Of a DNA stretch of 64,000 bases, positions 1 through 64,000 are shown in pieces. The DNA is taken from positions 124,001 to 188,000 of IMG/VR virus record IMGVR_UViG_3300046694_000296, one strand, 5' to 3'. The position numbers were made by a program, and so were the translations under genes. Numbering within the stretch: the first letter of the stretch is position 1; each line of letters starts with the position of its first letter. Under the pieces are notes generated by a model. That model did no database searches and had not been told where the DNA came from. It was given only the letters and a program-made list of their open reading frames with translations.

Positions 1-1797
1 GTCCACACGCCGTTCCTCGACGTCGAGGCGATCGCCGAGGGCGTGCTCAAAGACAGCCAGCTGATCCCGGCGCTGAAAACGCGTATCGATCTGGTGGATG
101 CGCCTGAGTCGATCATCGGCTCGGTGAATCAGCGCTTGGCCGACGCGAAGACGAAGCTCTCGGGCGACCTGACGGCCGCAATCGCCAACGAGCAGACGCT
201 CCGACAGGGCGCGGACAACAGCATGGCCGCGCAGATCACGACGCTTGTGTCAGCGAGCAACGCGAACACGGCGGCGATCACCTCCGAGCAGACCGCGCGC
301 ACGACCGCTGATACGGCGCTCTCCACGCGCATCGACACGATTGCGGCCAACACGGGGAACAACACGGCCGCAGTGCAGGCGGAAGCTACCGCGCGCACGA
401 ACGCCGACACGGCGCTCGCCACGCAGATCAACACGGTGGCCGCGGCCTACGGCGTCGATGCGTCGAACCTGTGTGCAAACCCGGTGGCCGCCGGCGGCTC
501 GAACGCGGGCTGGAGCAACAACACGGCAGTGGGCGGCACGACGCTCGACGTCCCGCTGCAGGCGCCCGCGGCCTACGTGTTCAAGCAGAACGTTCGGGAC
601 AACCGCTACACCACGCGCACGGTGCCGGTGACCGGCGGACAGACGCACTATCTGGAGATGCGCGCAGCGACGCCGGTCGCCGCCGTGCCGATCTATCTCG
701 GGCTGCACCTTACCGGCCCGGGCAAGACTGACTTCTACGCCTGGGCGGGCTCGCTCACGGCAACGAGCGCATGGACGCGCGTGGCGGGCACGGTCACGAT
801 CCCCGACGGTTACACGACCGCCGAGCTCTACGTGCTGATTGATTTCGCCGCAGGCTCGGCCAACGACAAGAACCGCTGGTATTACACCGACGTCGAATGG
901 CGCGCCGCCTCGCTCGTGCAGCCGGCAATGGCCGCCATCAGCACCGAGCAAACCGCGCGGGCCTCCGCCGACAGCGCGCTCTCGACCCGTATCGACAGCG
1001 TGAATGCGTCGCTTGGCACGACCAACGCGAACGTGCAGACCGAGATCAACGCCCGCGTGGCGGGGGACAGCGCGAACGCGAGCTCCATCACGCAGATCAA
1101 CTCGACGCTCGGCAGCCATACGGCCTCGATTAGCACCCAGCAAAGCTCGATCAACGGACTGAACGCGCAATACACGGTCAAGATCGACAACAACGGCTGG
1201 GTGAGCGGCTTCGGTCTTGCGTCGTATCCGATCAACGGCGGCTTCGTGAGCGAGTTCGCGGTGCACGCGCAGAAGTTCTCGGTGTGGATTCCCGGCTACC
1301 CGGGCGTTCAGCCGTTCACGATCGGCGTGGTCAACGGCCAGCCCCGCGTCATCATCAGCAGCGCGCTGATCGGCGACGCGTCGATCAACCGCGCGATGAT
1401 CGGCTACGCGCAGGTCAACGAGGAACACGTCGGCTACGCGGCGATCAAGACCGCGCATATCGGCGAAGCGCAGATTGACACCCTGCGCATCGGCGCGAAT
1501 GCAGTCACGACGATGGTGGCCTTCGCCGGCACTGGCAACTGGACGTATCAGTCGAGCGGCGGTCAAGTGGTGGTCATGATCTCGGCCATTTGCGGCACGA
1601 CCGGCGCCGGGCAGACTCCGATTTCAGGCGCGGCTACGGTGACCGTGGGCGGCATTTCGGCAGGCGTGCAAGCGGTCTATACCACGCGCTGCGCTTCCTT
1701 CACTCAGGCTACGCTGGGTGCCGGCGCGTTCGGAGTGAGCGTCACCGCATCCGGCGCCAGCGCTGTCTTTGTAGTCATTCTTGAGGCAAAACGATGA
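1..1797 (+). CDS. Tail tip/host-specificity protein (J-like), C-terminal part; 5' truncated by the window
   Basis: Frame open from base 1; coiled-coil repeats (EQTARxxADxAL), a beta-sandwich carbohydrate-binding-like insert, and the DUF1983-like segment AQYTVKIDNNGWVSGFGL. Confidence 0.8.
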   Translation, partial: VHTPFLDVEAIAEGVLKDSQLIPALKTRIDLVDAPESIIGSVNQRLADAKTKLSGDLTAAIANEQTLRQGADNSMAAQITTLVSASNANTAAITSEQTARTTADTALSTRIDTIAANTGNNTAAVQAEATARTNADTALATQINTVAAAYGVDASNLCANPVAAGGSNAGWSNNTAVGGTTLDVPLQAPAAYVFKQNVRDNRYTTRTVPVTGGQTHYLEMRAATPVAAVPIYLGLHLTGPGKTDFYAWAGSLTATSAWTRVAGTVTIPDGYTTAELYVLIDFAAGSANDKNRWYYTDVEWRAASLVQPAMAAISTEQTARASADSALSTRIDSVNASLGTTNANVQTEINARVAGDSANASSITQINSTLGSHTASISTQQSSINGLNAQYTVKIDNNGWVSGFGLASYPINGGFVSEFAVHAQKFSVWIPGYPGVQPFTIGVVNGQPRVIISSALIGDASINRAMIGYAQVNEEHVGYAAIKTAHIGEAQIDTLRIGANAVTTMVAFAGTGNWTYQSSGGQVVVMISAICGTTGAGQTPISGAATVTVGGISAGVQAVYTTRCASFTQATLGAGAFGVSVTASGASAVFVVILEAKR

Positions 1798-2195
1798 TTG
1801 AAAGCATCATGGCGGCAGCACCGACAGCGGGCTACGTCGATTTCGTGACGGTCGATGCAACGGGCCGCATCCTGAATTCGGCGCACATGCCGGAATCAAT
1901 GTTCAAGATCCAGGTGCCGCCGGATGGCTGCTCGCTGGTGCTCGGTCTGGGCGACCCCGAAACACACTACGTGGCGGGCGGCGCGGTCGCCCCGCGCCCG
2001 GCCTGTCCTGCCGTGCTCGACGGCATGACGCTCACGAACCTGCCCGCGCCGTGCACGATCACCCTCGAAGGGGTCGACTACGCATGCACGGACGACACCT
2101 GTGAGCTTTCGTTCAGCCACGCGGGCGCCTTTTCGGTCAAGGTCACGCCGGCCTGGCCGATGCTCGACGCCACTTTTGAGGTTACGCAAGCATGA
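1794..2195 (+). CDS. Tail-associated hypothetical protein
   Basis: ATGA overlap with the tail tip gene; high-GC codon usage. Confidence 0.7.
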   Translation: MIESIMAAAPTAGYVDFVTVDATGRILNSAHMPESMFKIQVPPDGCSLVLGLGDPETHYVAGGAVAPRPACPAVLDGMTLTNLPAPCTITLEGVDYACTDDTCELSFSHAGAFSVKVTPAWPMLDATFEVTQA

Positions 2196-2380
2196 AGATC
2201 CACCACAAGATCGACGTTGCACCGCGCCGCGCGGCCGACTACATGCCGATCGGCGAGCAGCTGGACGCGCTCATGAAGGGGCTCGCGGCGCTGAAAGAGC
2301 AGGGCGTCGCGCTGCCGCCCGAGACGGTCGCGTGGATCGAGCACTGCCAGAGCGTGAAAGCTGCACACCCGAAAGCCTGA
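2192..2380 (+). CDS. Small tail-associated protein
   Basis: ATGA overlap; Y-P-IGEQLDAL...VKA-HPK motif common in tail-fibre accessory proteins. Confidence 0.7.
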   Translation: MKIHHKIDVAPRRAADYMPIGEQLDALMKGLAALKEQGVALPPETVAWIEHCQSVKAAHPKA

Positions 2381-2451
2381 TTAGTTTGCCTAGTAAGTAA
2401 CCCGTGACTTACAATCGAGGAGATAACAGTCTCTTCGACAAGGGTTCCTGC

Positions 2452-5400
2452 ATGGCTCAGCTCAAGCAAGTTTGCACCGTCACCAACGGCTCGCAGACGG
2501 TAACGGTGATTGGCGTGAATGTGGCTTACCGCATTCGCGCCAACAATATCTTCATGACGTCGCCGGACCTCGTGCCTTATACGGTCGCGAAGGATGCCGA
2601 GTTCGACGGCACGAACACCGTGGTCACGCTCGCGGCGAGCTATCAGGGCGACTCCGGCGCGATGGCGCAGGGCGTCTTCGTCACCGACTTCACCTACCCG
2701 GACAATATCCCGCTCATCAGCCAGGGCGACGTCGGCACGGCCGCGATCTGGACCAAGGCGATGTATCAGCTGCAGGAGATGATCGGCAGCGTGACGCCGG
2801 CGGGCCTGACTGCGTTCATCACCCAGATCAACGCCACGCAGAAGGCGGCAGCCGACGCGCGCGACGCAGCGTTAGCTTCCCAGACCGCCGCGAAGACGAG
2901 CGAGACGAACAGCAAGACCTCCGAGACGAACGCTGCGGCCAGCAAGACGGCGGCGAAGACCTCCGAGACGAATGCCAAGACCTCGGAAACGAATAGCAAG
3001 ACCAGCGAAACGAATAGCGCCGCGAGCGCGAAGGCGAGCGCCGATAGCGCGACCGCATCGGCCAACAGCGCGACCGCATCGGCGGGCTCAGCCACGGCCG
3101 CCGGCACCAGCGAGCGCAATGCCTCGGGCTCGGCCGCAGCAGCCTTGGCTTCGCAGGGCGCGGCGAAGACCAGCGAGACGAATAGCAAGACGAGCGAGAC
3201 GAATGCCTCGGGTTCGGCCGCGGCCGCGCTTGCTTCGCAGGGTGCAGCGAAGACCTCCGAGACGAACGCGAAAACTTCCGAGACAAACGCCAAGACCTCG
3301 GAAACAAATAGCAAGACCAGCGAAACCAACGCGAAGACGTCCGAGACGAATGCCGCGGCATCCGCCGGTGCGGCCGCTGCCGACCGCGCGACGGTGCAGG
3401 GCATCCTCAAGACGATGAACGCGCTGTATCTCGGCAAGAAGGCTTCGGACCCGACGACCGACAACAACGGCGATCCGCTGCAAGTCGGCGCGGAATACTG
3501 GAACGTCACCAAGGCGCTGATGCGCGTCTACACCGCCTCGGGCTGGCGTGATGAAGATGCGGACGCCCAGACGCAGGCCGCGAACGCGACGGCAAGCGCG
3601 TCGGCAGCGGCGGGCTCCGCCGCAGCGGCCTCGACCAGCGCCGCCAATGCCTCGACCAGCGAGCAGAACGCGAAGACGTCCGAGACGAATTCGAAGACCT
3701 CGGAAACGAACGCCAAGACCTCCGAGCAAGCCGCCGCCGCAAGCAAGCAGGCCGCCGCGACCTCAGAAGGCAATGCCAAGACCAGCGAGACGAACGCCAA
3801 GACCAGCGAGCAGAATGCCGCGGCCAGCGCCGCACATGCGGATCAGGTGGCGGCCACGATCGGCAACCCGGTGTCGAAGAACGGCGACACCATGACGGGC
3901 GACCTGTGGGTTGACGGAGCAAAGCTGCAAAGCACCCGCTACGGCACGGGCGGCGCGGTTGTCCTGCGCGGCACAAGTGGCACGCAGGCGTCGCCGACTG
4001 CGCTCGCGGCGGGAAGCCAGTCGGGCATCGTGGCATTCCGCGGCTATGACGGCGCGAATTATCAGGACATGGCCTCCATCGACGCATGGGCGGATGCTGA
4101 CGTCTCTAGCACCGCCTCTGCTGGGCAGCTTCGCTTTTCGACGACGCCAGCGGGTTCTGTCAACAAGACCGAGCGGATGCGCATCACGAGCACGGGACGG
4201 GTGCTCATCGGCACCGTGACCGATGACGGCTCGAACATGCTGCAGGTGGCGGGCAGCGTCGCCATCGGCGGCAACCAGACGTTCACGAACACGACGAACA
4301 GCACCATCGGCTCGATCTCGTCCAGCGCATACGCGGGCGGCCTGTCGATCGAAGCCTTCAACGTTGGCAACACGGCGAAGAAGAACCTGGCGCTCTCGCC
4401 GTGGGGCGGTCGCGTGCTCGTGGGAACGGCAACCGATGACGGCGCGACGCTGTTGCAGGTCAATGGCGCGGGCAAGTTCGCCGGCCAGCTCGTGACGGCG
4501 TATGCGAATCCGATCAACTACCTGAACGACACGAGCGGCAGCGGCGCGGCCGATCTTCGCTTCCAGTCGAACGCGGTGACGCGCTGGAGCATCCAGAAGA
4601 GCTCGGCGAACAACTTCAACCTCGCGCGCTTCGATTCGACCGGCGTGTTCGTCGACAATCCGCTGTCGTTCGCCACGGCAACGGGCATTGGCACGTTCAC
4701 GCAAGTGCCGGTTCATCCGACTGCAGCCGCCTACGACAATGGCACGAACAGCGCGACGACCGCCTTCGTCTATGCGAACGCGATGGGGCTGCGCGCGCCG
4801 CTCGGCGGCTCGGTGGATCTGAACACCATCACCACGTCCGGCGTCTATCACCAGCCGACCAACGCCAACGCGACGACGGCGCTGAACTACCCGACGACGA
4901 ACGCCGGCATGCTTGAGGTCTACACCTCCGGCAGCATGACGTATCAGACCTACACGCGTTATGACACCGGCGTGAAATACACGCGCTCCTATTACAACGG
5001 GACGTGGTATGCGTGGAAGCAGCTGGTGGACACGGCCAACGCATCGACGATCACCGGTGCGACGACGTTCTCCGGCACGACCTCGTTCTCTGGCGCTTCG
5101 ACCTTCACGGGCGGCGTGACCACGAACGCAGCAGCCATCGAAGGCGGCGCGGCCTACAGCACGCTCTACTTCCGCAACGGCGGCAAGGATCGCTGGCAGA
5201 TCTACAAGGACAACGTCGCTGAGTCCACCGGCAACGCTGGCGGCAACTTTGGCATCAACGCGGTCGCAGATAACGGCACGACGTCGTTCCAAGTCCTGAC
5301 GATCAACCGCGCGACCTACCAGATGCAGCTTAACGGCGGTCTGCAGAACAACGGCACCGGCCAGAAGGCGGGCCTGCTGATGCAGAACACGACCGCCTCG

Positions 5401-6888
5401 ACCGGACGCAAGTGGAGCGTCTACTCGAACGACGGCGGCAGTTTCGTCCTCGGCGATGAAACGGCCGGCATTGCGCGTCTCGCGGTGAACAGCAACGGTC
5501 TATTCGGCATGACGGGCGATCTCCAGCTCAATGCCGCAGGCACCACCAACTTCAGCTACCGCCTGTTGTTCGTCAACGGCAGCTATGCGCCGTTCATGCG
5601 CAGTGACAATAACGGCAGCATTCAGGCTATCAACAGCGCGAACACGAACGTCAATCTGACGATTGCGGACAATGGCAACCTGACGGTGCGCGGTGTTGTC
5701 TACAGCCAGATCGGTCAGAACACTTCGTCCGGCGCCTTCCGCACGACGTCTGAAATCGGCGGGGCGTTTGTCGACTGGAGCAACAACCGCACCTTCGCCG
5801 TTCAGGTGGACGCGCCTAACGCCGGCTCGGCCTACGGCGGCATCCGTTGGACTCGCTGGGGCGCTCGTCATCTTGCCGCGATTGACGCCTACGAGGGCGG
5901 TTCTGCAAGCACTCAGCCGACGATCGTGTTCCACATCGGCACCCAGGGAAATGCGTGGACGTTCGGCAATACGGACATCACACGCGGCGCGGGCGGCTAC
6001 GTGTGGGGTTCGTGGAACTTCGACCCGAACTCGAAGCTGAGCACGGGCGGCGGCACGATCACTAACGAGCTGAACGTCTTGTGGAACGGGGATCAGGGCT
6101 ATCAAGGCCGCTTTGGACCCGGCTACGTGAAGCTCGCGCGCTATGACTATGGCGCATACATCGACCTGATGCGCTCGATGAACCAGGACTACCTGTGGCG
6201 CATCCATTACAACATCAACAACGACTATCTGGAGTTCATCCGAAACGGTAACCAGACCGTTTCCTTCAGCCCGGACGGCAACATCTACTCGCCGGCGGCG
6301 GGATGGATGTCAAACAAGGTCAACCGCACTGGCGACACGTTCAGCGGCACGGTGTGGTTCAACGGCGCGACGACCGCCGGCTATACCCAGTTCGGCTACA
6401 TCAACGCAGGCGCGGCATCGACCTACACCGGCGGCACGAACAACGGCACGTTCTCGATTTTCGCGGCCAACATGATCGCGGCCTCGCAGGTGTGGGCCGT
6501 GTCTGACCGACGTCTCAAGACCGACATCGAAGACGTGTCCGAAGACGACGCCGTGCGCTTTGTCGTCGAAGTCGCACCGAAGCGCTACCTCAAGGAAGGC
6601 GTGCGCGAGTGGGGCTATCTCGCGCAGGACGTGGGCAAGTCGATGGATGGCAAGGGCAGCGAACTTGTCACCCTCACCGAGCGCGAAGGCTTGGAAGAAG
6701 AGATCGACGACGACGGCTTCGTCTCGCCGGCCGATCACGCGCTCAACGTCAGCCACAACCAGATCATCCCGATTCACGGCGCGGTGCTTCGCAAGCTCCT
6801 ACGTGAAGCGGATGAACGCGACGCGCTGATGCAGAAGATGATGGCGCGCATCGAGTCGCTTGAAGCGGCACTCTCAAAGGCAGCATGA
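2452..6888 (+). CDS. Long tail fibre with C-terminal intramolecular chaperone (peptidase S74)
   Basis: KTSETNA heptad repeats, repeated GRVLxGTxTDDG modules, DLNTITTSGVY knob-like domain, SDRRLKTDI autocleavage motif and terminal coiled coil; ATG at 2452 preferred over GTG 2404, which lies within the operator/promoter. Confidence 0.88.
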   Translation: MAQLKQVCTVTNGSQTVTVIGVNVAYRIRANNIFMTSPDLVPYTVAKDAEFDGTNTVVTLAASYQGDSGAMAQGVFVTDFTYPDNIPLISQGDVGTAAIWTKAMYQLQEMIGSVTPAGLTAFITQINATQKAAADARDAALASQTAAKTSETNSKTSETNAAASKTAAKTSETNAKTSETNSKTSETNSAASAKASADSATASANSATASAGSATAAGTSERNASGSAAAALASQGAAKTSETNSKTSETNASGSAAAALASQGAAKTSETNAKTSETNAKTSETNSKTSETNAKTSETNAAASAGAAAADRATVQGILKTMNALYLGKKASDPTTDNNGDPLQVGAEYWNVTKALMRVYTASGWRDEDADAQTQAANATASASAAAGSAAAASTSAANASTSEQNAKTSETNSKTSETNAKTSEQAAAASKQAAATSEGNAKTSETNAKTSEQNAAASAAHADQVAATIGNPVSKNGDTMTGDLWVDGAKLQSTRYGTGGAVVLRGTSGTQASPTALAAGSQSGIVAFRGYDGANYQDMASIDAWADADVSSTASAGQLRFSTTPAGSVNKTERMRITSTGRVLIGTVTDDGSNMLQVAGSVAIGGNQTFTNTTNSTIGSISSSAYAGGLSIEAFNVGNTAKKNLALSPWGGRVLVGTATDDGATLLQVNGAGKFAGQLVTAYANPINYLNDTSGSGAADLRFQSNAVTRWSIQKSSANNFNLARFDSTGVFVDNPLSFATATGIGTFTQVPVHPTAAAYDNGTNSATTAFVYANAMGLRAPLGGSVDLNTITTSGVYHQPTNANATTALNYPTTNAGMLEVYTSGSMTYQTYTRYDTGVKYTRSYYNGTWYAWKQLVDTANASTITGATTFSGTTSFSGASTFTGGVTTNAAAIEGGAAYSTLYFRNGGKDRWQIYKDNVAESTGNAGGNFGINAVADNGTTSFQVLTINRATYQMQLNGGLQNNGTGQKAGLLMQNTTASTGRKWSVYSNDGGSFVLGDETAGIARLAVNSNGLFGMTGDLQLNAAGTTNFSYRLLFVNGSYAPFMRSDNNGSIQAINSANTNVNLTIADNGNLTVRGVVYSQIGQNTSSGAFRTTSEIGGAFVDWSNNRTFAVQVDAPNAGSAYGGIRWTRWGARHLAAIDAYEGGSASTQPTIVFHIGTQGNAWTFGNTDITRGAGGYVWGSWNFDPNSKLSTGGGTITNELNVLWNGDQGYQGRFGPGYVKLARYDYGAYIDLMRSMNQDYLWRIHYNINNDYLEFIRNGNQTVSFSPDGNIYSPAAGWMSNKVNRTGDTFSGTVWFNGATTAGYTQFGYINAGAASTYTGGTNNGTFSIFAANMIAASQVWAVSDRRLKTDIEDVSEDDAVRFVVEVAPKRYLKEGVREWGYLAQDVGKSMDGKGSELVTLTEREGLEEEIDDDGFVSPADHALNVSHNQIIPIHGAVLRKLLREADERDALMQKMMARIESLEAALSKAA
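2880..3830 (+). repeat. 21-bp coding tandem repeats (KTSETN[A/S]) in the tail fibre stalk
   Basis: Many copies of aagacc/agc-gagacgaac variants in two blocks (about 2880-3360 and 3640-3830). Confidence 0.85.
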
Positions 6889-7454
6889 CCATGCAGAACT
6901 TCCTCCTCTACGACCCGGCAACGGGCGCAGTCAACGGCGCGATCGCACTCCCCGAGGGGAGTGTTGCGCCGATGTCGAACATGATCGCGTGCACCGCGGA
7001 GCAGTCGGGCGAGGTCGACAGGTGGCGCGTCGATCTGTCGGGCGAGACGCCGGTGCTTGCCGAGATCGACGCCGCGACGCGCCTGAACACGCTCAAGGTG
7101 CAGCTCTCGGCATCCATTGACGCGCAGGTCGCCACCGTCTACTCGAGCTGGATGCGCTTTCAGGCCGAATACGAGTCGCGCGAGGCGGCCGCCCAAGCCT
7201 ACAAGGACGCCGGCTACTCGGGCGACGTCTCCCGGTGGATCTCCGGTTTCTCAGACGCCGCGAACAAGACGCCGCAGGAGGCCGCCGATCTGATTCTCGA
7301 ACAGTCGGTGAGTCTGCGTGGCGCACTCGAGGCGCTCGGCGCGCTACGCATGCGCAAATACGAAGTGCTGATGGCCGCCGATTGCGATGCGGCCGCCGCC
7401 ACGCACGCCTCGATTACCGCGGCGATCAACGCCGTTGCAGCAACCATTCACTGA
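6885..7454 (+). CDS. Tail fibre assembly/accessory protein
   Basis: Overlaps the fibre stop codon; helical C-terminal domain typical of fibre-adjacent chaperones. Confidence 0.65.
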   Translation: MTMQNFLLYDPATGAVNGAIALPEGSVAPMSNMIACTAEQSGEVDRWRVDLSGETPVLAEIDAATRLNTLKVQLSASIDAQVATVYSSWMRFQAEYESREAAAQAYKDAGYSGDVSRWISGFSDAANKTPQEAADLILEQSVSLRGALEALGALRMRKYEVLMAADCDAAAATHASITAAINAVAATIH

Positions 7455-7465
7455 CAGGAGCAGCG

Positions 7466-7936
7466 ATGAAGGTAGCGTTTTTCAAGGGCCGTCACCCGGG
7501 CGTGAAAGGGTGGCTGGGCGTGATGACGAAGTGGTGGACGGAAGGTCTGTATAGCCATGCGGAGCTCGTCGTCGGCAAGACCCCCGACGGCAAGCACATC
7601 TGCTGGAGCTCGACCTTCCTCGACGGCGGCGTGCGCCGCGCGGAGCTCGAGCTGGACCCGGCCGACTGGGACGTGTTTGATCTCCGCACGACGCCCGCGC
7701 AAGAGGCCGCGGCGCTCGCATGGTTCGAAGAGCACAAGGGCTTGCCGTATGACGTGCGCGGCCTCTTCGGCTTCGTGTGGCGCCGGGAAGAGGGCGAGAA
7801 GGAGAAGTGGTTCTGCTCCGAAGCCGTTGCGGCCGCACTCGGCTGGCCCGAAGCCTGGCGGTTCGACCCGAACACGCTCGCCGCGGTCATCAAGCCGATG
7901 GAGATCGACCCGAACTTCGTGGGGGTGCTCGCATGA
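7466..7936 (+). CDS. Permuted papain-like (NlpC/P60, YiiX/YaeF-like) protein
   Basis: YSHAELV...LPYD...WFCSEAVA motifs; GGAG RBS before ATG 7466. Confidence 0.7.
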   Translation: MKVAFFKGRHPGVKGWLGVMTKWWTEGLYSHAELVVGKTPDGKHICWSSTFLDGGVRRAELELDPADWDVFDLRTTPAQEAAALAWFEEHKGLPYDVRGLFGFVWRREEGEKEKWFCSEAVAAALGWPEAWRFDPNTLAAVIKPMEIDPNFVGVLA

Positions 7937-8481
7937 TCTACGTCCTGCTCACGCTGCTCAACCTCGTGTTCACGGGATTCGCCTACGTGCTGGCGCCGGT
8001 GGTCGCCCTCTTCTGCCGCGCCGACGGTTGGCTGCCCAAGTGGCTTGCGTGGTTCCAGACGTTTGACGCCTCGCTCGATGCGGGCTGGCGCGACGGCTAC
8101 TTCCCGGTGACAGGCACGCCGACCGGGCGAGCACGCTGGTGGCTGCGCACGAAGTGGCTATGGCGCAACCCGGCATACGGCTTTTGCTACTGGGCGATCG
8201 GCATCAACTTCGTGCCGGCCGACTGGGAGATCGTCAGCTTCGTGCGGCACGACGACGGCACATGCGACTTCCACGCGCGCACGAAGGACGGCCGCTACTT
8301 CAACCTGATGGCCGCGACGGGCACGAAGCTCGGCTGGAAGGCATGGAACTACTTCGACGGGCTCGATGAGGCCGGACAACCCAAGTGGAAGACATCGCCT
8401 TGGGGCCCGGCCTGGCGCACACCGATCTGCTTCACGCCGGGCAAGGGCTTCTTCGGCGCACTTTCGCGCCTGCGTGGATAA
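7933..8481 (+). CDS. Membrane-anchored phage protein
   Basis: N-terminal hydrophobic helix; WLWRNPAYGF motif; ATGA overlap. Confidence 0.65.
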   Translation: MIYVLLTLLNLVFTGFAYVLAPVVALFCRADGWLPKWLAWFQTFDASLDAGWRDGYFPVTGTPTGRARWWLRTKWLWRNPAYGFCYWAIGINFVPADWEIVSFVRHDDGTCDFHARTKDGRYFNLMAATGTKLGWKAWNYFDGLDEAGQPKWKTSPWGPAWRTPICFTPGKGFFGALSRLRG

Positions 8482-8556
8482 GTAACGACTGACTCACTAT
8501 AATGGGTGACGTGGCATCACAACACGTCACCCCTTTCACCTATCAAGGAGCATCAC

Positions 8557-8901
8557 ATGGCTATCTCGAAAGAAATCGTTCAGGAAGCAACCGGCGTCAC
8601 GCTCGCCCATCACGTCGTCATCAGCGTGACCGCCGACAAGGCCGGTCAGACCGTCACGGGCCAAGTCGCAAGCTACGTCTCGGCAGACGCAAAGGCAGCG
8701 GGCAAGCAGCCGGTGGGTGCACCGGCGTTCATCACGGTGTCGGGCTTGCCGGGCGCCAAGGAAAACGTGTTCTCGTTCTTCGAGAACCAGATCGTCGCGG
8801 CGCAACCGGCCGACGCCGCAAGCCAGCCTTCGGCAGCCTATGCCTTCGGCGGCGCGTCGCGCTACACGTTCGCGGGCGGCAGCGTCGTCGCGGATGCGTG
8901 A
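8557..8901 (+). CDS. Hypothetical protein
   Basis: AAGGAG RBS; upstream TATAAT and operator. Confidence 0.7.
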   Translation: MAISKEIVQEATGVTLAHHVVISVTADKAGQTVTGQVASYVSADAKAAGKQPVGAPAFITVSGLPGAKENVFSFFENQIVAAQPADAASQPSAAYAFGGASRYTFAGGSVVADA

Positions 8902-8987
8902 CAGATAAGTAAGCGGTAGCTTTACAGGGGCGGGCCTCGGCTGTTAACATCGCCCCTGTTTACACCATTCCGCGAGAGAGCGACGGC

Positions 8988-9320
8988 ATGAGTTTCACTG
9001 ACCCAAAAGACCAGGAGAACCTGATGACCATCGCCCGGGAAGTTGCCAAGGCGACCGTTGATGAGATGGGTGCTCGCCTGGACGAGCGCGACAAGAAGCT
9101 GCGCGAGAGCATCGTTGATGACGTGCGCAAGGAGCTGAAGTCCTACTTCGGCGAGCAGAAGCCGTCTGACCACCTGATCGAACACAACCGCATCGCCAAG
9201 TTCCTCACGTGGGTTGACGGCCTCGGCAAGAGCTTCTGGAGCTCGATCATCAGCAACGTGCTTCGCTCGGCCATTACCGGCGCTTTCGCGGTTTTCGTCT
9301 ACACGAAATGGAAGGGCTGA
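8988..9320 (+). CDS. Lysis-region membrane protein (holin/antiholin-like)
   Basis: C-terminal TM segment; first gene of the lysis cluster. Confidence 0.55.
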   Translation: MSFTDPKDQENLMTIAREVAKATVDEMGARLDERDKKLRESIVDDVRKELKSYFGEQKPSDHLIEHNRIAKFLTWVDGLGKSFWSSIISNVLRSAITGAFAVFVYTKWKG

Positions 9321-9325
9321 ACCCC

Positions 9326-9649
9326 ATGCGATTTCTGAACACCCTCAAGACCCTGCTGGACGATCGGCTGGTCATCATGCTGATCCCGGCGCTGTGCATC
9401 CTCGCGACCGACACGCCGGTGCTCTTCAGCCTCGGCTACGCGGTAGCGATCGTGGTTGCCATCGTCGCCGTCGCGCACTCGCTGCGCCTGCTCATCCTGC
9501 CGCACGTGCAGATGGGCGACCTCGTGCGCATGGCCGCATGTGACCCGCTGCCGGCCGCACTCGTGTTTGCCACCGTGCTCGGCTTCATGGGCCTCATCGT
9601 TCACGCGATGGTCGCCTGGATTCAGGCCGCCGCCGGCCATGTTGCCTAA
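9326..9649 (+). CDS. Putative holin
   Basis: About 107 aa with three hydrophobic segments, directly upstream of the endolysin. Confidence 0.65.
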   Translation: MRFLNTLKTLLDDRLVIMLIPALCILATDTPVLFSLGYAVAIVVAIVAVAHSLRLLILPHVQMGDLVRMAACDPLPAALVFATVLGFMGLIVHAMVAWIQAAAGHVA

Positions 9650-10253
9650 GCTCGCATCCCTCTATATCCCCGTGCTCGCAGCGCAGATCACCGCGCTGTG
9701 GCCCGCGATGCCCGCGCCCTCAACGCTCGCCGCACAGGTCGAGCAAGAGACTTGTGTCTCGCTCACGTCTACCCGCTGCTGGAACCCCAAGACCGAGCTC
9801 AAGACGAGCCGGGAATACGGGTTCGGCCTCGGCCAGCTCACCGTCACCCCGAAGTTCAACAACTTCGAGGCGGCGAAGGGCTGGGACAAGAGCCTCAAGG
9901 GCTGGAAGTGGGATGACCGGTTCGATCCGGCCATGCAGCTCAAGGCACTCGTCGCCTACGACCGCAACCTCTTCAACTCGATCAAGTTCGGCGCCACGCC
10001 CGAGGATCGCCTGCAGTTCACCTTCTCCGCCTACAACGGCGGGCTCGGCGGCGTCATCAACGACCGGCACGTGTGCATGGCGACCAAGGGCTGCAACCCC
10101 GACAAGTGGTTCGGCAACGTCGAGAAGACGAGCCTCAAGGCTCGCACGAAGGTGAAGGGCTACGGCCAGAGCTTCTTCGACATCAACCGCGGCTACGTGC
10201 GCTCGATCTGGTTCGACCGCCGCCAGCGCTACCTCTTCATGGACACGAAATGA
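9639..10253 (+). CDS. Endolysin, lytic transglycosylase (SLT family)
   Basis: QVEQET catalytic Glu, GLGQ motif, SAYNGG motif. Confidence 0.85.
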   Translation: MLPKLASLYIPVLAAQITALWPAMPAPSTLAAQVEQETCVSLTSTRCWNPKTELKTSREYGFGLGQLTVTPKFNNFEAAKGWDKSLKGWKWDDRFDPAMQLKALVAYDRNLFNSIKFGATPEDRLQFTFSAYNGGLGGVINDRHVCMATKGCNPDKWFGNVEKTSLKARTKVKGYGQSFFDINRGYVRSIWFDRRQRYLFMDTK

Positions 10254-10846
10254 GAAATGCAGCCATCTACGTGCTCGTCGCCGCACTGATCTTCCTCGCC
10301 GGCTTCGTCGGCGGCATTCACCAGGCACGCGTCAACGCGCTCAAGGACGAGGTGAAGGCACAGGCCATCGTCCACAAGACCGACGCCGTGCACGTTGCCC
10401 AGGCGCAGGCGAAGTCCGCTGCGATCGAGACGAAGGTCGAGCACACCGCTGTGGCCATCGACACCAACAAGGCAGCCATCAAGCAGCGCGTCACCGCCTC
10501 GGTGAAGCGTCAGGCGGCCGCTGTCAACCCCATTCCCACGGAGACACCCGATCATGAAACGCTTTCTGCTGGCCCTGGCTGTGGCTTTTATCTCGACGTT
10601 GGCACTGTGCGCCTGCTCAACGCCAGTCGTGCGGGAACCGCTCTTGATTCCGCCGGCGGCGGCGATGAAGCGCGCGACGCCGCTCCAGCCCTTTGCTTTA
10701 CCGATTTCGTCGACGCCGACCAAGACCTGACACGCCTCTACCTGGATCTGTCCGAGCGCCACGACGCGCTGGTCGATTCGGTTGAGCAGTTCCAGTCCGA
10801 GCAACGCTCCCGGCTCGGCATCAAGGAACCCGCATCGAACGATTGA
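10250..10846 (+). CDS. Rz-like i-spanin
   Basis: N-terminal TM followed by a coiled-coil periplasmic region; follows the endolysin; contains an embedded lipoprotein ORF. Confidence 0.8.
   Translation: MRNAAIYVLVAALIFLAGFVGGIHQARVNALKDEVKAQAIVHKTDAVHVAQAQAKSAAIETKVEHTAVAIDTNKAAIKQRVTASVKRQAAAVNPIPTETPDHETLSAGPGCGFYLDVGTVRLLNASRAGTALDSAGGGDEARDAAPALCFTDFVDADQDLTRLYLDLSERHDALVDSVEQFQSEQRSRLGIKEPASND
10554..10730 (+). CDS. Rz1-like o-spanin lipoprotein embedded in Rz (absent from the ORF track)
   Basis: Translated by hand: MKRFLLALAVAFISTLALCAC-STPVVREPLLIPPAAAMKRATPLQPFALPISSTPTKT; lipobox LCAC, Pro-rich, GGAG RBS, +1 frame. Confidence 0.85.
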   Translation: MKRFLLALAVAFISTLALCACSTPVVREPLLIPPAAAMKRATPLQPFALPISSTPTKT

Positions 10847-10854
10847 GCACCACT

Positions 10855-10879
10855 GGCCCGGCAACACGCTGGGCCTTTT
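10855..10879 (+). terminator. Rho-independent terminator-like hairpin
   Basis: GGCCCGGC-loop-GCTGGGCC followed by TTTT. Confidence 0.55.
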
Positions 10880-10900
10880 CACTTCCGAGGAGCACTACTG

Positions 10901-11635
10901 ATGGCAAAGCAACCTACTCGACGCGCCGAAGCGCGCAACACCAAGCGGCGCGGCGACGCACCCGTCAATGAGCTGGAGATGGAGCAGCGCGTGCCGTTTC
11001 GCGCGCCGCCGCCCCTGGCTCCGAAGACGGACAGCCAGCGCCGCTACATGAATGCCATCAAGCACTTCCAGCTCGTCTTCGGCACGGGGCCGGCCGGCAC
11101 GGGCAAGACCTATATCGCGGGCGCCATCGCCGCGCAGCGCCTTGCTGACAAGGAGATCGAGAAGATCGTCATCACGCGGCCCGCCGTCGATGCTGGCGAA
11201 TCCCTCGGCTTTTTGCCGGGTGAGCTCGAGGAAAAGTATGGCGTCTACATTCAGCCGTTCCGGGACGTGCTCGACGAGCGTCTGGGCAAGAGCTTCGTGG
11301 ACTACCTGCTGCGCACGGGCCGCATCGAGGCCGCACCGCTCGCGTTCATGCGCGGGCGCACGTTCAAGGACTGCGTGGTCGTCTTGGACGAGGCGCAGAA
11401 CACGACACCCACGCAGATGAAGCTCTTCCTCACGCGTATCGGCGAGGGCTGCACGGTGATCGTCAACGGCGACCTCAAGCAGAAGGACATTCCCGGCCCG
11501 AGCGGGCTCGAGGATGCACTCAAGCGCCTGTCGTTCATCCCGAACGTGAAGGTGGTGGAGTTCAGCCGCAAGGACGTCGTGCGATCCGGCCTGGTTCAGG
11601 AGATCGTCGAAGCCTACGAGCAGCAGGCCGCGTGA
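10901..11635 (+). CDS. phoH: PhoH family ATPase
   Basis: GPAGTGKT, GFLPG, RGRTF, LDEAQN, GDLKQ and VRSGLV motifs. Confidence 0.95.
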   Translation: MAKQPTRRAEARNTKRRGDAPVNELEMEQRVPFRAPPPLAPKTDSQRRYMNAIKHFQLVFGTGPAGTGKTYIAGAIAAQRLADKEIEKIVITRPAVDAGESLGFLPGELEEKYGVYIQPFRDVLDERLGKSFVDYLLRTGRIEAAPLAFMRGRTFKDCVVVLDEAQNTTPTQMKLFLTRIGEGCTVIVNGDLKQKDIPGPSGLEDALKRLSFIPNVKVVEFSRKDVVRSGLVQEIVEAYEQQAA

Positions 11636-11819
11636 TGGGAGGCGACGCCAGCTGAAGGAAGGGAGGCGGGTTTAACCCCGTCTCCCGCGCGTTTCTGAGG
11701 AACGAGGAATCACTTGGGGCTTGGAACGTGTTCCCTCTATATATAACCCTTCTTTAACTTCTTTCTATACTGTAACTAGAGACTTACTTTAAATATCAAT
11801 TAGTGAGGAACGCAGGACC

Positions 11820-12518
11820 GTGAACTTACCTCAATGCTTCGGCGACGCGCTCACCCCCGCTGACTGTGAAATGCTGGCCCTGACACGCGTCGATCCCTCG
11901 CTGCGGGCGGCCGAATCGCTGCTCTACAGCCGCAAGTGGTTCGATTTCAGGGCGCTCCACCCCGTGCAAGCCACGTATCGGTTCGCCCACGAATACGCGG
12001 AGAGCGTCAAGCGCGCATATGCCCGCCAGAAAGACATTCGCACGCTCGCGGGCGTGCAGGGTTTCGATGTCGAGAAGCTCTTCGAGAGCCGTGAACTCAG
12101 CGCGATGTGGCGGGCCCGACAGGCGTTCGACGCGATCGGCGTGCGCTATGACTTCGGCCTCGACTTCATCATGAAGCGATTCTGTGAACGCGGCTGGCGC
12201 GTCTTCCCGCGTCCGAACCAGCTGTATGCCGAAGAGGTGATCCTCGATGTGCGCGACGCGTGGCACCGGGAGTGCAAGGCCAAGACGCAACTCGCCCGGC
12301 ACGAGCGGTTCGATGCGCGCAACTACACCGGCCACCCCGACGAGAAAGCCTATCAGGCGTGGCAGGTCGATCAGGTCAAGGCCCGCGGCGGCAACCGCGC
12401 AATGCTGCTCGGACGGCTGCTGCAGGAGAACGTGCTCACCGAAGCGGTGGTGCACGCCGCCTTTGGCGAGGCAATGCTTGCCCAAGCGCGCAAATTCGTA
12501 GTTGCTGCCGATAAGTAA
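11820..12518 (+). CDS. Hypothetical protein upstream of the replication genes
   Basis: Long ORF with consistent codon usage and a preceding promoter-like region. Confidence 0.7.
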   Translation: MNLPQCFGDALTPADCEMLALTRVDPSLRAAESLLYSRKWFDFRALHPVQATYRFAHEYAESVKRAYARQKDIRTLAGVQGFDVEKLFESRELSAMWRARQAFDAIGVRYDFGLDFIMKRFCERGWRVFPRPNQLYAEEVILDVRDAWHRECKAKTQLARHERFDARNYTGHPDEKAYQAWQVDQVKARGGNRAMLLGRLLQENVLTEAVVHAAFGEAMLAQARKFVVAADK

Positions 12519-12532
12519 TTCGTTACTATACT
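12512..12532 (+). promoter_or_regulatory. Operator + -10 box (Hfq-like/dnaB operon)
   Basis: TAAGTAATTCGTTAC-TATACT. Confidence 0.75.
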
Positions 12533-12581
12533 GACTGACAGACGACCTAACGTCTCATTCAATTTCACCCCGGAGCATCAC

Positions 12582-13034
12582 ATGAGCCTCACCCCCGAAC
12601 AAGCCCGTGCAGAACAACTCGCCTATGGTCGCTCGACCCTGCGCGCCAATCCCGATTACCCGCGTCGTATCCAGCAGCCCGAGCGCGCAGGCTACAGCCA
12701 GCGCCCGGTTGCCCCGCGCAAGCCGAACACCGCAGGCCACGACGTCATTCTGAAGGCCATGCAAGAGGGCGGTCAGCGCGCGACGATCGTCACGCAGGGC
12801 GACGGCGTTGCGTTCGAAGGCGTCATCACGGGTCGCGACAAATACACGATCACGCTCAAGACGGCGCATCCCGACGCTGAGCGCGCAGCAGCCGGCGAAA
12901 CGGTTCGCCGCGTGTTCTACAAGTCGGCGATCGAGCAGTTCTGGGGCGAAGAAGTCCGTCGCAACATTCACGACACCGAGCGCGACGAAGAGGGCTTCCG
13001 CTCGCTGGCTGAAATGACCAAGGCGGTGAACTGA
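12582..13034 (+). CDS. Hfq/Sm-like RNA-binding protein
   Basis: HDVILKAMQEGGQRATIV..G..FEGVITGRDKYTITLK...VFYKSAIEQF aligns by eye to Hfq Sm1 and Sm2 (VYKHAISTV). Confidence 0.7.
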   Translation: MSLTPEQARAEQLAYGRSTLRANPDYPRRIQQPERAGYSQRPVAPRKPNTAGHDVILKAMQEGGQRATIVTQGDGVAFEGVITGRDKYTITLKTAHPDAERAAAGETVRRVFYKSAIEQFWGEEVRRNIHDTERDEEGFRSLAEMTKAVN

Positions 13035-14422
13035 TGACTGCAGCCGCACCGACACTTTCTGTGGTGCCGGCGGCGAGCACGGTCGAGGAACCGCCCAAGT
13101 TCAACTTTGACGCGGAGTTCCAGGCCCGCATCGCCGCGCTGACACTGCGCGATTCGACCTTCAACTCGATGGTGGATGGGCTCGTGAAGGCCGACTACTT
13201 CGAGTCGGAGATCGAAGCCTATCTGGTGGGAGCAGCGCTGCGCTACTTCCAGAAATACAAGAAGGCGCCCGCGGGTCTGCCGATTTACGCGATGCTGATC
13301 CGCGACGACATCGACTCGAAGGTGCTGCCGAAGAACCTGGCGACCGCCGCCATCGGTCGGCTCAAGGAGCTCTTCGCCGAAGACATCTCGGATCGCGAGT
13401 TCGTGGTCGATCAGGTTGCCACCTTTGCCCGTCACCAAGCGGTGCAAGAGGCGATGTTCAAGGCGATCCCGATGCTCGACAAGGGCAACTTCGATGCGAT
13501 CTCCACGCTCATGCGTGGCGCGCTCGACGTGGGCGCAACGAGCGGCGACGACGAATACGACTACGGTGCGGAGATCGACACCCGCACGGCCACGCGCTTG
13601 CAGCGCGCCGCCGGCAAGGCACCGCCCACGGGAATCACGACCGGCTACAAGGTGATCGACGAGCTCCTGTTTCACAAGGGCTGGGGTCGCAAGGAGCTGC
13701 AGGTCATTCTCGGCGGCCCGAAAGCGGGCAAGACGACAAGCCTGATCGACTTTGGTCTGAACGCATGGGCCGCAGGCTTCAACGTGCTCTACGCCTCGTG
13801 TGAAGTCGGCAAGGACGTCATCAGCGCCCGGATGGACGCGAACGTCTCGCAGACGCTCTTCAAGGAGCTCGACAGCCACACGCACGAAGTCCGGCAGAAG
13901 GTCGCCGAGCACGTGCAGAAGTGCTTGCGCTCGGACGGCACGCGCTCGGTGTTCAAGGTCCACGAATACCCGACGGGCGGGCTGAAGCCTTCGGAGCTGC
14001 GCCGGCTGCTGGAGCGCTACAAGACCAAAGGCGTCGTGTTCGATCTGGTGATCGTCGACTACGCGGACATCATGTGCCCGGAGCGTCACACCGACAGCGC
14101 CATTGAAAACAGCAAGTCGATCTACGTGGATCTGCGCGGGATCGCCATTCGCGAGAACTGCGCGGTGCTGACGGCCACGCAAGCGAACCGGCTGGGCTCA
14201 AACGCAAACGTCATCAAGGCCGAACACGTCGCAGAAGACTTTAACAAGGTCCGTATTGCTGACCTGATGATCTCGATTAACCGCACCGACGAAGAGCGTG
14301 CAGCGGGCCGTGCCCGGTTGTTCTTTGCGGCATCGCGAAATCAGGAAGGCGAGTTCACACTCGAAATCGAGCAGGCGCTCGACCGCATGAAATTCATCAC
14401 CCGAGTCCTCGGGTTCGTTTAA
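13034..14422 (+). CDS. dnaB: Replicative DNA helicase (DnaB-like)
   Basis: Walker A GGPKAGKT, IVDYAD and ATQANR motifs. Confidence 0.9.
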   Translation: MTAAAPTLSVVPAASTVEEPPKFNFDAEFQARIAALTLRDSTFNSMVDGLVKADYFESEIEAYLVGAALRYFQKYKKAPAGLPIYAMLIRDDIDSKVLPKNLATAAIGRLKELFAEDISDREFVVDQVATFARHQAVQEAMFKAIPMLDKGNFDAISTLMRGALDVGATSGDDEYDYGAEIDTRTATRLQRAAGKAPPTGITTGYKVIDELLFHKGWGRKELQVILGGPKAGKTTSLIDFGLNAWAAGFNVLYASCEVGKDVISARMDANVSQTLFKELDSHTHEVRQKVAEHVQKCLRSDGTRSVFKVHEYPTGGLKPSELRRLLERYKTKGVVFDLVIVDYADIMCPERHTDSAIENSKSIYVDLRGIAIRENCAVLTATQANRLGSNANVIKAEHVAEDFNKVRIADLMISINRTDEERAAGRARLFFAASRNQEGEFTLEIEQALDRMKFITRVLGFV

Positions 14423-14432
14423 GGAGCTGGTT

Positions 14433-14774
14433 GTGAAAGAACGTCCGCTGGTCCTCATCTATTCAAACTGGAACGAGTGTCAGAAATTCCGGCGCGAGCA
14501 CGGGCTCGGCCTTCGTCCGGCCGAAATGAAGGCCGAGAACATGAGGCTCGGGCTCATGGGCCACCGTGACTTCGACTTCATGTTGGTCGACACGGCTCTC
14601 GCGCCGGAGTTGGAAGCGGAGCTCGAGCGCCGCGGGTGCACGCATGTGGTGCCGGTCACGCGCTGGCGCTACCGCATCGCCGACGCCATTGCGAACGCCG
14701 TCGAATGGGTTTTCGATCGAATGATGGCCTTCCTAGATGTGCCGCGCACCAAGCGCGTGCGGGTGATGAAGTGA
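14433..14774 (+). CDS. Hypothetical protein
   Basis: AAGGAG RBS and GTG start; GTGA overlap with the primase. Confidence 0.6.
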   Translation: MKERPLVLIYSNWNECQKFRREHGLGLRPAEMKAENMRLGLMGHRDFDFMLVDTALAPELEAELERRGCTHVVPVTRWRYRIADAIANAVEWVFDRMMAFLDVPRTKRVRVMK

Positions 14775-15868
14775 ACGACGACCTCGGCGAGCTCCTCGAG
14801 CGCGTAGACATGGCTGCATACCTCGACCGCGAGGGCGTCTCCTATCGGGAGACGCACGGACGGTCGGGGGCACAGCTCAACATTCGGGAGTGCCCGCTGT
14901 GCGGCAATAGCGACTGGAAGGTCTACGTCAATGCCGAGTCGGGCGTCGGGAACTGCTTTGCAGGCTCGCACCCCGCAGAGGAGCGGTTCTTCACCAAATA
15001 CAAGTTCATCCGCGCACACCTCGGCTCGCCGGTCGGCGGCAAGGTGGTCGATCACATTCGTGTGTTCGCGCGTGAAATGGGCTGGCGGCCCGCGCGTCGC
15101 GTCTCAGCCAAGGTCGAGAACGCACCGGGCGCATGGGAGCTTCCCGCGCACGTCACGCTGCCGCACAACGGGCAGAACATGCCGTATCTGGAGAATCGCG
15201 GGATCGACGCGGAGCTCGCCGCATATTTTCACCTCGGCTACTGTCCGAACGGGGCGAGCTTCCGATTCTTGTCTGAGCGCGGCTGGGCCACGCAGGACTG
15301 GTCGCGTCGCATCCTGATCCCGGTCTACGACCTCGATGGCAAGATCGCGACCTTCCAAGGGCGCGACGTCACGGGTCGGGCCGAAAAGAAATACCTGTTC
15401 CCGCCGGGCATCGACGGCTCGGGCGTGCACCTCTTCAATGGGCTCAACGTCCGTGACACGAAGCGTATCGTGGTGGGTGAGGGCGCATTCGACGTGGCTG
15501 CGACCAAGATCGCGCTCGATGGCGACGCCGAGCTGCGCGACGTGGTGCCGGTGGGCACGTTCGGCAAACATCTGTCCTCGGGCAGCGAGAACAGCCAGCT
15601 CGCGAAGTTCCAGACGCTCAAGGAGCGCGGTGTCGAAGAGGTGACCTTCCTCTGGGACGGCGAAGTCCAGGCGACCGACGACGCGATCAAGGCGGGCCTG
15701 ATGCTCAAGTCAGTCGGCTTTCGCGTGCGCGTCGCGATGTTGCCGCCGGGCAAGGATCCAAACGAAGTGTCTGCTGACGTGGTGCGCGCCGCCTTCTATC
15801 AGGCGAAGCTGCTCGACCGGAAGTCGGCGCTGGAGATCATGACGCTTCGTCGCAAGCTGAACGGATAA
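14771..15868 (+). CDS. DNA primase (Zn-binding + TOPRIM)
   Basis: CPLC Zn finger, YLENRGI, FQGR, GEGAFD, WDGE and KDPNE motifs. Confidence 0.9.
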   Translation: MNDDLGELLERVDMAAYLDREGVSYRETHGRSGAQLNIRECPLCGNSDWKVYVNAESGVGNCFAGSHPAEERFFTKYKFIRAHLGSPVGGKVVDHIRVFAREMGWRPARRVSAKVENAPGAWELPAHVTLPHNGQNMPYLENRGIDAELAAYFHLGYCPNGASFRFLSERGWATQDWSRRILIPVYDLDGKIATFQGRDVTGRAEKKYLFPPGIDGSGVHLFNGLNVRDTKRIVVGEGAFDVAATKIALDGDAELRDVVPVGTFGKHLSSGSENSQLAKFQTLKERGVEEVTFLWDGEVQATDDAIKAGLMLKSVGFRVRVAMLPPGKDPNEVSADVVRAAFYQAKLLDRKSALEIMTLRRKLNG

Positions 15869-15886
15869 GTCACCCGTTACTATACT
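15866..15886 (+). promoter_or_regulatory. Operator + -10 box
   Basis: TAAGTCACCCGTTAC-TATACT. Confidence 0.75.
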
Positions 15887-15917
15887 GTTAGATAATCGTT
15901 CAATCAGGGAGGGCGCA

Positions 15918-16409
15918 ATGGCTGAGTTCAAGGTGACGCGCCGGTTTGCAGAGCATCGAGGTGGCACGAAGGCGTATCAGATTTTCGAAGTGCAGTGCGA
16001 AACGAACGTCGCCATCGTTCTCCAATACGGCAAGTTCAGCACCGGCTCGGACCCCGTGTCGATGGGTGGCTCAGTCAGCATCGAGGGCGTCTATGGGCAA
16101 CGGCAGGCGCGGGGCGTCGCCGATCGCAAGCAGACCGAGAAGATGCGACGTGGCTATGACGGATGGACCGAAGACACGTTCACGGCCGCCGACGAAGCCT
16201 CGTTCAAGGACGTGCTCAAGAAGCTGTGGGGCGACCGTAAGGCCGAGCAGGTTTTCGCTCGCGTCTCAAAGGGCATGGTGACTGCCTCGACCGACCCGCA
16301 ACCATCCGAACCCCCGCCAGAAGTCGATCCCGAAAATGATGATGAGGGCGACACGAAAGCGCCCGTAATCGAAATCGAACAATCCTCGCCCGAATGGGGC
16401 AGCTGGTAG
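15918..16409 (+). CDS. WGR-like domain protein with C-terminal GSW tag
   Basis: KAYQI...QYGK...EKMRRGY resembles the WGR domain; acidic tail ending SPEWGSW. Confidence 0.6.
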   Translation: MAEFKVTRRFAEHRGGTKAYQIFEVQCETNVAIVLQYGKFSTGSDPVSMGGSVSIEGVYGQRQARGVADRKQTEKMRRGYDGWTEDTFTAADEASFKDVLKKLWGDRKAEQVFARVSKGMVTASTDPQPSEPPPEVDPENDDEGDTKAPVIEIEQSSPEWGSW

Positions 16410-16418
16410 GAGAGAGCA

Positions 16419-17057
16419 ATGACCACCGAAGTAGCGAATCCGATTTTGCCGCCGTCCGTGTCTGCCGATGCGAAGCGCAACGCCTTCTACACGAAGTGCC
16501 CGGAGCAGCAGTCGACCAAGCCGTATGCGATGTGCCAATACATCGCGGCGAATCAGAGTGACGCCTCGCTCAAGACGCTCTACGCCGATTGCATGGCGGC
16601 GATTCACCGCGGCCGCTGCGTCGCGGTCGATATGAAGGCGGAGGAGCAGCTGAAGGGCCAAGCGATCTACTTCATCGAGCGCGTGAAGGGCGCCGCAGTG
16701 GTTGCTGCGCAAACCGCCTGGACATCGCCGCTCACGCTGAAGGCGAACCGTGCGCGTCGCGAGTATGCCGCGCCGGTCGCGGCCCCGGCGCCCGCACCCA
16801 AGAAGCCCGTATTCGAGTTCGACGGCAACATCTACGCCGCCGCGCTCAACGCCGCTGTGAAGAAGGAATCGAATGCAACTAACGATCCTGCTCCGCAGCC
16901 GAAGGTGACGCCCGTCGCTGTTGCGCCGGTCGCACCGACCCCGGCCGTCAAGCCGGTAGCCGCACCGACCATTCAAGTAAACCTCACGCGCCGCGCAGGG
17001 GAGTCGCCGCTCGACTTCGCCCGGCGGCTGCGCGCATCACAGGGAGCACAGGCATGA
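16419..17057 (+). CDS. Hypothetical protein (Cys-containing N-domain, Pro/Ala-rich C-part)
   Basis: RBS GGAG; four spaced Cys. Confidence 0.7.
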   Translation: MTTEVANPILPPSVSADAKRNAFYTKCPEQQSTKPYAMCQYIAANQSDASLKTLYADCMAAIHRGRCVAVDMKAEEQLKGQAIYFIERVKGAAVVAAQTAWTSPLTLKANRARREYAAPVAAPAPAPKKPVFEFDGNIYAAALNAAVKKESNATNDPAPQPKVTPVAVAPVAPTPAVKPVAAPTIQVNLTRRAGESPLDFARRLRASQGAQA

Positions 17058-17356
17058 CCAAGACCTACAAGCCGTTCAAGCTGCTGGAGACAGGCGAGAA
17101 GTTCATCGACCTCGACACCGGCGTGCTCTGCATGAAGATCGGCGGCATCGACAACCAAGGTAACGCGATGCACCTGTCGGCCGGCTACGACATCTTCCAT
17201 CGCACGAAGATCGGTGCAGTCGCACTGCAGCCGTTCAAGGCACACGGCCGCGATTATCCGGTCGGCGCGGTGCTCGCATTCGATGAAAAAGAAGCCGTTG
17301 AAATCCCGCCTTTCCTGGATTTCAAGGCGGTCGAACAACTTCAAACACAAGGGTAA
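17054..17356 (+). CDS. Hypothetical protein
   Basis: ATGA overlap, GGAG RBS. Confidence 0.7.
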   Translation: MTKTYKPFKLLETGEKFIDLDTGVLCMKIGGIDNQGNAMHLSAGYDIFHRTKIGAVALQPFKAHGRDYPVGAVLAFDEKEAVEIPPFLDFKAVEQLQTQG

Positions 17357-17363
17357 GTAACAC

Positions 17364-18773
17364 ATGACTTCCGCCGTAATGACCAGCTGCCAGGCGTTCA
17401 ACGTGATCGAGAAAATCGCCGCGACCTCCAGCAAGAACGACAAGCAGGCGATGGTGAAGCAGTTCCTCGCCTTCGACACCTTCAAGCGCGTGCTCGTCGC
17501 CGCACTCGACCCACTCGTGACCTACGGCATGCAGCAAGTGCCCGATCGCCTACCCAACACAGCACCGGGCGCCAACACCTTCGAGAACGCTGGAATCTGG
17601 GAGACGCTCGACCAGCTGCGGCTGCGCAATCTCACCGGCAACGCCGCGCGCGACGAAGTGCAGCGCTTGATGACCTTCCTCACGCCCGAGTCGGCCGAGC
17701 TCTTCAAGCGGATCTTGCGCAAGGATCTGCGCGCGGGCTTCTCCGAATCGACCGTCAACAAGGCATGGAAGGGGCTCATCCGCGAGTTCCCCTACATGCG
17801 CTGCGCGCTCCTGAAGGACGCGAAGCTCGACACGTGGACGTGGGAAGCGGGCGTGATCTCGCAGGAGAAGGCCGACGGCATGTTCATGAACATCGACCAC
17901 GAGGAGGGCGGGGTGGTGCGCATGACGAGCCGACAGGGCACGCCGTTTGATGTCGAGACGTTCGGCGTCTTCGCCGACCATGTGCGTGCGATGTTCCCTG
18001 CCGGCACGCAGACGCACGGCGAAATGCTCGTGGTGGTCAACGGCGAAATCGCCCCGCGCGAAATCAGCAACGGTATCCTGAACCGCGTGGCGGCGGGCGG
18101 CCAGTTCTCGCATGCCGAGACACCGCGGTTCTTCGCGTGGGATCAAATCCCGCTGGCCGTGGTCGCGCCGAAGGGCAAATACGAAGTCGGGTATCGCGAG
18201 CGTCTGAAGGCGATGGTCAAAGGCATGACGAACGGCCCGCGTGCACTCGGCATCCAGAGCGCGATGATTCAGGTCATTCCGACGAAGGTGGTCAAGTCGC
18301 TGGAAGAGGCGATGACTCACTATCGCGATCTGCTGGCCCAAGGCAAGGAAGGCACGATCATCAAGAACGGGGCCGCGACGTGGAAGGACGGCACGAGCAA
18401 GGAGCAGATCAAGCTCAAGCTCGAGGTGGACGTCGATTTGAAGGTGATCGCCATTGCGCCGGGCCGTGTGGGCACGAAGAACGAAGGCCGCGCTGGCGCT
18501 TTCACCTGCGAGACGTCCGAGGGCGGGCTGCGCGTCGATGTGACGGTGAAGAACGAGGCGCTACGCGATGAGGTCGATGCCAACCCCGAGAAGTTCATCG
18601 GTGGGATCATTGCAGTGCGCGCGAACGCGGTGATGAAGCCGAGCGAGAGCAACGACCGGCATAGCCTGTTTTTGCCGCGCATGGTCGAAGCAGGGCTTCG
18701 CCTCGACAAGAGCGAGCCGGATACGCTCACGCAAGTCATCGCGCAGTTCGACGCGGCAGTGAAGGGGGCATAA
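17364..18773 (+). CDS. lig: ATP-dependent DNA ligase
   Basis: EKADG adenylation motif, HGEM, EGTIIK, KLK and SLFLPR motifs. Confidence 0.92.
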   Translation: MTSAVMTSCQAFNVIEKIAATSSKNDKQAMVKQFLAFDTFKRVLVAALDPLVTYGMQQVPDRLPNTAPGANTFENAGIWETLDQLRLRNLTGNAARDEVQRLMTFLTPESAELFKRILRKDLRAGFSESTVNKAWKGLIREFPYMRCALLKDAKLDTWTWEAGVISQEKADGMFMNIDHEEGGVVRMTSRQGTPFDVETFGVFADHVRAMFPAGTQTHGEMLVVVNGEIAPREISNGILNRVAAGGQFSHAETPRFFAWDQIPLAVVAPKGKYEVGYRERLKAMVKGMTNGPRALGIQSAMIQVIPTKVVKSLEEAMTHYRDLLAQGKEGTIIKNGAATWKDGTSKEQIKLKLEVDVDLKVIAIAPGRVGTKNEGRAGAFTCETSEGGLRVDVTVKNEALRDEVDANPEKFIGGIIAVRANAVMKPSESNDRHSLFLPRMVEAGLRLDKSEPDTLTQVIAQFDAAVKGA

Positions 18774-18995
18774 GTGGAGCAGCTGACTCTTCCTGCGATC
18801 CTCGCCGCGTCGCCGGCGCCCTGGCGCTCGCAGGTCAACTTCGACGGCATGGGCGGCTGCCGCATGCTCGATGCGAACAACGCCGAAGTGCCGCTGCTGT
18901 CGATCATCGCGTTCGCGGGCATTCTCACCGCGACGATCGCCATGCAAAAAGCATCGAAGGCGTCGCAACCGACCGAAGCGCAGCCCAGCGCATAA
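18774..18995 (+). CDS. Hypothetical protein
   Basis: Abuts the ligase; followed by a terminator. Confidence 0.55.
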   Translation: MEQLTLPAILAASPAPWRSQVNFDGMGGCRMLDANNAEVPLLSIIAFAGILTATIAMQKASKASQPTEAQPSA

Positions 18996-19020
18996 CGCGC
19001 GCAGTGCGTTGCCTCACCGA

Positions 19021-19044
19021 GCCCGGCCAAAGCGCCGGGCTTTT
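19021..19044 (+). terminator. Rho-independent terminator
   Basis: GCCCGGC-loop-GCCGGGC-TTTT. Confidence 0.7.
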
Positions 19045-19100
19045 GTCGTTGCGCTCGGGTTTACCGGGGCCGTATCATATGCGGATCACCGGAGAGGGCA

Positions 19101-19499
19101 ATGGCCTACAAGAATTTCACGCTCGGCGACCTGCGCACGCTGCTCGCGCCGCTATCGAATACGCGCAAGCAAGCAGTGCTCTACACGCTCGACACTCACG
19201 GCACGCTCGACCACACGATGATCCTCGGGTGGAAAGAAGCGCTGCGCACGCCCGCGAGCGAGTTCGCAAAGGACATCGTTCGCGCACAGCCGCGCCACCT
19301 GCGACTGGATTACGTCTTCTGGGAGTATCACGAAAGCGGGCAAGCTGCACCCTTGTTCGGGCTAGAGGACAGCGTGCGGGAGCTGGCAATGGGGCGCGGT
19401 TTTGACGAGCTGCAGGCACTCTACGATCGCATGATCTGGATCGACAGCAGGGTGGAGGCCGAGCATTTCGTTACAACCATCCTGAAGGAACTGGCGTGA
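19101..19499 (+). CDS. Hypothetical protein
   Basis: GGAG RBS, ATG start. Confidence 0.65.
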   Translation: MAYKNFTLGDLRTLLAPLSNTRKQAVLYTLDTHGTLDHTMILGWKEALRTPASEFAKDIVRAQPRHLRLDYVFWEYHESGQAAPLFGLEDSVRELAMGRGFDELQALYDRMIWIDSRVEAEHFVTTILKELA

Positions 19500-19542
19500 G
19501 GGATTGCTAAAATCGCCAGTTCCCGCAATTGAAGGAACTGGA

Positions 19543-19857
19543 ATGGCACCGAATTCACCGCAGTCACTTGAGGAGATGCGCGAACAGCTGGCGCGCTTGC
19601 AGGAAGCAATCAAAGAGGCCGAGGTCCACCAGCGCGAACAGGCGATGGGTCAGATTCAGGAGTTGATGTATAAGAACAGCATCACGCTCGAAGACCTCCA
19701 GCAAGCGATGACGCCGGCAAAGAAGAAGGGCAAGCAGAAAGGCAAGGCTGCCGCGAAATACCGCGACCCCGAGACAGGGCAGGAATGGAGCGGGATGGGC
19801 AAGCCGCCCGCGTGGATCAGAGATAAGGACCGCGACCAGTTCTTGATCGCGGCTTAG
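19543..19857 (+). CDS. hns: H-NS family nucleoid-associated protein
   Basis: N-terminal coiled coil; C-terminal KYRDPETGQEWSGMGKPPAWI domain. Confidence 0.88.
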   Translation: MAPNSPQSLEEMREQLARLQEAIKEAEVHQREQAMGQIQELMYKNSITLEDLQQAMTPAKKKGKQKGKAAAKYRDPETGQEWSGMGKPPAWIRDKDRDQFLIAA

Positions 19858-19858
19858 A

Positions 19859-20137
19859 TCAGGGGTATTGCTGGCGAGTATGCACGACGTTCACCACGTC
19901 GATGCGATCTGGCAGGGCCCGGAACACCAGAATGTAGTTTCGCGTGACGACGAGCTCCTGCGTGCCCGGCAGCCGACCCTCTTTGAATCTGACGCTCGCC
20001 TGTGCGACGTAGAGCGCCGCATCGTCGATCTGTTTTCGCAGGCTGACGGCGGCGCGGTAGTCGTATATAGAGACGTGGCGAACAATTGCTTTGACATCAG
20101 CCCGCGCTGCGCGGCTCCAGTGAACGGATCGAGTCAT
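19859..20137 (-). CDS. RelE/ParE family toxin
   Basis: VHWSRAARAD...GRLPGTQELVV..NYILVF....I.VVNVVHTRQQYP. Confidence 0.85.
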   Translation of the reverse strand: MTRSVHWSRAARADVKAIVRHVSIYDYRAAVSLRKQIDDAALYVAQASVRFKEGRLPGTQELVVTRNYILVFRALPDRIDVVNVVHTRQQYP

Positions 20138-20328
20138 CGGCTGTGACGTTTCTCCGCTTCACGAAGGATCTCGTCGAGCTCATCCATTACGACCGAGTGC
20201 GGGACCGTTTCGCCGCGCTCGATCTCATCTAGTCCTTCCTGCACCTTCTTGCGGAACCACGCATCGTAGGAGTCAGCTTCTTCCTGCGTGTCATGGTCGT
20301 AGATTAGGGGGTCGAGCTTGGTGGTCAT
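20134..20328 (-). CDS. Antitoxin (PaaA2/stability-determinant-like)
   Basis: Acidic 64 aa, SYDAWFRKKVQEGL..VPHSVVM; overlaps the toxin start. Confidence 0.82.
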   Translation of the reverse strand: MTTKLDPLIYDHDTQEEADSYDAWFRKKVQEGLDEIERGETVPHSVVMDELDEILREAEKRHSR

Positions 20329-20515
20329 AAAGCCTCCGAATTCATCCCTTCATCATAGCGCGCGCGCCCTTGGCGCGTCACCGCGCATAGCGATTGACAT
20401 AATAAGCATTAACACCCGTTTTAGCGCCAGAAAGCCTGACGCGATTTGATCTTCCCCGGAAACGGCGATTAAACGCTTCACTGCTAATACGGATTAGCAG
20501 ACAAGGGTTTCGCCG

Positions 20516-20767
20516 CTAGGTGTCGCTCATGATCTTGGCAAGGCCCGGGTAATAGACGTCGCAGCGCTCGCTCCAGGCGGGCGACGCGCGCCGTGGACAG
20601 TCTGCCAGCTCACCGGCAAGGTCGGTCATGGCGAAGTCGGCACCGAGGCGCGCGACGAGCTTTGCCAGCTGATAGCGCCCGCGCCGCTCGCACCGGGTGC
20701 AGGCGAGCTCGATGTGGCTCACGCGTGCGGCGACCTCACCGAGCGGGACAGCGCCGTCTCTTTTCAT
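20516..20767 (-). CDS. Hypothetical Cys-containing protein
   Basis: CxxC...C...C pattern. Confidence 0.6.
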   Translation of the reverse strand: MKRDGAVPLGEVAARVSHIELACTRCERRGRYQLAKLVARLGADFAMTDLAGELADCPRRASPAWSERCDVYYPGLAKIMSDT

Positions 20768-20776
20768 CGCCGCACC

Positions 20777-21007
20777 TCAGTAGTTGCTGTCCAGCCAGGC
20801 TCTTGCCCAAGAGATCGCGCGGTCGTTCGCCGCGGCCTCGGTGTCGTAATAGCCAATGTCGAAGAAGTGGAAAATTTCGCCCTCGTCTTCGTCTTCCCAC
20901 GGGCCGCGCTCGACCTCAACCCACGCGTGCCAGAGGAAGTTACGACACTCGGGAAACGACCGAATCGTCCACTCGCGATGTTCCACCTTCATTGACGGCT
21001 GTTTCAA
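20777..21007 (-). CDS. Hypothetical protein
   Basis: Co-directional with neighbours; plausible composition. Confidence 0.55.
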   Translation of the reverse strand: MKQPSMKVEHREWTIRSFPECRNFLWHAWVEVERGPWEDEDEGEIFHFFDIGYYDTEAAANDRAISWARAWLDSNY

Positions 21008-21024
21008 CGTTTCCCTCCACAGGC

Positions 21025-21047
21025 TTATCCACGGGTGCTGTGGATAA
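21025..21047. promoter_or_regulatory. Pair of inverted DnaA boxes
   Basis: TTATCCACG (21025) and TGTGGATAA (21039, perfect TTATCCACA on the minus strand). Confidence 0.7.
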
Positions 21048-21112
21048 GCAAGGTGCGTGCGTGACAGACCGGTAGTTGCATTTTGCCAATCCCGCGCGAA
21101 TAAACAGGGGCA

Positions 21113-22087
21113 CTAGAACGATTTGGTCACACGCGGCACGCTTGTCAGGCTCGGCGACAGGAGCAGTCCCGATTGCGTCGCCTCGACCCTAGCGTGCGGA
21201 TAGACCTCAAGCACCTGCCCGAGAGAGCGCTTGAGCACCTCGCGGAATTTGCGATGCCGCTCGGCCTCGCTGCCGAACTGCAGGCGCAACACCTCCCACG
21301 GCACGGTCGTCGGCCGACGCAGCGCGAACATGCGATAGGTCAGCCAGCAATACAGGTCGATCGACATAGGCGACTGCCGCAGCGCGCGCAAGGCCCGCAG
21401 ATCGACCGGCACCGGATGCTGCGTGACCTCATTGAAGAACCGGGATGAGAGCGTGACCGTGCTTTGCCATAGGCCCGCTTGATCGGGCCGCTGCTTTGAC
21501 CACCACAGGTTCATCTCGTCGGCGACCGTGAACTTGCCGCTGCCGAAGTCCTGCCCTGCTCCGCTCGTGATGATCGCCATGTCGGCCGCGAAAAGACGCT
21601 TCATCATCTCGCGCAGCCGCGTGATCGAGCCGTTCTTGCCACCGGAGTGCGAGGTGACGCCGATGGAGTTCATGAACTCGGAGAGCGTGTCGCCCAGCAC
21701 GATGCGAGGCTCCTTCGTGCGAACGGCCTCCGTCGACAACCACGCCAGCAGCAGGCGCGGGATCGTCCCATAGGGATAGCCCATGCTGCGCGCCTTGGTA
21801 GGATCGTGCGGGTGTTCGGGGTCCGCTTCGTAGCCCGGCTTGATGATGAGCATAGCCTCGCCCATCCCGCGGCCCCAGAACGGTAGTGCCCGGTCGGGCT
21901 CGCGATATGGCAGCGTCGCCTGCACCAACGCCCGGCCGAGAAAGCCAGCCATGCCAGCGGCGACCGCATCTTCCTGGTCAATCGCCTGAGCCTCTTCGAG
22001 CAGGCGCGCGGTGACGTTGCCATGCGGCACACCGCCCTTGCGCTTATTCTTCTCCCGCTCGACCAGATCACCCACGACGCCCTCCAC
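21113..22087 (-). CDS. repA: Plasmid replication initiator RepA (RepA_C family)
   Basis: LVQATLPY, GYPYGTIPRLLLAWL, PVPVDL and DLYCWL motifs; flanked by iterons; true start may be GTG 22075. Confidence 0.88.
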   Translation of the reverse strand: MEGVVGDLVEREKNKRKGGVPHGNVTARLLEEAQAIDQEDAVAAGMAGFLGRALVQATLPYREPDRALPFWGRGMGEAMLIIKPGYEADPEHPHDPTKARSMGYPYGTIPRLLLAWLSTEAVRTKEPRIVLGDTLSEFMNSIGVTSHSGGKNGSITRLREMMKRLFAADMAIITSGAGQDFGSGKFTVADEMNLWWSKQRPDQAGLWQSTVTLSSRFFNEVTQHPVPVDLRALRALRQSPMSIDLYCWLTYRMFALRRPTTVPWEVLRLQFGSEAERHRKFREVLKRSLGQVLEVYPHARVEATQSGLLLSPSLTSVPRVTKSF

Positions 22088-22125
22088 GAATTCGGCGCAT
22101 TAGACCGTAAACTTTGCGCCGCGTC

Positions 22126-22289
22126 GCGCATAGATGGGGGCGCTTGTAACAATCCACAAAGTCCTGTGGATTAGGGCGGTTATCAACAAATAAATGGGGG
22201 CGCGCCAGCGAATAGATGGGGGCGCTCGAACGAATAGCTGGGGGCGGCTGGCGAATAAATGGGGGCGCGTGACGAATAAACAGGGGCGT
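22126..22289 (+). repeat. Iteron array (six 18-bp repeats, consensus RCGAATARAYGGGGGCGC) with DnaA-box-like sites; probable oriV
   Basis: Copies at 22126, 22186, 22208, 22230, 22251, 22272 (21-22 bp periodicity); DnaA-like boxes 22151-22188; AT-rich tract follows. Confidence 0.88.
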
Positions 22290-22464
22290 TTTTGCTTCCA
22301 ACCCATTGAAACGAAAAGCGAAAACATCGCCTCTAGTATTGCTTTTAGTGTTTACGTTTACTCATAGTTGCTAGTAGAGCAGCCCGCTTCTGTGGACAAC
22401 TGCGTTGCCCACCATACGCGAGCCGCCCACGAGCGACGGAGAGATATTGCCGAGTCAAAACCGA

Positions 22465-22508
22465 CCGCCCCTATTTATTCGCTACGGGGTGCGCCCCCGT
22501 TTATTCGT
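22465..22508 (-). repeat. Two inverted iterons
   Basis: Reverse-complement copies of the iteron consensus at 22465-22482 and 22491-22508. Confidence 0.8.
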
Positions 22509-22883
22509 TCAGTCCATCCCGAGGCGCTTCTTCTCACGTGCGACCGCAACGCGCAGCGCTTCGGCGATGAAGTCGTTCTTGGTCTGCCCAGTGGCAAAGC
22601 AGATCAGGTTCAAATCCTCTTTGAGCGCGGGCGGGATACGCACTGGCTGCTGCACGGGTGCCTCTTTTTTCGGGCGCATCGCGCGCAGGGCTGACAGGTC
22701 AAGCTTGGTGCCGTGCGCCCTACTCTCCTCGGCGGCCGGCGCTGGCGCCTGTGCTTCTGGCGGCGCGATCGGTCGCACATTGTCAGCGGGCGGTGCCGTG
22801 GTCACCGCAGCCACCTCGCTCTTCAGTGCGCCCAGAATGGCGCTACGGCCCTTCGGCGCGCTCATCACGTCGTCTTTGCTCAT
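22509..22883 (-). CDS. Partition partner protein (ParG/RHH-like centromere binding)
   Basis: Overlaps the parA stop; flexible N-terminus and C-terminal PVRIPPALKEDL..KNDFIAEAL ribbon-helix-helix pattern. Confidence 0.7.
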   Translation of the reverse strand: MSKDDVMSAPKGRSAILGALKSEVAAVTTAPPADNVRPIAPPEAQAPAPAAEESRAHGTKLDLSALRAMRPKKEAPVQQPVRIPPALKEDLNLICFATGQTKNDFIAEALRVAVAREKKRLGMD

Positions 22884-23551
22884 GATCCGAATGCTCCCAG
22901 ATAGGTGTCTTTCATCTCGTTCGCGGCAGCGGCATCCCACCACTCGCCGGTCAGCTCGGTGACGCCCTTGCCTTGCGCCAAGGCGAACTTGTAGCTCTCG
23001 CGCGAGGCGATCAGATGCTTCATGAGGGGTAGCCGATCCTTGAACGCCTCCATCTGCTTGAGCATGGATTTGGTCATGCGCTTGCGCTTGTCGGCCTGAT
23101 TGAGCACGACCCGCACGTCAATCTTCTTGGTGTATGTGCCGAGAAGCTCGTGGAGATCAGGCACGGTGTCGAGATCCGCCGGCGACGGGATGAGCGGCGC
23201 GATGACCTTCTCTGCCACTGCCAGCCCGTAGCGAAACCCGTCCGAGTCCTTGCCGCCGACGTCGATGAACACGTCGTCATACTCGTCGACCAGGCGGCCA
23301 AGAATGTCAGCGAACTCCTCTTCCGTCAGGCGCTTCTCTCGCGGCCAACGCTCAACGTGGACCTGGGACAACTCGGGATGCTCCGCGCGGCGCAAGGCCC
23401 ACTTTGTCGTGGTGCCCTGCCCGTCCAGATCGAATACCGCGACACGTCGGTCGAGAGATGCGCGGATAACGACCAAGTTTTGCGTAATGGTTGATTTGCC
23501 GACACCACCCTTCTCTGTTCCCACCATAAATACGTCCTTGATTACGGACAT
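22880..23551 (-). CDS. parA: ParA family partition ATPase (type Ib)
   Basis: KGGVGKST deviant Walker A, DLDGQ and IDVGG motifs. Confidence 0.92.
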   Translation of the reverse strand: MSVIKDVFMVGTEKGGVGKSTITQNLVVIRASLDRRVAVFDLDGQGTTTKWALRRAEHPELSQVHVERWPREKRLTEEEFADILGRLVDEYDDVFIDVGGKDSDGFRYGLAVAEKVIAPLIPSPADLDTVPDLHELLGTYTKKIDVRVVLNQADKRKRMTKSMLKQMEAFKDRLPLMKHLIASRESYKFALAQGKGVTELTGEWWDAAAANEMKDTYLGAFGS

Positions 23552-23650
23552 CGCAGCCTCGCTGGCTATTGTGATTGCCGCGTAGCGTAATCCAAAGAGG
23601 ACAGTTCCTCAAGTAACTTCTCAAGTGTGGGATGACGTGGCGTAGGTTGC

Positions 23651-23685
23651 TATCTTGATACCAATCTTGATACCAACATACCAAC
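23651..23685. repeat. Direct repeats TCTTGATACCAA upstream of parA; candidate centromere/autoregulatory site
   Basis: tatcttgataccaatcttgataccaacataccaac; near-identical copy at 53607-53640. Confidence 0.55.
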
Positions 23686-23781
23686 GGCGTGAGTTGCGTC
23701 GCAACGAACCTAGCGACCTAGCGAACGAGCCAGCAAGCGAGGCAGGGAGGGGCAGGAGAAGGTAGTTCGGTCGATGCCAAG

Positions 23782-23808
23782 AAAAAGCCCACGCTAGAAC
23801 GTGGGCTT
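23782..23808 (-). terminator. Terminator of the repressor gene
   Basis: AAGCCCACG-loop-CGTGGGCTT with a T-tract on the minus strand. Confidence 0.7.
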
Positions 23809-23847
23809 CAGATGGAGCGAGATTGCTTCAACGGAGTCTCCCGGGCA

Positions 23848-24303
23848 TTACACCTTGTCAGTGCGCTTGCCATATTCCTTCAACACACCGCGGATAGCTG
23901 TGTTGAACTTCGGGTCGTCAAAGTCGAGGTCGGCGGTGCCGGCTTCTTCCAATGCTAGGCGCTCGAACTCTCGTTGCGTGCGGGTGACGAAACGGTCGCC
24001 CAGGATCTCTTCGATCACCTTCCATGCATCCGGCATGTATTCGGTCATCACCATGCGCAAGAGGTTCGCCGGGTCCAGACCTAGCACGATTGCCATTGCG
24101 CGGACCTTGTTGACCGGCAGCTTCGTCTTGCCTTGCCGGAAGAGGGTGACGATGTTTCGGTTGCTGTAGCCGAGCGCCTCGCAGATTTCTGTCTGCGTCT
24201 TGCCGCTCAGGTCGATCACTTGACCGAGGTATTCGGCCACGCTCAGTTGCTTGGCAGGGTGTCGCTTTGCTTTCACTTCCGGTGCTGCTGCCTTTGCATT
24301 CAT
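23848..24303 (-). CDS. XRE-family HTH regulator, probable prophage repressor
   Basis: KTQTEICEALGY..NIVTLFRQGKTKLP HTH; divergent from the early operon with several operators between them. Confidence 0.8.
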   Translation of the reverse strand: MNAKAAAPEVKAKRHPAKQLSVAEYLGQVIDLSGKTQTEICEALGYSNRNIVTLFRQGKTKLPVNKVRAMAIVLGLDPANLLRMVMTEYMPDAWKVIEEILGDRFVTRTQREFERLALEEAGTADLDFDDPKFNTAIRGVLKEYGKRTDKV

Positions 24304-24322
24304 GGTTGCGCCCTCTCTATTG

Positions 24323-24510
24323 TTAGTAAACAGTAACTCACATATTTGGCGGGAAGATTGGTAACCGCTAACTTCCCTCGATGCATTCGATTATAGACGT
24401 AAAAATTGCATGCCAAACAGAGATCGAAGCCGAGCGTGGTGGCGATATGCGCTGGCGAAGACGTATCGCGTGCGGTTGCGCACACTACAATATAAGTCAC
24501 AGCTTACGTA
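24323..24510. promoter_or_regulatory. Divergent promoter region with three operator copies
   Basis: Operator cores at 24326, 24361 and 24496; TACAAT at 24486. Confidence 0.65.
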
Positions 24511-24550
24511 ACAGAACGAAAACGTTCAAACCAAACCGAGGAGTAGGAAC

Positions 24551-24790
24551 ATGCTGCAGAACATGACCATCGTGCCCGTCAGCCAAGATCAGGCGATCGT
24601 TATTCTGGCCGAGACGACCGAGACGGGAAGCACGCTGGACGGGGGTTCTGTGCAGACGACCGTCTGCCGACACCCGCTGATTGGCGAGTTGGTCCTCATT
24701 CAGAACGCGATCGACGCCTCCGCCGTGGTGCTCGATCGCGCGCAGGTTCCCGCGCTAAGTGATTGGTTACATCCAAGCGCTGCTCATTGA
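24551..24790 (+). CDS. Hypothetical protein (first early gene)
   Basis: Strong RBS GAGGAG/AGGA; ATG start. Confidence 0.65.
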   Translation: MLQNMTIVPVSQDQAIVILAETTETGSTLDGGSVQTTVCRHPLIGELVLIQNAIDASAVVLDRAQVPALSDWLHPSAAH

Positions 24791-24862
24791 CGCCAAGAAG
24801 CGGTCGGTAGACTTAGGTCAGTCGAATACAACCGTTGTTTTTTCTCAATAGGGGAACCGCCA

Positions 24863-27202
24863 ATGAAAGTTAACAACCGCGTCCTGGTCATGCGTGAGGC
24901 AATCACGAAGATCGTGCCGATGTTAACTCAACGCTCGGTGAAGGTAACGCAGCAAGGCACGCAAGCGTTCGTCGAGTATCACGGGACGACGCTGGAAGTT
25001 AAGCGCGTGAACCTGCCGTATATCCCCGAAGACGCCAGCGACCAGCTGCTCGACGCGACGCAGGGCTTCCTCGACCACGAGGTCGGCCACGTTCTGTTCA
25101 CGGAGCAGAAGTTCGTCAAGAAGGCCGCGAAGCTCCAGGTGCACTCGCTGCACAACATGATCGAGGACACCTTCGTCGAGCGGAAGATGGGCGAGAAATT
25201 CCCCGGTTGCGGATCGAACCTGACCCGCATGCACGGTTTCTTCCTGACCGAGTGGATCGACACGCAGCTCAAGGAGAAGCCCGAGCATGCCGCCGCGATT
25301 CTGATGGTCTGCGCGATTCGTGCATGGGCGGGCCAGCCCGCCTTCGTCGGCTACATGAAAGACAAGTGGTCGATGATGGAAGACGTCGTGAACCGGCTCG
25401 GTGCCGACTTCCCGAAGATGATCCGGGGCGTCAACAGCAGCGAAGCGGGCCTGAAGGTCGCGATCGAAGCGAAGAAGCGTCTCACGCCGAAGCCGCAACC
25501 GAAAGCACCGACGCCGCCGACGCCTCCGCAGCCGGCACCGCCCGAGCCGCCGAAAGCTGAAGAGCCGCAGCCGTCCGACGACGAGAACGCGAAGAACGGC
25601 GCGGAGCAAAGCAGCGGCGAGTCGCACGATGACGCCGACGACAAAGAGCCGCAGCAACCGAACGATATGCCCAACCTCACCGACGAGGAGCCCGAGCAGA
25701 GCGCATCCAGCGCCCCGCAGCCGGAGGGTGACGACGAGGACGAGGACGAGCTCGACGACGCTGAAGGTGAGGAAGATCGGGAGCCGGAAGGTGAGCCCGA
25801 ACAGGAGCAGCCCGCACCTGCGCCGGGCGACGAAGAGGACGACGACGCAGAGGATACCGAGAGCCCGCTGGACGTCAACGAGCCGGACGACGACCTCGAC
25901 GACGAGGACGAGGACACCAGCACCGAGCAGGACGACGAGGGTGACAACGCGGGCGGTGGCATGTCGGGCGAAGAGGCCGACAACGACCATGACGTCGGCG
26001 ACGAAGAGGGCGCACCGAGCGGTGGCGGCGACGGTCTGCCCGGTGGCGAAGAGTCGGGCGACACCGCCGAGAGCGATGCGGGCGACGCGGGCGGCCAGGA
26101 CGAGAACGGAGCGGGCCAGCAAGACGCGGGCGACGAAGAGGGGCACGGCACGCCCGAAGCAGGCGAGGGCGATCAGCCGATCGAGCGCGATCCGAACGAC
26201 GATCGCGACTTCTTCAAGGAGTTCGAAGACGCTGACGTGAAGGAGTTCGACGAGGCGGCCGCCGAAGCACTCTCGAAACAAGCGGTCGAGGCTGCGCGCG
26301 GTGCGGACTACATCGTGTTCACCCGCGACGAGGACGTCCTCGAAGTGCTGGACGTGCCCGATGCGTTCGGGCAGGAGGAAGTCACCCGAATGCAGAGCAA
26401 GGTGGACCACATGATCGGGCCGCTGCAGAAAGATTTGCAGCGCGCTATCGCGGCGCGTTCTGCAGCAATCTGGACGGGCGGGCACCGGCGCGGCCAGCTG
26501 CACGGCGCATCACTCGCCCGCGTGCTCACCGGCCGCGACGACGTGTTCAGGCAGAAGCAGGTGTCCCGCACGAAGGACGTCGCGGTGTCGCTCCTCGTCG
26601 ATGCGTCCGGCTCGATGTGGGAGCACGACAAGATTCGCGTCGCCACTTATGCCGCGTATGCGCTCTCGGCGGTGCTCGACAACATCGGCATCACCAACGA
26701 GGTGCTCGCCTTCAGCACGAAGGAGCTGAGCTTCCCGGCAATGTCGGCGATGCACAAAGAGGCAAGCGAGCACGGCCTCAAATACTCGCGGGGCGCCGCG
26801 CTCGATATGCGCATCCTGAAGTCCTACGCCGAGCGCATGACGCCGCTCGTGCGCCGACGCTTCGCGTTGCTCGCGGGTGCTAACGCAATGCTGCAAGAGA
26901 ACGTCGATGGCGAGAGCGTGCAGATCGCGAATCACCGTCTCCAGCAGCAGCGCGCGACGCGCAAGGTGATGATGGTGCTCTCGGATGGGATGCCTGCGTG
27001 CGATGGGCGTCGCAGCCCGGTCCTCGCGTCGCACCTGAAAGAGGTAGTGCGACAGATCGAAAAGCGCGGCACCGACGTCGTAGCGCTCGGCATTCTCGAC
27101 CCTTCGGTGAAACAGTTCTACGACCGCGCGCTGGTCCTCAATTCGGTGGCAGAGCTGCCCGGCGTCGTGATGAAGGAGCTGCACCGACTCCTCGTGCAGT
27201 GA
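24863..27202 (+). CDS. CobT-like VWA-domain protein with a long acidic linker
   Basis: N-terminal DHEVGH metallopeptidase-like motif; C-terminal MIDAS DASGSM...SDGMP; adjacent to a CobS-like ATPase. Confidence 0.85.
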   Translation: MKVNNRVLVMREAITKIVPMLTQRSVKVTQQGTQAFVEYHGTTLEVKRVNLPYIPEDASDQLLDATQGFLDHEVGHVLFTEQKFVKKAAKLQVHSLHNMIEDTFVERKMGEKFPGCGSNLTRMHGFFLTEWIDTQLKEKPEHAAAILMVCAIRAWAGQPAFVGYMKDKWSMMEDVVNRLGADFPKMIRGVNSSEAGLKVAIEAKKRLTPKPQPKAPTPPTPPQPAPPEPPKAEEPQPSDDENAKNGAEQSSGESHDDADDKEPQQPNDMPNLTDEEPEQSASSAPQPEGDDEDEDELDDAEGEEDREPEGEPEQEQPAPAPGDEEDDDAEDTESPLDVNEPDDDLDDEDEDTSTEQDDEGDNAGGGMSGEEADNDHDVGDEEGAPSGGGDGLPGGEESGDTAESDAGDAGGQDENGAGQQDAGDEEGHGTPEAGEGDQPIERDPNDDRDFFKEFEDADVKEFDEAAAEALSKQAVEAARGADYIVFTRDEDVLEVLDVPDAFGQEEVTRMQSKVDHMIGPLQKDLQRAIAARSAAIWTGGHRRGQLHGASLARVLTGRDDVFRQKQVSRTKDVAVSLLVDASGSMWEHDKIRVATYAAYALSAVLDNIGITNEVLAFSTKELSFPAMSAMHKEASEHGLKYSRGAALDMRILKSYAERMTPLVRRRFALLAGANAMLQENVDGESVQIANHRLQQQRATRKVMMVLSDGMPACDGRRSPVLASHLKEVVRQIEKRGTDVVALGILDPSVKQFYDRALVLNSVAELPGVVMKELHRLLVQ

Positions 27203-27242
27203 GGCGTTTACGCCACGCGGGCAAATCTGCCTGCATAGGATA

Positions 27243-27284
27243 GTAAGCGGTGACTTGACGCGTCCGTGAGTAACCGCTTACTAT
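27243..27284 (+). promoter_or_regulatory. Promoter with two operators (cobS-like operon)
   Basis: GTAAGCGGTGAC, TTGACG (-35), GTAACCGCTTAC, TACTAT. Confidence 0.7.
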
Positions 27285-27339
27285 TTCACCTGTAGCGAAT
27301 GCAAACCAATTTCAATTTTTCTCTGCATCGGAGGATTCA

Positions 27340-28551
27340 ATGAGCGATACCGGCGACAAGATCACTTGCCAGGAGTGCGGCGCGCTAACCCACGCGATTC
27401 AGCTCCACCTGCCGGATGCCCACCCGGGCATGACTCTCGCCGACTATCAGGCGAAATACCCCGAAGCACCGATCCTCTCCAAGCGCGCTCAAGCTGAACT
27501 CGAACGCCAGCGCGCAGCAAAAGCTGCCGCAGCTGCACCCGTGACCGCCGCGATGGCGGGCGGTGCTGTGCCCGCTAATGTGATCGCGCTGAACCCCGAA
27601 GGCAAGACGACCGCCACGCTGCACGACACGTTCGGCTTGCTCGACGGTCACGGTAAGCCGGTGCCCGCAGCGCTCAATTCGCGCAAGGGTCCGATCGAAA
27701 TCACCGTGTTCGCCTCGCCGCGTGACGCCGATATGGTGCCGGCGATCGACCCCGGCTTCATCTTCGATATCGAAAACCTGCGCAACGCGATCATGGCGCT
27801 CGAACTCCGCAAGAACCTCTACGTGTGGGGTCACGCCGGAACGGGCAAGACGACGCTCATCGAACAGATCATGGCGCGCACCGGGCGGCCGGTGATTCGC
27901 GTGCAGCACTCGATCGGCACCGAAGAGTCGCACGTCCTCGGTCAGTGGGTGGTGCGCGGCGGTCAGACCGAGTTTCAACCGGGCCTGCTCCCGCTCGCGA
28001 TGCGCAACGGCTGGACCTACCTCGCCGACGAATACGACTTCGGTAACCCCGCGGTCCTCGCCGTGTATCAACCGATCCTCGAACCGGGCAAGAGCCTCGT
28101 CATCAAGGACGCACCCGACGAGTGGCGTGTGGTGAAACCGCACGAGAACTTCCGCTTCGTCGCAACGGGCAACACGAACGGTTCCGGTGACGACACGGGC
28201 CTCTATCAAGGCACGCAGATTCAGAACGCCGCGAACTATGACCGTTTCGGCATGGTGCTCGAGGCGACCTACATGCAGCCGGAGCTCGAGTCGGCGATTC
28301 TGGTGCAGCGCAGCCGGATTCAGAAGAAGAACGCCGATCAGCTGGTGGACTTCGCGAACCGCGTGCGCGAAGCCTATAAGAACAAGGAGATCGCGAGCAC
28401 CATCTCGCCGCGATGCCTGATCGACGCGGCCGACATCGGTCTGCGACGCGCGAACTGGCGCTTGGGCGTGACGCTCTCCTTCATCAACAAGCTCTCTGCG
28501 GTGGACCGCGCTGTCGTTGACGGCGTTGCATCGCGAATTCTCGACAAGTAA
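27340..28551 (+). CDS. CobS-like MoxR AAA+ ATPase with an N-terminal C2H2-like finger
   Basis: GHAGTGKT, LADEYD, ATGNTNG and DRF motifs; N-terminal CQEC...H...H. Confidence 0.88.
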   Translation: MSDTGDKITCQECGALTHAIQLHLPDAHPGMTLADYQAKYPEAPILSKRAQAELERQRAAKAAAAAPVTAAMAGGAVPANVIALNPEGKTTATLHDTFGLLDGHGKPVPAALNSRKGPIEITVFASPRDADMVPAIDPGFIFDIENLRNAIMALELRKNLYVWGHAGTGKTTLIEQIMARTGRPVIRVQHSIGTEESHVLGQWVVRGGQTEFQPGLLPLAMRNGWTYLADEYDFGNPAVLAVYQPILEPGKSLVIKDAPDEWRVVKPHENFRFVATGNTNGSGDDTGLYQGTQIQNAANYDRFGMVLEATYMQPELESAILVQRSRIQKKNADQLVDFANRVREAYKNKEIASTISPRCLIDAADIGLRRANWRLGVTLSFINKLSAVDRAVVDGVASRILDK

Positions 28552-28576
28552 CCTAGTAAGTAACGGATTACCAATC

Positions 28577-29215
28577 ATGCTGCAATCGGCCCAATCGACT
28601 ATCAATACCCGCACCTCGACCCGCTACGAGGACCACACCGGCATGCTGCACAAACTCGCAAAGCGCGGCTGGGGCCGATTGCAGGAGGCAGGGCTCGACG
28701 TGACCTACGAGGACGTCTACCAGCATATGTGCGAGAGCTTCGTGAAGTGCCAGTCCACCTACAAGGTCGACACCGGCTTCTCGTTCTCGGCGTATTACGG
28801 TCGCTCGATCTGGAACAACTTCAACCACTGGGCCGAGCGCCAGATCGAGGAGAAGCATACGCTTGGCCTCGTCTCGGTCGAGAGCCTGTGCGGCAGCGAC
28901 GACGAAGGCGAAACCGACGTGTTCGAATTCATCGAGCAAGAGGACGACGAAGAGACGCCTGAAGACCGGCTCGCCGCGCGTCAGGAGTCGCACCGGCTTG
29001 CCCGCATGCTCTCGGACGATGCCAAGCGCATGGTCGCGCTGCTCGCGCACCAGACCCCGGCGCTCGAACAGTGGATGGACGAGCGCAACGCGCGCATGTT
29101 GAAAAAGACCTACCAAATCAACCTGTGGCTCATTGGCGAGTTCCTGGGTTTCGAGCGCAAGAAGGTGAGTCGCCTGCGCCTGGAGCTGGAGCGCGTCTAC
29201 GGCGTGGAGCTGTGA
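28577..29215 (+). CDS. Sigma-70-like phage transcription factor
   Basis: EDVYQ...Y..DTGFSFSAYY...IWN resembles sigma region 2; C-terminal HTH-like segment. Confidence 0.55.
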   Translation: MLQSAQSTINTRTSTRYEDHTGMLHKLAKRGWGRLQEAGLDVTYEDVYQHMCESFVKCQSTYKVDTGFSFSAYYGRSIWNNFNHWAERQIEEKHTLGLVSVESLCGSDDEGETDVFEFIEQEDDEETPEDRLAARQESHRLARMLSDDAKRMVALLAHQTPALEQWMDERNARMLKKTYQINLWLIGEFLGFERKKVSRLRLELERVYGVEL

Positions 29216-29829
29216 TGAGCCACCCGAGCTGCTTCGGGCTGCCGTCGGTGTTCACCGCGAGCACGCAGACCTGCACGGCGTGCGCCTCGCGCAGCGAATG
29301 CGTGAGCGCCTGCTATTCGATGCTCGTCTCGCTCTCGGACAAGATCGACGTGACGGCCCCGCTCGCGCAGCTAGAGCGCACGGCCCGCGTCGTGACCGCG
29401 CAGTCGATACCCGCGCACGCGGTCGCAACGACGATCGCGGCGCCCGCGCCCGCCGCAGTGCAGGTGAACCTGGCGCACGGTGAGCGCGAGCATGACCTTC
29501 TTACGAGCCTGCCTGTGCGGGTGCAAAAGGTGATGCGCCCGCTTCTCAAGCGCGGCGGGGATGCCCGCGCACGCCTTGCGCTCGCGAAAGGGCAGAACCC
29601 CTTCGACGGGCGCGGCCCGCAGTGGTTGCGCCTTGCCGGTGAAAAGCTCCTCGCCGGCAGCTTCACCAAGGGCGAGCTGCGGCACGCCTACATCAACGAA
29701 TACGGCTGGTCGGAGTCGACCGCCTTCTCGCGCGTGTCCATCGTCGTGTCGGTGATTCCGGCGTTGCGTCTGGGCCGCGTCAGGGGCGACACGGTGCTTC
29801 GTGCGCCGACGCTCGCCCGGGATCATTGA
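29215..29829 (+). CDS. Hypothetical protein with a Cys cluster
   Basis: PSCFG...CTAC...ECVSAC; TGATG coupling. Confidence 0.7.
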   Translation: MSHPSCFGLPSVFTASTQTCTACASRSECVSACYSMLVSLSDKIDVTAPLAQLERTARVVTAQSIPAHAVATTIAAPAPAAVQVNLAHGEREHDLLTSLPVRVQKVMRPLLKRGGDARARLALAKGQNPFDGRGPQWLRLAGEKLLAGSFTKGELRHAYINEYGWSESTAFSRVSIVVSVIPALRLGRVRGDTVLRAPTLARDH

Positions 29830-29860
29830 AGCATCAACCCATTCACCGCAGGAGCTCAAG

Positions 29861-32800
29861 TTGAATATCAAGCACCTCCTGTCCGCGCGCAGCGATTTCT
29901 CGCTCGGGGAGTCCACCTTGCAGGTCGGCACCCTGATCGACACCGCGAAGGCGCAGGGCTATGAGACGGTCGCCCTCGTGGACAACATGACCATCTCCAA
30001 CATGGTCGCGTTCACCGACAAGGCGAAGAAAGCGGGGATCAAGCCGATCGTGGGCTGCACGATTCGCATGGTCGACGATCCGACCTACCGCAAGCCGCCG
30101 AAGGCGTCGGGTGAGGTCGAGCGTCCGAACCCGCTCGTCATGCTCAAGGTCTACGCCAAGACCGACGCGGGCCTGCGCAGCCTCATGAAGCTGCTCTCCA
30201 AGGGAAACAGCCCGGAATACTTCTACTACCACTCGCGCGTGGGCCTCGAGGACGTGCTGCAGCTGGAGGAGTGCGCGGTGAGCACGGGCGACTTCTATGG
30301 CCTGTTCCATCACAAGCGCTGGGAGGAGATCGCATACCGGCTAAGCGAAAAGTTCGGCCGCGACTTCTGCGTCGAATTCGTGCCCGGCGGCACGCCGCTG
30401 CACAAGACGCTCAACAAGCTCGCGCTCCTTTGCCACGACCGCTTCATTTCGACGCCGATCGGCACCTGGCCCGCGCTCTATGCGACCGACGATCAAGCCG
30501 ACAGCCTCGACGTGCTGCGCGCGATTCTCGGCAACAACAAGATGACCGACAGGTGGCTCAACAAGCCCTACCTGCGCAACTTCTCGATCCGCGCGCCGGG
30601 CGATCTGGTGCGCGCGCTCGTCGCGGAAGGCTTGCCCGCGAAGGAGATCATCAACGGCAACCAGGCGCTTGTCGATTCGTGCACGTTCGAATTCAAGAAG
30701 CTCGAGCCGTGTCTGCCGAAGATGGCCGACGACGAGTTTCTGGCGCTGGTCGAGCAGGTCAAGAAAGGCTGGGCGCAGCGCTTCGCCGCGCCCGTGCTCG
30801 GGCATCAGCCCGCGCCCGAAGAGCTGCCGCAATACAAAGCGCGCCTCGCTTACGAACTGGACGTGCTGCGCAAGATGGGCTTCTCGGGCTACTTCCTGCT
30901 GGTGCAGCACATCGTGCAGTGGAGCAAGCAAAACGGCATTCTGGTCGGCCCCGGCCGCGGTTCGGTAGGTGGGAGCCTCGTCGCCTATCTGATGGGAATC
31001 ACTGACGTCGATCCGATCCGCTTCAACCTGCTGTTCGAGCGTTTCATCAATCCTGAGCGTCTTGACTTGCCCGACGCCGACCTCGACTTTATGTCCAAGC
31101 GCCGGCATGAGGTGATCGACTACATCGCCGAGCACTTCGGGCGCGAGAACGTCGCGGGCGTGTCCAACTACAACACGATGGGCGCCGCGGGCGTGATGCG
31201 CGATACCTCGCGCGTGCACGAACTCAACCCGTTCGACTACGCCTGCTCGAAGCAGATGGAAAAGCAGCACGGGGTTTCCCTCTCGCTGGAAGAGTCCGCT
31301 GCGATCGTGCCGGAGATCGACAAGTTCAAGGGCCAGTTTGCCGGCATCTGGAAGCATATGGTCAACCTCGAAGGCGCGGCGCGCGGGCTCGGGCAGCACG
31401 CCGCCGGTGTGATCGTCGCGGGTGAGCCGATCATCAACCGCGCCGTGGTCGAGACACGCACCGGCGGGCCGGTGTGCAATTGGGACAAGCGCACGGTCGA
31501 GGACTTCGGGCTCATCAAGATGGACATCTTGGGCCTGACCAACCTCGACGTGATGAAGCTCGCGGCCGACTACATCAAGGAGCGACACGGCAAGTCGATC
31601 GACTTCCTGCGTCTGCCGCTCGATGACAAGAAGGTGATGGAGGCATTCGGGCGGGGCGACACCACGGGCGTGTTCCAGTTCGAGTCGCCCGGCATGCGTC
31701 GGTTGCTGCGCGAGATGGCGCTCGCGGGTCCGGTGACCTTCGACGACCTCGTGGCGGTGGTCGCGCTCTATCGTCCGGGTCCGCTCGACGCGGGTCTGTG
31801 CGACGACTACGTGGCGATCAAGCAAGGGTCCAAGCAACCCTACTACGAGCACCCGAACATGGCGCCCGCGCTGAAGGACACCTACGGGGTGATCGTGTAT
31901 CAGGAGCAGGTGATGCAGATCGCGCGGGACTTGGCGGGCTTCACGATGGCCGGCGCCGACCACCTGCGTAAAGCGATGGGCAAGAAGGACAAGGAGAAGA
32001 TGGCCGAGATGCGCCAGAAGTGGGTCGATGGCTGTATGACGCACTCAGGCATGTCCGAAGGCACGGCGCACGCGCTCTTTGACAAGATCGAAGTGTTCGC
32101 CGGCTACGCCTTCAACAAGTCGCACTCGGTGGAATATGCGGTGATTTCATTCTGGACGATGTGGCTCAAGTGCTACTACCCGGCCGAATACTTCGCCGCC
32201 TCGCTCACCGAAATCGACAAAGAAGAGAAGCGCGAACCGCTCGTGCAGGACGCGCGGCGCATGGGCATGCAGGTCTTGCCACCCGACATCAACCATTCGA
32301 GCGCACGGGTAGAGATCGTGGGCGAGGACAAGCTCTACGCCCCGTTCCAGGCGCTCAAGGGTCTGTCCGAGAAGGCTGCGGGCTACATCGTCGATGCGCG
32401 CAACAAGTGGGGCAAGCCCTTTGCCAACCGCACCGACCTCGACGCGGCACTGAAGGCGGCGGAATACTCGGGCCGGCACATCAACCAGAGCGTGAAGGAC
32501 AAGCTGGTGCTCATTGGTGCCTTCGCCGAGTGCGAGGGCGACAAGGTGCCCGCCATGCACCCCGATCGGCTGAAAAACCGCATCGAGCTTCTGCCAGGTT
32601 TCACGGTCGATACTGTGAAAGCTGATCGAACGCTCAACGCTGAGCACCTTGCCTTGCTGCAACTGGTGCGCATCGGTGAGGAGACGCGCTCATGCGAGAA
32701 GTGTTCGCTCAAGGGCGGCTGTCACCCGATGCCGCGCATCGGTAAGACGCCGAAGTTCATGGTGGTGTCCGACAACCCGAACTGGCAGGAGGAGAAGGCG

Positions 32801-33205
32801 GGCAAGCTGCTCGAAGGCGACAACGCGAAGCTCGTCATCAACGCACTGAAGGAAGCGGGGCTCTCGGCGCAGGACGGCTATTTCACCACGCTGGTGAAGT
32901 CGGGCAAGCCGAAGGAGCAGAAGACGCTCACCAACGAGCAGATAAATGCGTGTAGCCAATATCTGCAGCGTGAGCTTGAAGTCCTCAAGCCACCAGTCAT
33001 CGTAACGCTCGGCTCAAATGCCGCCCGTTTCTTCGCGCCGACTGTAAAGGGTGGATCAATGGAGTTGGCTGGGAAAGTTATCTTCGATCCAAAGCGCGAT
33101 GCGTCGATTGTGTTCGGGATCAATCCGGGTCAAATCTTCCACGATCCGGGCAAGTATGCGGTCCTTCAGACGGTGGCAGCAAAAGTAGCTGATTTGGTCA
33201 GTTGA
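29861..33205 (+). CDS. dnaE: DNA polymerase III alpha (DnaE) with a C-terminal uracil-DNA-glycosylase-family domain
   Basis: PHP domain, GRGSVGGS, PDADLDF, KMDILGL, GVFQFES and FNKSHS motifs; C-terminus CEKCSL...FMVVSDNP...C..YL.RE...KP..IVTLG. Confidence 0.93.
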   Translation: MNIKHLLSARSDFSLGESTLQVGTLIDTAKAQGYETVALVDNMTISNMVAFTDKAKKAGIKPIVGCTIRMVDDPTYRKPPKASGEVERPNPLVMLKVYAKTDAGLRSLMKLLSKGNSPEYFYYHSRVGLEDVLQLEECAVSTGDFYGLFHHKRWEEIAYRLSEKFGRDFCVEFVPGGTPLHKTLNKLALLCHDRFISTPIGTWPALYATDDQADSLDVLRAILGNNKMTDRWLNKPYLRNFSIRAPGDLVRALVAEGLPAKEIINGNQALVDSCTFEFKKLEPCLPKMADDEFLALVEQVKKGWAQRFAAPVLGHQPAPEELPQYKARLAYELDVLRKMGFSGYFLLVQHIVQWSKQNGILVGPGRGSVGGSLVAYLMGITDVDPIRFNLLFERFINPERLDLPDADLDFMSKRRHEVIDYIAEHFGRENVAGVSNYNTMGAAGVMRDTSRVHELNPFDYACSKQMEKQHGVSLSLEESAAIVPEIDKFKGQFAGIWKHMVNLEGAARGLGQHAAGVIVAGEPIINRAVVETRTGGPVCNWDKRTVEDFGLIKMDILGLTNLDVMKLAADYIKERHGKSIDFLRLPLDDKKVMEAFGRGDTTGVFQFESPGMRRLLREMALAGPVTFDDLVAVVALYRPGPLDAGLCDDYVAIKQGSKQPYYEHPNMAPALKDTYGVIVYQEQVMQIARDLAGFTMAGADHLRKAMGKKDKEKMAEMRQKWVDGCMTHSGMSEGTAHALFDKIEVFAGYAFNKSHSVEYAVISFWTMWLKCYYPAEYFAASLTEIDKEEKREPLVQDARRMGMQVLPPDINHSSARVEIVGEDKLYAPFQALKGLSEKAAGYIVDARNKWGKPFANRTDLDAALKAAEYSGRHINQSVKDKLVLIGAFAECEGDKVPAMHPDRLKNRIELLPGFTVDTVKADRTLNAEHLALLQLVRIGEETRSCEKCSLKGGCHPMPRIGKTPKFMVVSDNPNWQEEKAGKLLEGDNAKLVINALKEAGLSAQDGYFTTLVKSGKPKEQKTLTNEQINACSQYLQRELEVLKPPVIVTLGSNAARFFAPTVKGGSMELAGKVIFDPKRDASIVFGINPGQIFHDPGKYAVLQTVAAKVADLVS

Positions 33206-33248
33206 GCCTCACTATACTCGGTAGCGTCTAGTAAGTAACAGGTGACAT

Positions 33249-33746
33249 ATGGAACAGTGGAAAGACGTCGTTGGCTACGAAGGGCGCTATCAGGTATCGG
33301 ATCTCGGCAATGTGCGCAGCTTGCCGAATGCAACACGCTCGGGGGTCCGGCTTTTGGCGCTCAACACATTTCGCAACGGCTACAAATACGTGAACCTCTA
33401 TCGAGGCACGTCAAAGAAGGAGAAGTGGCTCGTGCACATGCTGGTCGCGCAGGCATTTATTGGCTCTGCACCGGTCGGGCAAGAAGTTCGGCACCGCGAC
33501 GGCGTGCGCGGGAACTGCGCGCTTACCAACCTATGTTACGGAACGCGAGTAGAGAACCAAGCAGATCGGATCGAGCATGGGACGTCTAATCAAGGCGTTA
33601 GGCATCCCCGCGCCAGGCTCGTAGAGACGCAAGTATTGGAGATTAGAAACTCCAATGAGATCGCTTCAACATTAGCAGCAAAGTATTCAGTTTCAGAGTC
33701 GCTGATCCACCAGATCAAGCGATGCCAAGTATGGCGACACATTTAA
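33249..33746 (+). CDS. NUMOD4-HNH homing endonuclease
   Basis: EQWKDVVGYEGRYQVSDLGNVRS (NUMOD4); VHMLVA..F...VRHRDG...N...NL (HNH); lower GC than neighbours. Confidence 0.9.
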   Translation: MEQWKDVVGYEGRYQVSDLGNVRSLPNATRSGVRLLALNTFRNGYKYVNLYRGTSKKEKWLVHMLVAQAFIGSAPVGQEVRHRDGVRGNCALTNLCYGTRVENQADRIEHGTSNQGVRHPRARLVETQVLEIRNSNEIASTLAAKYSVSESLIHQIKRCQVWRHI

Positions 33747-33762
33747 CACTCAAGGAACGAAC

Positions 33763-34419
33763 ATGACAACTGACACCTTCTCCGTCGAGGAAATCGGCGC
33801 AATCGTCGGCGATATCGAGAACCCGCCCGTCGGCGGCACGAACGCAGCTGCCACCGCGCCCACTGTCGCCGCCTCCGCCAACGCACCGGCCGCGCAGCCT
33901 GCGGCAACCGTCTCGGGCCTGAAGGTCTTCGTGGATGCCGACCAGCTGAAGAAGGATCTGGCGGTCAACCCGAACGATCTGGACGACGCGGTGACCAGCC
34001 AAGCGCCGATGTTCGTGCACTACGCGCAGCAAGCCGCGTATGCGCGCCGCCAGTATGAGAAGAGCAAGCTCGCCGCTGAGATCATGGAAAGCCAGCTCGA
34101 TAGCGCCTGGCGCAAGAAGCTCGCGGAAGACGGCGGCAAGGTGACCGAGAAGATGGTCGAGAACGCCGTGAAGGCCGATCCGCGCTATGCGAAGGCACAC
34201 AATCAGGTGATCGAGGCCCGGGCGCTCTTTGACATCGCGAACGACGCGCGTGAAGCCTATATGCAGCGCAAGGACATGATCGTGCAGGTGTCGGTCGATC
34301 GCCGTCGCGAGCGCGAAGGGCAGATGCGCATTCTCGCGGCGAAGGAAGGCGAGAACGCAACGCAGTCGGGCCGTGAAGCCGCGCTCGCCGCAGAAGCCGC
34401 GCGCCGCCAAGCCGCCTGA
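33763..34419 (+). CDS. UvsY-like recombination mediator (putative)
   Basis: LKKDL.VN..DL...helical..V.AD pattern similar to T4 UvsY; located next to SSB and RecA. Confidence 0.5.
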   Translation: MTTDTFSVEEIGAIVGDIENPPVGGTNAAATAPTVAASANAPAAQPAATVSGLKVFVDADQLKKDLAVNPNDLDDAVTSQAPMFVHYAQQAAYARRQYEKSKLAAEIMESQLDSAWRKKLAEDGGKVTEKMVENAVKADPRYAKAHNQVIEARALFDIANDAREAYMQRKDMIVQVSVDRRREREGQMRILAAKEGENATQSGREAALAAEAARRQAA

Positions 34420-34448
34420 CAGGATCTTTTAACTTTTGCGTGGTCCGG

Positions 34449-34469
34449 TGAGTCACCCGTTACTATACT
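34449..34469 (+). promoter_or_regulatory. Operator + -10 box (ssb)
   Basis: TGAGTCACCCGTTAC-TATACT. Confidence 0.75.
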
Positions 34470-34568
34470 TAAGAGGGCAGGGTGAGACGGTGAAGCGAGA
34501 GCACACCGGATCGTCCGCAAAACCTGTGACTTACGACCTAAAAACTTCTGACTAAGGAAAACGAAACT

Positions 34569-35576
34569 ATGTCTACTGCTCAACTGATGGAACTGCTTGC
34601 GAAGCGCAAGGCTGCAACGGGCGGCGCAAAAACGATCAAGCCGAAGGCTGGTCGCAACCGCTACCGCATCCTCCCGGGCTGGCGCACCAACGGCGACCCG
34701 ACGTTCTTCCACGACTTCGGTCAGCACTTCATCAAGGACGCAGCGGGTCAGGTGAAGGCAGTCTACATCTGTGCGGACAAGACCTTCGGTCGTCCGTGCG
34801 AGGTGTGCGACGCGGTGGCACAAGGCATCGCCGCATCGACCGATGACGTGACGAAAAAGCGCATCGAGGAAGCGAAGTCGAGCGGCCGCGTGTTGCTCAA
34901 CGTCCTCGAGCTCGACGGCACGCAGCCGACGGTGCCGCAGATCCTCGAAGTCGCGCCCTCGGTGTTCAACGGCAAGAAGGGCGTCGGCGGCATCATCGCG
35001 CTGTTCGACGAATGGCCCAACATGCTCGATCCGAACACCGGCCACGACATCATCGTCGAGAAGTCGGGCTCGGGCCTCGACACCGCCTACAGCGTGCAGA
35101 TCGCGGGCTCCTCGAAGCCGGTCCCAGCCGAAGCGCTCACGAAGCTGGTTGACCTCGACGCCTACGTGATGCAGGAAAACGCGCAAGCGCAGCAGCGTGC
35201 ACTCGCCTCGGTTCGCGCCGTCGCAGGTCTGCCTGCTCCGACGCAGACCTACGCACCGGCAGCCCTGCCGCCGGGCGCAGCGAACGCCTACACCGCGCAA
35301 GAGCCGGCACCGTGGGAAGCCGACGACACGCTCGACATCGGCTCGTTGTCGAACCCGGTAGCGGCCGCAGCAGTGGCCCAGCCGGTCGCAGCACCGGCAC
35401 CGGCACCGGCGGCGCCCGCAGCAACCGTGGAAGTCGCAGCAGCGGTCGCAGCGGTTGCTACGCAGCCGGTCGCAGCAGCCGCTCCCGCAGCGGTGGCCCA
35501 GCCCGTAGCCGCAGCCGCCCCGGCAGCAGCAGGCACGGGTGACCCGGAGCTCGACGCTCTGCTCGCGGGCCTGTAA
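34569..35576 (+). CDS. Single-stranded DNA-binding protein (gp32-like)
   Basis: RYRILP, H..C...C..C Zn site, DPNTGHDI motif, flexible tail ending ELDALLAGL. Confidence 0.7.
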   Translation: MSTAQLMELLAKRKAATGGAKTIKPKAGRNRYRILPGWRTNGDPTFFHDFGQHFIKDAAGQVKAVYICADKTFGRPCEVCDAVAQGIAASTDDVTKKRIEEAKSSGRVLLNVLELDGTQPTVPQILEVAPSVFNGKKGVGGIIALFDEWPNMLDPNTGHDIIVEKSGSGLDTAYSVQIAGSSKPVPAEALTKLVDLDAYVMQENAQAQQRALASVRAVAGLPAPTQTYAPAALPPGAANAYTAQEPAPWEADDTLDIGSLSNPVAAAAVAQPVAAPAPAPAAPAATVEVAAAVAAVATQPVAAAAPAAVAQPVAAAAPAAAGTGDPELDALLAGL

Positions 35577-35597
35577 TCGAAGCCTGATGTAACGACC

Positions 35598-35626
35598 AGC
35601 GGCGAGGCTCACCCCTCGCCGCTTTT
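35598..35626 (+). terminator. Rho-independent terminator
   Basis: AGCGGCGAGG-loop-CCTCGCCGCT-TTT. Confidence 0.75.
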
Positions 35627-35644
35627 CAATGAGAGGTTTCGATA

Positions 35645-36586
35645 GTGGCAAAGAACACCATCCTCGTCGACGGCAACAGCATCGGGCGAGCCTCGCACAA
35701 GGGCACCGTGCTGACCGTGGGTAGCTTCCAGACGCAAGCCATCTTCGGCTTCGTGCGCTCAATGGGCGCGCTCTACCGCGACTACCCCGCCTTCAACGCG
35801 TCGTTTGTCCTGTGGGACGGCAGGGCCGATCATCGCTATGCGATCTACCCCGACTACAAGTTGAAGCGCGCAGAGGCGATGAGCGACCCGGAAGTGAAAG
35901 CCGACAAAGAGGCATACAACGCGCAGCTGCCGTTCATCAAGAAGGCGCTCGACATGCTCGGCGTGCCGCAGATGGTCAATTCGGCGCTCGAAGCTGACGA
36001 CCTCGCGGGCTACTTCGTGCCGCGTCTGACGAAGACGGGCAAGGTGCTACTCGTCACGGGCGACTCAGACTGGTGGCAGCTCGTCGGCCCTGACTGCGAT
36101 TGGTTTGATCCTCGCAAAGCGGGAATGTATGTGTCGATCGCCGACTTCTTCCAGAAGACGGGCTACTTCACCCCGGACGAATACATCGAGGGCAAGGCGC
36201 TGATCGGGGATTCGACCGACGACATTCCGCCGGCCGGTGGCATCGGCAAGAAGGGCGCACCCGAATTCATGGCGCAGTTCCGCTCGATGGAGAAGTTCCG
36301 CGCGCTCTGTGACTCGGGCGAGTTCCAGCCAAAGCTCAAGAAGCACGTCGAGCTGTGGAAGGGCGAGAGCCGCCGCAACTGGGACAGGAACATGCAGCTG
36401 ATGGACCTGCGCAACGCGCCCGCACCGGACCCGGCCAAGACGACGATCATCCCGGGCACGCTCAACGAGGATGGGTTTCGCGCGCTGTGTGAGCGCCTTG
36501 CATTTCGGTCGATTCTTGCGCAATGGGATCACTTCATGAACCCATTTCGCCAACGCTACGAGGCGCGTCTCGCACGCGCCGCCTGA
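35645..36586 (+). CDS. 5'-3' exonuclease / flap endonuclease
   Basis: LVDGNS, YPDYK..R, EADDL, TGDSD, GDSTDDIP and GIGKK motifs. Confidence 0.92.
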   Translation: MAKNTILVDGNSIGRASHKGTVLTVGSFQTQAIFGFVRSMGALYRDYPAFNASFVLWDGRADHRYAIYPDYKLKRAEAMSDPEVKADKEAYNAQLPFIKKALDMLGVPQMVNSALEADDLAGYFVPRLTKTGKVLLVTGDSDWWQLVGPDCDWFDPRKAGMYVSIADFFQKTGYFTPDEYIEGKALIGDSTDDIPPAGGIGKKGAPEFMAQFRSMEKFRALCDSGEFQPKLKKHVELWKGESRRNWDRNMQLMDLRNAPAPDPAKTTIIPGTLNEDGFRALCERLAFRSILAQWDHFMNPFRQRYEARLARAA

Positions 36587-36598
36587 AGGACACAGAAC

Positions 36599-36853
36599 AT
36601 GGACGACATTGTGATTGAAAAGAACGTCCCGCCGCCGAAGGCAGGACACGGTTCATGGGGCAGCGTGCTTGCCCGCATGGAGATCAACGACTCGTTCGTC
36701 GCCGACGACGAGAAGGCAGCACGCGGGGCGATTCGCGTCGCGGCCGCGCGCCAGAACATTCACCTGACGATCCGCAAAGAAGTGGACGCAGCCGGCAAAC
36801 CCGTTGAAGGAAAGATGCGCGTGTGGCGCATCGCAAAGGAGCAAGCAGAATGA
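36599..36853 (+). CDS. Hypothetical small DNA-binding-like protein
   Basis: IEKNVPPP...MEINDSF...RVWR pattern. Confidence 0.65.
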   Translation: MDDIVIEKNVPPPKAGHGSWGSVLARMEINDSFVADDEKAARGAIRVAAARQNIHLTIRKEVDAAGKPVEGKMRVWRIAKEQAE

Positions 36854-37899
36854 GCGCAGCAGACGATCTGGCAAAAGCAATCCTGGGCGCGGTGGGCGCC
36901 AACGACGACGAGCTGGAGGTGCCCGGCTACATCGACACTGGCTATGAGCCGCTGAACGAGATCTTGACCGGCGACCCGAAGAACGGCGGCATCCCGATTG
37001 GGCGCATCGTCGAAATCTTCGGCCCGTCGAGCTCCGGTAAGACGTGGCTCGCGACGCAGATCATGGTCGCCGCACAGAAGGCGGGCGGGGTGTCGATGTT
37101 CATGGACCACGAACTGACGTTCCAGCAGCCGTTTGCGGAGCGCAGCGGCCTGAACCCGCAGTTCCCGTTCTTCATTTACAAGCGCCCGCCGACGTGGGAA
37201 GAGTCCAACACGCTCGCGCTGCAAGCCGCTGAAGCGATCCGCAAGAGCAAGAAGCTCGACCCGCTGGCGCCCATCGTGTGCGTGTTCGATTCGGTCGCCG
37301 CGATGATCCCGAAGTCCGTCTGGGAGAAGGGCATCGGCGAATACTCGATGAACGACACGACGGCGCTCGCGCGGGTGTCCTCGACGACGATCAAGGCGGT
37401 CAACCAGAAGGCGGCAGAGTTCAACCTGACCATCGTCTACCTGAACCAGATCCGCACGAAACCCGGCGTGGTCTACGGTGACCCGACCACGACGCCGGGC
37501 GGCTCGTCCTTCGAGTTCTACGCGACGATGCGCCTCGCGCTCGGCAAGAAGTTCATCCGTGCGAAGGTCAACGGCAAGGACGAGATCGTCGGACAGCTGA
37601 TGGGCATCGAGACGAAGAAGAACAAGCTCTCGCGGCCGCGTCAGGAAGTCGACCTGCGCCTGCAGTTCGAGGACGACGGCATGACGAAGGTGAACCTCAC
37701 GCTCTCGCTGCTGGACTACGCGGTCGCCACGGGCAAGCTGAAGAAGCTCTCCACGGGCCGCATCGAGTGGGTCAATGGTTCGAGCTACCCGCCGGGCCAG
37801 CTCGCCGACATGATCGACAAGGGCGGCCTGAAGCCGGTCTTGCTGAACATTCTCTACCCGGCGCACTACCCGGCAGTCACGCCCGCTGCCGCAGCCTAA
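36850..37899 (+). CDS. recA: RecA/UvsX recombinase
   Basis: GRIVEIFGPSSSGKT, DSVAAM, NQIR, TTPGG and KNK motifs. Confidence 0.93.
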   Translation: MSAADDLAKAILGAVGANDDELEVPGYIDTGYEPLNEILTGDPKNGGIPIGRIVEIFGPSSSGKTWLATQIMVAAQKAGGVSMFMDHELTFQQPFAERSGLNPQFPFFIYKRPPTWEESNTLALQAAEAIRKSKKLDPLAPIVCVFDSVAAMIPKSVWEKGIGEYSMNDTTALARVSSTTIKAVNQKAAEFNLTIVYLNQIRTKPGVVYGDPTTTPGGSSFEFYATMRLALGKKFIRAKVNGKDEIVGQLMGIETKKNKLSRPRQEVDLRLQFEDDGMTKVNLTLSLLDYAVATGKLKKLSTGRIEWVNGSSYPPGQLADMIDKGGLKPVLLNILYPAHYPAVTPAAAA

Positions 37900-37952
37900 G
37901 AAATCGCCGTCCCTATACTCGAAAGCAAGTCAAACGAGTATGGGGACAAGCG

Positions 37953-38309
37953 ATGGAACAACACGTGATCGAATTTGCGCCGCCGGCCGAAGGGCTCGAC
38001 GGCGTTTTGCCATTCAACACCTTTCGCCTCGGGCGCGTGTGGCATGAGCGTCTGAAAACGGGCGACGAGGTGTTCCTCATGTGGGCGAAGAAGATGCAGG
38101 TGTTCGCCCGCGCCCGCGTCGGTGCCGTCTACAAGGGGAAGCTACGCGAGCTCGCCAATGAGCATGCGCGCTTCAACCACAACCAGCTTGCGCTGGACGT
38201 CTCAGGTGCCCCGGATCGTCTGATGGTGAACATGACGAAGCGCTACGGGCCGCACCTCATTCACGACAATAAGCTCGCAACGTGCATTTATTTACAGAGG
38301 ATCGAATGA
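37953..38309 (+). CDS. Hypothetical protein (ASCH/PUA-like)
   Basis: NTFR.G......GD.V pattern. Confidence 0.5.
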   Translation: MEQHVIEFAPPAEGLDGVLPFNTFRLGRVWHERLKTGDEVFLMWAKKMQVFARARVGAVYKGKLRELANEHARFNHNQLALDVSGAPDRLMVNMTKRYGPHLIHDNKLATCIYLQRIE

Positions 38310-38557
38310 TCGACATTCCAATCGAACTACCCCCACTTTGGAAAGCCTCGCGCTATGACAACGACTGTGTGCTGATCGAAGCGCCGCACGGCGCAGTCAC
38401 CATCAACGTGAAGGAACGCTCCTACGTGTATGGGACCATGCGCCCGCGCCGCACGGTGCTCGGCGTGGACGTCTATCGTGGGCGCGACTGGCGCAAATAC
38501 CTGTTCGAAGATGCTGTCGAATGTCTCTGGCGATATTCGGAGCTGTCGCATGGCTAA
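38306..38557 (+). CDS. Hypothetical protein
   Basis: ATGA coupling in the operon. Confidence 0.6.
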   Translation: MIDIPIELPPLWKASRYDNDCVLIEAPHGAVTINVKERSYVYGTMRPRRTVLGVDVYRGRDWRKYLFEDAVECLWRYSELSHG

Positions 38558-38753
38558 GAACGCATCGCCGGAAGAAGTTGCGCGCCACAACGACGTCACG
38601 CGCCAGGTCATCATCGGCACGCTCTGCGAGGCGGGGCTCACCTCCACCGTGTCCGTCAGACTCGCGCGGGAAATCATGGACGTTATCGCGCGTCGCGGCT
38701 ACGAGCCGCAGATTCTCGGGCTGAACCAACTCAAGAACGGGAAGAGGATCTGA
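38550..38753 (+). CDS. Hypothetical protein
   Basis: GGAG RBS; coupled to neighbours. Confidence 0.6.
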   Translation: MAKNASPEEVARHNDVTRQVIIGTLCEAGLTSTVSVRLAREIMDVIARRGYEPQILGLNQLKNGKRI

Positions 38754-39196
38754 TGGCTGAGCTGAAGGTCAAGGAGTGGAAACCGTCACCCTGCGGCAAG
38801 TATCAGTCGGCGCAGGTCAAGAAGGGCCACAACCTCTACGGCGAGATCCGCAAATACACGAACGGCATGAGCATCTACTGGGCCTTCAGGAAGCCCGACG
38901 AGGTGTTCGTGGAGCTTGACGCCTGGGCGATCGACACCGAGACGATCTCCGTGATGAAGAGCCGGCGCGTCACCCACATCGGCATCCTCGTCTCGAACGG
39001 CGACCAATACCTGACGCGCATCGAGACGATGACCGACAAGGACAAAGGTGCGGTCGTCCTCAACTACACCACCCATCGCGGCGCACGCGGCAAGTTCGGC
39101 GCCCGGCAGTGGTATCTGCCGCGCAGCCAGTTCGTGCAGCAACTCGCGCCGCCCGAGTCCACCATCGAGCAGATGAAGATCAAAGGACGAAGATAA
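38753..39196 (+). CDS. Hypothetical protein
   Basis: TGATG coupling; good codon usage. Confidence 0.7.
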   Translation: MAELKVKEWKPSPCGKYQSAQVKKGHNLYGEIRKYTNGMSIYWAFRKPDEVFVELDAWAIDTETISVMKSRRVTHIGILVSNGDQYLTRIETMTDKDKGAVVLNYTTHRGARGKFGARQWYLPRSQFVQQLAPPESTIEQMKIKGRR

Positions 39197-39252
39197 GTAA
39201 GCCGTTACGTGTTTGCTACAATCGGTCATTCTGAAATGAGGGAACCAACACG

Positions 39253-39660
39253 ATGATTCTAGCCACAGCGCTTTTATGCCTGACCATGAATGTTTACTTC
39301 GAGGCCCGCGACCAACCGATTGCCGGGCAATACGCAGTCGCCGCCGTCACCATGAACCGCGCGGCCGACGATCCGAAACAGGTCTGCGATGTGGTGATGC
39401 AGCCGCATCAATTCAGCTGGACCGATAAGCTCCTCCAGCGCGACGAAGTGGGCTGGAAGCTGCGCAAGGCCGGCGTGCCCAAGGACGACTTCGCATGGGC
39501 TATGGCAAGCCGAGTCGCCTTCAACACGCTCAATGGCCACAAGATCGACGCCACGCACGGCGCGACCTACTATCACACGAAGGAAGTGCGCCCCGCGTGG
39601 CGCAAGCAATTCATCCACGCAGTGACGATCGGCGACCACGTTTTTTATCGCGTAACGTAA
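39253..39660 (+). CDS. Cell wall hydrolase (SleB/Hydrolase_2)
   Basis: CL..NVYFEAR....GQ.AVA.V.MNR...QFSW...GATYYH...IGDHVFY. Confidence 0.9.
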   Translation: MILATALLCLTMNVYFEARDQPIAGQYAVAAVTMNRAADDPKQVCDVVMQPHQFSWTDKLLQRDEVGWKLRKAGVPKDDFAWAMASRVAFNTLNGHKIDATHGATYYHTKEVRPAWRKQFIHAVTIGDHVFYRVT

Positions 39661-39678
39661 GCAACGCGTTACTATACT
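39658..39678 (+). promoter_or_regulatory. Operator + -10 box
   Basis: TAAGCAACGCGTTAC-TATACT. Confidence 0.7.
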
Positions 39679-39731
39679 ATCACCTGTAGCGAACAAGTTT
39701 CACCCTATCAACCACTCAGGAGTCACCTCGC

Positions 39732-40277
39732 ATGTCCATCTCGTCGTTCTTCTCCAAGCTGTTCACACACGTATTCACGTGGGGCTTCCTGCTCTACGGT
39801 CTGCTCGCCCCGGCGCATGGCTACGAAAACCTCGCTGTGTTCTCGGTCGGCATGATCTCGCTGATGTCGCTCATCGGCACGCTCGTGAGTGGCGGCATCG
39901 CCTCGGTCGACGTTCCGGGCAGTCGCTTCGGGAAGATCGCCTTCAAGCTGTTCCAGTGGTCATCCATGTTCCTGGTCATTGCGCTGGCTGAGCATGGGCA
40001 CTTCATATCGGCAGCGCTGCTGACGCTCAACTTCTTCGTCCATGACGCCGCATACCGCGCCTTCCGTGCACGAGAGAAAGCCATCAAGCAGATGCTCAGG
40101 GAGTTCGCCGACGAGATGAAAGCCTACGACCAGCAGGTTGCGGCCGACGTCCAGCGTGCCAACGACGAGTATCGCGACGAGAAGCCGACAACGGTGAAGG
40201 CAGATCCGAAAGCCCCGCGTGACCCCGCCTTCGGTTACCCGTTCACCCCGCACGACATCGCCGCGACCAGCGCGTAA
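39732..40277 (+). CDS. Membrane protein
   Basis: About four hydrophobic segments; own promoter and operator. Confidence 0.7.
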   Translation: MSISSFFSKLFTHVFTWGFLLYGLLAPAHGYENLAVFSVGMISLMSLIGTLVSGGIASVDVPGSRFGKIAFKLFQWSSMFLVIALAEHGHFISAALLTLNFFVHDAAYRAFRAREKAIKQMLREFADEMKAYDQQVAADVQRANDEYRDEKPTTVKADPKAPRDPAFGYPFTPHDIAATSA

Positions 40278-40375
40278 CGCATCACCAGCAGTAGAAACAG
40301 GGGCCGCGTGCCCCTGTTCAGCTTCCAGACATCGGTCAGCACAATGACCGTATCAAATTGAAAACGAGGGAAACC

Positions 40376-41443
40376 ATGCAGCCATATGGGCTTCTGAGCG
40401 ACACACACCTGCACGAATGGAGCGCGTTTGCGCAGACCGGCGACGATCTGGTCAACACCCGCCTCAAGACCATCCAAGACGAGTTCTACCGCTGCGCCGA
40501 CGAGACGAAGAAGGCGGGCGGCGACACCGTGTATCACGGCGGTGATCTGTTTCATGTGCGCGGGTCGGTTACGCCGCCCGTGCTGAATACGACGCTCGCA
40601 ATGTTCGCGCGTATCTACCGCGAGCTTGGCGTGAAGTTTCGCCTGCTCCCGGGCAATCACGACCTGACACACAAGCACAGCAACGCAGTTGGCAATGCGG
40701 TCGAAGCGATGCGCAGCGATTGGGTGGAGGTCGGCCACGACGTGCAGATCCACGAGGACCACAACGTTGTGATGGTGCCCTGGATCGAGCGTGTCGAAGA
40801 CCTGAAGGCAAAGCTCGTCGAAATCCGCGACGACATCGGCAGCATCTCCCCTGGCTCGCTCAGCAACTCCGACCTCATCATCCATGCGCCGATCGACGGC
40901 GTGATCGCAGGTCTGCCCGACCACGGCCTGACCGGGGCGTGGCTCGCGGAGCTCGGCTTCAAGCGTGTCTTCTCGGGCCACTACCACGCGCACAAGGAAA
41001 TCGTGCCCGGCAAGGTGTGGTCGATCGGTGCCTCGACACATCAAACATGGGGCGATACGGGCACGAAGGCGGGCTTCCTCATCGTCGGCGAGAACGATGT
41101 CAAGTGGCACTGCTCGCGGGCGCCGCACTTTGTGGACATCGAAGCGGGCATGGACCCGAGCGAGGTGGCGCTGCGCTGCGACGGAAATTACGTCCGCGTC
41201 AAAGTCAGCAACGCCAAGCCGAGCGAGGTCACTGCGATCCGTGACGCGCTCACGAAGCACGGCGCGCTCGGGGTGAGCGTCAATGTCGTGAAGACGCCGA
41301 CCACGGGCCGCGCATCGACGAGCACAGTGAAAGCGGGCGCATCGCTTGAGGTGCAGGTGACGGATTACGTGAAGGCCGGCAGCTTCGAGCATGCCGATTT
41401 GGTTGCGCAGGGCGCAATCGCAGTTCTCGCGGAGGCAGTGTAA
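40376..41443 (+). CDS. SbcD/Mre11-like nuclease
   Basis: SDTH, GDLFH, GNHD and GHYH metallophosphoesterase motifs; adjacent to an SbcC-like gene. Confidence 0.88.
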   Translation: MQPYGLLSDTHLHEWSAFAQTGDDLVNTRLKTIQDEFYRCADETKKAGGDTVYHGGDLFHVRGSVTPPVLNTTLAMFARIYRELGVKFRLLPGNHDLTHKHSNAVGNAVEAMRSDWVEVGHDVQIHEDHNVVMVPWIERVEDLKAKLVEIRDDIGSISPGSLSNSDLIIHAPIDGVIAGLPDHGLTGAWLAELGFKRVFSGHYHAHKEIVPGKVWSIGASTHQTWGDTGTKAGFLIVGENDVKWHCSRAPHFVDIEAGMDPSEVALRCDGNYVRVKVSNAKPSEVTAIRDALTKHGALGVSVNVVKTPTTGRASTSTVKAGASLEVQVTDYVKAGSFEHADLVAQGAIAVLAEAV

Positions 41444-43405
41444 ATGGAGATTCTTAAACTACGAGCGGTCAACTTCCTGACGCTCGGTGACTCGGGCGAC
41501 CTGCTGCTCAAGGACCGCGGTTTGGTCCTGATTCAAGGCGTCAACAACGACGACCCGTCCGCGATCTCGAACGGTGCGGGCAAGAGCTCCATCGCCGACG
41601 CGCTGTGCTGGGCGCTTTACGGCACCACCGCACGCGAAGAGTCGGGCGATTCCGTCATCAACAAGAAGGCGAAGAAGGGCACCTACGTGTCGGTGATCCT
41701 GCAAGACGGCGAGACGGTTTACGACATTCGCCGCCACCGCAAGGACAAGCAGTTCAAGAACGCGACCACGATCACGCGCTGGAACCCGGCCGCCGAGTAT
41801 GAGAACGGTGCGCAGGGCGAGCGCATCGAGAAGGGCACCGAGAAGGAGATCCAGCTGCAGATCAATGAGATCGTCGGCTGCAACTACGACGTGTTCAAGT
41901 CGGCCATCTACGCCGGCCAGGAGGATATGCCCGACCTGCCGAAGATGACCGACAAGCCGCTCAAGATGCTCATCGAGAAGGCGTCGGGCATCGAACGACT
42001 GGAGTCGGCCTACACGATTGCGAACCGTAAGCACGACGAGGCAAAGGCGGCGGTCGAATCGGTCAACACGAAGATCGCGCTGCTGGAGAACCAGATCGTC
42101 AACTGGAAAGTGTCGCTCGCGAACGCCGAGGTCAAGCACAAGGAGTTCGAGGACAACCGCCCGGTCACGCAGCAATACTTCCTGAAGGAAGCTGAGACGA
42201 TCGCCGCGTGTCTGAAAGACAACTTCGCGAAGTTCCAGGCGGTCGGCGAGGCTGCACTGATCGAGGAGCGCGACAAGCTGCAAGCGATCCTCGCAGATCA
42301 CAGCAAGTTCACGACCGAAGCACGCGCGCTGCATGGCGTCGCGGTGCAGGCCGAATCAAGCCTCGCTGCGTGGAACCGCAGCTATGAAATGCAGCGGGCC
42401 GACATGTTGCGCGCGGTGGAAGCCGTGAAGAATGCCCCCGCAGCGATGGCGAAGCCCTGCACCGAATGTGGCAAGCCGCATACCGCCGAAGAGCTGGACG
42501 AGTTCGTCGCACACCAGACCAAGCGCGCGAAGGAGTTGGCAGCGCAGGTAGCGACGGTTCAGGCGACGGTGACCGAGCATCAGAACGACCACGCCGCGAA
42601 GCTGCGCGCGTATGAGGATTTCCTGAAGACGATTCCCGACGTGTCGGCTACGAGCACGCGGCTCGCCGAGGTCAACAAGAGCCTCGCCTACGCGGCCGCC
42701 CTGCGCAGCGCCGTGCAGCGCGACAAGCAGAACTACGACCGCATGAAGGAAGAGGCGGCGAAGGCGCTCACGACCGTCAACCCGCACCAGTCCGCGATCG
42801 ACTTGGGCCGGGAGAACGTGGGCAAGTGCGAGCAGGCGATCGACAAGCTCAAGGCTGACGCGGCCGAGCTCATCAAGGCGGTCGAAGTCGCGGCGAGCGT
42901 CGCGAAGGTGTTCAGCCCCGGTGGCGTGCGTGCGCAGATCCTCGATACGGTCACGCCGTTCCTGAACGATCGCACCAGCGACTACCTGTCGGCGCTCTCC
43001 GACGGGAACATCAGCGCCGTGTGGTCGACACTGAGCACGACCGCGAAGGGCGAGCTCCGCGAGAAATTCAACATCGAGGTCGAGAACGCCACCGGTGCTG
43101 AGTCGTTCGGTGGTCTGTCGGGCGGGGAAAAGCGCAAGGTCAGGCTCGCGACGATGCTCGCGCTGCAAGACTTGGTGGCCTCCCGCGCGACCAAGCCGAT
43201 CAACCTGTGGCTCGGCGACGAGATTGACGATGCGCTCGACGCAGCGGGCCTCGAACGGCTCATGACCGTGCTGGAGCAGAAGGCGCGCGAGAAGGGAACC
43301 GTGCTGATTATCAGCCACGAAAGCCTCGCCGATTGGGTGGATCAGGTCTGCACCGTCACGAAGGAAGGCGGGCAATCGACCGTGACCGGAGCGCTCTGCG
43401 CATGA
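41444..43405 (+). CDS. SbcC/Rad50-like ATPase
   Basis: NGAGKS, CTEC zinc hook, LSGGE signature, DE and ISH motifs. Confidence 0.92.
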   Translation: MEILKLRAVNFLTLGDSGDLLLKDRGLVLIQGVNNDDPSAISNGAGKSSIADALCWALYGTTAREESGDSVINKKAKKGTYVSVILQDGETVYDIRRHRKDKQFKNATTITRWNPAAEYENGAQGERIEKGTEKEIQLQINEIVGCNYDVFKSAIYAGQEDMPDLPKMTDKPLKMLIEKASGIERLESAYTIANRKHDEAKAAVESVNTKIALLENQIVNWKVSLANAEVKHKEFEDNRPVTQQYFLKEAETIAACLKDNFAKFQAVGEAALIEERDKLQAILADHSKFTTEARALHGVAVQAESSLAAWNRSYEMQRADMLRAVEAVKNAPAAMAKPCTECGKPHTAEELDEFVAHQTKRAKELAAQVATVQATVTEHQNDHAAKLRAYEDFLKTIPDVSATSTRLAEVNKSLAYAAALRSAVQRDKQNYDRMKEEAAKALTTVNPHQSAIDLGRENVGKCEQAIDKLKADAAELIKAVEVAASVAKVFSPGGVRAQILDTVTPFLNDRTSDYLSALSDGNISAVWSTLSTTAKGELREKFNIEVENATGAESFGGLSGGEKRKVRLATMLALQDLVASRATKPINLWLGDEIDDALDAAGLERLMTVLEQKAREKGTVLIISHESLADWVDQVCTVTKEGGQSTVTGALCA

Positions 43406-43920
43406 GCGCGCGAAACAAGAAGTCCAGCGTGCTCGACGACCTTGTGGCGAGCGCCACCCAGTTCACACGATATGAGGAGAATCGAAGCATGACACTCGAT
43501 GCCAAGCAGAAGGCAGCAGACGAGATAGCCGCACGCATTAACAGCGGGCTGCGCGGACACGGACGCACGTCGTTCAAGCTCACCGGCCCGGCGCAACTGA
43601 CCATCAAGACGCGCCAGTCGCAATACAAGAAGAAGGCATTCTTGGGCGACGAGGAGATGGCGCTCACCAGCGCATACGCGGGCAAGCGCGGCGACGTGAT
43701 CGCGGTGTTCAAGAACAACGTGCCGACCGAATACGCCTACATCGAAATTCCGCTGATGGAAGCGCGCGAGCGACTGAGTGGCTTTTCAGATTTCATTGCG
43801 GCGCTCAACATCGAGGACTTCGACAAGATCGTCGATGGCATCGAGCAGGGTATCGCGCAGGCAGCCGCCGTCGAGCGCGAAGAGGCAATGGCAGAATCCC
43901 CCGAGTTTGGTAGCTGGTAA
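43402..43920 (+). CDS. Hypothetical protein with C-terminal GSW tag
   Basis: Ends ESPEFGSW; alternative start 43489 with GAGGAG RBS. Confidence 0.7.
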   Translation: MSARNKKSSVLDDLVASATQFTRYEENRSMTLDAKQKAADEIAARINSGLRGHGRTSFKLTGPAQLTIKTRQSQYKKKAFLGDEEMALTSAYAGKRGDVIAVFKNNVPTEYAYIEIPLMEARERLSGFSDFIAALNIEDFDKIVDGIEQGIAQAAAVEREEAMAESPEFGSW

Positions 43921-43932
43921 AAGGAAAGGAAC

Positions 43933-44499
43933 ATGAAACTCAAGTTGGTCGGCTTGGACCCGAGCCTCACAAATACGGGCATCGCGATCATGGAATACGA
44001 CACCGACACGTGCGCGCTGTCGGTTGCGAAGCTCCATCTGGTCGAGACGGAAAACCAGAAGGGCAAGCAGGTGCGCCAGAACTCTGACGACCTGCGTCGC
44101 TGTCGCGAGATCGTCGCGGGCATGCGCGCCGCGTGCGACGGCGCGCTCTTCGCCATCTCTGAAGTGCCCACGGGCGCGCAGAGCGCCCGGGCAGCGCTCG
44201 CATTCGGTATGGTCATCGGCATGCTCGCGACGCTGCCTGTGCCGCTCATTCAGGTCACGCCGACCGAGGTGAAGCTCGCCGCAGTCGGGCACCGCCAGGC
44301 CGCGAAGGAGGAAATGATCGAGTGGGCGATGGGCCGGCACCCGAACGCGGGCTGGCTCACGAAGAAGGTCAAGGGCGTGGTTTCCCCGGTCGCCAAGAAC
44401 GAACACTTGGCCGATGCGGTCGCGGTCGTCGAGGCTGGAATTCTGACCGACCAGTTCAAGCAAGCCGTCGCCATGCTGTCGTTCGCGAAGGCAGCTTGA
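43933..44499 (+). CDS. RuvC-like Holliday junction resolvase
   Basis: VGLDPSLTNTG, SE, PTEVK, K.EM and HLADA motifs. Confidence 0.85.
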   Translation: MKLKLVGLDPSLTNTGIAIMEYDTDTCALSVAKLHLVETENQKGKQVRQNSDDLRRCREIVAGMRAACDGALFAISEVPTGAQSARAALAFGMVIGMLATLPVPLIQVTPTEVKLAAVGHRQAAKEEMIEWAMGRHPNAGWLTKKVKGVVSPVAKNEHLADAVAVVEAGILTDQFKQAVAMLSFAKAA

Positions 44500-44632
44500 G
44501 CGCGCAAGCGCTCTGCCTACCTATACTGAAAAGGGAAGAGGTCGCAAGGGCGACTTATTTTTTGGCTTTGCTGTAGAGTAACCGCTGACTTACAATCTCT
44601 TCCCCCTCTCCGAACGAACCCGAGAAACACTG

Positions 44633-46909
44633 ATGAACGTGATTAAGCGTGACGGCTCAAGCGAGCCGCTGGACATTGCCAAGATTCAAAAATGCGTCGA
44701 ATGGGCCTGTGCGGGCCTGAACGTGTCGCAGTCCGAGCTCGAGACGAGCGTCGGCGACATGCTCTTCGACGGCATGAGCACCCAAGACATTCACCGCGCG
44801 ACGATTCTCGCCGCCGCGGGCCTGATCTCCCTCGCTGCACCGGACTACACGTTCGTCGCTGCGCGCCTCTTGAAGCAGCAGATCTTCAAGGAATCGGTCG
44901 GCTCGATCAACTACCCGCACCTGTCTGAATACGTGGGCGCAGCGGTCGCTGCCGAGAAGCTGACGCCTGAGCTGACGGATGGCCGCTTCGACCTGGAAAA
45001 GCTCAACGACGCCATCGTGCCGGACCGCGACTACCAGTTCGACTATCTGGGCCTGCAAACGCTCGCCGATCGCTACTTCATCCGTGAGACGCCCGACGGC
45101 CGCATCATGGAGATGCCGCAGCACTTCTTCATGCGCTGCGCGATGGGCCTGGCCCTGCGCGAAGACAACCCGACCGCCCGGGCCATCGAGTTCTACACGG
45201 TCCTGTCGAGCTTCGAATTCATCAACTCTACCCCGACGCTGTTCAACTCGGCGACGCTGCACCAGCAAATGTCGTCCTGCTACGGCAACCGCGTGGGCGA
45301 CTCCATCGTGTCGGACCCGGGCGCGCACCCCTACGACTCGATCTACGGCGCGATCACCGAATGCGCGCTGCTGTCGAAGTATGCCGGTGGCATCGGCACC
45401 GACTGGACGCCTGTGCGCGGCAAGAACAGCCACATCAAGGGCACCAACGGGAAGTCCTCGGGCGTCGTGCCTTACCTGAAGGTCTACAACGACACCGCGG
45501 TCGCCGTGAACCAAGGCGGCAAGCGCAAGGGCTCGTTCGCGCCGTATCTGGAGACGTGGCACCCGGACCTGCCGGCCTTCCTGCAACTGCGTAAGAACAC
45601 GGGCGACGAGCACGCCCGCGCGCACGACATTTTCCCGGCGAACTGGATTCCCGACCTCTTCATGGAGCGCGTCGAGCAGAAGGGCAAGTGGCACTTCTTC
45701 GATCCGCACCAGCACCCGGACCTGCACGAGCTGCACGGCGACGCCTTCAAGGCCCGCTACGAGGAGCTGGAAGCACAGGGCGCATACGTGGGCGAGGTCG
45801 AAGCGCTCTCGCTCTGGAAGGATATGCTGACCGCCTTGTTCGAGACGGGCAACCCGTGGATGACGTGGAAGGACGAGATGAATCGTCGCAACCCGCAAAG
45901 CCACGTCGGGGTGATCCACAACTCGAACCTGTGCACGGAGATCGCACTGAACAACTCGGACACCGAGACGTTCGTGTGCAACCTCGGCAGCGTGAACGTC
46001 GCCAAGGTCAACCCGTTCGACCATCCCGAGCGCTTCGCCGAAGTCGTCGCGACCGCGATGCGGATGCTCGACAACGTGATCGACATCAACTTCTACCCGA
46101 GCGACCGCGCCGCCGAGTCGAACCTGAAGCACCGTCCGGTGGGCCTGGGCCTCATGGGCATGACCGACCTCATGGCGCAAAAGGGCATCGACTGGGAGTC
46201 GGAAGCGTGTCTCCAGTTCAACGACGAGCTGCTGGAAGGGCTCTCGTATTGGGCGATTCACGCCTCGGTGGGCCTCGCGATTCAGCGCGGCGCATACAGC
46301 ACGTTCGCCGGCTCGAAGTGGTCGCAGGGCATCCTGCCGATCGACACGGCACGTGACCAGACGACCAGCGGCAAATACAACTGGGACTACCTGCGCTTCG
46401 CCGTGAAGGCTTACGGCATGCGCAACTGCAACACGATGGCGATTGCGCCGACCGCGACCATCAGCAACATCATCGGCGTGACGCCGTGCATCGAGCCGAA
46501 CTTCGAACTGTTCTTCTCCAAGAAGAACATGGGCGGCAAGTTCCTCGTGCTGGCACCGTCGCTGCGCTACGCGGCACCGGGCTACACGGTCAAGACCTGC
46601 TTCGATATCGACCCGGACTGGATCGTCAAGGCCGCCGCGCGACGCCAGAAGTGGATCGACCAAGCCCAGAGCACGAACATCTGGATCAAGGCGGGCACGA
46701 AGGGCAAGCGCCTGTCGGAGATCTACATCATGGCGTGGAAGCTTGGCCTGAAGACGACCTACTACCTGCGCAGCCAGTCGGCAGAGGAAGCACAGAAGCC
46801 GGCCGATCACGCCGTCGATGCGCTCGCGCCCGCAGTCGATGTGATGGAGCAAGACGTCTCGGCGGGCCTGTGCTCGATCGAGAACCCCGATTGCACGTCC
46901 TGCCAATAA
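44633..46909 (+). CDS. nrdA: Ribonucleotide reductase class I alpha subunit
   Basis: ATP-cone VIKRDG, SNLCTEI, CNLGS, APTATIS, KTTYY and C-terminal CxxC. Confidence 0.96.
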   Translation: MNVIKRDGSSEPLDIAKIQKCVEWACAGLNVSQSELETSVGDMLFDGMSTQDIHRATILAAAGLISLAAPDYTFVAARLLKQQIFKESVGSINYPHLSEYVGAAVAAEKLTPELTDGRFDLEKLNDAIVPDRDYQFDYLGLQTLADRYFIRETPDGRIMEMPQHFFMRCAMGLALREDNPTARAIEFYTVLSSFEFINSTPTLFNSATLHQQMSSCYGNRVGDSIVSDPGAHPYDSIYGAITECALLSKYAGGIGTDWTPVRGKNSHIKGTNGKSSGVVPYLKVYNDTAVAVNQGGKRKGSFAPYLETWHPDLPAFLQLRKNTGDEHARAHDIFPANWIPDLFMERVEQKGKWHFFDPHQHPDLHELHGDAFKARYEELEAQGAYVGEVEALSLWKDMLTALFETGNPWMTWKDEMNRRNPQSHVGVIHNSNLCTEIALNNSDTETFVCNLGSVNVAKVNPFDHPERFAEVVATAMRMLDNVIDINFYPSDRAAESNLKHRPVGLGLMGMTDLMAQKGIDWESEACLQFNDELLEGLSYWAIHASVGLAIQRGAYSTFAGSKWSQGILPIDTARDQTTSGKYNWDYLRFAVKAYGMRNCNTMAIAPTATISNIIGVTPCIEPNFELFFSKKNMGGKFLVLAPSLRYAAPGYTVKTCFDIDPDWIVKAAARRQKWIDQAQSTNIWIKAGTKGKRLSEIYIMAWKLGLKTTYYLRSQSAEEAQKPADHAVDALAPAVDVMEQDVSAGLCSIENPDCTSCQ

Positions 46910-46917
46910 CCTGAAGG

Positions 46918-46939
46918 AAGGGCCGGGCAACCGGCCCTT
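46918..46939 (+). terminator. Hairpin after nrdA
   Basis: AAGGGCCGG-GCAA-CCGGCCCTT. Confidence 0.5.
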
Positions 46940-46946
46940 GTCACCT

Positions 46947-47207
46947 ATGAGCAATGTCATCGACCTCGGCGCCCGACGCGCCGCCAAGCAAGCGCCCGCA
47001 CCTGTTGTCGAAGAAGCGCCGCTGCCGGCCGCCATGCAACAGGCGATCGAGCAGAACTTCGCGCAGATCGGATTTGCGCACTCGCTCGTCGGCCAGGCGC
47101 TTCACTTCTACGCCAATCAGGGCTTCGATCATGGTCAGCACGCACGCGTTGCGCTCGCGGCGATGAACGGCGCTCTCGAACTCGTTCCCGGAGAAACACA
47201 AGCATGA
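46947..47207 (+). CDS. Hypothetical protein
   Basis: MSNVIDL..RR start; ATGA overlap with nrdB. Confidence 0.65.
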   Translation: MSNVIDLGARRAAKQAPAPVVEEAPLPAAMQQAIEQNFAQIGFAHSLVGQALHFYANQGFDHGQHARVALAAMNGALELVPGETQA

Positions 47208-48196
47208 AAACCGCCGCACAGATTATCAACGAACGCCGGCTGGCCTTCGGCCCGAAGTCGGAGCTGATGGCGATCTCGCCCGCCAAGCACAAGTGGGCGC
47301 GCGACATCTGGCGTCAGATGAAAGCGAACAACTGGGACTTGCACGAGACGGATCTGACCGAGGACGGCCCGTGCTGGCGCAGCGGCCGCATGACCGAAGG
47401 GGAGAAGTTCGCCTACGAGAGCGCGCTCGCATTCGCCTCGAACCTCGATGGGTTCCAGCTGCACTCGCTCGCCAACGTCGAGGCGTGCATCACCTCGCCC
47501 GAGGTGGAGATGTGCATCAAGCGCCAGATGTATGAAGAGGCGCTGCACGTCGACGCCTACAGCGAGATGGTCGAGACGATCAGCTCCGATCCGATGAGCG
47601 TCTACATGCGTTTCGAGCGCGACGGCATGCTCGCAGCGAAGAACGAGCACATCCTCGAGCAAAACCATATTCTGAAAGCAGAGCAGACGCCCGCACAGTT
47701 CGCCCGCGCCATCGTCGCGAACATTGCGCTGGAGGGCATCTACTTCTATAGCGCGTTCCTGGTGTTCTACGCGCTCGCACGCAACGGGAAGATGACCGGC
47801 TCGGCCGACAGCGTGAAGCTGATCCACCGCGACGAGCGCACGCACCTCGGCCTCTTCAAGAAGATGCACGAGACGTTCATGGCCGAGAACCCGGAGGTCT
47901 ACGACGCGCAGTTCTGGGCCGACGCAGAGGCGATCCTGAAGGGCGCGGTGGATCTCGAAGCAGCATGGGGCGGCTACATCGTCAGCAAGGGCATGCTGGG
48001 CCTCACGCCGAAGATCATCACCGAGTTCCTGCAGACGACGGCGAACGAACACGCGGTCGATATCGGCCTGGCGCCCCTGTTTCCCGGCGTCAAAGACCCG
48101 GTGCCGTGGTTCGGCCCGTTCTCGCGCGGCGAAGAGTCCAACTTCTTCGAGGCCAAGGTCGGGGACTATGCCGTGGGCACGCTCGACTGGGATTAA
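47204..48196 (+). CDS. nrdB: Ribonucleotide reductase class Ia beta subunit
   Basis: LDG, EEALH..AY, LEGIYFYSAF, RDERTH and NFFE motifs. Confidence 0.95.
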   Translation: MKTAAQIINERRLAFGPKSELMAISPAKHKWARDIWRQMKANNWDLHETDLTEDGPCWRSGRMTEGEKFAYESALAFASNLDGFQLHSLANVEACITSPEVEMCIKRQMYEEALHVDAYSEMVETISSDPMSVYMRFERDGMLAAKNEHILEQNHILKAEQTPAQFARAIVANIALEGIYFYSAFLVFYALARNGKMTGSADSVKLIHRDERTHLGLFKKMHETFMAENPEVYDAQFWADAEAILKGAVDLEAAWGGYIVSKGMLGLTPKIITEFLQTTANEHAVDIGLAPLFPGVKDPVPWFGPFSRGEESNFFEAKVGDYAVGTLDWD

Positions 48197-48210
48197 TTCG
48201 CCGTAACGTA

Positions 48211-48231
48211 TAAGTCACGCGTTACTATACT
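48211..48231 (+). promoter_or_regulatory. Operator + -10 box
   Basis: TAAGTCACGCGTTAC-TATACT. Confidence 0.75.
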
Positions 48232-48275
48232 GTCACCTAACGCCCGGGCAACCGGGCATTACCTGAAGGAAGAGC

Positions 48276-48704
48276 ATGAGAAAGAAACTGATGTGCCTGT
48301 TGAGTGTCGCCGCGCTGTTCGTTGTCACCGCGCTTGCGTTGACCAGCTGCGGCCACCGCGACGACTACGCCTATCCGCAAGCACCGGCGGTCGCCCAAGC
48401 GCCTGTCATCCAGCAAGCGCCCGCGTATGTCGCGCCGCCGGTCACGGTCGTGCAAGCCGCGCCTGCCCATGACGGTTTCCTCACCGGGATGCTGATGGGC
48501 CACCTGATGTCGGGCGGCGGCACACAGAACCACTATTACCACCCGCCTGCGCCCGCGTATCACCCGGCGCCCGTGGTGCGCAACACAACGATCGTCCAGC
48601 GCAACACGACTATCGTGCGACCGGCGGTTGCGGCACCACGCGCCGGGGCATACGTGTATCGCCCATCCCGCCCGAGCAGCTTCGGCTCGTTCAAACGTCG
48701 ATAG
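48276..48704 (+). CDS. Putative lipoprotein (Pro-rich)
   Basis: Signal peptide with lipobox LTSC; GFLTGMLMGHLM motif; basic tail. Confidence 0.7.
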   Translation: MRKKLMCLLSVAALFVVTALALTSCGHRDDYAYPQAPAVAQAPVIQQAPAYVAPPVTVVQAAPAHDGFLTGMLMGHLMSGGGTQNHYYHPPAPAYHPAPVVRNTTIVQRNTTIVRPAVAAPRAGAYVYRPSRPSSFGSFKRR

Positions 48705-48833
48705 TCGCGCCAGAAGTCTGATTTGAGAATGTCGGTCGGGCGCAATGCCCGACCCAATCGAGAGGTTCCATTGACGTCGCACACCGGACCGGTGGCGAGC
48801 TCAATGCAGTCTTTCAACGAGGAGTAACCACAC

Positions 48834-49706
48834 ATGATCGAAGTCAATGGCAAGAACTGCCGCGTGCGCGTCATTGCGCACAGCGTCCCGGATTTTCGCG
48901 ACAACGCGAAGGAAATCTTTACGCTGGAGTTGCGTTACTGGCGGGCGGTGCATTCCGAGCTTATGACGCACCGCGACTTCAGCCGCAACGCCGGCTCGTC
49001 GCGAGCGATCCCGGTCGCCAAGATGATCGAGCAGGTCCGCAACGACCCGGCCGGCCCGCTGCATTGGGGCAAGAACCAGCCCGGCATGAAAGCGCAAGAA
49101 GAACTCACGCTTGACCAGCAGGAGCACGCGAAGATCATTTGGCGCGACGCGGCGAACGCAGCGGCCGACTACGCTCAGCAGATGATGGATCTCGGGCTGC
49201 ACAAGCAAGTCGCCAACCGGGCTCTTGAGCCGTATCAGTGGATCAACGTGCTCGTCACCTCGACGGAATGGGACAACTGGTTCAATCTGCGCGCGCACGC
49301 CGACGCCCAGCCCGAGATTCAAGACCTCGCCTACACCATGCGCGACGCGATGGAGCAGAGCACGCCGGTCAAGCGCGGCATCAAGCGCGACAGCGAAAAC
49401 GGGTGGCACCTGCCGTATGTGCTTGACAGCGAGCGCGAATTCATTCGCCTCGACGTGCTCAAGAAGCTCTCGACGGCCCGCTGCGCGCGCCTGTCCTATG
49501 AGCCCTTTGACGGCAACGCGGCGATCGAGAAGGAGATCGAGCGCTACAACCTACTGGTCGGCAGCGAGCCGCTGCACGCATCGCCCACTGAGCACCAAGC
49601 CTGCCCGCTGCCGGCCGGCTCGGATCAAAGCCGCAACTTCCGGGGTTGGCACCAGTATCGCGTGAACGTCGAGGCAGACGCTTATCTGGCGAAGCGCGCA
49701 GCGTAA
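48834..49706 (+). CDS. thyX: FAD-dependent thymidylate synthase (ThyX-like, phage type)
   Basis: ELMTHRDFSRNAGSSRAIP, HKQVANR.LEP, LR...AQPEI and HASPTEH motifs. Confidence 0.82.
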   Translation: MIEVNGKNCRVRVIAHSVPDFRDNAKEIFTLELRYWRAVHSELMTHRDFSRNAGSSRAIPVAKMIEQVRNDPAGPLHWGKNQPGMKAQEELTLDQQEHAKIIWRDAANAAADYAQQMMDLGLHKQVANRALEPYQWINVLVTSTEWDNWFNLRAHADAQPEIQDLAYTMRDAMEQSTPVKRGIKRDSENGWHLPYVLDSEREFIRLDVLKKLSTARCARLSYEPFDGNAAIEKEIERYNLLVGSEPLHASPTEHQACPLPAGSDQSRNFRGWHQYRVNVEADAYLAKRAA

Positions 49707-49713
49707 TGCAACG

Positions 49714-49753
49714 GTAACGGGTTGCCTCACTATACTGATAAGTAACCCGTTAC
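49714..49753 (+). promoter_or_regulatory. -10 box flanked by two operators
   Basis: GTAACGGGTTGC, TATACT (49731), TAAGTAACCCGTTAC. Confidence 0.75.
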
Positions 49754-49791
49754 ACACGGTTAAAACGAAACCTCTACAGGAGCAACACCTC

Positions 49792-50472
49792 ATGACCGAA
49801 GCCGCAAACATGAACACGATGGACAACACGACCTACCACGCTGAAGTCCTGTCGACCGAATCGAAGCCCGACGCGATCAACTTCGGCCCGGCGACGCTGA
49901 TGATGGCGCTGAACCTCGCCGTGCAAGCGGGCAACCTGCTCGACCAGATCAAGCGCGCCGTGTTCTACGGCAAGGACATCGACCCGCAGATCGCCGGCCA
50001 GGCGCTGCAAGCGATTCCTGCGATGGCGAACGACATCAAGTTCCCGCTCGCGACGGATCGCTACCGCGACCCGCGCGACGCCGATTTCTACAACAGCATC
50101 GACCCGAAGGCGAAGGAAATCCTGTCGCTGCATGGCGTGGACGTGCGCCTGCTGCACGCGGCCCTCGGTCGCTTTACCGAGTCCACCGAGTTCATCGAGG
50201 CGCTGGTCCCGACGTTCTTCGGTCAGGTGTTCGACAAGGTGAACGGTCTGGAAGAAATCGGCGACGGCCGCTGGTATGACGAGATTGCGCTCGACGCACT
50301 CGGCTACACCGCGGAGCAGTGCAACTTCACGAACATCAAGAAGCTGAAGGACAAGAAGGCGGGCCGCTACCAGAAGGGCGCGTTCGATCCGAACGCTGCA
50401 GTGGATCGTGACACGACCGCCGAGCGCGCACTGCTCGAAGCGGGCGCGGCCACCGAAGCACAGGCGGCGTAA
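49792..50472 (+). CDS. MazG-like nucleotide pyrophosphohydrolase
   Basis: RLLHAALG..ES.E...EEIGD..WY...NI.KL. Confidence 0.7.
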   Translation: MTEAANMNTMDNTTYHAEVLSTESKPDAINFGPATLMMALNLAVQAGNLLDQIKRAVFYGKDIDPQIAGQALQAIPAMANDIKFPLATDRYRDPRDADFYNSIDPKAKEILSLHGVDVRLLHAALGRFTESTEFIEALVPTFFGQVFDKVNGLEEIGDGRWYDEIALDALGYTAEQCNFTNIKKLKDKKAGRYQKGAFDPNAAVDRDTTAERALLEAGAATEAQAA

Positions 50473-51099
50473 GTGATTGGGCTTGCAGGTTCGCAAAGAA
50501 CGGGCAAGTCCACGCTCGCGAAGGCGTATGCGGAGGAGTCGGGGGTGAAGTTCATCGCCACCGGCGCTTCGGCCACCTTCGCGCGTCTTGGACTGGATCC
50601 AAAGAAGGACTACGACTTCGCGACGCGCCTGCGCACACAGCGTGAAATTCTCGCCGACTGCGACCGGCTCTATGACAGCGCAGGGGTGCGCTTCATCACC
50701 GACCGCACGCCGATCGACTTTCTCGGTTACACGCTCGCCGATGTCACACGCGAGAACGTGCGCGGGAAGCTCGAAGTGGAGCTGCAGCGCTACGTTGACG
50801 ATTGCTACGCCTGTGCGAATAAGCACTTCACCGTGCTCATCCTCGTGCAGCCGGGCATCGCGCTCGTCGAGGCAGAAGGCAAGGCGCCGGCAAGTCCGTC
50901 GTATATGGCGCACGTGAACGCGCTGATGCTGGGCCTGATGGCTGACGAAGCACTGCAAGCCGACCACTACAAGATTCCGCGCCGGGCCATCGAGCTCGAG
51001 ATTCGGATCAGCGCGGTCGAGGAAGCAGTGCGGAAGTCAGCGCAGCGCCACGTCGCGAAGATGGAGCGATTGCACGAAGACGGGCTGGTGCTGCACTAG
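50473..51099 (+). CDS. P-loop nucleotide kinase (AAA_28/dNMP kinase-like)
   Basis: GSQRTGKST; ITDRTPID..GY. Confidence 0.75.
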   Translation: MIGLAGSQRTGKSTLAKAYAEESGVKFIATGASATFARLGLDPKKDYDFATRLRTQREILADCDRLYDSAGVRFITDRTPIDFLGYTLADVTRENVRGKLEVELQRYVDDCYACANKHFTVLILVQPGIALVEAEGKAPASPSYMAHVNALMLGLMADEALQADHYKIPRRAIELEIRISAVEEAVRKSAQRHVAKMERLHEDGLVLH

Positions 51100-51167
51100 C
51101 CAAAAGAGGGAACCGACAATATCAATCAGTCGGTTCCCTTTCAAAACAACGAATTAGAGGACATTCC

Positions 51168-51794
51168 ATGACCACTCAGAACGTCAAGCTGACGAATCAC
51201 GCCCGCGACCAGATCATCCAGAACGCCCTGCACGGCGCGTTTGAAAAGGAGCGCAAGGCGAACAAGGCTCGTCTGACCAAGCTCGCCGACAAGTGCTATC
51301 GCTCGACGGTCAGCGTTGCGACCGAGAAGGCTGCCCGCCAGGCGCCCGACGACTTCCTGTATCTGTGCAACGTGATCTCGCGCATCTACTTCCGCGATGC
51401 GGAGCTGCGTCGGAACATGGACACGGCCTACGATGTGGAGCTCTCGCGTGCCGTCCCGTTCCCGGGCCGTCATACCACGCTGACCATCGAGTCCAAAGAG
51501 CTGCATGCCGAGTATGTGGAGATCATGCGAGTGGAGCGCGAGCTGGACCAGAAGCACAACGACCTCGCGGAAAGCCTCAAGCGCACGGTCTACAGCACGT
51601 CCTCGCTCAAGAAGCTGATAGAGATGTGGCCGGAGGTCGAGAACTTCCTGCCCGCCTCCGTCACCGCACCGAAGCCCATGCTTCCGGCGCTGCCCGTCGG
51701 CGATCTGAACAATGCGCTGCGCGCCGCCGGGGTCAAGGTCGGTGTCATCGTCACGCCGAAAGCAACCGGCGGCCTTGTAGCGGTGGCAGCATGA
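51168..51794 (+). CDS. Nmad5-like protein (nucleotide modification associated domain)
   Basis: KLT...RD.I...A N-terminus and S.KKL.E.WPE...LP C-terminal motif. Confidence 0.6.
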   Translation: MTTQNVKLTNHARDQIIQNALHGAFEKERKANKARLTKLADKCYRSTVSVATEKAARQAPDDFLYLCNVISRIYFRDAELRRNMDTAYDVELSRAVPFPGRHTTLTIESKELHAEYVEIMRVERELDQKHNDLAESLKRTVYSTSSLKKLIEMWPEVENFLPASVTAPKPMLPALPVGDLNNALRAAGVKVGVIVTPKATGGLVAVAA

Positions 51795-52219
51795 GCGACC
51801 ACCCGACGATCCGCGAGGAACTGGAGCGCAAGGTCACGGAAGAGGTCGAGCGCGTGTTCCTCGCCGTGCGCAGCGGCAAGATGAGCACCTACGGCTACCA
51901 CCAGGCGCTCGAAGGGCTCTGGGGCGGTGTGGCGGGGCTCGTCTCGAAGGAGTCGATGGAACTCATCACGCAGGCCCGCCGCGAGCATACGGCCGCGCCG
52001 AACATGACGCTGCGCACGGTCATCGTGATCGGTGAGGCGGTCGCCAGCGTGAAGTGGATGGTCGGCAGCGACACGGTTGCGACCATGATTAAGAAGCCCG
52101 GCGCGCAGCCGCAGGTGGTCACGCGCACGGTCGAGGACAACAGCCCGTTGTCGGCGTTGAAATACTACGCGGCAGCGGCCAAGAAGTTCCGGGACATGCC
52201 CGGAGCGGTGGAGTTTTGA
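51791..52219 (+). CDS. Hypothetical protein
   Basis: ATGA coupling. Confidence 0.65.
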   Translation: MSDHPTIREELERKVTEEVERVFLAVRSGKMSTYGYHQALEGLWGGVAGLVSKESMELITQARREHTAAPNMTLRTVIVIGEAVASVKWMVGSDTVATMIKKPGAQPQVVTRTVEDNSPLSALKYYAAAAKKFRDMPGAVEF

Positions 52220-52221
52220 CC

Positions 52222-52530
52222 ATGACGAACGAACGGAAGAAAGAGATCGAGGCGATCGGCGACCAGGAATGGCGACAGATGATGAACGAGGTGGACGTCG
52301 CCGATGGGTTGAGGCCCGAGCGGCGGATTTTCACCATCATGCCGAGCGTGAAGCAGAACATTTCGTTCTTCGGCGCAGCGCACGAGACGATCCTCTACGT
52401 CACGGAGGAGGGCGAGTTCAACTGGTGCGCGAACCCGGAGGAGGCGATCCTCGCGATGGAGGCGGCCGGCACGAACAAGCCGATTGCCGCGCTGCTGCGT
52501 CGTTTGCGCGATTACGAGAATCAAGTTTGA
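52222..52530 (+). CDS. Hypothetical protein
   Basis: GGAG RBS. Confidence 0.65.
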   Translation: MTNERKKEIEAIGDQEWRQMMNEVDVADGLRPERRIFTIMPSVKQNISFFGAAHETILYVTEEGEFNWCANPEEAILAMEAAGTNKPIAALLRRLRDYENQV

Positions 52531-52551
52531 GCTCCAATCGCTCACGCTTAC

Positions 52552-52574
52552 TATACTGGTAAGTAACACGTTAC
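52552..52574 (+). promoter_or_regulatory. -10 box + operator
   Basis: TATACT-GG-TAAGTAACACGTTAC. Confidence 0.75.
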
Positions 52575-52597
52575 CAACCAACTATTACAGAGGGAAC

Positions 52598-53065
52598 ATG
52601 ACCACCACGATTTCGGCGATGCGACTCGACGTCGCCAACCTCGTCAAGCGCGCAGACGAACTGCCGTTCAAGCGCGACGAGGACTTGCTCTTCACGATCC
52701 TGGGCGAGCTCCAGAACCGCAGCGACGCGCAGAAGCAGGAAGTCTTCGCGCAGTCGCGCAAAGGCGGCGGGGTGTTTCTCTTCGAGAGCAAGAACTTCCC
52801 GGGCCACATCGCCGAATACATTCCCGGCATCGTCGAGACGGACAGCATTTCATGCCTGTTCACGCCGCACCCGATGCTCGCCGAAGCGCGTCTGGTGCTC
52901 AAGTTCCGCGAGGAGCTGATCGAAGCCATCGAGCGCGTGCAGCAAGCCGCGCCGGGCTCGCTCAAGAAGGCCGACCCGGGCCGCAGCCGCGCGGTGTTCC
53001 TCAACGAGATGTCCACGCTGCAGCTCGCCGACACCCTGCGCGAACTGGGCCGCGTGAAGCTGTAA
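52598..53065 (+). CDS. Hypothetical protein
   Basis: Own promoter and operator; GAGGG RBS. Confidence 0.7.
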   Translation: MTTTISAMRLDVANLVKRADELPFKRDEDLLFTILGELQNRSDAQKQEVFAQSRKGGGVFLFESKNFPGHIAEYIPGIVETDSISCLFTPHPMLAEARLVLKFREELIEAIERVQQAAPGSLKKADPGRSRAVFLNEMSTLQLADTLRELGRVKL

Positions 53066-53133
53066 AGCCAAGAACCCGAAAATCCCCGCCGAGCGGGGAG
53101 CGATTTTCCACCACCTATAAGGATCACCCGATC

Positions 53134-53556
53134 ATGGCAAACCTCATCAAGCGCGTCGTCAAGGCTCAATACGAAACCACGGACGGCCAAGTGTTCGAAG
53201 ACAAAGCGGAAGCGGTCAAGCATCAGGCCGATCTGGACCGTGTGCGCAAGGTCGCCGAGCTCGTCGACACGAAGGCGGGGCTCTACGCGGCGACCGTCAC
53301 CCGCAACGGCGATTCGGTCATCGAGCACTGGGGCACCTTCGACTTCGGCAGCATCGCCCGCTTCATCATCGACAACGCCGACGCGCTGCGCGAGATCCTG
53401 CCGAAGCGCGCCAAGAGCATCCAAGTCGTGCCGGCCGAGCCTATTCCCGCGAGCGAACTGATCGACCCCGCCACGCCGCAGACCGCGGAAGAGGCGCTGC
53501 TGCCCTACAACCCGGTCCTGAACGCCGCGCCGCCGGTCGCGATGCTGAACGTCTAA
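53134..53556 (+). CDS. Hypothetical protein
   Basis: YETTDGQVFEDK.EA motif common in phage small proteins. Confidence 0.7.
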   Translation: MANLIKRVVKAQYETTDGQVFEDKAEAVKHQADLDRVRKVAELVDTKAGLYAATVTRNGDSVIEHWGTFDFGSIARFIIDNADALREILPKRAKSIQVVPAEPIPASELIDPATPQTAEEALLPYNPVLNAAPPVAMLNV

Positions 53557-53653
53557 GCGACCCACCGCAGCAGCACCAATCCGAACGGGCGCCATCGAGC
53601 GCCCGTTATCTTGATAGGTATCTTGATACCAAAATACCAGTGACGAGGACACT

Positions 53654-54097
53654 ATGAGCAACGAGCCGAACTTCGAACTGTTGAAGGACGCATACGAGAT
53701 TGTCGACGGCATTCCGGCCGAGAATTTCAACCTGAACCAGTGGCGCAAGAAAGACCGCGGTATGAGCTGCGGCACGATCGCCTGCGCGGCCGGCTGGCTC
53801 TCGCTGCACCCGAAGTTTCAGGCACTCGGGCTTGGCTACCGGGACTTCGGCATTGAGGGCTATCAAGTCACGTTTGGCGACGAATATCACTTCGCAGCGC
53901 TCGCCGAGCTCTTCAACATCGGCAACACACAAGCACACGTTCTGTTCGGATCGGCGCATGAGTTCGAACCCGAGGAACACAAAGCTGAGTTCCTCAAGCG
54001 CGTGCGTGTCTTCCTGCAGAGGCACGGGCAACTGAAGGAGCAGATCGTGCGGCGCGAGCGCCATCGGACTGTCGTGCAGCGGAGTCTCACGCGATGA
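53654..54097 (+). CDS. Hypothetical protein
   Basis: CGTIACAAGW motif; GAGG RBS. Confidence 0.7.
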   Translation: MSNEPNFELLKDAYEIVDGIPAENFNLNQWRKKDRGMSCGTIACAAGWLSLHPKFQALGLGYRDFGIEGYQVTFGDEYHFAALAELFNIGNTQAHVLFGSAHEFEPEEHKAEFLKRVRVFLQRHGQLKEQIVRRERHRTVVQRSLTR

Positions 54098-54672
54098 GCC
54101 GTATCTTCTTCACCGCCGACACCCACTTCGGGCATCGCAAGGCGATCGGCTTCGAGAACCGCGCGTTCGAATCCGTCGAGGAGATGGACGAAAAGCTGAT
54201 CGAGAACTGGAACGAGGCGGTCGGGCGGGGCGACACCATCTACCACCTCGGCGACCTGTCGTTCTCCAATGCCGAGCGCACCATCGAGATCGTGCGCCGG
54301 CTCAACGGGCAAAAGCACTGGATCGTGGGCAACCACGACAAGGCGCTCGCCAAGAAGCCCGACCTCGCGCGGCTGTTCAACACGGTCGGCCCGCTCAAGG
54401 AGATCAAAGTCGATGACCCGGATGCCCGCGCCGGCGGCAAGCAACGCATCATCATGTGCCACTTCCCGCTCCTGACGTGGAACTGCGCGCATTACGGCGC
54501 GTGGATGCTGCACGGGCACTCACACGGCCACATGCGCTACCCGGTTTCGATGCGCATCATGGACGTGGGCGTCGATCCCAACTGGCTTGCGCCGGTCAGC
54601 TACGAGAACGTCAAGCGCTTCATGGCAGACAAGGAATACGTCGCGCTCGACCAGCATCAAGAGCGCTCCTAG
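54094..54672 (+). CDS. Calcineurin-like metallophosphoesterase
   Basis: ADTHFGH, HLGD, GNHD, HFP, HGHSH and DVGVD motifs. Confidence 0.9.
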   Translation: MSRIFFTADTHFGHRKAIGFENRAFESVEEMDEKLIENWNEAVGRGDTIYHLGDLSFSNAERTIEIVRRLNGQKHWIVGNHDKALAKKPDLARLFNTVGPLKEIKVDDPDARAGGKQRIIMCHFPLLTWNCAHYGAWMLHGHSHGHMRYPVSMRIMDVGVDPNWLAPVSYENVKRFMADKEYVALDQHQERS

Positions 54673-54676
54673 TCGG

Positions 54677-55147
54677 TCACGTCCGAAGCTTGTCGAGCAC
54701 GGTCGCAGCGTTGCAGGACGCCTCATCAACGTCGACGGTGAAGCGTTCAAGCTCATCCTCGGGCCATCTCATATCGCTGATTGCCTTCTTCGACGAACCC
54801 TGATAGTTGAGGATCTGATCACCGTTCGTGTCCGTAATAGGGTGTGCGTGAATAAGCGCATTCCGTTGGTGTATCAACGCCCCGAATTCCACACATACGG
54901 CATTCAGTTCGTCTTTCGAAACGCGCGTGAAATCTGTCCGACTGTCGATGACCGATTGCAGCTTCTTGGCGACATCGCCGGACATGATCGGCTTTCCGCG
55001 AGAGTAGGTCGAAACGAAGCCGGGGTTCAAATACTCGATGATGTAAATAATGGTCCACTCGTAGTAAGCGAACAAGTAGACGGCGGTCCCCAAGCGAGCG
55101 GTGTAGCTCGGATCGAACGGTGTGCGCAATTCAAGGTTTGATGCCAT
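54677..55147 (-). CDS. HEPN-like protein (moron, antisense to the operon)
   Basis: Lower GC; all-helical with LG..V..F..YE and RNALIH (R-x4-H) motif. Confidence 0.5.
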   Translation of the reverse strand: MASNLELRTPFDPSYTARLGTAVYLFAYYEWTIIYIIEYLNPGFVSTYSRGKPIMSGDVAKKLQSVIDSRTDFTRVSKDELNAVCVEFGALIHQRNALIHAHPITDTNGDQILNYQGSSKKAISDMRWPEDELERFTVDVDEASCNAATVLDKLRT

Positions 55148-55281
55148 TGCTGCCTCATAGCAGTTGAAAGCAGCGATGCTAGCGAGTTCCTGCGTCGAAC
55201 ACAAACTCCAAAATGTATACGCAGCGGGCCGACCAGCGCTCACTATACTGAGTAACAGGTAACTTATTTATTGAGGTGTGT

Positions 55282-55863
55282 ATGACCCGAATCGCGGGCC
55301 TTGACCTAGAAACCACGGGCCTTGACCAGTCGGCCGGACATCGGATCATCGAAGTCGCGGTGACGCTCCACGAGCTCGAAACCGAGCGCTTCCTGGGCAA
55401 ATACGTCCAGCGTATCAACCCGCAGCGTGCCATCGACCCCGATGCGCAGCGCGTGCACGGGATCACCTTCGAGCAGCTGGCGCACGAGCCGACGTGGGAA
55501 CAGGTCGCGCCGAACGTCCACCGCGTGCTCTCTGCGGTGCGCTACATGGCCGGGCACAACATCATCGGCTTCGACTGGCCGTTCCTCTCAGGCGAGTTCA
55601 AGCGCATCGGCATGGCGGTCCCCGAGCTGGAGCTCATCGACACGATGGTGGACGCCCGCTGGGCGACGCCGCTGGGCAAGCTCCCGAATCTCTCGGAGCT
55701 CTGTTTTGCCACCGGTATCGAGTATGACCCGAGCCAAGCACACGGCGCCCTATACGACATCGACGTAAACATGAATGCGTATTTCGCCGCGCGTCGCATG
55801 GGCTTCTTCGGCCCGCAAATCGTTCAACCCGTTCCCGCAATCGTGGAGGAAGCAACAGCATGA
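55282..55863 (+). CDS. DnaQ-like DEDDh 3'-5' exonuclease
   Basis: DLETTG, HRIIE, GHN..FD, IDT and H.ALYD motifs. Confidence 0.9.
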   Translation: MTRIAGLDLETTGLDQSAGHRIIEVAVTLHELETERFLGKYVQRINPQRAIDPDAQRVHGITFEQLAHEPTWEQVAPNVHRVLSAVRYMAGHNIIGFDWPFLSGEFKRIGMAVPELELIDTMVDARWATPLGKLPNLSELCFATGIEYDPSQAHGALYDIDVNMNAYFAARRMGFFGPQIVQPVPAIVEEATA

Positions 55864-56075
55864 ATGAAACCCGAAAGATGATTCCAGTCATGGTGACTCG
55901 GAACTTCGAAGTTCGCCCATGCGTGGACGCGCCGCCGACTTTGACTCTTTCAAAGGGCGACGTCATTCACGTTGATGCCGATATGCACGCCAGCGATTCG
56001 AAGCTGGTGTTCGCGGTCGGGCCGACAGGTCGCCAGTTCCCGATGGCGAAGATTGCATATCAGGTGGCGTCATGA
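55860..56075 (+). CDS. Hypothetical protein
   Basis: ATGA coupling on both sides. Confidence 0.6.
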   Translation: MNETRKMIPVMVTRNFEVRPCVDAPPTLTLSKGDVIHVDADMHASDSKLVFAVGPTGRQFPMAKIAYQVAS

Positions 56076-56650
56076 GCCGCATCAAAGTCATCGTGAAGGG
56101 CCAGTCCGGCAGCGGTCACCACCGCACCGCAGAGGCGATCTTCGCCATGCTCGACAGCAAGGGCGCAAACATTCGCGTGGACAGCGGCGACGCCGTGCTG
56201 CGCACCGGTTACGCCACTATGTTCAATGCCAGGGGCCTGCGCGTGAAGTTGAAGGTCGTGCAAGAGCCGCGCGAGGAGGTGCCTGTGCGCGCGGCCGACG
56301 AGCCATGCAGGTGCAAGACGCTGGGCGACTGGAATGGCAATCATCACCCCTTGTGCGACGGCGAGGTGATGATGGCGGTGAACGAGGAAGAGGCTCGCTA
56401 CATTCTGACCCGCCGCGGGCAGAAGATGACCCACTACAGCGTGCATCAGGACAAGGAAGGCCGGTTCTACTACTGGTCGTGGGGCCGACAGCCGGCGGGC
56501 GAACTGCTCAACCAGATCGCCGACATCAACCCGGTGATCGCGGCGAAGAAGTTCCTCACGATCTACCTGCCGTGCGATCCGGCGAGTTGGGGCAGCTGCA
56601 TCCAGCCCAAGCGCAAGGATGGACAGCCGATCGTGGGCGAGACATGCTAG
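56072..56650 (+). CDS. Hypothetical protein
   Basis: Coupled ORF with good codon usage. Confidence 0.6.
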   Translation: MSRIKVIVKGQSGSGHHRTAEAIFAMLDSKGANIRVDSGDAVLRTGYATMFNARGLRVKLKVVQEPREEVPVRAADEPCRCKTLGDWNGNHHPLCDGEVMMAVNEEEARYILTRRGQKMTHYSVHQDKEGRFYYWSWGRQPAGELLNQIADINPVIAAKKFLTIYLPCDPASWGSCIQPKRKDGQPIVGETC

Positions 56651-57354
56651 TCAGCGTGTTCGCCGACGCATCATTCGACCCTAACACGCGTGCCGGCGGC
56701 TTCGGCTGCTGGATGAAGTCTCAGCGCGGCGGCCACTCAGCGGGCGGGCCGTTCAAGTCCCGGGCGCGCAATAGCGGCATCGCCGAAATGATGGCGTGCC
56801 TGAATGCGGCGCACCTTGCGTTCGTGCATCAGGTTGCCTTCCCGGGCGACGAGCTCCTCATCCAGACCGATTGCCAGGCCGCGATCCTTGCATTCGAGGG
56901 CAAGCGGGCTCTGCAAGAGGACGAGAAGATCATCGCGGATGGCATGGCGACCATCGCGCAGATCAAGCAAGCGCGCATTCGTTTCCGCCACGTCAAGGGG
57001 CACACGAAGGGCGATCAGCCTCGCTTGTGGGTGAATAATCATTGCGACGCACTCGCAAAGCAGGGCAGACGCGAAGCGCTTGCCCTGCACAAAACGCAGT
57101 CCTTGCCGAACCTGATCGAGGTGCCAGCGCGCCGCGTCAAGAGCGAGGACGAGCGTTCGCAAAAGCGCGCTGCGCGAAAGCACGCTAGGATGGCGGATCA
57201 AAATAACCGCCGTGCATTCGCTTTCGGCTTTAATAACAAGGAGAATCATTCGCATGTGGGCACCGGCGTTTCACCAATACCGCTTCGGCAAGAACAAGAG
57301 CTGGCTCAACAGCCTGTGGCTGGGCACGATCTGGGCGTTTCTCACGCTGCCTGA
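56644..57354 (+). CDS. Ribonuclease HI-like protein
   Basis: FADAS, AEMMA, TDC, HVKGH and N..CDALA motifs. Confidence 0.85.
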   Translation: MLVSVFADASFDPNTRAGGFGCWMKSQRGGHSAGGPFKSRARNSGIAEMMACLNAAHLAFVHQVAFPGDELLIQTDCQAAILAFEGKRALQEDEKIIADGMATIAQIKQARIRFRHVKGHTKGDQPRLWVNNHCDALAKQGRREALALHKTQSLPNLIEVPARRVKSEDERSQKRAARKHARMADQNNRRAFAFGFNNKENHSHVGTGVSPIPLRQEQELAQQPVAGHDLGVSHAA

Positions 57355-57532
57355 GATCCTGCTGTTCAACCTGCTGGTCCCCGCAATTGCTCACCCGAAG
57401 GTGGCGCATTTACGGCTGCTCTCGACGCTTGCGCTCCTCATCAAGCTGCCCGTCTTAGGTATGCTGGGTCGGGTGACCTCGGAAGACGTGAGCATTGAGG
57501 AATTAACCAAGCGTCTGAAATCGGTCCAATGA
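57254..57532 (+). CDS. Small membrane protein
   Basis: AAGGAG RBS; two hydrophobic segments; overlaps the RNase H tail. Confidence 0.5.
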   Translation: MWAPAFHQYRFGKNKSWLNSLWLGTIWAFLTLPEILLFNLLVPAIAHPKVAHLRLLSTLALLIKLPVLGMLGRVTSEDVSIEELTKRLKSVQ

Positions 57533-57648
57533 CCAGTCTGTAGAGTCTGAATTTGCAATTGGTTGCACAGGGAAAGCGCAGAGGCGCTTTTATTTTCCCT
57601 GTGTGTGTAAGTAATGCCTTACTCATACTATACTGAGTGGAGAGGCTA

Positions 57649-57876
57649 ATGAGAACGCCGCGAAAGAGCTACCGCATCTATGGCCGCGCCCCGCGCCACG
57701 GTAGTTTCAAGGCAATGGATATGCATAATATGATTCAAGCGTCTCGGATAAGTAAAGCAACAACTTACTGGGACCGCACCGAAGCTGAGGCAAAGAAGCT
57801 GAAGGCTTGGGTGGATGAGTTGAATGCTGAGAAAACTGGCTGGTTGTATGAATTGAGGGAGGTAAAGGACAAATGA
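57649..57876 (+). CDS. Hypothetical protein (low GC)
   Basis: Follows operator and TATACT; GGAGAGG RBS. Confidence 0.6.
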   Translation: MRTPRKSYRIYGRAPRHGSFKAMDMHNMIQASRISKATTYWDRTEAEAKKLKAWVDELNAEKTGWLYELREVKDK

Positions 57877-58691
57877 AGTGTCCTCACTGTGGTTCCGAGG
57901 GTCGAATTCACGTCCAAGTGTCTTTGAGTGCACCCGGAAGCATGTATCGACAGTTCTCCAAGCAGAATTTGCGGAGCAAAGAGGTCCACCTCCAAGGTGT
58001 TCTTTGGGAAACGACGGACTTTATCTGCGAGAGCAAGGACTGCGGTCGCGTCACCAACGGATACGGCAACTACGTCTCGAAGCTCAAGGAGCGGGTCGAC
58101 GAGCTGGAAGCGCAGCTGGCCGCGCTCGCCGCCTACGCCACCGCCGCCAACCCGATGACCGAGGAGGGCGACCGGGTGGCAAACGGCCGCTCACGACTGC
58201 GCGAAGCGTATTGCAAGCAGCAGCCGCTTCCGGTGCCCGACCAGATGGCGCTGGTGTTCCGCGCGGACCTTATGCGCGTCGAGAACCAGAACATGCAATA
58301 CGCCACGCATCGTCGATTCCTGATGGAGCGCGAGGATGCGATCAAGCACGCGATCGGCGACTACTACATGGCGCTCGACCTGCGCGCGCACGGCAGCGTC
58401 GCGGCCGGCGACGCCCTCGCCAAGATCCAGAACGTGCTCGGCATGCGCTGGAAGCAGAACGAAGAACTCACGCGCCGCCTCGGTGAAGCCGCGCAGACTG
58501 CCGCAGTGCCGCCCATGCTCGAAGGCACGTGGCTCATCACGCAGGGCAACGGCCGCCAATACACGGTGCACAGCAGCGCCAAAGCGAACATCGCGCGTGA
58601 CTGCGGTTACACGGTCGAAGAGATCCGTCGCGACGCCGAGAGCGCACCGGGACAATCGAATCAATGCATCACCACGGGGAACCAAGCATGA
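57873..58691 (+). CDS. Hypothetical mosaic protein with an N-terminal Zn ribbon
   Basis: CPHC...C....C; ATGA coupling. Confidence 0.65.
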   Translation: MKCPHCGSEGRIHVQVSLSAPGSMYRQFSKQNLRSKEVHLQGVLWETTDFICESKDCGRVTNGYGNYVSKLKERVDELEAQLAALAAYATAANPMTEEGDRVANGRSRLREAYCKQQPLPVPDQMALVFRADLMRVENQNMQYATHRRFLMEREDAIKHAIGDYYMALDLRAHGSVAAGDALAKIQNVLGMRWKQNEELTRRLGEAAQTAAVPPMLEGTWLITQGNGRQYTVHSSAKANIARDCGYTVEEIRRDAESAPGQSNQCITTGNQA

Positions 58692-59233
58692 AAACGCAGC
58701 AGCAAAGCGCCTTCGACGCGCTCAAGAAGCAGCTCCACGACGACGAGGATATGGCGTGGGCCTGGCACTGCAACATCGCGATGGCCGTCTACGACACTAC
58801 GCAGCCGGCGGTCGATCACCACAACAAGCACCGCTTCGCCAACGAGGGGGCCGCGCGCACGCTGAGCCGTCTGTTCGACGTGGATATGACGAAGCATCCG
58901 CATTGGGAGGATATGAAGGCGGGCTGGGCGATCCTCGACCAGCAGCGCGCCGCCCTTCGCGCGCCGGAAGAGGGCGAGGTGTGGCTGCACCGCAAGGGTG
59001 ACCGCTACACGGTGATCGGCACGACCGACGCGCCCGATGCCGGGAAGGCCGACAAGTTCCCGCGCGTGGTGTTCTACCGCGGCCCGGACGGTCGGAAGTG
59101 GTCGCGCCCGCTCTTGAGCTTCCTCGAGTCCTTCACGCTGGTGCCGGTGGAAACGCAACCCGGCTCGCCCAACTTCGACGGCGCAGAAGCCTACGAAGCG
59201 CATCTGCGCGCCACCGCGGGAGCGCAGGCATGA
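58688..59233 (+). CDS. DUF1653-like domain protein
   Basis: HRKGDRYTVIG...VVFYRG..G.KWSRP...F. Confidence 0.65.
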   Translation: MKTQQQSAFDALKKQLHDDEDMAWAWHCNIAMAVYDTTQPAVDHHNKHRFANEGAARTLSRLFDVDMTKHPHWEDMKAGWAILDQQRAALRAPEEGEVWLHRKGDRYTVIGTTDAPDAGKADKFPRVVFYRGPDGRKWSRPLLSFLESFTLVPVETQPGSPNFDGAEAYEAHLRATAGAQA

Positions 59234-59463
59234 AGCTCACCCCGTGGTTCCCGCCGGACACGAAGCCTGTCCGTCCCGGCATTTACATGGTGGAGGCGAC
59301 TAACCTCTGGTGGCGCTATTGGGACGGCGAACGCTGGCACTTTGGGGTGAGTGTTTCGGAAGAAGTGCCCGCTCCGACACGCGCCTCGAAATGGAATATC
59401 GCGCCGAATCAGAACGTCGCGTGGCGCGGCTGCGCAGAGGAGCAACCATGCCTGAGCTCCTGA
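59230..59463 (+). CDS. Hypothetical phage protein
   Basis: LTPWFP...KPVRPG.Y...WDG.W...WRG motif. Confidence 0.7.
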   Translation: MKLTPWFPPDTKPVRPGIYMVEATNLWWRYWDGERWHFGVSVSEEVPAPTRASKWNIAPNQNVAWRGCAEEQPCLSS

Positions 59464-59687
59464 CCGACGAAGAGATCGAGGCGATCACCCGCGCCGCCTA
59501 CACGGGCGGTAAGGGCGATCCCGAGCGCGACGTGCGCCGCCTGCTCATGCACACGGAAGTGCAGGGCGGGGCGCTCAAGGCTGTGGACGAGTTCTTCGCC
59601 ATGCGTGAGAAGGAACTCGGCAGCCTGTCCAAAGAAGCCGCAAGCGTGCACAAGCTGGTGCGCGCAGCACGGGGGATCAAGGAATGA
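59448..59687 (+). CDS. Hypothetical protein
   Basis: GAGGAG RBS. Confidence 0.65.
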   Translation: MPELLTDEEIEAITRAAYTGGKGDPERDVRRLLMHTEVQGGALKAVDEFFAMREKELGSLSKEAASVHKLVRAARGIKE

Positions 59688-60079
59688 CCGACGAGCAGAA
59701 AACGCAGCTGGAAGCGATCGTCGCGTGCCGGCCCGACTTCCTGCTGCATCACATCGAGCACGACACCAACTACGACGCCAAGCTGCTGAAGAAGGTGTTC
59801 GAGCTGGCGAAGGAGCGCGCGAACGCGCTGCTGGAGAGGGACGCGCTCTACACGATGGGTCAGATGCGCGACTACGCGCTTGGGTTCCACGAGTTGCGGG
59901 TCGGGGAACTGCGAGTCGATGCCGAGCGGTATCGACTCGTGCGGCAGGGCAAGGCGTTGACTGTGCGCGTGCCCGTGAAAGACAAGCAGATCATCTACTA
60001 CCTCGCGGACAAGCCTGAGCCGGGCTTTCCCGAAGCCTATGACGCCGCGGTGGACGCGGCGCGAGGGGTATCGCGATGA
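59684..60079 (+). CDS. Hypothetical protein
   Basis: ATGA coupling; DAERYR motif. Confidence 0.65.
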   Translation: MTDEQKTQLEAIVACRPDFLLHHIEHDTNYDAKLLKKVFELAKERANALLERDALYTMGQMRDYALGFHELRVGELRVDAERYRLVRQGKALTVRVPVKDKQIIYYLADKPEPGFPEAYDAAVDAARGVSR

Positions 60080-60273
60080 GGATCACGATCACCACCGCGC
60101 CGGCCCGCCGTAAGCCGCAGGTGGGCGACCGCAAGCTCATCAACGGCGTGGTCCACGTTCGCAAGCTGAAGCATTGCCGGGACGCGTATGGGCGCGTCAT
60201 CGGCGTCGACAAAACAGGCGGGCGCTATCACTACGAGTGGGCGCCGGTCGTCACGCAGGAGAAGGCAGCATGA
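60076..60273 (+). CDS. Hypothetical protein
   Basis: ATGA coupling. Confidence 0.6.
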   Translation: MRITITTAPARRKPQVGDRKLINGVVHVRKLKHCRDAYGRVIGVDKTGGRYHYEWAPVVTQEKAA

Positions 60274-60815
60274 TGACGTTGCAGCAGTTCTATCTGACGA
60301 AGATCGCGGAAGAGGCGGCGGAAGTCGCCAAGATCGCGTTGAAGGCGCAGCAATTCGGGTTGACCGAGGTTCAACCCGGGCGCGAAGCGAGCAATGCCGA
60401 GCGCATGTATGCGGAGCTCAATGACCTGAACGCGATGGTGCTGGAACTCAACCGCGTCGGCTTCGGGCAGTTCTACTACCAAGCCAATCACGCGGCGATG
60501 TCCGTGAAGATGCAGAAATGCGAGAAGTATCTCGGCTACTCACGCTCGCTGGGCCTGGTCGAGCAGCCGCAGCCGGTATCGCTCGAATACGTCGAAGGCA
60601 TGATGGAGTCGATGAACATGGAGCTCGCGGTCGAGACGTCCCTGCGCGAAGAAGTGACGTTCAACGGCCACACCGCCGTCGTCGAGCAACGCTATGACAG
60701 CCAGGAGCGCCGCTACGGCCAGTGGATCATCGACGGGCTGGAGATGGACTACTACAAGGCGGTCGTCGCGCTGATGAAGCCGAAGGTGGTGCACACCGAG
60801 CAGGTGGCGGCGTGA
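60270..60815 (+). CDS. MazG-like domain protein
   Basis: KIAEEAAEV...K...FG...ELNDL. Confidence 0.55.
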   Translation: MMTLQQFYLTKIAEEAAEVAKIALKAQQFGLTEVQPGREASNAERMYAELNDLNAMVLELNRVGFGQFYYQANHAAMSVKMQKCEKYLGYSRSLGLVEQPQPVSLEYVEGMMESMNMELAVETSLREEVTFNGHTAVVEQRYDSQERRYGQWIIDGLEMDYYKAVVALMKPKVVHTEQVAA

Positions 60816-61225
60816 GCGACGGCGAGGCATTGCGGCGCGAATTGAAGGCGGGCGATCAAATCATCGCGACGGATATCGCCTTTTTCAGACACGCGCCGGA
60901 TAAGCAATCGCAGCACATTGGCGATCTGCTGATGGTCAACAACCCGCGTATCGGCGACGCTGTTGGCGGTGTGTCGCTGAACAACCGGCCGGGCGAGTCG
61001 AGCCGAATCGGGCTAGGCAGCTCGCTGGTGGTCGGCAAGTTTCGTCGAGCAACACCCGACGACCCCGGCTACTTGGCAACCCGCGAGCAGTGGTTCGCCA
61101 TCAAGAACTTGGAGATCGAGAAGCTGCAAGCTCGGCTATGGGCGAAGGGAGTGGATTTTTGGGCCGTTCTCTCAGTCGCAGTTTTGCTGGCTGTTTGTCT
61201 GGTCACGAAAGGCAGTGTCCAATGA
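60812..61225 (+). CDS. Hypothetical protein with C-terminal TM
   Basis: GTGA coupling; hydrophobic C-terminus. Confidence 0.55.
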   Translation: MSDGEALRRELKAGDQIIATDIAFFRHAPDKQSQHIGDLLMVNNPRIGDAVGGVSLNNRPGESSRIGLGSSLVVGKFRRATPDDPGYLATREQWFAIKNLEIEKLQARLWAKGVDFWAVLSVAVLLAVCLVTKGSVQ

Positions 61226-61572
61226 GACTCCTAATCTGCGGCGGCCGAGACTTTGAGAACCTGCCGTGGGCATTCGAGAAGCTCGATGCGTTCCGGCGGG
61301 CCAATGCGGTCACGGTGGTGATCCACGGTGATGCGCGAGGTGCCGACACCATCGGGGGAAAATGGGCTGACACGCGCGGGATACCGGTCGAAAAGTATCC
61401 CGCCGACTGGGCCCGCCTCCGCAACGCAGCGGGGCCGGCTCGCAACGCGCAGATGCTCCGCGAGGGCAAGCCCGATCACGTGTTCGTGCTGCCGGGAGGA
61501 CGGGGCACTGCGAACATGGTCATTCAGGCAAAGGAGGCGGGCGTGCCGATTACGTTCGCGAAGGGATTATGA
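61222..61572 (+). CDS. YspA/SLOG-family (DUF2493-like) protein
   Basis: LLICGGRDF, IHGDARGAD, ADW...AGPARN..M and PGGRGT..M motifs. Confidence 0.85.
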   Translation: MRLLICGGRDFENLPWAFEKLDAFRRANAVTVVIHGDARGADTIGGKWADTRGIPVEKYPADWARLRNAAGPARNAQMLREGKPDHVFVLPGGRGTANMVIQAKEAGVPITFAKGL

Positions 61573-61745
61573 GCCTCAAGCACGAGAACGATCCAGTGAT
61601 GAACATCATCGCGCCGGAGGACATTCCGACCGAGTGCGTGCACAACGGATGCGGCGCGCGCACGACGCTCATCGAAACACACGCCAACTACACGCACGAG
61701 GAATGCGTCATGTGCGGGCAGCAGTATCACGTCTATCAGGACTGA
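61569..61745 (+). CDS. Small zinc-ribbon protein (58 aa, absent from the ORF track)
   Basis: Hand translation MSLKHENDPVMNIIAPEDIPTECVHNGCGARTTLIETHANYTHEECVMCGQQYHVYQD; ATGA coupling; fills the gap exactly. Confidence 0.7.
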   Translation: MSLKHENDPVMNIIAPEDIPTECVHNGCGARTTLIETHANYTHEECVMCGQQYHVYQD

Positions 61746-61748
61746 ACC

Positions 61749-62234
61749 ATGAGCAAGGACAAGACCGCCTACGTGAGCCGCGAAGGGCATCGACTCCAGA
61801 GGGTCGAGTGGCAACGCCTGCGTGCCGACAACGCCTACCGCACGGTTCGGGCGTTCGAGAACGACACGATTGGCGTGACCGCCGAGTGGGTGGGTATCGG
61901 CCAGAATCCGCAGACCGTGCCGCCCCAGCACTGGAAGCTCTACCGCCTGACGGTCGAGAACATCGTGCGCGCCGACGCAGAAGGGAATCCGCTGCCGGTG
62001 CCGCGCCGCACGGTCGATCCAAGCCTCACGCGCGACTTTCGCACCGAGCAGGAAGCGATCGACGCCTACGAAGACGCACTGGTGCGTTTCGGTGGTTGTG
62101 AGTGGTTGCCCGCGCCCGACGGCGCGACTGGCCCGCTCTTTGTCGAGCACGGCAACAAGTTGCAGGTGGGCGAAAGCAAGATCGACGTGCGCGAGCTGGC
62201 CGATGACGTCGCGGACCTCGCCGGGAGCTGGTGA
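61749..62234 (+). CDS. Hypothetical protein with C-terminal GSW tag
   Basis: Ends DVADLAGSW. Confidence 0.75.
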   Translation: MSKDKTAYVSREGHRLQRVEWQRLRADNAYRTVRAFENDTIGVTAEWVGIGQNPQTVPPQHWKLYRLTVENIVRADAEGNPLPVPRRTVDPSLTRDFRTEQEAIDAYEDALVRFGGCEWLPAPDGATGPLFVEHGNKLQVGESKIDVRELADDVADLAGSW

Positions 62235-62482
62235 TGACGGAATGCGATGAAGTCGCCGAAGGGATGCGCGACGATTTTCTCGGCTGGATTCGCGCCGAAG
62301 AGCGCGAGTTGTCGCACTACGCGGCGCGCAGATTCGTGACCGCGCAGATGCCCGACGAGACACCGACGATCCGCGATGACGTGTCCTTGAGCCTCTTCGC
62401 CATCGCGCGGGTGCATGTGCACGACCACACGATGCGCCAGAAGATCGCTGAGATGGACAGTCCGATGGCCGGGAGTTGGTGA
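62234..62482 (+). CDS. GSW-tag paralog 1
   Basis: TGATG coupling; ends DSPMAGSW. Confidence 0.75.
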   Translation: MTECDEVAEGMRDDFLGWIRAEERELSHYAARRFVTAQMPDETPTIRDDVSLSLFAIARVHVHDHTMRQKIAEMDSPMAGSW

Positions 62483-62742
62483 TGGCACGGGATCGCAGCG
62501 GGGAAGCCCGGCGGTGGGTGCCGTCGTTCGCACAGTGGCTCGTCGAGAACAAGATGGAGCTCGATGGGTATGCCGCCTACATCTATGCGCGCAAGGTCGT
62601 CGTGCCGGATAGCGGCCGTCAATACCAGAAAGAGATCGGCGTGGCACTGCTCAAGCTGGCGCAGCAGGAATACGAAGTCGAGGCTCAGAAGCGAGAGCGC
62701 GACGAGGAGATGGCGAGCAACCCATTGGCCGGGAGTTGGTGA
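62482..62742 (+). CDS. GSW-tag paralog 2
   Basis: TGATG coupling; ends SNPLAGSW. Confidence 0.75.
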   Translation: MARDRSGEARRWVPSFAQWLVENKMELDGYAAYIYARKVVVPDSGRQYQKEIGVALLKLAQQEYEVEAQKRERDEEMASNPLAGSW

Positions 62743-63011
62743 TGGCAGAAGCCTCAAGAATCACTGCCGCGAACATGCTTCATGATTTCATGCGCTGGCT
62801 CGCGAAGGAAGGCTATGTGGTGGACGCCCTCGCGGCGCGCGAGTTCGTTGCCAAGCGACTACCGCACCAGTCCATCGACTATCGCATGAGCGTCGTCCAC
62901 AAGCTGCTCGAACTGGCGGAACGGGAAGCGAAGAAGGCGCGCGAGCAGCACGAGGCATCGCCGCCTCAAGATGAAGATTCAGCCGGCAGCCCATTGGCGG
63001 GTAGCTGGTAA
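62742..63011 (+). CDS. GSW-tag paralog 3
   Basis: TGATG coupling; ends GSPLAGSW. Confidence 0.75.
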   Translation: MAEASRITAANMLHDFMRWLAKEGYVVDALAAREFVAKRLPHQSIDYRMSVVHKLLELAEREAKKAREQHEASPPQDEDSAGSPLAGSW

Positions 63012-63038
63012 CGGTTTGTCCATGAGTGGTTGGTTTTC

Positions 63039-63066
63039 AGGGGCGCCTTTGGGCGCCTCTTTTTTT
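63039..63066 (+). terminator. Rho-independent terminator
   Basis: AGGGGCGCC-loop-GGCGCCTCT followed by a T-tract. Confidence 0.8.
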
Positions 63067-63324
63067 GCCTCCAGCGCGCAGCCAAGCCTCGCGTGCTATT
63101 CGCGCGCCCGCACGCATTCCCTGTTAGCAAAAACGCATCCGAGATGCGAGTGCCGGGGCCAAAGACCCGTCTTTAAAGTCTCTCTTGTCGCGACGCACTA
63201 AGCGACGCGAGACAGGGAAGGGCAAAACGGTCCAGCACCATGCGATACGCGCCTTCTCCCGGTCGTGAAAATTGAAACCAGCGCGAACACAGCGCAAACC
63301 AATCTCACTCAGGAGAAATACGCC

Positions 63325-64000
63325 ATGTCCAAGAAAGCCAACGCCTCGAAGAAGTCCCTCGTCGTCAACATGATCGGTGCCGCCGAAGCCGCACCGATGG
63401 ACGCTGATCTCGCAGCGCTCCTGAACGTGCTCGAAGTGCCGGGCGCTGCCGACGCAAGCGCGCCGACCATCGAGGTGATCGAGCAAGCCAATGCGCCGGT
63501 CATCGAAGCCGGGGGCGACATCATCGAGTCCGCTGATGTCGAAACGCTCGACCTGTCCGAGTCGCTTGCTGCGCTCGAAGACAGCGCGCCGATCATTGCG
63601 CTGCCTGAGCTGCTGCCCGAGACGCCTGCGGTGATCGAAATCCCCGCCGAAGTCCTCGCGGGTGGTGAATCCGCTGAGCTCGACGCGGTGCTCGCCAGCA
63701 TCGAGGTGCAAAACAGCTACGCCGCAGCGCCCACGGGTGACGTCGATCCGACGATCGAAGCCGCGACCGAACAAGAAGTCGCAGCCGCCACCGAAGAGCT
63801 GCCCGCGGTCGCCGCAGAGCCGGACGAAGAAGCGGGTGCCGCAGCGGGCGCTGCGCCTGCGAAGACCCGCACGCCGCGCGTGCACTACGCCAACAAGACC
63901 GATCGCATCAAAGCGCGCCTCGGTGCGAAGTTGGGCGACTACCTCGTCCTCGAACTCGCAGACGCCGAGCTCGACGGTGACGCCTTGAAAGCGAAGCAGG
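63325..64000 (+). CDS. Acidic, Ala/Glu-rich hypothetical protein; 3' truncated by the window
   Basis: AGGAG RBS, ATG 63325 (MSKKANASKKSLVVNMIG...), no stop seen before the window end. Confidence 0.75.
   Translation, partial: MSKKANASKKSLVVNMIGAAEAAPMDADLAALLNVLEVPGAADASAPTIEVIEQANAPVIEAGGDIIESADVETLDLSESLAALEDSAPIIALPELLPETPAVIEIPAEVLAGGESAELDAVLASIEVQNSYAAAPTGDVDPTIEAATEQEVAAATEELPAVAAEPDEEAGAAAGAAPAKTRTPRVHYANKTDRIKARLGAKLGDYLVLELADAELDGDALKAKQ

What the first reader, a model, noticed from the sequence alone, without database searches (positions are those of the whole stretch)
2394..57634. Genome-wide palindromic operator TAAGTAAC-NN-GTTACTTA at about 25 sites overlapping -10 boxes
Seen: 12-bp cores (GTAAC-NN-GTTAC and variants) start at 2397, 8482, 8909, 11772, 12515, 15869, 17357, 24326, 24361, 24496, 24759, 27243, 27270, 28560, 33235, 34452, 39197, 39661, 44578, 48214, 49714, 49742, 52563, 55252 and 57611. 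Almost all are intergenic, and many lie immediately before or after TATACT/TACAAT/TATAAT. The variable position relative to -10 argues for a repressor operator rather than a promoter element. It is not the betaproteobacterial LexA box (CTGT-N8-ACAG). Inference: a dispersed single-repressor regulon like the P1 C1 system, probably read by the XRE protein at 23848-24303, which has three sites in its own divergent promoter and no visible autocleavage domain. It covers replication genes and also tail-fibre and lysis-region genes.
Basis: partly seen in the sequence, partly recalled or inferred. Interest (0 to 1): 0.68.

Follow-up and report, generated by a model that had tools for sequence, protein, structure and literature searches.

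The report
Dispersed repressor operators in a phage-plasmid
An 18-bp palindrome repeated about 38 times per genome sits on the promoters of the lytic genes of a rhizosphere SSU5-like phage-plasmid and is most likely the operator of its own XRE-type lysogeny repressor, a layout shared by the Salmonella, E. coli, Klebsiella and Rhizobium relatives I checked and not found described in the papers I could search.

Summary
The 12-bp core with one mismatch occurs 14 times against 0.34 expected. An 18-bp symmetric matrix (TAAGTAAC-NN-GTTACTTA) finds 75 sites in the 215-kb record against 0.65 in shuffles. Sites are mostly intergenic and are conserved between two 80%-identical genome copies.

They lie in two fixed registers relative to a strand-specific -10-like word (ACTATACT): filling the spacer up to the -10, or covering +1.

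The element is an SSU5/pHCM2-type phage-plasmid. Relatives with a homolog of the XRE protein (win 23848-24303) have 27-41 sites in the same 18-bp frame: Cyrano, Klebsiella pJN2-26 and Rhizobium RHph_N1_10. Two lytic relatives without the protein have none.

SSU5 has sites but no XRE. It lacks a roughly 7-kb block, holding integrase, regulator and a small ORF, that a neighbouring-sequence 99%-identical plasmid carries at that spot.

The Cyrano homolog is expressed in lysogens.

Best reading: dispersed operators of the XRE lysogeny repressor (0.68), working like P1 C1, L5 gp71 or phiC31 c without homology to any of them being shown. No binding or transcript data exist. It is a new member of a known kind.

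The parts
2394..2411 (.). Operator site, 28.8 bits; TACAAT starts at +16; just upstream of the tail-fibre gene (to 6888)
8479..8496 (.). Operator site, 22.5 bits; TATAAT at +19; its TAA is the stop codon of the upstream gene; precedes ORF 8506-8901
8906..8923 (.). Operator site, 18.8 bits; no strong hexamer; followed by a GC hairpin; precedes the holin homolog 8988-9320
   Evidence: hit to Cyrano holin CYRAN_22
11769..11786 (.). Weak site, 7.4 bits, directly after a TATACT; same register in copy A; probably low affinity
12512..12529 (.). Operator site, 24.3 bits; class I (TATACT at +15); precedes ORF 12582 and DnaB helicase 13034-14422
15866..15883 (.). Operator site, 25.1 bits; class I (TATACT at +15); precedes ORF 15918-16409
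17354..17371 (.). Operator site, 20.5 bits; overlaps the start codon of DNA ligase (17364-18773)
23848..24303 (-). XRE-type helix-turn-helix protein, 151 aa; candidate repressor; no protease domain; own terminator hairpin at about 23783-23810
24323..24340 (.). Weak operator, 17.2 bits, in the XRE 5'-UTR about 20 bp before the start codon; same place in L009 and copy A
24358..24375 (.). Weak operator, 13.6 bits, just downstream of the leftward XRE promoter (-10 TATAAT on the minus strand, 24395-24390)
24493..24510 (.). Operator, 19.0 bits, covering +1 of the rightward promoter (TACAAT 24486-24491) of the small ORF and CobT operon
24551..24790 (+). Small 79-aa ORF, first gene of the rightward operon; syntenic in all relatives; function unknown (a Cro-like role is only a guess)
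24756..24773 (.). Doubtful site, 13.8 bits, inside the 3' end of the 79-aa ORF; the copy A ortholog scores only 8.4 bits
27240..27284 (.). Double operator (18.1 and 21.7 bits, 27 bp apart) between the CobT-like and CobS-like genes; the double site is kept in copy A, L009, L013 and the Rhizobium phage; Cyrano has one site there
28557..28574 (.). Operator, 21.6 bits, ending 2 bp before the start codon (28577) of the sigma-like gene (to 29215)
33211..33249 (+). ACTATACT plus operator (23.0 bits, 33232-33249) in front of an HNH endonuclease gene; the whole cassette is absent from copy A
34449..34466 (.). Operator, 22.3 bits; class I (TATACT at +15); precedes the SSB gene 34569-35576
39194..39211 (.). 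Operator, 18.7 bits; TACAAT at +23; precedes the cell-wall hydrolase 39253-39660
39658..39675 (.). Operator, 22.2 bits; class I (TATACT at +15); precedes ORF 39732-40277 and SbcCD
44575..44592 (.). Operator, 21.5 bits; TACAAT at +16; lies after a terminator (44539-44556) and before the RNR large subunit 44633
48211..48228 (.). Operator, 25.4 bits; class I (TATACT at +15); precedes ORF 48276-48704
49729..49756 (+). ACTATACT (49729-49736) then operator (49739-49756, 24.1 bits); class II, covering +1; precedes the MazG-like gene 49792
52550..52577 (+). ACTATACT then operator (52560-52577, 22.4 bits); class II
55242..55266 (+). ACTATACT overlapping the operator (55249-55266, 24.4 bits); class II; precedes the exonuclease gene 55276
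57608..57634 (+). Operator (57608-57625, 23.9 bits) then ACTATACT (57627-57634); precedes ORF 57637-57876
19859..23551 (-). Leftward plasmid-maintenance block (RepA_C 21113-22087, ParA 22880-23551, small ORFs); no operator lies between 17371 and 24323

Best explanation
The 18-bp palindrome TAAGTAAC-NN-GTTACTTA is the operator of a phage-encoded dimeric repressor, most likely the 151-aa XRE-type protein at window 23848-24303. The element is an SSU5/pHCM2-type phage-plasmid of about 108 kb with about 38 operators. In the plasmid-prophage state the repressor would occupy them and shut the rightward (lytic) transcription units: replication and nucleotide metabolism, the sigma-like gene, lysis, tail fibre and structural genes. 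It would do this by sitting either on the spacer and -10 (class I) or on the start site (class II) of each promoter. The leftward Rep/Par block carries no operator. The repressor gene has only two weak sites in its 5'-UTR, which suggests autoregulation, while a stronger site covers the divergent rightward promoter. Operators without a visible promoter may act as roadblocks or as extra binding points. Shown here: the motif, its enrichment, its conservation, its registers, and its co-occurrence with the XRE gene. Inferred: binding, repression and the identity of the binder. The protein has no protease domain, so induction is likely not by self-cleavage; how it is induced is unknown.
For: Enrichment: 75 sites against 0.65 expected, 65 of them intergenic. 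Purifying selection: 33 of 38 copy-B sites have a positional ortholog in the 80%-identical copy A. Informative positions are 91% identical against 79-81% in the flanks, and changes fall at the degenerate positions. The arms vary independently, with Watson-Crick counts at or below chance, so this is a DNA dimer site. Registers: hexamer at +15/+16 (14 sites) or -8 to -5 (12 sites). The same peaks appear in SSU5, Cyrano, pJN2-26 and the Rhizobium phage. In several SSU5 and Cyrano sites the palindrome fills a 17-bp spacer between a TTGAAA-type -35 and a TATCAT-type -10; such promoters need no activator. All 18 plus-strand ACTATACT words lie within 30 bp of a site. Phyletic pattern: 27-41 sites in the same 18-bp frame in Cyrano, pJN2-26 and RHph_N1_10, which have the XRE homolog, and only noise in nickie and BUCTxx99, which lack it even by profile HMM at E up to 10. 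Of all copy-B ORFs only XRE, ParA and the holin fit that pattern. SSU5 (sites, no XRE) lacks a block of about 7 kb with integrase, regulator and small ORF that is present in plasmid pMB2617_2, which is 99% identical in the adjoining sequence. Sites lie in the XRE control region in all lineages. In a MAG prophage the 48%-identical homolog lies beside an integrase, and sites occur only in the prophage part. The Cyrano homolog CYRAN_45 is expressed 10-fold above background in the lysogen (PMC9928086). The fold of residues about 20-90 resembles 434 Cro, C.AhdI, SinR and DdrO.
Against: There is no binding, footprint or transcript-start evidence for this or any related element. No RNA runs hold this DNA. 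The homodimer prediction gave no verdict. The Pfam HTH_31 score (18.8) is below the gathering cut-off of 27. The phyletic test rests on only two motif-negative genomes, and these also lack ParA and the rest of the lysogeny block. About half of the sites have no recognisable -10 nearby. The -10-like hexamers in this phage lack a consensus -35, so they are not proven promoters. Part of the +16 peak is built into the palindrome's terminal TA. Keeping the outer half-site (TAAGT) at only 31-40% repressor identity is unusual for immunity repressors.
Confidence: 0.68

Rival explanations
1. The palindrome is a repressor operator, but it is read by another phage protein that my searches could not single out, for example a small fast-evolving DNA-binding protein. 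In that case the XRE protein controls only its own switch region.
For: SSU5 keeps 30 well-formed sites without any XRE gene. The profile test sees only proteins detectable by tblastn at 1e-3. The outer half-site is conserved across lineages whose XRE proteins share only 31-40% identity.
Against: No other DNA-binding ORF fits the phyletic pattern. ParA here is a 223-aa Walker ATPase for which Pfam matched only nucleotide-binding families, and the third ORF is the holin. The SSU5 case is explained by a deletion relative to a plasmid 99% identical in the adjoining sequence. Sites of the same matrix lie in the XRE control region in all lineages.
Confidence: 0.13
2. The palindrome is a positive promoter element. 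It would be the binding site of an activator, or part of a composite promoter read together with the ACTATACT word by the phage sigma-like protein (28577-29215). This would resemble P1 late promoters, which as I recall have an inverted repeat near -22 plus a -10 and no -35.
For: Class I sites lie directly upstream of a -10-like word that lacks a consensus -35. ACTATACT is always paired with a palindrome. A sigma-like gene is present.
Against: Twelve sites, and the same register in every lineage, lie downstream of the hexamer over +1, where activators rarely work. Several SSU5 and Cyrano promoters have near-consensus -35 and -10 around the palindrome, and no sigma-like gene is annotated between CobS and Pol III there. 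The sigma-like protein has no detectable homolog in the motif-positive genomes and a weak one in motif-negative BUCTxx99. A monomeric sigma would not need a palindrome.
Confidence: 0.12
3. A host-encoded regulator reads the sites, so that the phage has borrowed a host factor, as some phages do with LexA or CtrA.
For: Such borrowing is known in other phages (PMC9437464). The host genome could not be searched.
Against: The same 18-bp frame occurs in phages of Enterobacteriaceae, Rhizobium and a rhizosphere host, with lineage-specific inner positions. It is absent from syntenic lytic relatives. There were 0 sites in the 8.3 kb of host DNA next to the L013 prophage against 5 in the 11.7-kb prophage part. 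It is not a LexA box (CTGT-N8-ACAG) or a CtrA box (TTAA-N7-TTAA) by sequence.
Confidence: 0.04
4. The repeat has a non-transcriptional role: a partition or packaging site, a replication signal, an RNA hairpin or processing site, or a mobile miniature repeat.
For: Several sites lie between a stop codon and a GC hairpin with no -10 in sight. The left arm is better kept than the right on the plus strand.
Against: There is no pairing covariation. The two precise registers relative to a -10-like hexamer, and the placement within about 45-65 bp of start codons, point to transcription. The flanks are not repeated, so it is not a mobile element. The arm asymmetry is explained by overlap with the -10 on the right and by use of TAA as the stop codon on the left.
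Confidence: 0.03

Closest known systems
Phage P1 C1 repressor and its dispersed operators (from my own knowledge, not checked here)
   Same: A phage-plasmid of about 100 kb in which one repressor controls many operators spread over the genome and overlapping promoters. The repressor has no self-cleaving protease domain.
   Different: P1 operators are asymmetric 17-bp sites, whereas these are 18-bp palindromes. The protein here is an XRE/Cro-type HTH, and no C1 family appeared among its PHROG or Pfam matches. No Coi, Lxc or c4/ant equivalents were looked for.
Mycobacteriophage L5/Bxb1 gp71 repressor with 'stoperators' (from my own knowledge)
   Same: Some 24-34 sites per genome, mostly in short intergenic gaps of the lytic operons. 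Some of those sites are not at promoters and act as transcription roadblocks; the promoter-less sites here could do the same.
   Different: Stoperators are asymmetric 13-bp sites that act in one orientation. Here the sites are palindromic, and about half sit in fixed registers on a -10-like hexamer.
Streptomyces phage phiC31 repressor c and its conserved inverted repeats (from my own knowledge)
   Same: An inverted-repeat operator of about 17 bp found at many intergenic places across the early region of a temperate phage.
   Different: A different protein family and a different host phylum. Sites here also lie before late genes (tail fibre, lysis, structural).
Lambda/434/P22-type CI-Cro switch
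   Same: A divergent repressor promoter and lytic promoter with three palindromic sites of graded strength. The strongest site is on the lytic promoter and the weaker ones on the repressor gene side. The HTH fold resembles 434 Cro.
   Different: There are about 35 further operators outside the switch. There is no S24 protease domain. The small first gene of the lytic operon has no detectable HTH.
SSU5/pHCM2-type phage-plasmids (Cyrano, pJN2-26, SSU5, RHEph10-like Rhizobium phages)
   Same: Same gene order: tail fibre, lysis, helicase-primase-ligase, lysogeny/plasmid block, XRE, small ORF, CobT, CobS, Pol III alpha, SSB, SbcCD. The same 18-bp operator frame occurs with 27-41 sites.
   Different: Protein identity is only 25-60%. 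The inner operator positions differ: AAC here, AAGT in the enteric members, CAAT in Rhizobium. This element has RepA_C + ParA instead of an integrase, and -10-only ACTATACT promoters.

Membership tests
XRE/Cro-C1-type helix-turn-helix repressors | Five-helix HTH DNA-binding domain | tested here: met
   The model has pLDDT about 85 over residues 20-100. It aligns to 434 Cro, C.AhdI, SinR, DdrO and ImmR with target TM 0.7-0.8 and rmsd about 2 A. PHROG 2967 and PHROG 8 'transcriptional regulator' match at E 2.5e-7 and 4.6e-6.
XRE/Cro-C1-type helix-turn-helix repressors | Significant match to a curated Pfam HTH family | tested here: inconclusive
   HTH_31 scores 18.8 bits, E 0.0021, below the gathering score of 27.
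XRE/Cro-C1-type helix-turn-helix repressors | Binds a palindromic operator as a homodimer | not testable with these tools
   The palindrome with independent arms fits a dimer. The homodimer prediction returned no verdict.
LexA/lambda CI-type self-cleaving repressors | C-terminal S24 peptidase domain | tested here: not met
   No Peptidase_S24 hit in Pfam. The C-terminal part is predicted helical, at low confidence.
P1 C1 immunity system | C1-family repressor protein | tested here: not met
   The PHROG and Pfam scans return XRE-type regulator families only.
P1 C1 immunity system | Asymmetric 17-bp operators | tested here: not met
   The sites are 18-bp palindromes.
P1 C1 immunity system | Many operators dispersed over a plasmid-prophage genome and overlapping promoters | tested here: met
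   About 38 sites per roughly 108-kb genome; two registers on -10-like hexamers.
L5-type stoperators | Asymmetric sites with one orientation relative to transcription | tested here: not met
   The core is symmetric. The only asymmetry is in the flanks, where the site merges with the -10 or a stop codon.
P1 Lpa-type late promoters | Inverted repeat at a single fixed place upstream of a -10, with no -35 | tested here: not met
   Class I sites fit loosely (centre near -18.5). A second class of 12 sites lies downstream of the hexamer. Several enteric relatives' promoters have good -35 boxes.
SSU5/pHCM2-type phage-plasmids | Conserved phage core with CobT/CobS-like pair, Pol III alpha, DnaB, ligase, SbcCD and RNR in SSU5 gene order, plus plasmid Rep/Par | tested here: met
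   Pfam and PHROG annotation. tblastn hits to SSU5, Cyrano and pJN2-26 for about 30 ORFs at 25-60% identity, in the same order. This makes it a distant member, not a close one.

The most novel reading that the evidence does not exclude
The whole SSU5/pHCM2 supergroup, including phage-plasmids of Salmonella, E. coli, Klebsiella and Enterobacter, would share one master switch. An XRE repressor would read 30-40 operators in a conserved 18-bp frame placed in two fixed registers on nearly every lytic promoter. Lineage-specific inner bases would define immunity groups. Lytic isolates such as SSU5 would be repressor-deletion derivatives that still carry the operators and so stay sensitive to resident relatives. 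In this rhizosphere member the operators would also gate a -10-only promoter class (ACTATACT) that may be read by the phage's own sigma-like protein, giving a two-layer lock.
Probability: 0.35. Interest if true: 0.7.

Novelty: new member of a known kind. Interest (0 to 1): 0.58.

Why it matters
Phage-plasmids of the SSU5/pHCM2 type are common in Enterobacteriaceae. One 2.5-kb SSU5 segment alone matched 822 plasmid records. They are discussed as carriers of resistance genes, yet I found no described operator or immunity mechanism for them in the searchable papers. A defined operator and repressor would allow several things:
- predicting which elements exclude each other;
- explaining why SSU5 behaves as a lytic phage;
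- finding the promoters of the lytic programme;
- building simple induction or curing tools.

For this rhizosphere element it gives a nearly complete map of likely transcription units from sequence alone.

Tried and rejected
- **RNA hairpin or processing site:** rejected, because there is no pairing covariation.
rejected as the main idea. It has no homolog in motif-positive relatives and a weak one in a motif-negative phage.
- **ParA and the 110-aa ORF as readers:** rejected. Pfam matched only nucleotide-binding families in the 223-aa ParA, and the 110-aa ORF is the holin.
- **XRE homodimer prediction:** no verdict (score 0.20, mark 0.32). It is not used as evidence either way.
- **Exact-palindrome scan:** it recovered the motif in our record but was too strict for the relatives.
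- **Near-palindrome detector:** it failed its positive control and was dropped. Dyad analysis replaced both.
- **Two-hexamer sigma-70 scan:** not enriched (4 found, 3.5 expected), and it does not call the TATACT words.
- **Host contig behind L013 and the contig behind L009:** could not be searched.
- **Sequencing runs:** only rhizosphere DNA runs hold the stretch, with no RNA, so no reads were laid.
- **PDB search by sequence profile:** nothing useful.
- **Literature:** no paper holds the motif strings, and no SSU5-group operator was found described.
- **Megablast of 20 kb of the window against phages:** one short Pol III match only.
Full report

Yes. The 12-bp core GTAAC-NN-GTTAC occurs twice exactly (0.00 expected). 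With one mismatch it occurs 14 times against 0.34 expected, and no shuffle gave more than 2.

A symmetric position matrix trained on these sites and iterated on the full record converges on 75 non-overlapping sites, against 0.65 in shuffles. The scores are bimodal: 76 positions score at least 12 bits and only about 20 score 6-12 bits.

- Site 11772 is weak (7.4 bits). It keeps the same place after a TATACT in both genome copies, so it may be a low-affinity site.
- Site 49714 (3.1 bits) has only the core and is degenerate in the other copy. I do not count it.

65 of 75 sites are intergenic by a crude gene map in which about 80% of the record is gene interior.

**2. What the window is part of**

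The window is bases 124001-188000 of a 215,656-bp virus record. A self-comparison shows two collinear copies at about 80% identity: A is 1-108902 and B is 108903-215656.

The first 156 bp of the record recur exactly at 108903. This is the longest exact segment shared by A and B. The terminal repeat is exactly 127 bp. The record is therefore best read as two related circular genomes of about 107-109 kb merged by the assembler through a shared repeat. The window lies wholly in copy B. Each genome has 37-40 sites, depending on the matrix.

The DNA occurs in rhizosphere metagenomes, and no RNA run holds it.

Gene content in the window:
- tail fibre, a holin homolog and PhoH;
- DnaB, DNA ligase, SSB, SbcCD, both RNR subunits, a MazG-like protein and an exonuclease;
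- a CobT-like/CobS-like pair, a weak sigma-70 region 2 match, and Pol III alpha;
- a leftward block with RepA_C, ParA and a 151-aa XRE-type protein.

tblastn places the element in the wide SSU5/pHCM2 group. That group includes the E. coli phage-plasmid Cyrano, Klebsiella pJN2-26, Salmonella phage SSU5, RHEph10-like Rhizobium phages, and the lytic Pseudomonas phage nickie and Stenotrophomonas phage BUCTxx99. Gene order is the same throughout.

**3. Anatomy of the sites**

*DNA site, not RNA hairpin.* Mirrored positions pair no more often than independent arms would. For positions 6/13 the count is 26 against 33.8 expected. This is a DNA site for a dimer.

*Arm asymmetry.* On the plus strand the left arm (TAAG) is better kept than the right (CTTA). 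The right arm often merges with a -10-like hexamer, and the left TAA often serves as the stop codon of the upstream gene.

*Two registers.* Relative to strong hexamers (TATACT, TACAAT, TATAAT, TATAGT) the sites fall in two classes:
- Class I, 14 sites: the hexamer starts at +15/+16 from the site start, so the site spans about -27 to -10.
- Class II, 12 sites: the hexamer starts at -8 to -5, so the site spans about -4 to +14.

It takes two positions, and both are classical repressor positions.

*The ACTATACT word.* It occurs 18 times on the plus strand, once on the minus strand, and 0.2 times per strand in shuffles. All 18 plus-strand copies lie within 30 bp of a palindrome. No shared -35 is visible, and the two-hexamer sigma-70 scan is not enriched (4 found, 3.5 expected). 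These are therefore -10-only candidates, not proven promoters.

*Sites without a hexamer.* About half of the sites have no strong hexamer. Several lie between a stop codon and a GC hairpin.

**4. Selection**

33 of 38 copy-B sites have a high-scoring site at the orthologous place in copy A. Informative positions are 91% identical against 79-81% in the 60-bp flanks. Changes pile up at the degenerate positions 6, 9, 10 and 13.

**5. Who reads it?**

*The switch region.* The XRE gene (23848-24303, minus strand) is transcribed away from a small 79-aa ORF and the CobT operon.
- The rightward -10 (TACAAT, 24486-24491) is followed at once by the strongest local site (24493-24510).
- The leftward -10 (TATAAT on the minus strand, 24395-24390) has two weaker sites downstream, in the XRE 5'-UTR.
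- The XRE gene has its own terminator.

The same three sites lie at the same places in copy A and in a 76%-identical relative, L009. Every other lineage has at least one site in the XRE control region.

*The protein.* Residues about 20-90 fold like 434 Cro, C.AhdI, SinR and DdrO. There is no S24 protease domain.

*A prophage relative.* In a MAG prophage (L013) a 48%-identical homolog sits in the same XRE, small ORF, CobT module, but beside an integrase. Sites of a slightly shifted consensus occur only in the prophage part: 5 in 11.7 kb against 0 in 8.3 kb of host DNA.

**6. Family-wide test**

Dyad analysis, checked first on our own record, and then per-genome matrices gave these counts:

| Genome | Sites | Shuffle mean | XRE homolog |
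|---|---|---|---|
| Copy A / copy B (this record) | 40 / 38 | 0.6 / 0.4 | yes |
| SSU5 | 30 | 0.7 | no |
| Klebsiella pJN2-26 | 32 | 0.9 | yes |
| Cyrano | 27 | 1.1 | yes |
| Rhizobium RHph_N1_10 | 41 | 0.2 | yes |
| nickie | low-information noise | - | no |
| BUCTxx99 | low-information noise | - | no |

All the positive genomes use the same 18-bp frame and differ in the inner positions. The consensus reads TAAGTAAGT|ACTTACTTA in SSU5, TAGGTAA.T|A.TTACCTA in Cyrano, and TAAATCAAT|ATTGATTTA in the Rhizobium phage. T1, A2, T5 and A7 are shared by all.

A profile HMM of the XRE family finds one strong full-length hit in each phage-plasmid. It finds nothing at E up to 10 in nickie, BUCTxx99 or SSU5.

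Among all copy-B ORFs, only three are confined to motif-positive genomes: XRE, ParA and the holin. The sigma-like protein does not fit that pattern.

*The SSU5 exception.* SSU5 has sites but no XRE. Enterobacter plasmid pMB2617_2, 99% identical in the adjoining sequence, carries an extra block of about 7 kb that ends with an integrase, a 128-aa regulator and the small ORF directly before CobT. The regulator is 66% identical to Cyrano's and 40% to ours. SSU5 has only a tRNA at that place. SSU5 thus looks like a repressor-deletion derivative. It also shows that lytic growth does not need the XRE protein, which argues against an activator role for that protein.

*Promoter context in the enteric genomes.* In several SSU5 and Cyrano sites the palindrome fills the 17-bp spacer of promoters with a good -35 (TTGAAA) and -10 (TATCAT or TATGAT). 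The same hexamer registers (+16, +19, -5, -8) recur in all lineages. The +16 peak is partly built into the terminal TA of the palindrome.

*Expression.* In LF82 the Cyrano homolog CYRAN_45, annotated 'putative repressor', is among the few phage-plasmid genes expressed in the lysogen, at 10 times background. Cyrano is induced by genotoxic stress (PMC9928086).

**7. Mechanism proposed**

A dimer of the XRE protein occupies about 38 operators in the plasmid-prophage. It blocks RNA polymerase at the spacer/-10 (class I) or at the start site (class II) of the rightward transcription units. The leftward Rep/Par block is free of operators: the longest multi-gene site-free stretch in the window is 17371-24323. 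Two weak sites would temper the repressor's own synthesis.

Rightward co-directional gaps carry a site in 37 of 80 cases, leftward ones in 2 of 13. This count rests on my crude gene map.

Sites without a promoter may be roadblocks. Binding, repression and the induction route are all inferred. I put 0.68 on this reading.

**8. Rivals**

- The same operator read by a different, unidentified phage protein: 0.13.
- A positive promoter element for an activator or the sigma-like protein: 0.12. Class II sites, the enteric -35 boxes and the sigma profile argue against it.
- A host factor: 0.04.
- Non-transcriptional roles: 0.03.

**9. Comparison with known systems**

It works like the dispersed-operator immunity systems of P1 (C1), mycobacteriophages L5 and Bxb1 (gp71 stoperators) and phiC31 (conserved inverted repeats). 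These comparisons are from my own knowledge and were not checked here. It is not shown to be a member of any of them: the sites are palindromic, and the protein is an XRE/Cro-type HTH with no C1 family among its matches. The local switch resembles a lambda/434 CI-Cro region but lacks the protease domain.

I found no description of this operator or of an SSU5-group immunity mechanism in the searchable papers. Subscription papers are not covered, so prior description cannot be excluded.

**10. Verdict**

It is a new member of a known kind. Added value comes from the family-wide reach and from the simple, testable predictions.

Noticed in passing
whole record G000:C1 (window = 124001-188000): The 215,656-bp 'complete' virus record is two collinear genomes of about 107-109 kb at about 80% identity, joined head to tail. 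The junction (108903) is the longest exact shared segment (156 bp), and the terminal repeat is exactly 127 bp. It is probably an assembly merge of two related circular phage-plasmids and not one jumbo genome.
   Followed up: yes
window 12525-57634 (10 copies), record-wide 18 copies: ACTATACT is a strand-specific -10-like word: 18 on the plus strand, 1 on the minus strand, 0.2 expected. It has no shared -35 and is always paired with a palindrome. It may be read by the phage's sigma-like protein (28577-29215) and not by host sigma-70.
   Followed up: partly
window 33193-33746: The HNH/NUMOD4 endonuclease gene after Pol III alpha is an insertion absent from copy A. It brings its own ACTATACT and operator (33211-33249) in its 5' flank.
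   Followed up: partly
window 44521-44563 and about 37913-37919: Two CTATACT words have no palindrome, and both are conserved in copy A. The one at 44521 is followed within about 12 nt by a terminator hairpin (44539-44556) and a T run, which would give a very short transcript or an attenuator ahead of the RNR operator and promoter.
   Followed up: partly
window 27286-27299 and 39680-39693: An identical 14-mer (TCACCTGTAGCGAA) lies just downstream of two class I promoters. It is also present in copy A and, inverted, in L009. It could be a leader element or a second protein site.
   Followed up: partly
window about 23645-23690: Direct repeats of CTTGATACCAA-like units lie upstream of parA. They are a candidate par operator or centromere.
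   Followed up: no
L057 (SSU5 39000-46600) vs L058/L059 (pMB2617_2 NZ_CP103753.1 41500-53500): Salmonella phage SSU5 lacks a block of about 7 kb that is present in an Enterobacter plasmid 99% identical in the adjoining sequence. The block holds PhoH, glutaredoxin, a YafO toxin, an integrase, the 128-aa regulator and a small ORF. SSU5 looks like a repressor-deletion derivative of a phage-plasmid.
   Followed up: yes
L013 (GCA_030155485.1 contig JALYFC010000024.1, 53683-74123): A relative of this family is integrated in a Pseudomonadota MAG. The XRE, small ORF, CobT module lies beside a tyrosine integrase instead of Rep/Par, so the family switches between plasmid and integrated lifestyles.
   Followed up: partly
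copy A 4613, 91097; copy B 113553, 200922; window 8906-8923: Several operators lie between a stop codon and a GC-rich hairpin with no -10 nearby. They may be roadblock sites, or operators paired with terminators.
   Followed up: no

What the first reader, a model, noticed from the sequence alone, without database searches (positions are those of the whole stretch)
12582..13034. Phage-encoded Hfq/Sm-like protein translationally coupled to dnaB
Seen: residues align by eye to Hfq: helix (HDVILKAMQ), Sm1 (ATIV..G..FEGVITGRDKYTITLK) and Sm2 (VFYKSAI versus VYKHAI), with an Arg-rich N-terminal extension and a longer loop. It sits under an operator-controlled promoter and overlaps the dnaB start (TGATG). 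Hfq homologs on phages are uncommon. Inference: it could form mixed rings that rewire host sRNA regulation, or act in phage replication. The His-to-Ser change suggests an altered proximal RNA pocket.
Basis: partly seen in the sequence, partly recalled or inferred. Interest (0 to 1): 0.62.

Follow-up and report, generated by a model that had tools for sequence, protein, structure and literature searches.

The report
Phage Hfq-like protein coupled to helicase
This phage gene really does encode a diverged relative of the bacterial RNA-binding ring protein Hfq; it is always the gene just before the phage's DNA helicase gene, so it probably serves phage DNA replication rather than copying the host Hfq's usual job.

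Summary
ORF 12582-13034 (+, 150 aa) is a real gene under purifying selection (dN/dS 0.13). Its TGA stop shares one base with the ATG of a DnaB-like helicase.

Residues 51-122 form an Hfq-type Sm fold. The AlphaFold core has pLDDT about 90, and all top 50 PDB Foldseek matches are Hfq (TM 0.67-0.88). The family profile aligns to E. coli Hfq at E = 1e-4. A syntenic homolog passes Pfam's Hfq threshold; this protein does not (17.1 against 27 bits).

It is not a canonical Hfq:
- The rim arginine patch RRER reads QEGG.
- Distal Tyr25 is Val.
- Loop L4 carries a conserved insertion of about 12 residues.
- The tail is an N-terminal, Arg-rich, disordered extension.

In every locus that carries a homolog, the gene sits between a conserved 232-aa unknown protein and DnaB, with an overlapping stop and start. 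This holds down to 29% identity and includes cultured Pseudomonas Nickievirus phages. One of these, Nican01, is already annotated hfq.

I favour a ring-forming binder of single-stranded nucleic acid that acts in phage replication. Oligomerisation, nucleic-acid binding and contact with DnaB remain untested.

In passing: the 215-kb "genome" is two diverged units of about 108 kb, joined at one 156-bp repeat.

The parts
11820..12518 (+). Conserved 232-aa protein of unknown function (phrog_2500), always immediately upstream of the Hfq-like gene or, where that is absent, of DnaB
   Evidence: phrog_2500 E = 7.3e-45. Homologs sit in the same position in all related loci, including SSU5, nickie and Rhizobium phages. 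The model is all-helical (mean pLDDT 70) with no significant fold match.
12511..12532 (+). Phage-specific promoter-like motif ATAAGTAATTCGTTACTATACT. It has a -10-like TATACT and a degenerate copy of the palindrome GTnAC-N2-GTTAC, and it overlaps the stop codon of the upstream gene
   Evidence: Repeated 19 times in the contig, 18 of them on the + strand upstream of ORFs. In the window a 14-nt version gives 9 matches against 0.69 expected. It is conserved upstream of the Hfq-like gene in L005, L006, L009, L011, L013-L016. The palindrome is enriched, 31 against 2.3 expected. No sigma-70 consensus promoter was found.
12540..12555 (+). 5'-leader hairpin AGACG-acctaa-CGTCT followed by an A/U-rich stretch (CATTCAATTT)
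   Evidence: Found by the terminator-like scan. It is identical in the paralogous unit, and L013 shows a possible compensatory change (GACGG/CCGTC). Its function is unknown.
12572..12575 (+). Shine-Dalgarno GGAG, 6 nt before the ATG
   Evidence: Read directly from the sequence. CGGAG is conserved in related loci.
12582..13034 (+). Hfq-like (Sm-fold) protein gene, 150 aa including stop
12591..12644 (+). Conserved N-terminal helix (residues 4-21, TPEQARxxQLAYGRxTL), specific to the long (127-162 aa) subfamily. An Arg-rich disordered linker follows (residues 22-50)
   Evidence: Nearly invariant P5, E6, R9, Q12 and R17. Predicted helix 5-21 with pLDDT 70-75, and linker pLDDT about 50. The helix is absent from the nickie (89 aa) and L018 (94 aa) homologs.
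12732..12947 (+). Sm/Hfq core, residues 51-122: alpha1 (51-63) and beta1-beta5 (66-71, 77-85, 89-95, 107-113, 117-122)
   Evidence: AlphaFold2 blocks at pLDDT 82-92. Top 50 Foldseek PDB matches are all Hfq, TM (target-normalised) 0.67-0.88. hhalign to E. coli Hfq covers residues 53-120.
12864..12899 (+). Loop L4 insertion (residues 95-106, AHPDAERAAAGE) with a near-invariant His-Pro, between beta3 and beta4
   Evidence: Gap opposite E. coli Hfq. H96 and P97 are conserved in at least 90% of the family. A short helix at 99-103 is predicted. L4 lies on the distal face of Sm rings (PMC3710371).
13032..13036 (+). TGATG stop/start overlap between the Hfq-like gene and dnaB
   Evidence: A T(G/A)ATG, ATGA or 8-nt overlap is conserved in all 17 loci compared and in L026.
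13034..14422 (+). DnaB-like replicative helicase, 462 aa
   Evidence: phrog_19 E = 2.8e-74, Pfam DnaB_C E = 8.7e-13. Closest cultured relatives are Pseudomonas phage nickie and Rhizobium phages at 43-44% identity.
14636..15868 (+). DnaG-type primase gene. The true start is probably near 14774, because the listed GTG start overlaps ORF 14433-14774
   Evidence: Homologous to the annotated primases of nickie, V1VFA-S and SSU5. Alignments begin near residue 47.

Best explanation
ORF 12582-13034 encodes a genuine but strongly diverged member of the Hfq branch of the Sm superfamily. It is carried as the first gene of the helicase-primase operon of a phage of about 105 kb, in the nickie/SSU5-like supergroup (rhizosphere, probably a Burkholderiales host).

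Shown:
- It has the Hfq fold and the Hfq-type motifs.
- It is under purifying selection.
- It has its own conserved promoter-like element and Shine-Dalgarno sequence.
- Its stop overlaps the dnaB start in every homolog-bearing genome examined.

Inferred:
- Like other Sm proteins, it assembles into a ring. It binds single-stranded nucleic acid through the partly retained proximal pocket (His53 for Gln8, Lys87 for Gln41, Tyr88 for Phe42, Lys114 for Lys56, Ser115 for His57) and through its Arg-rich disordered N-terminal tail.
- It is made together with DnaB and works in phage DNA replication. Possible jobs are holding ssDNA or primer/origin RNA for the helicase-primase, or helping helicase loading.
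- It is not a canonical sRNA-mRNA matchmaker. The rim arginine patch (RRER to QEGG) and distal Tyr25 (to Val) are missing, and the distal face carries a conserved L4 insertion.

My probabilities: Hfq-family Sm fold about 0.95; ring-forming nucleic-acid binder about 0.8; primary role in replication about 0.45.
For: **Fold and family**
- Pfam Hfq hit E = 0.0044 over residues 54-95.
- 15 of 22 family members hit Pfam Hfq, best E = 4.8e-7.
- The syntenic homolog P0026 scores 28.3 bits against the cut-off of 27.
- The family profile against E. coli Hfq gives E = 1e-4 over 55 columns.
- AlphaFold2 core pLDDT is 82-92 with alpha-beta5 topology.
- All top 50 PDB Foldseek matches are Hfq.
- The nearest Atlas clusters carry Hfq_1/Hfq.
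- NCBI and JGI name relatives Hfq, and GenBank annotates the Nican01 homolog as hfq.

**Real gene**
- dN/dS is 0.13 against the paralog, and the amino-acid changes concentrate in the linker.

**Link to replication**
- The order 232-aa protein, Hfq-like, DnaB, primase, ligase is conserved in L005-L018, L026, nickie and four more Nickievirus isolates.
- The stop/start overlap is kept even at 29% protein identity.
- The promoter-like motif is conserved directly upstream.
- No PF00436 SSB is detectable in the contig.
- Precedent: Hfq-like genes lie in the helicase operon of Thermococcus plasmids (PMC3543421).

**Not a canonical matchmaker**
- Rim, distal and L4 differences, read against PMC3753642 and PMC3710371.
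Against: - This protein itself is below Pfam's gathering score (17.1 against 27 bits).
- The PDB sequence-profile search gives Hfq only at E = 0.48.
- SSU5 and the Rhizobium phages have the same helicase module without the gene. DnaB therefore does not strictly need it.
- All carriers belong to one phage supergroup, so the conserved synteny may partly be inheritance rather than repeated selection.
- The co-fold of DnaB with the protein gave no answer (score 0.00). This counts neither for nor against binding.
- No experiment or RNA data exist: no RNA run holds the stretch.
- Ring formation and nucleic-acid binding were not tested here.
Confidence: 0.5

Rival explanations
1. Host take-over factor. 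The phage Hfq-like ring competes with or mimics host Hfq. It might sequester host sRNAs or mRNAs, or form mixed rings, and so reprogramme host post-transcriptional regulation during infection.
For: - It has the Hfq fold with a partly retained proximal pocket: K114, Y88 and the YK(S/H)AI motif.
- Some family members keep His at the H57 position.
- Hfq-dependent RNA regulation matters in phage-host interplay (papers listed).
Against: - The rim RRER patch, essential for annealing in E. coli Hfq (PMC3753642), is QEGG here.
- Distal Tyr25 is lost and the L4 face is remodelled.
- Core identity to E. coli Hfq is only about 24%, which makes mixed rings doubtful. This was not tested.
- The gene is never found among early or host-takeover genes. 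It is always locked into the replication operon.
Confidence: 0.2
2. Post-transcriptional regulator of the phage's own replication operon. The ring binds the leader of its own mRNA (5' hairpin plus A/U-rich stretch) or other phage transcripts. In this way it sets the translation of dnaB and primase, as E. coli Hfq autoregulates hfq.
For: - A leader hairpin at 12540-12555 is followed by CAUUCAAUUU. It is identical in both units despite about 81% overall nucleotide identity, and L013 shows a possible compensatory change.
- Translational coupling means that control of the first cistron would pass on to dnaB.
- Autoregulation of hfq is known in E. coli (PMC6348989, listed).
Against: - The hairpin is absent from more distant carriers (L005, L014-L016, nickie), although the gene and its coupling persist.
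- Nothing reached any Rfam family's gathering score in the window.
- There is no direct evidence of binding.
Confidence: 0.2
3. Chance ORF or a small beta-barrel unrelated to Sm, with the Hfq resemblance being coincidental.
For: The single-sequence Pfam hit is subthreshold, and the PDB sequence-profile search is weak (E = 0.48).
Against: - 21 homologs with 21 invariant columns.
- dN/dS of 0.13.
- All top 50 fold matches are Hfq.
- A syntenic homolog passes Pfam's Hfq cut-off.
Confidence: 0.02

Closest known systems
Bacterial Hfq (Pfam PF17209; E. coli K-12 Hfq, PDB e.g. 3rer, 1kq2, 6gwk)
   Same: - N-terminal helix plus five-strand bent sheet.
- Conserved Gly in beta2 (G80) and Asp in L3 (D86).
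- The Hfq-type motif [YF]K[HS]AI at the beta4-beta5 turn.
- Lys at the K56 position and an aromatic residue at the F42 position.
   Different: - Rim RRER reads QEGG.
- Tyr25 is Val, Gln8 is an invariant His, Phe39 is an invariant Arg, and His57 is Ser.
- L4 carries an insertion of about 12 residues with a conserved His-Pro.
- The disordered tail is N-terminal and basic, not C-terminal and acidic.
- The gene is encoded in a phage replication operon, not in miaA-hfq-hflX.
- The Pfam score of this protein is below the gathering threshold.
Hfq-like proteins of cultured Nickievirus phages (Pseudomonas phage nickie gp117, 89 aa; the Nican01 'hfq' gene)
   Same: - Homologous: family profile against gp117 gives E = 2e-7, probability 94%.
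- Same position between the phrog_2500 protein and DnaB, with an overlapping stop and start.
- An extended L4 loop is also present.
   Different: - The nickie protein lacks the conserved N-terminal helix, the Arg-rich linker and the C-terminal helix.
- It is only 29% identical.
- It keeps two basic residues in the rim segment.
- I found no functional study of any of these proteins.
Zn-finger-Hfq-like proteins of Thermococcus/Methanococcales plasmids (pTN2/pEXT9a-like; Krupovic et al. 2013, PMC3543421)
   Same: An Sm/Hfq-like gene on a mobile element lies in the same transcription unit as the replicative helicase gene. The authors also proposed a role in replication.
   Different: - It is archaeal.
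- The gene lies downstream, not upstream, of a different helicase type.
- It is fused to a C2H2 zinc finger.
- No sequence relationship to this protein was tested here.
Phage helicase-loader/accessory genes that precede the helicase gene (SPP1 G39P before G40P; lambda P). From my own knowledge, not tested here
   Same: A small gene directly upstream of, and co-expressed with, a DnaB-type helicase. An initiator-like gene precedes it.
   Different: - No fold or sequence similarity: G39P and lambda P are helical proteins, not Sm folds.
- No interaction with DnaB is shown here (one search gave no answer).
- The upstream 232-aa helical protein is at least as good a loader candidate. Its only lambda P fold match is insignificant (rank 6, E = 2.4).

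Membership tests
Hfq (Pfam PF17209), bacterial branch of the Sm superfamily | Significant match to the family profile (gathering score 27 bits) | tested here: inconclusive
   - This protein scores 17.1 bits, E = 0.0044, below the cut-off.
- 15 of 22 family members match at E <= 0.01, best 4.8e-7.
- The syntenic homolog P0026 scores 28.3 bits (passes) and P0021 scores 26.3 bits.
- The family profile against E. coli Hfq gives E = 1e-4, probability 58%.
Hfq (Pfam PF17209), bacterial branch of the Sm superfamily | Sm fold: N-terminal alpha-helix followed by five strongly bent antiparallel beta-strands | tested here: met
   - AlphaFold2 gives H51-63, then E66-71, E77-85, E89-95, E107-113 and E117-122, at pLDDT 82-92.
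- All top 50 Foldseek PDB matches are Hfq chains, probability 1.0, target TM 0.67-0.88.
- This rests on a predicted structure, not a solved one.
Hfq (Pfam PF17209), bacterial branch of the Sm superfamily | Hfq-type Sm2 motif YKHAI and proximal-face uridine pocket (Q8, Q41, F42, K56, H57; residue roles from my knowledge of Hfq-RNA structures) | tested here: inconclusive
   - The motif reads YKSAI here. It is FKHAI or YKHAI in P0008, P0020, P0021 and P0026.
- Aligned residues are H53, K87, Y88, K114 and S115.
- K56 and the aromatic residue are kept, and three of the five positions are substituted.
Hfq (Pfam PF17209), bacterial branch of the Sm superfamily | Basic rim patch (R16, R17, R19) that catalyses RNA annealing (PMC3753642). 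This defines the matchmaker activity of proteobacterial Hfq, not the fold | tested here: not met
   The aligned residues are Q61, E62 and G64 (family consensus Q-E/D-N-x). Q61 is invariant.
Hfq (Pfam PF17209), bacterial branch of the Sm superfamily | Distal-face A-rich (ARN) binding site built on Y25 and a short L4 loop | tested here: not met
   Y25 aligns with V70 (V/I in the family). L4 carries a conserved insertion of about 12 residues. L4 defines the distal face (PMC3710371).
Hfq (Pfam PF17209), bacterial branch of the Sm superfamily | Homo-hexameric ring | not tested
No oligomer model was made.
Hfq (Pfam PF17209), bacterial branch of the Sm superfamily | Binds single-stranded RNA (and DNA) | not testable with these tools
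   This needs EMSA or fluorescence anisotropy with purified protein.
Replicative-helicase loader/accessory protein | Physical interaction with the DnaB-type helicase | tested here: inconclusive
   The co-fold of DnaB (alignment A2) with the protein (A1) scored ipSAE 0.00 in two runs. The tool's verdict was 'no answer', which is not evidence either way.
Replicative-helicase loader/accessory protein | Gene co-transcribed and co-translated with the helicase gene across relatives | tested here: met
   The stop/start overlap is conserved in 17 loci plus L026. The promoter-like motif is conserved upstream of the pair. The gene is absent from SSU5 and Rhizobium relatives.

The most novel reading that the evidence does not exclude
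An Sm/Hfq ring has been recruited as a dedicated replisome accessory in a widespread supergroup of phages and phage-plasmid-like elements of about 105 kb. It is made in step with the hexameric DnaB helicase by translational coupling. It would bind ssDNA or primer/origin RNA with its proximal pocket and basic N-terminal tail, and would use its remodelled L4 (distal) face or conserved N-terminal helix to dock on the helicase-primase. This would be a bacterial-virus counterpart of the helicase-linked Hfq-like genes of archaeal plasmids, and a new kind of helicase cofactor or SSB substitute.
Probability: 0.3. Interest if true: 0.7.

Novelty: new variant of a known kind. Interest (0 to 1): 0.45.

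Why it matters
Hfq is studied almost only as a cellular RNA matchmaker. This family keeps the Hfq fold but has lost the annealing rim and the A-rich-binding face. It is locked into a phage helicase-primase operon over long evolutionary distances.

If the ring works at the replication fork or origin, that would extend Sm-protein biology to DNA replication of bacterial viruses. It would also give a handle on how this large group of phages, which includes biocontrol phages of Pseudomonas syringae and elements in Burkholderia, loads or supports its helicase. It would further suggest that 'Hfq' annotations in phage genomes should not be read as sRNA hijacking.

If it turns out to be an RNA regulator after all, it remains an ordinary, already-annotated accessory gene.

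Tried and rejected
- **Phage-collection searches with the region or the protein.** Megablast of 11800-14500 and tblastn of the protein both found no match. The family is too diverged from cultured phages for BLAST. The link to Nickievirus came from the structure search and from synteny.
- **PDB sequence-profile search.** Hfq is the top hit but only at E = 0.48. It is not usable alone.
- **Complex prediction, DnaB (A2) with the Hfq-like protein (A1).** Score 0.00 in two runs, and the controls were not run. The verdict was 'no answer', so I use it neither for nor against binding.
- **Function of the upstream 232-aa protein.** The AlphaFold2 model is all-helical. Foldseek finds nothing at E <= 0.001. 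A lambda P loader chain appears only at rank 6 with E = 2.4 and TM 0.26. VIA-align's best Z is 5.5, within noise for helical proteins. The function remains unknown.
- **Stenotrophomonas phage ANB28.** A 69-aa ORF occupies the same position and overlaps dnaB. Homology to the family is not supported (hhalign probability 0.07; no Pfam hit). I do not count it as a member.
- **Genome-contig scan for relatives in species-representative genomes.** None was confirmed. The host inference therefore rests only on NCBI names of relatives (Burkholderia) and on GC content.
- **Sequencing runs.** Only rhizosphere or soil DNA metagenomes hold the stretch, and no RNA run does. Expression could not be checked, and read laying was not used.
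- **T7-like single-subunit RNA polymerase as reader of the ACTATA-containing promoter motif.** The PF00940 search found no match in the contig, but the control genomes did not ring either, so that search is uninformative.
- **Rfam and tRNA scans of the window.** Nothing found.
- **One failed look-up.** The look-up of encoding contigs for P0028 did not complete and I did not repeat it.
- **Not used.** The large representative-protein search was not used, because family scans and the word search had already placed the protein.
Full report
**1. The observation**

The window holds an ORF at 12582..13034 on the + strand, encoding 150 aa. A GGAG lies 6 nt upstream of the ATG. The stop TGA (13032-13034) shares its last base with the ATG of the next ORF, 13034..14422. 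That ORF is a DnaB-like replicative helicase (phrog_19 E = 2.8e-74; Pfam DnaB_C E = 8.7e-13).

The gene is not a chance ORF:
- The word-based protein search returned 21 relatives at 47-91% identity.
- Their alignment has 21 invariant columns, concentrated in GHDxILKAMQ, GxITGRDKYTITL and RRVFYKSAIEQFWGE.
- Against the paralogous copy in the same contig, dN/dS is 0.13, and most amino-acid changes fall in the linker at residues 30-52.

**2. Is it Hfq-like?**

Taken alone, the protein gives only a subthreshold Pfam Hfq hit: E = 0.0044, 17.1 bits against a cut-off of 27, over residues 54-95. The wider evidence is consistent, however.

- 15 of the 22 family members hit Pfam Hfq, and only Hfq, with a best E of 4.8e-7.
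- A more distant syntenic homolog (L018, protein P0026, 94 aa) passes the curated threshold: 28.3 bits over profile positions 4-62 of 64. The Burkholderia cepacia member reaches 26.3 bits.
MAFFT gives the same register.
- An AlphaFold2 model built on the family alignment has a confident core. Ten-residue blocks from 51 to 120 are at pLDDT 82-92. The topology is helix 51-63 followed by five strands.
- With Foldseek against the PDB, all top 50 matches are Hfq chains from nine bacteria (including S. aureus, Caulobacter, Listeria, E. coli and Pseudomonas) or engineered E. coli Hfq constructs. Probability is 1.0 and target-normalised TM is 0.67-0.88.
- The ESM Atlas feature search puts the protein next to clusters carrying Hfq_1 and Hfq.
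- Public records already name relatives 'RNA chaperone Hfq' or 'sRNA-binding regulator protein Hfq'.

I therefore take the Sm/Hfq fold as established at the level a predicted structure allows.

**3. How it differs from canonical Hfq**

I read the E. coli numbering through the alignments.

| E. coli Hfq | This protein | Note |
|---|---|---|
| Gln8 | His53 | invariant in the family |
| Arg16-Arg17-Glu18-Arg19 (rim) | Gln61-Glu62-Gly63-Gly64 | Gln61 invariant |
| Tyr25 (distal) | Val70 | Val or Ile in the family |
| Phe39 | Arg85 | invariant |
| Asp40 | Asp86 | kept |
| Gln41 | Lys87 | invariant |
| Phe42 | Tyr88 | aromatic kept |
| Tyr55-Lys56 | Tyr113-Lys114 | kept |
| His57 | Ser115 | His in 3 of 22 members and in P0026 |

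- **Rim.** Panja et al. showed that the three rim arginines are required for RNA annealing and strand exchange. The triple mutant is inactive although it still binds RNA (PMC3753642). This family lacks that patch.
- **Loop L4.** It is a few residues long in bacterial Hfq and defines the distal, A-rich-binding face (PMC3710371). Here it carries about 12 extra residues (95-106) with a near-invariant His-Pro and a predicted short helix.
- **Tails.** E. coli Hfq has a C-terminal disordered tail with an acidic tip. Here the long members have a conserved N-terminal helix (residues 4-21, TPEQARxxQLAYGRxTL). An Arg-rich disordered linker follows: 8 Arg and 1 Lys in the first 50 residues, at pLDDT about 50. 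They also have a mixed-charge C-terminal helix at 133-149.

The rim and the distal face are the larger departures.

**4. Context**

The neighbourhood is a lysis and replication block:
- an ORF with a lysozyme-like position, not scanned in the window (a Phage_lysozyme gene sits at the same place in L005)
- PhoH (10901-11635)
- a 232-aa protein of phrog_2500 (11820-12518)
- the Hfq-like gene
- DnaB
- a small ORF
- a DnaG-type primase
- an ORF at 17364-18773 that matches in position and size the DNA ligase called in relatives
- further on, CobT/CobS-like genes and a large DNA polymerase

The nearest cultured helicases are those of Pseudomonas phage nickie, Rhizobium phages, Stenotrophomonas phages and the phage-plasmid SSU5, at 38-44% identity.

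The BFVD structure search gave an uncharacterised 89-aa nickie protein as its second hit. That protein is gp117, the gene directly upstream of nickie's DnaB. It overlaps DnaB by 8 nt, in the same order PhoH, phrog_2500, small gene, DnaB, primase, ligase. It is homologous to the window's protein: BLASTP E = 6e-5 at 29% identity, and profile E = 2e-7 at probability 94%.

Four further Nickievirus isolates carry the same gene in the same place. In Nican01 it is annotated 'hfq: RNA-binding protein Hfq'.

| Loci compared | Hfq-like gene between phrog_2500 and DnaB? | Stop/start junction |
|---|---|---|
| Window plus the 12 close loci L005-L017 (two assembly look-ups, ten of the twelve IMG/VR loci) | yes | T(G/A)ATG |
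| L018 and L026 | yes | ATGA |
| Pseudomonas phage nickie | yes | 8-nt overlap |
| Stenotrophomonas phage ANB28 | small ORF present, homology not shown | 8-nt overlap |
| SSU5, Rhizobium phage V1VFA-S | no; the phrog_2500 homolog and DnaB are kept | not applicable |

The gene is therefore an accessory but very stable member of this replication cassette.

**5. Promoter**

No sigma-70 consensus promoter is found. The 22 nt at 12511-12532 (ATAAGTAATTCGTTACTATACT) belong to a repeated, strand-biased motif. ACTATACT occurs 18 times on + and once on - in the contig, usually 30-60 nt upstream of an SD and start codon. In the window a 14-nt version gives 9 matches against 0.69 expected.

The motif is conserved upstream of the Hfq-like gene in relatives. 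It is associated with a palindrome GTnAC-N2-GTnAC that occurs 31 times against 2.3 expected. The palindrome sits at fixed offsets either just upstream of, or just downstream of, the -10-like element. At this promoter one half-site is degenerate.

A 5'-leader hairpin (12540-12555) followed by an A/U-rich run is identical in both copies in the contig.

**6. Mechanism**

*Shown.* The protein has the Hfq fold, a conserved sequence under purifying selection, its own promoter-like element and SD, and obligatory co-translation geometry with DnaB.

*Inferred.*
- Like other Sm proteins it forms a ring. This was not tested.
- It binds single-stranded nucleic acid through the partly kept proximal pocket and the basic tail.
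- Because the annealing rim and the A-rich face are gone, it is unlikely to act as an E. coli-type sRNA-mRNA matchmaker.
- Its fixed place ahead of dnaB suggests a replication role. This is supported by the absence of a recognisable OB-fold SSB in the contig. It is also supported by the precedent of Hfq-like genes in the helicase operon of archaeal plasmids, where a replication role was also proposed (PMC3543421). Possible jobs are holding ssDNA or primer/origin RNA, or assisting helicase loading.

I give this reading about 0.45.

*Rivals.* These are a host-Hfq competitor (0.2) and a post-transcriptional regulator of the phage's own replication operon acting through the conserved leader (0.2).

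The one complex prediction available (DnaB with the protein) gave no answer, with a score of 0.00. I do not use it either way.

**7. Comparison and novelty**

- The protein works like, and folds like, an Hfq.
- On membership, it meets the fold criterion and partly meets the motif criterion.
- It fails the rim and distal-face features that define matchmaker Hfq.
- It is below Pfam's threshold itself, although syntenic relatives pass.
- Phage or mobile-element Sm-like proteins are known: a cyanophage Sm-like pentamer is cited in PMC3710371, mycobacteriophage 'Hfq-like domain' proteins appear in BFVD, and Thermococcus plasmids carry Hfq-like genes.
- Relatives of this very family are already labelled Hfq in databases.
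- I found no paper that studies them or notes the coupling to DnaB. The library is limited to open-access papers.

I rate it a new variant of a known kind, of moderate interest.

**8. Noticed on the way**

The record is an IMG/VR virus contig of 215,656 bp, classed as having direct terminal repeats and as 100% complete. It consists of two collinear units, 1-108,902 and 108,903-215,529. They are about 81% identical over 83 kb of alignment.

The only exact repeat of 127 bp or more is 1-156 = 108,903-109,058. The last 127 bp of the contig equal the first 127 bp. The contig therefore begins, joins and ends at the single long repeat shared by the two units. This is the signature of a figure-of-eight path through an assembly graph with k = 127. 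A true cointegrate formed by recombination at that repeat is the alternative.

Each unit type is also found on its own. A 105,058-bp IMG/VR contig carries the window's copy at 100% identity. Another sample carries the other unit's copy, whose translated protein is identical. Related genomes are 104-107.5 kb. The 'jumbo' size is therefore most probably an artefact.

Each unit has two ParB_N genes and no tyrosine integrase. This fits an SSU5-like extrachromosomal or virulent lifestyle, but I did not pursue it.

All holders of the stretch are rhizosphere or soil DNA metagenomes. Named relatives come from Burkholderia. With 62% G+C, that suggests a Burkholderiales host.

Only genetic code 11 was used.

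Noticed in passing
whole contig G000:C1 (window = 124001-188000); junction at contig 108,903-109,058, outside the window: The 215,656-bp 'complete, DTR' virus record is two collinear, diverged units of about 107-109 kb (about 81% nucleotide identity). They are joined at the only exact repeat of 127 bp or more (156 bp), which also forms the contig ends. This is most likely a figure-of-eight assembly chimera of two related phages (k = 127), or else a real cointegrate. It is not a jumbo phage. Each unit type occurs separately in other samples; a 105,058-bp contig carries the window's copy of the gene at 100% identity.
   Followed up: partly
window 12525, 15879, 33211, 34462, 39671, 48224, 49729, 52550, 55242, 57627 (+ strand): A repeated promoter-like motif (TAAGTnAC-N2-3-GTTACTATACT, -10-like TATACT) is almost always on the + strand upstream of an SD and start codon. 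It is paired with an over-represented palindrome GTnAC-N2-GTnAC (31 against 2.3 expected) at fixed offsets upstream or downstream of the -10. It looks like a phage-specific promoter and operator system with no canonical -35.
   Followed up: partly
window 11820-12518 (+): A 232-aa all-helical protein (phrog_2500) is conserved directly upstream of DnaB across the whole nickie/SSU5/Rhizobium-phage supergroup, with or without the Hfq-like gene. It has no Pfam family and no significant fold match. It is a candidate replication initiator or helicase loader.
   Followed up: partly
window 14433-14774 and 14636-15868 (+): The longest primase ORF starts at a GTG that overlaps a 113-aa ORF. Relatives align only from about residue 47 and have a gene of 57-58 aa after dnaB. 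Gene starts here are therefore uncertain.
   Followed up: no
window 24863-27202, 27340-28551, 28517-29215, 29801-33205 (+): CobT-like and CobS/porphyrin-ATPase-like genes, a weak sigma-factor-like ORF (phrog_351 E = 4.5e-5) and a 1134-aa DNA polymerase (phrog_405). These genes resemble those found in SSU5/nickie-like phages (my recollection; not compared here). The sigma-like protein could read the unusual promoters.
   Followed up: no
contig 99,353-100,735 and 205,740-207,368 (outside the window; loci L022-L025): Each unit has two ParB_N-domain genes and no tyrosine integrase. This is compatible with a plasmid-like prophage state as in SSU5, but it is not shown.
   Followed up: no
L004:3781-3990 (Stenotrophomonas phage ANB28): A 69-aa ORF sits at the same position and overlaps dnaB by 8 nt. 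It has a pattern that looks Sm-like by eye, but no detectable homology to the family (hhalign probability 0.07, no Pfam hit).
   Followed up: partly
window 1-64000: No tRNA or tmRNA genes (ARAGORN), and no Rfam family at gathering score.
   Followed up: yes

Follow-up and report, generated by a model that had tools for sequence, protein, structure and literature searches.

In the window (the whole stretch of 64,000 nt analysed here), six proteins of an SSU5-like phage-plasmid, which form four unrelated sequence types, end in the same few residues (P-x-Φ/A-G-S-W in this element, with Pro in five of six), and the same kind of tail marks 3-9% of called genes in five related genomes. We therefore regard it as a conserved C-terminal short linear motif and, most likely, as a docking tag that would tether variable client proteins to one partner, although no receptor was identified. 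Our literature searches found no description of this motif.

The C-terminal tail in the window

A previous sequence-only reading had reported six ORFs ending in Gly-Ser-Trp-stop and had considered this number very unlikely by chance. We found this observation to be correct: all six ORFs exist on the + strand, and the tails, the codons and the stops are as described (Table 1). No other ORF of at least 30 aa, in any frame, ends in GSW. Our gene call gave 85-86 genes, rather than the about 95 proteins assumed before, and GSW occurs twice among 18,957 internal tripeptides and six times at 85 C-termini, where about 0.0045 terminal cases are expected from composition. The Poisson P is 1e-17 for six cases, or 2e-11 if only the four independent families are counted. 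As for the carriers, BLASTP showed that only the three small proteins are paralogues, at about 29% identity, whereas the other three share nothing but the tail.

Table 1. Tail-bearing genes, overlapping Shine-Dalgarno sequences and other genes of the window referred to in the text.
Position	Strand	Feature	Tail (encoded at)	Gly, Ser codons	Stop	Remarks
15918..16409	+	WGR-like protein, 163 aa, directly after the DnaG primase gene	SSPEWGSW (16383-16406)	GGC, AGC	TAG	WGR evidence weak or indirect
43402..43920	+	Protein of unknown fold, 172 aa, between SbcC and RuvC	ESPEFGSW (43894-43917)	GGT, AGC	TAA	No PDB fold match
61749..62234	+	161-aa protein	VADLAGSW (62208-62231)	GGG, AGC	TGA	Stop overlaps the next ATG
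62234..62482	+	Small paralogue 1, 82 aa	DSPMAGSW (62456-62479)	GGG, AGT	TGA	
62482..62742	+	Small paralogue 2, 86 aa	SNPLAGSW (62716-62739)	GGG, AGT	TGA	
62742..63011	+	Small paralogue 3, 89 aa	GSPLAGSW (62985-63008)	GGT, AGC	TAA	No + strand gene follows
62223..62227	+	GGGAG, dual-coded Shine-Dalgarno sequence inside the Gly-Ser codons of the 61749-62234 tail				6 nt upstream of the overlapping ATG at 62234
62471..62475	+	GGGAG inside the Gly-Ser codons of the 62234-62482 tail				6 nt upstream of the ATG at 62482
62731..62735	+	GGGAG inside the Gly-Ser codons of the 62482-62742 tail				6 nt upstream of the ATG at 62742
34587-35576		gp32-like SSB				Pfam gp32 E=2.8e-15; ends PELDALLAGL
21113-22075	-	RepA				RepA_C E=3e-31
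22880-23551	-	ParA/MipZ				E=1e-12 to 5e-13

The description of the first carrier as WGR-like is only partly supported. A Pfam search gave no hit on the window protein at E up to 1 (PF05406); however, a relative (P0151) carries a precomputed Pfam WGR hit, the positional equivalent in Rhizobium phage RHEph10 (the gene after primase, gp034) is annotated as WGR, and the family consensus contains HWG...G...KRGY. The AlphaFold model is confident (pLDDT 86), in particular over residues 1-120, and its best Foldseek hits are WGR-containing chains of PARP2 and PARP1, but at a non-significant E=0.16 and a TM of about 0.3. In this model, residues 121-163 are coil with pLDDT 53-68. Similarly, in the model of the post-SbcC protein the pLDDT is below 50 for residues 153-172. 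AlphaFold places the tails in low-confidence coil, not packed on their own domain.

Conservation and dialects in related genomes

The element is an SSU5-like phage-plasmid of the SSU5/Nickievirus group. Homologs of its replication-recombination module (PhoH, DnaB, DnaG, ligase, CobT, CobS, DnaE, gp32-like SSB, 5'-3' exonuclease, RecA, SbcCD, RuvC, NrdAB, DnaQ) lie in the same order in a Cupriavidus phage-plasmid, nickie, SSU5, BUCTxx99 and RHEph10, and it carries the plasmid maintenance genes repA and parA/mipZ.

Enrichment in relatives and retention of the tail in diverging orthologs had been set beforehand as tests of the motif. The tail was enriched in all five genomes tested (4-13 of 85-156 called genes) and was seen on three proteins of a sixth. 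Comparing C-termini with the internal rate of the same 4-mer, we obtained P=1.6e-6 for the window, 9e-13 for nickie, 2e-14 for BUCTxx99, 9e-6 for the Cupriavidus plasmid and 4e-4 for SSU5. By contrast, no tails were found in the controls, namely Vibrio phage ICP2 (0/64) and a 41-kb region of the T4-like phage pf16 (0/55). About 46 carriers, including WGR-like and BRCT proteins (the latter with Pfam E=3e-7), form at least 40 unrelated BLAST clusters once the last 8 residues are removed.

In the WGR-like family, 143 of 150 representatives, at most 50% identical to each other, end [WFY]-[GA]-x-[WFY]; in detail, 133/150 have W at -3, 130/150 have G at -2, 123/150 have S/T at -1 and 133/150 have W at 0. 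Moreover, W160 and W163 are among 13 invariant or nearly invariant columns of a 148-sequence alignment, whose members are mostly 19-30% identical to the window protein. All 20 relatives of the post-SbcC protein, down to 39% identity, end P-[EA]-F-[GA]-S-W, and a homolog in RHEph10 ends NPNFGRF. Twelve of 13 members of the small family end [AV]-G-[ST]-W, and the 161-aa protein is 29% identical to nickie gp065, the gene after dnaQ, which ends DAGGWS. Positional equivalents in SSU5 (WATW), nickie (FGGWA, AGGWS), the Cupriavidus plasmid (FGSW, WGSW) and RHEph10 (FGMF, FGRF) keep a tail, while the bodies of orthologs have diverged to 20-40% identity or beyond recognition. The client set is, however, fluid, since in BUCTxx99 the two proteins at the core positions (after primase and after SbcC) lack the tail, while about 10-13 other proteins have it.

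The motif runs through the group with lineage-specific dialects (ΦGSW, YGxW, ΦGGW[AS], WATW and FG[RM]F) and it is broader than the GSW reported at first: Φ-[GA]-x-[WF], optionally followed by Ala or Ser. Trp need not be the last residue, because in nickie one extra Ala or Ser follows it, and a strict free-carboxylate-on-Trp reading does not hold everywhere; in RHEph10, Trp is replaced by Phe.

The variety of codons had been taken to indicate selection on the peptide rather than on the DNA. This is supported: across 39 tails, we counted for Gly GGC 8, GGT 9, GGG 12 and GGA 8, for Ser AGY 10 and TCN 3, and all three stops occur. A caveat is needed, since in the three overlapping junctions of the window GGG-AGY is also the Shine-Dalgarno sequence of the next gene. 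The same architecture occurs in nickie (GGAGG-N6-ATG within GGWA-stop), where six or seven tails are GGRGG-N-TGG-NN-ATGA with the same spacing, and the DNA around the WGR-family stop is unusually conserved, including third codon positions. On the other hand, tails occur with overlapping, spaced or absent downstream genes: three of the six window tails, and at least ten tails in relatives, have no overlapping downstream start or no downstream gene. In addition, none of 20 ATGA junctions in the window and 29 of 35 in nickie lack the tail, and in the post-SbcC family synonymous variation is seen with a constant peptide.

A proposed docking tag and its alternatives

The sequence-only reading had inferred a short linear motif that docks a set of phage proteins on one receptor, for which the CobS/CobT chaperone, a capsid component, or a host hub protein or protease were suggested. 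This interpretation is partly supported by our data. The analysis established the motif, its enrichment, its conservation as a peptide, its presence on unrelated proteins and its position after a predicted coil, whereas docking, the existence of a single receptor for all carriers and the identity of that receptor are inferences. CobS/CobT is present, with an intact MIDAS motif, but it is not sufficient, because ICP2 has both CobT and CobS and no such tails. HslV, RNR-beta mimicry and the canonical clamp motif do not fit either.

We propose, with moderate confidence, that the tail, with consensus [S/N]-P-x(1-2)-Φ-[G/A]-x-[W/F]-COOH at the end of a flexible, often acidic, linker, works as a tether. 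In this view, the two aromatic or hydrophobic side chains, spaced by a Gly-containing turn, would insert into a hydrophobic pocket of one common partner, and this would concentrate a changeable set of clients there. The clients include DNA nick-, end- or break-related modules (a WGR-like protein next to primase and ligase, a protein between SbcC and RuvC, a protein next to the DnaQ exonuclease, a BRCT protein and a protein annotated as Gam-like in relatives) and many small accessory proteins in tandem arrays. Since the tail is uniform within a genome but differs between lineages, we think that the partner is more likely a phage-encoded core protein than a universally conserved host hub; candidates are the gp32-like SSB, DnaB/DnaG/DnaE, RecA, the ligase and the CobT VWA domain. 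However, every tail-bearing genome examined belongs to one phage group, so that phyletic patterns cannot separate the replication, CobS/CobT and structural modules as receptor sources, and a degron or a packaging signal would produce the same sequence signature.

The first alternative, which we consider unlikely, is in fact a C-terminal degron, read by a host or phage protease or unfoldase, which would give all carriers a short or regulated half-life, for example to time early functions or to silence them in the plasmid state. The architecture matches, being a disordered end with a hydrophobic or aromatic C-terminus on many small early-region proteins; bacterial AAA+ proteases read short C-terminal tags, such as ssrA and the MuA C-terminus for ClpX, and the element encodes an AAA+ MoxR ATPase with a VWA partner. 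Nevertheless, the motif is not known to match any ClpX, Lon or FtsH tag class, the HslV-like peptidase is present only in nickie, and the tail is near-universal on a core replication-module protein across about 150 diverged clusters, which fits a constitutive functional contact better than instability.

Slightly less likely is a capsid-targeting or packaging signal, loading DNA-end-binding and small accessory proteins into the procapsid for co-injection. The phyletic pattern is compatible, since the structural module is shared by the same phage group that has the tails, and several clients look like DNA-end or nick binders (WGR-like; BRCT; Gam-like by depositor annotation), which would be useful on injected DNA. 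Encapsulin cargo peptides contain G-S-L, which is a lead only. By contrast, no annotated structural protein in the complete Cupriavidus plasmid, nickie or BUCTxx99 genomes, or in the 95 kb of SSU5 read, carries a convincing tail, the only hit among them, the BUCTxx99 tail protein ending RIGIW, looking like a chance match. Moreover, carriers lie in replication and early-type operons, the DnaB-DnaG-WGR-DUF8312-ligase block is conserved, and we found no virion proteomics data.

It is also doubtful that the tail binds a non-protein ligand, such as single-stranded or damaged DNA through aromatic stacking, or a membrane, or that it mediates self-association of each carrier rather than docking on a shared protein receptor. 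Two aromatic residues three positions apart and the DNA-related domains of several carriers could suggest this, but a four-residue element is too short to give specificity alone, the dialects (GSW, YGxW, GGW[AS], WATW, FGRF) suggest co-evolution with a changeable partner rather than with DNA or lipid, and AlphaFold does not dock the tail on its own domain. Finally, that the peptide is a by-product of a nucleotide signal at gene ends, a translational-coupling cassette formed by Gly-Ser or Gly-Gly codons (GGGAG, GGAGG), TGG, and a stop overlapping the next start, is largely refuted as the sole cause by the junction and codon data above, and a ribosome-binding site does not explain the aromatic residue at -3, the Pro or the Trp/Phe.

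Comparison with known systems

Encapsulin cargo-loading peptides and the C-terminal capsid-targeting tail of the HK97 protease are C-terminal peptides that direct unrelated cargo proteins to an HK97-fold shell. Here, instead, carriers are in replication and early modules, no scaffold or protease carries the tail, and no packaging evidence exists.

The Ku-binding motifs of eukaryotic end-joining factors are short tethers on accessory DNA-repair proteins; APLF-type motifs have a basic patch followed by a conserved Pro and Trp, while XLF-type motifs have a conserved Phe and are typically C-terminal (PMC4831024). Pro and Trp/Phe are present in our tails, and nickie tails often read [RK]-P-x-x-F-G-x-[WF]-[AS], but the window tails are preceded by acidic, not basic, residues. 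The Ku80 partner domain is vWA-like; the element has no Ku80 homolog, but it encodes a VWA protein (CobT, with DASGS at residue 580), and some clients are WGR-like or BRCT proteins, or annotated as Gam-like. The resemblance is conceptual.

The bacterial sliding-clamp-binding motif (QL[SD]LF) and the C-terminal clamp-binding tails of T4 gp43, gp33 and gp55 are short motifs, often at the extreme C-terminus, shared by unrelated DNA-metabolism proteins so that they bind one hub, and phage proteins use the motif, as in MuC with two near-consensus motifs (PMC12867686). The consensus is not matched by our tails: the position five from the end is E, D, N, L or M in the window and in relatives, with Gln occasional only; position 4, Leu/Met in the clamp motif, is S or T in 123/150 WGR-family tails and G, D, R or E elsewhere; and position 5, Phe/Leu in the clamp motif, is W in 133/150. 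Furthermore, no clamp gene was recognised in the element, and the phage DnaE shows no conserved Q-x-x-[LM]-F.

In the SSB C-terminal tail (SSB-Ct, ...DDDIPF), a flexible, acidic linker ends in a hydrophobic or aromatic residue that docks in partner pockets. The topology is reversed, because in SSB one hub carries the tail and many clients carry pockets, whereas here many clients carry the tail; the carriers are not SSBs, and the gp32-like SSB of the element ends in a different acidic/Leu-rich tail (Table 1). The T7 gp2.5 and gp4 acidic C-terminal tails end in Phe and both dock on gp5-thioredoxin; T7 has only two clients, and its tails are strongly acidic, without the P-x-Φ-G-x-W pattern and without homology to those described here, but in both cases unrelated phage proteins share a C-terminal aromatic tail, in T7 for the same receptor.

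The tagged proteins and the element that encodes them

The window (62% G+C) yielded 85-86 genes with a simple codon-usage caller, nearly all on the + strand. Six of these genes end in Gly-Ser-Trp-stop at exactly the positions claimed by the sequence-only reading, with the codons and stops it had listed and with Pro sixth from the end in five of six, and its observation was therefore confirmed. GSW occurs twice among 18,957 internal tripeptides but at 6 of 85 C-termini, where 0.0045 are expected; the Poisson P is 1e-17, or 2e-11 if only the four independent families are counted. BLASTP showed that only the three small proteins are paralogues, at about 29% identity, whereas the other three share only the tail. 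To assign the carriers to a family or a fold, they were searched against Pfam and PHROGs, which gave nothing for any of the six window proteins and nothing useful for most relatives; Foldseek against the PDB gave no significant hit for either of the two AlphaFold models.

The source contig, IMGVR_UViG_3300046694_000296 (215,656 bp), of which the window covers bases 124001-188000, carries two diverged copies of an element of roughly 105 kb: for example, the post-SbcC gene occurs in both, at 69% and 100% identity. This could be a co-integrate, a tandem of two related phage-plasmids or an assembly chimera. The window is syntenic with a 107-kb Cupriavidus metallidurans phage-plasmid, Pseudomonas phage nickie, Salmonella phage SSU5, Stenotrophomonas phage BUCTxx99 and Rhizobium phage RHEph10. 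The genes that could be placed by homology or Pfam are collected in the table below, together with the other features discussed here. The RepA_C replication initiator (E=3e-31) and the ParA/MipZ ATPase confirm that the element is maintained as a plasmid as well as being a siphovirus relative.

Coordinates of the features (window positions unless another sequence is named; L-numbers are the labels of the stretches of related genomes on which the positions are counted)
Sequence	Coordinates	Strand	Feature
Window	10901-11635		PhoH
Window	11871-12518		Unknown core protein
Window	12582-13034		Hfq-like protein
Window	13061-14422		DnaB
Window	14636-15868		DnaG
Window	16419-17057		Gene after the WGR-like gene; DUF8312 in a relative, phrog_4558
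Window	17379-18773		ATP-dependent ligase
Window	21113-22075	-	RepA
Window	22880-23551	-	ParA/MipZ
Window	24863-27202		CobT, with a VWA domain and DASGS at residue 580
Window	27340-28551		CobS (MoxR type)
Window	28643-29215		190-aa protein after CobS
Window	29861-33205		DnaE
Window	33763-34419		Conserved unknown protein between DnaE and SSB; UvsY-like (lead only)
Window	34587-35576		gp32-like SSB, ending PELDALLAGL
nickie, L024	9553-10392		gp32-like SSB, ending LDELDDLLED
BUCTxx99, L030	28621-29457		gp32-like SSB, ending DDIDDFLGEL
RHEph10, L029	29715-30656		gp32-like SSB, ending DDVLADLDSI
Window	35645-36586		5'-3' exonuclease
Window	36850-37899		RecA
Window	37953-38309		Unknown core protein
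Window	40376-43405		SbcD and SbcC
Window	43933-44499		RuvC
Window	44633-48196		NrdA and NrdB
Window	47204-48196		NrdB (RNR small subunit)
Window	48834-49706		ThyX
Window	51168-51794		Nmad5 nucleotide-modification domain protein
Window	55282-55863		DnaQ-type exonuclease
Window	56644-57354		RNase H domain protein
Window	61749-62234		Tail-bearing protein, homolog of nickie gp065
Window	62234, 62482, 62742		Overlapping junctions with GGGAG in the Gly-Ser codons
Contig	49870-70367		Post-SbcC gene, 69% identity
Contig	157402-177917		Post-SbcC gene, 100% identity
BUCTxx99 genome (L031 22783-25646)	26983-29846	-	Tandem array of small genes

Some of the neighbouring genes gave hints of function. The Hfq-like protein, encoded just upstream of DnaB, gave a Pfam Hfq hit at E=0.004, below the cut-off, and its Cupriavidus homolog (38% identity) is annotated as Hfq. 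The 190-aa protein after CobS gave a weak Sigma70 region 2 hit (E=0.003, below the Pfam cut-off), and the gene at the same position after CobS in RHEph10 is annotated as a sigma factor; it may be a small T4 gp55-like late sigma. The conserved unknown protein between DnaE and SSB has ESM Atlas look-alikes that include clusters with the UvsY family (score 0.92), and may be a recombination mediator alongside the gp32-like SSB and RecA. The Nmad5 match (E=5e-24) hints at DNA base modification in this element, while the RNase H domain was matched at E=5e-10. The nickie homolog of the DUF8312-type protein is Cys-rich, and the block DnaB-DnaG-WGR-like-DUF8312-ligase is kept in every relative inspected. 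Finally, the gp32-like SSB has its own, different, conserved C-terminal tail, acidic with Leu/Ile/Phe residues, so that the element appears to run two separate tail systems.

Conservation of the tail as a peptide and its dialects

To evaluate whether the tail is maintained as a peptide, we compared the families of the carriers. Twenty homologs of the post-SbcC protein, down to 39% identity, all end P-[EA]-F-[GA]-S-W, with F169, S171 and W172 invariant, while their Pro, Glu, Phe and Ala codons vary synonymously; one row, from a plasmid record, was left out of the input for structure prediction. A homolog in the alphaproteobacterial phage RHEph10 ends NPNFGRF, whereas tblastn of the post-SbcC protein against the plasmid and phage collections found nothing. 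Two scans of species-representative genomes found no relatives. For the WGR-like family, a profile search of 1.84 billion representatives gave 156 hits; of the best 150, which are at most 50% identical to each other, 143 end [WFY]-[GA]-x-[WFY], with W at -3 in 133, G at -2 in 130, S or T at -1 in 123 and W at the end in 133. In a 148-sequence alignment, whose members are mostly 19-30% identical to the window protein, the two tail Trp residues are among 13 invariant or nearly invariant columns. The two tail-less members of this family could not be used, since one lies on a 594-bp contig and the other is not on record. In the small family, 12 of 13 members keep [AV]-G-[ST]-W. The protein at 61749-62234 is 29% identical to nickie gp065, which ends DAGGWS. 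Across 39 tails in five genomes, Gly uses GGC, GGT, GGG and GGA 8, 9, 12 and 8 times, Ser uses AGY 10 times and TCN 3 times, and all three stops occur.

The motif runs through the whole group, with dialects that differ between lineages, and the working consensus is [S/N]-P-x(1-2)-Φ-[G/A]-x-[W/F], optionally followed by Ala or Ser, at the C-terminus. The enrichment over the internal rate of the same 4-mer is significant in each genome tested (P from 4e-4 to 2e-14), and in the five genomes tested 3-9% of the called genes carry the tail. By contrast, two controls have none, namely ICP2 (0/64) and a 41-kb region of the T4-like phage pf16 (0/55). With the last eight residues removed, about 46 carriers form at least 40 unrelated BLAST clusters. 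BUCTxx99 was first considered as a tail-less relative for gene-content subtraction, but its whole genome turned out to have 10-13 tails. Most of them lie in an array of nine or ten tandem small genes, at least seven of which end Y-G-x-W; their bodies are unrelated by BLAST, one has a BRCT domain, and the array lies downstream of a 481-aa ATP-binding protein and a DEAD-box helicase.

C-terminal tails seen in the related genomes
Genome	Tails
Cupriavidus plasmid	FGSW, YGSW, FGSW, WGSW, AGCW, SGAW, WGEW
nickie	DFGGWA, DIGGWA, DAGGWS, DFGGWS, GAGSWA, AFGTWA, LMGGWA, NFGSWA, AWGTW, QYGIW, plus FGAFA, FGHFS, MGAFA
SSU5	WATW on the post-primase and post-SbcC proteins, AWDW on a third
RHEph10	FGMF (protein annotated WGR), FGRF twice
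BUCTxx99	Ten to thirteen proteins ending Y-G-x-W or close variants

AlphaFold models put the tail at the end of a low-confidence coil. In the post-SbcC protein, residues 153-172 have pLDDT below 50, and in the WGR-like protein residues 1-120 have pLDDT above 90, while 121-163 are coil at 53-68. The 25 residues before the tail are net acidic in five of the six window proteins.

Possible role of the tail and candidate partners

The most economical reading is a tethering motif for a common partner. That the motif is real, strongly selected and widely distributed on unrelated phage proteins was shown by the analysis, whereas the docking, the existence of one shared receptor and its identity are inferred. 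Docking on a common partner is the best-supported function, and we hold it with moderate confidence. The uniformity of the tail within a genome, combined with the dialects between lineages, suggests co-evolution with a changeable, probably phage-encoded, receptor. The sequence-only reading, which had proposed a motif docking a set of client proteins on one receptor, was only partly supported. Core proteins shared by all four other genomes compared with the window (Cupriavidus plasmid, nickie, SSU5, BUCTxx99) and absent from ICP2 are DnaB, DnaG, DnaE, DnaQ, the gp32-like SSB, RecA, the UvsY-like protein (an ESM Atlas lead only), SbcCD, RuvC, the 5'-3' exonuclease, the ligase, NrdAB and the unknown protein 11871-12518. 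To get more insight into whether unknown core proteins contain recognisable peptide-binding domains, 11871-12518, 16419-17057 and 37953-38309 were searched by sequence against the PDB, but nothing meaningful was returned: two had no match, and the third had only chance-level matches at E of 0.25 or higher.

The structural module is equally group-specific, so packaging cannot be excluded. There is also a complication at the nucleotide level. In the three overlapping junctions the Gly-Ser codons are GGG-AGY, which places GGGAG 6 nt upstream of the next ATG, and nickie shows the same spacing, with GGAGG inside Gly-Gly followed by TGG-GCA-TGA overlapping ATG, which may explain why nickie tails carry one extra residue. 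This cannot be the sole cause, since three window tails, and at least ten in relatives, have a separate downstream ribosome-binding site or no downstream gene, none of the window's 20 ATGA junctions has the tail, and codon usage is diverse. Rather, we read this as opportunistic dual coding, and the use of the tail codons as the next gene's ribosome-binding site is a neat example of overlapping coding constraints.

Several candidate determinants were rejected or weakened. CobS/CobT, which the sequence-only reading had listed among its candidates, is not a sufficient determinant, because ICP2 has both genes and 0/64 tails, although the pair remains a possible receptor in this group. Shared T4-like proteins (ligase, PhoH, gp32-type SSB) were considered as determinants, but the 0/55 tails of pf16 were found in a region that includes them, which is weak evidence only. 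Mimicry of the RNR beta tail that binds NrdA was examined in the window and in the NrdB homologs found in four related genomes. The window copy ends ...GTLDWD, and those of the Cupriavidus plasmid (...GTLSW) and nickie (...KGLEW) end in Trp; these Trp-rich ends presumably bind NrdA and are distinct from the client tag, and the SSU5 (...SQFADL) and BUCTxx99 (...NSLPK) ends do not co-vary with the client tails. An HslV-type peptidase as receptor, by analogy with HbYX or the HslU tail, was rejected because the gene exists only in nickie, with no homolog in the complete Cupriavidus plasmid, the window or the 95 kb of SSU5 read.

A more far-reaching possibility, which the evidence leaves standing but which we consider unlikely, is that the tail is a proteome-wide addressing code in a large group of phages and phage-plasmids. 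In this view, the lineage-tuned tag would deliver its carriers to one phage-encoded machine, which could be the enigmatic CobS/CobT MoxR-VWA pair, with the MIDAS site reading the C-terminal carboxylate, or the gp32-like SSB, and new accessory genes could be plugged into the replication/repair factory simply by acquiring a handful of residues. If the receptor were found, a functional handle would be assigned at once to many proteins of unknown function, the organising hub of a bacterial-type phage replisome apparently lacking its own clamp would be revealed, the presence of CobS/CobT in phage replication modules might be explained, and a portable tag for recruiting cargo to that hub would become available.

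Comparison with known terminal motifs

This particular motif, its spread over dozens of unrelated proteins per lineage and its near-universal conservation in a group that includes SSU5-type phage-plasmids seem not to have been described, as literature searches for such a motif found no description of it. A short terminal docking motif shared by the clients of a hub is, instead, familiar from clamp-binding, SSB-tail and Ku-binding motifs. The tail does not clearly meet the sequence definition of any of the four systems that it resembles functionally, and the canonical clamp motif was among the candidates rejected or weakened here. These systems are the clamp-binding motifs (PMC12867686), the SSB and T7 C-terminal tails, the capsid or encapsulin targeting peptides and the Ku-binding motifs, where a conserved Pro and Trp, or a C-terminal Phe, tether repair factors to a vWA-like domain (PMC4831024).
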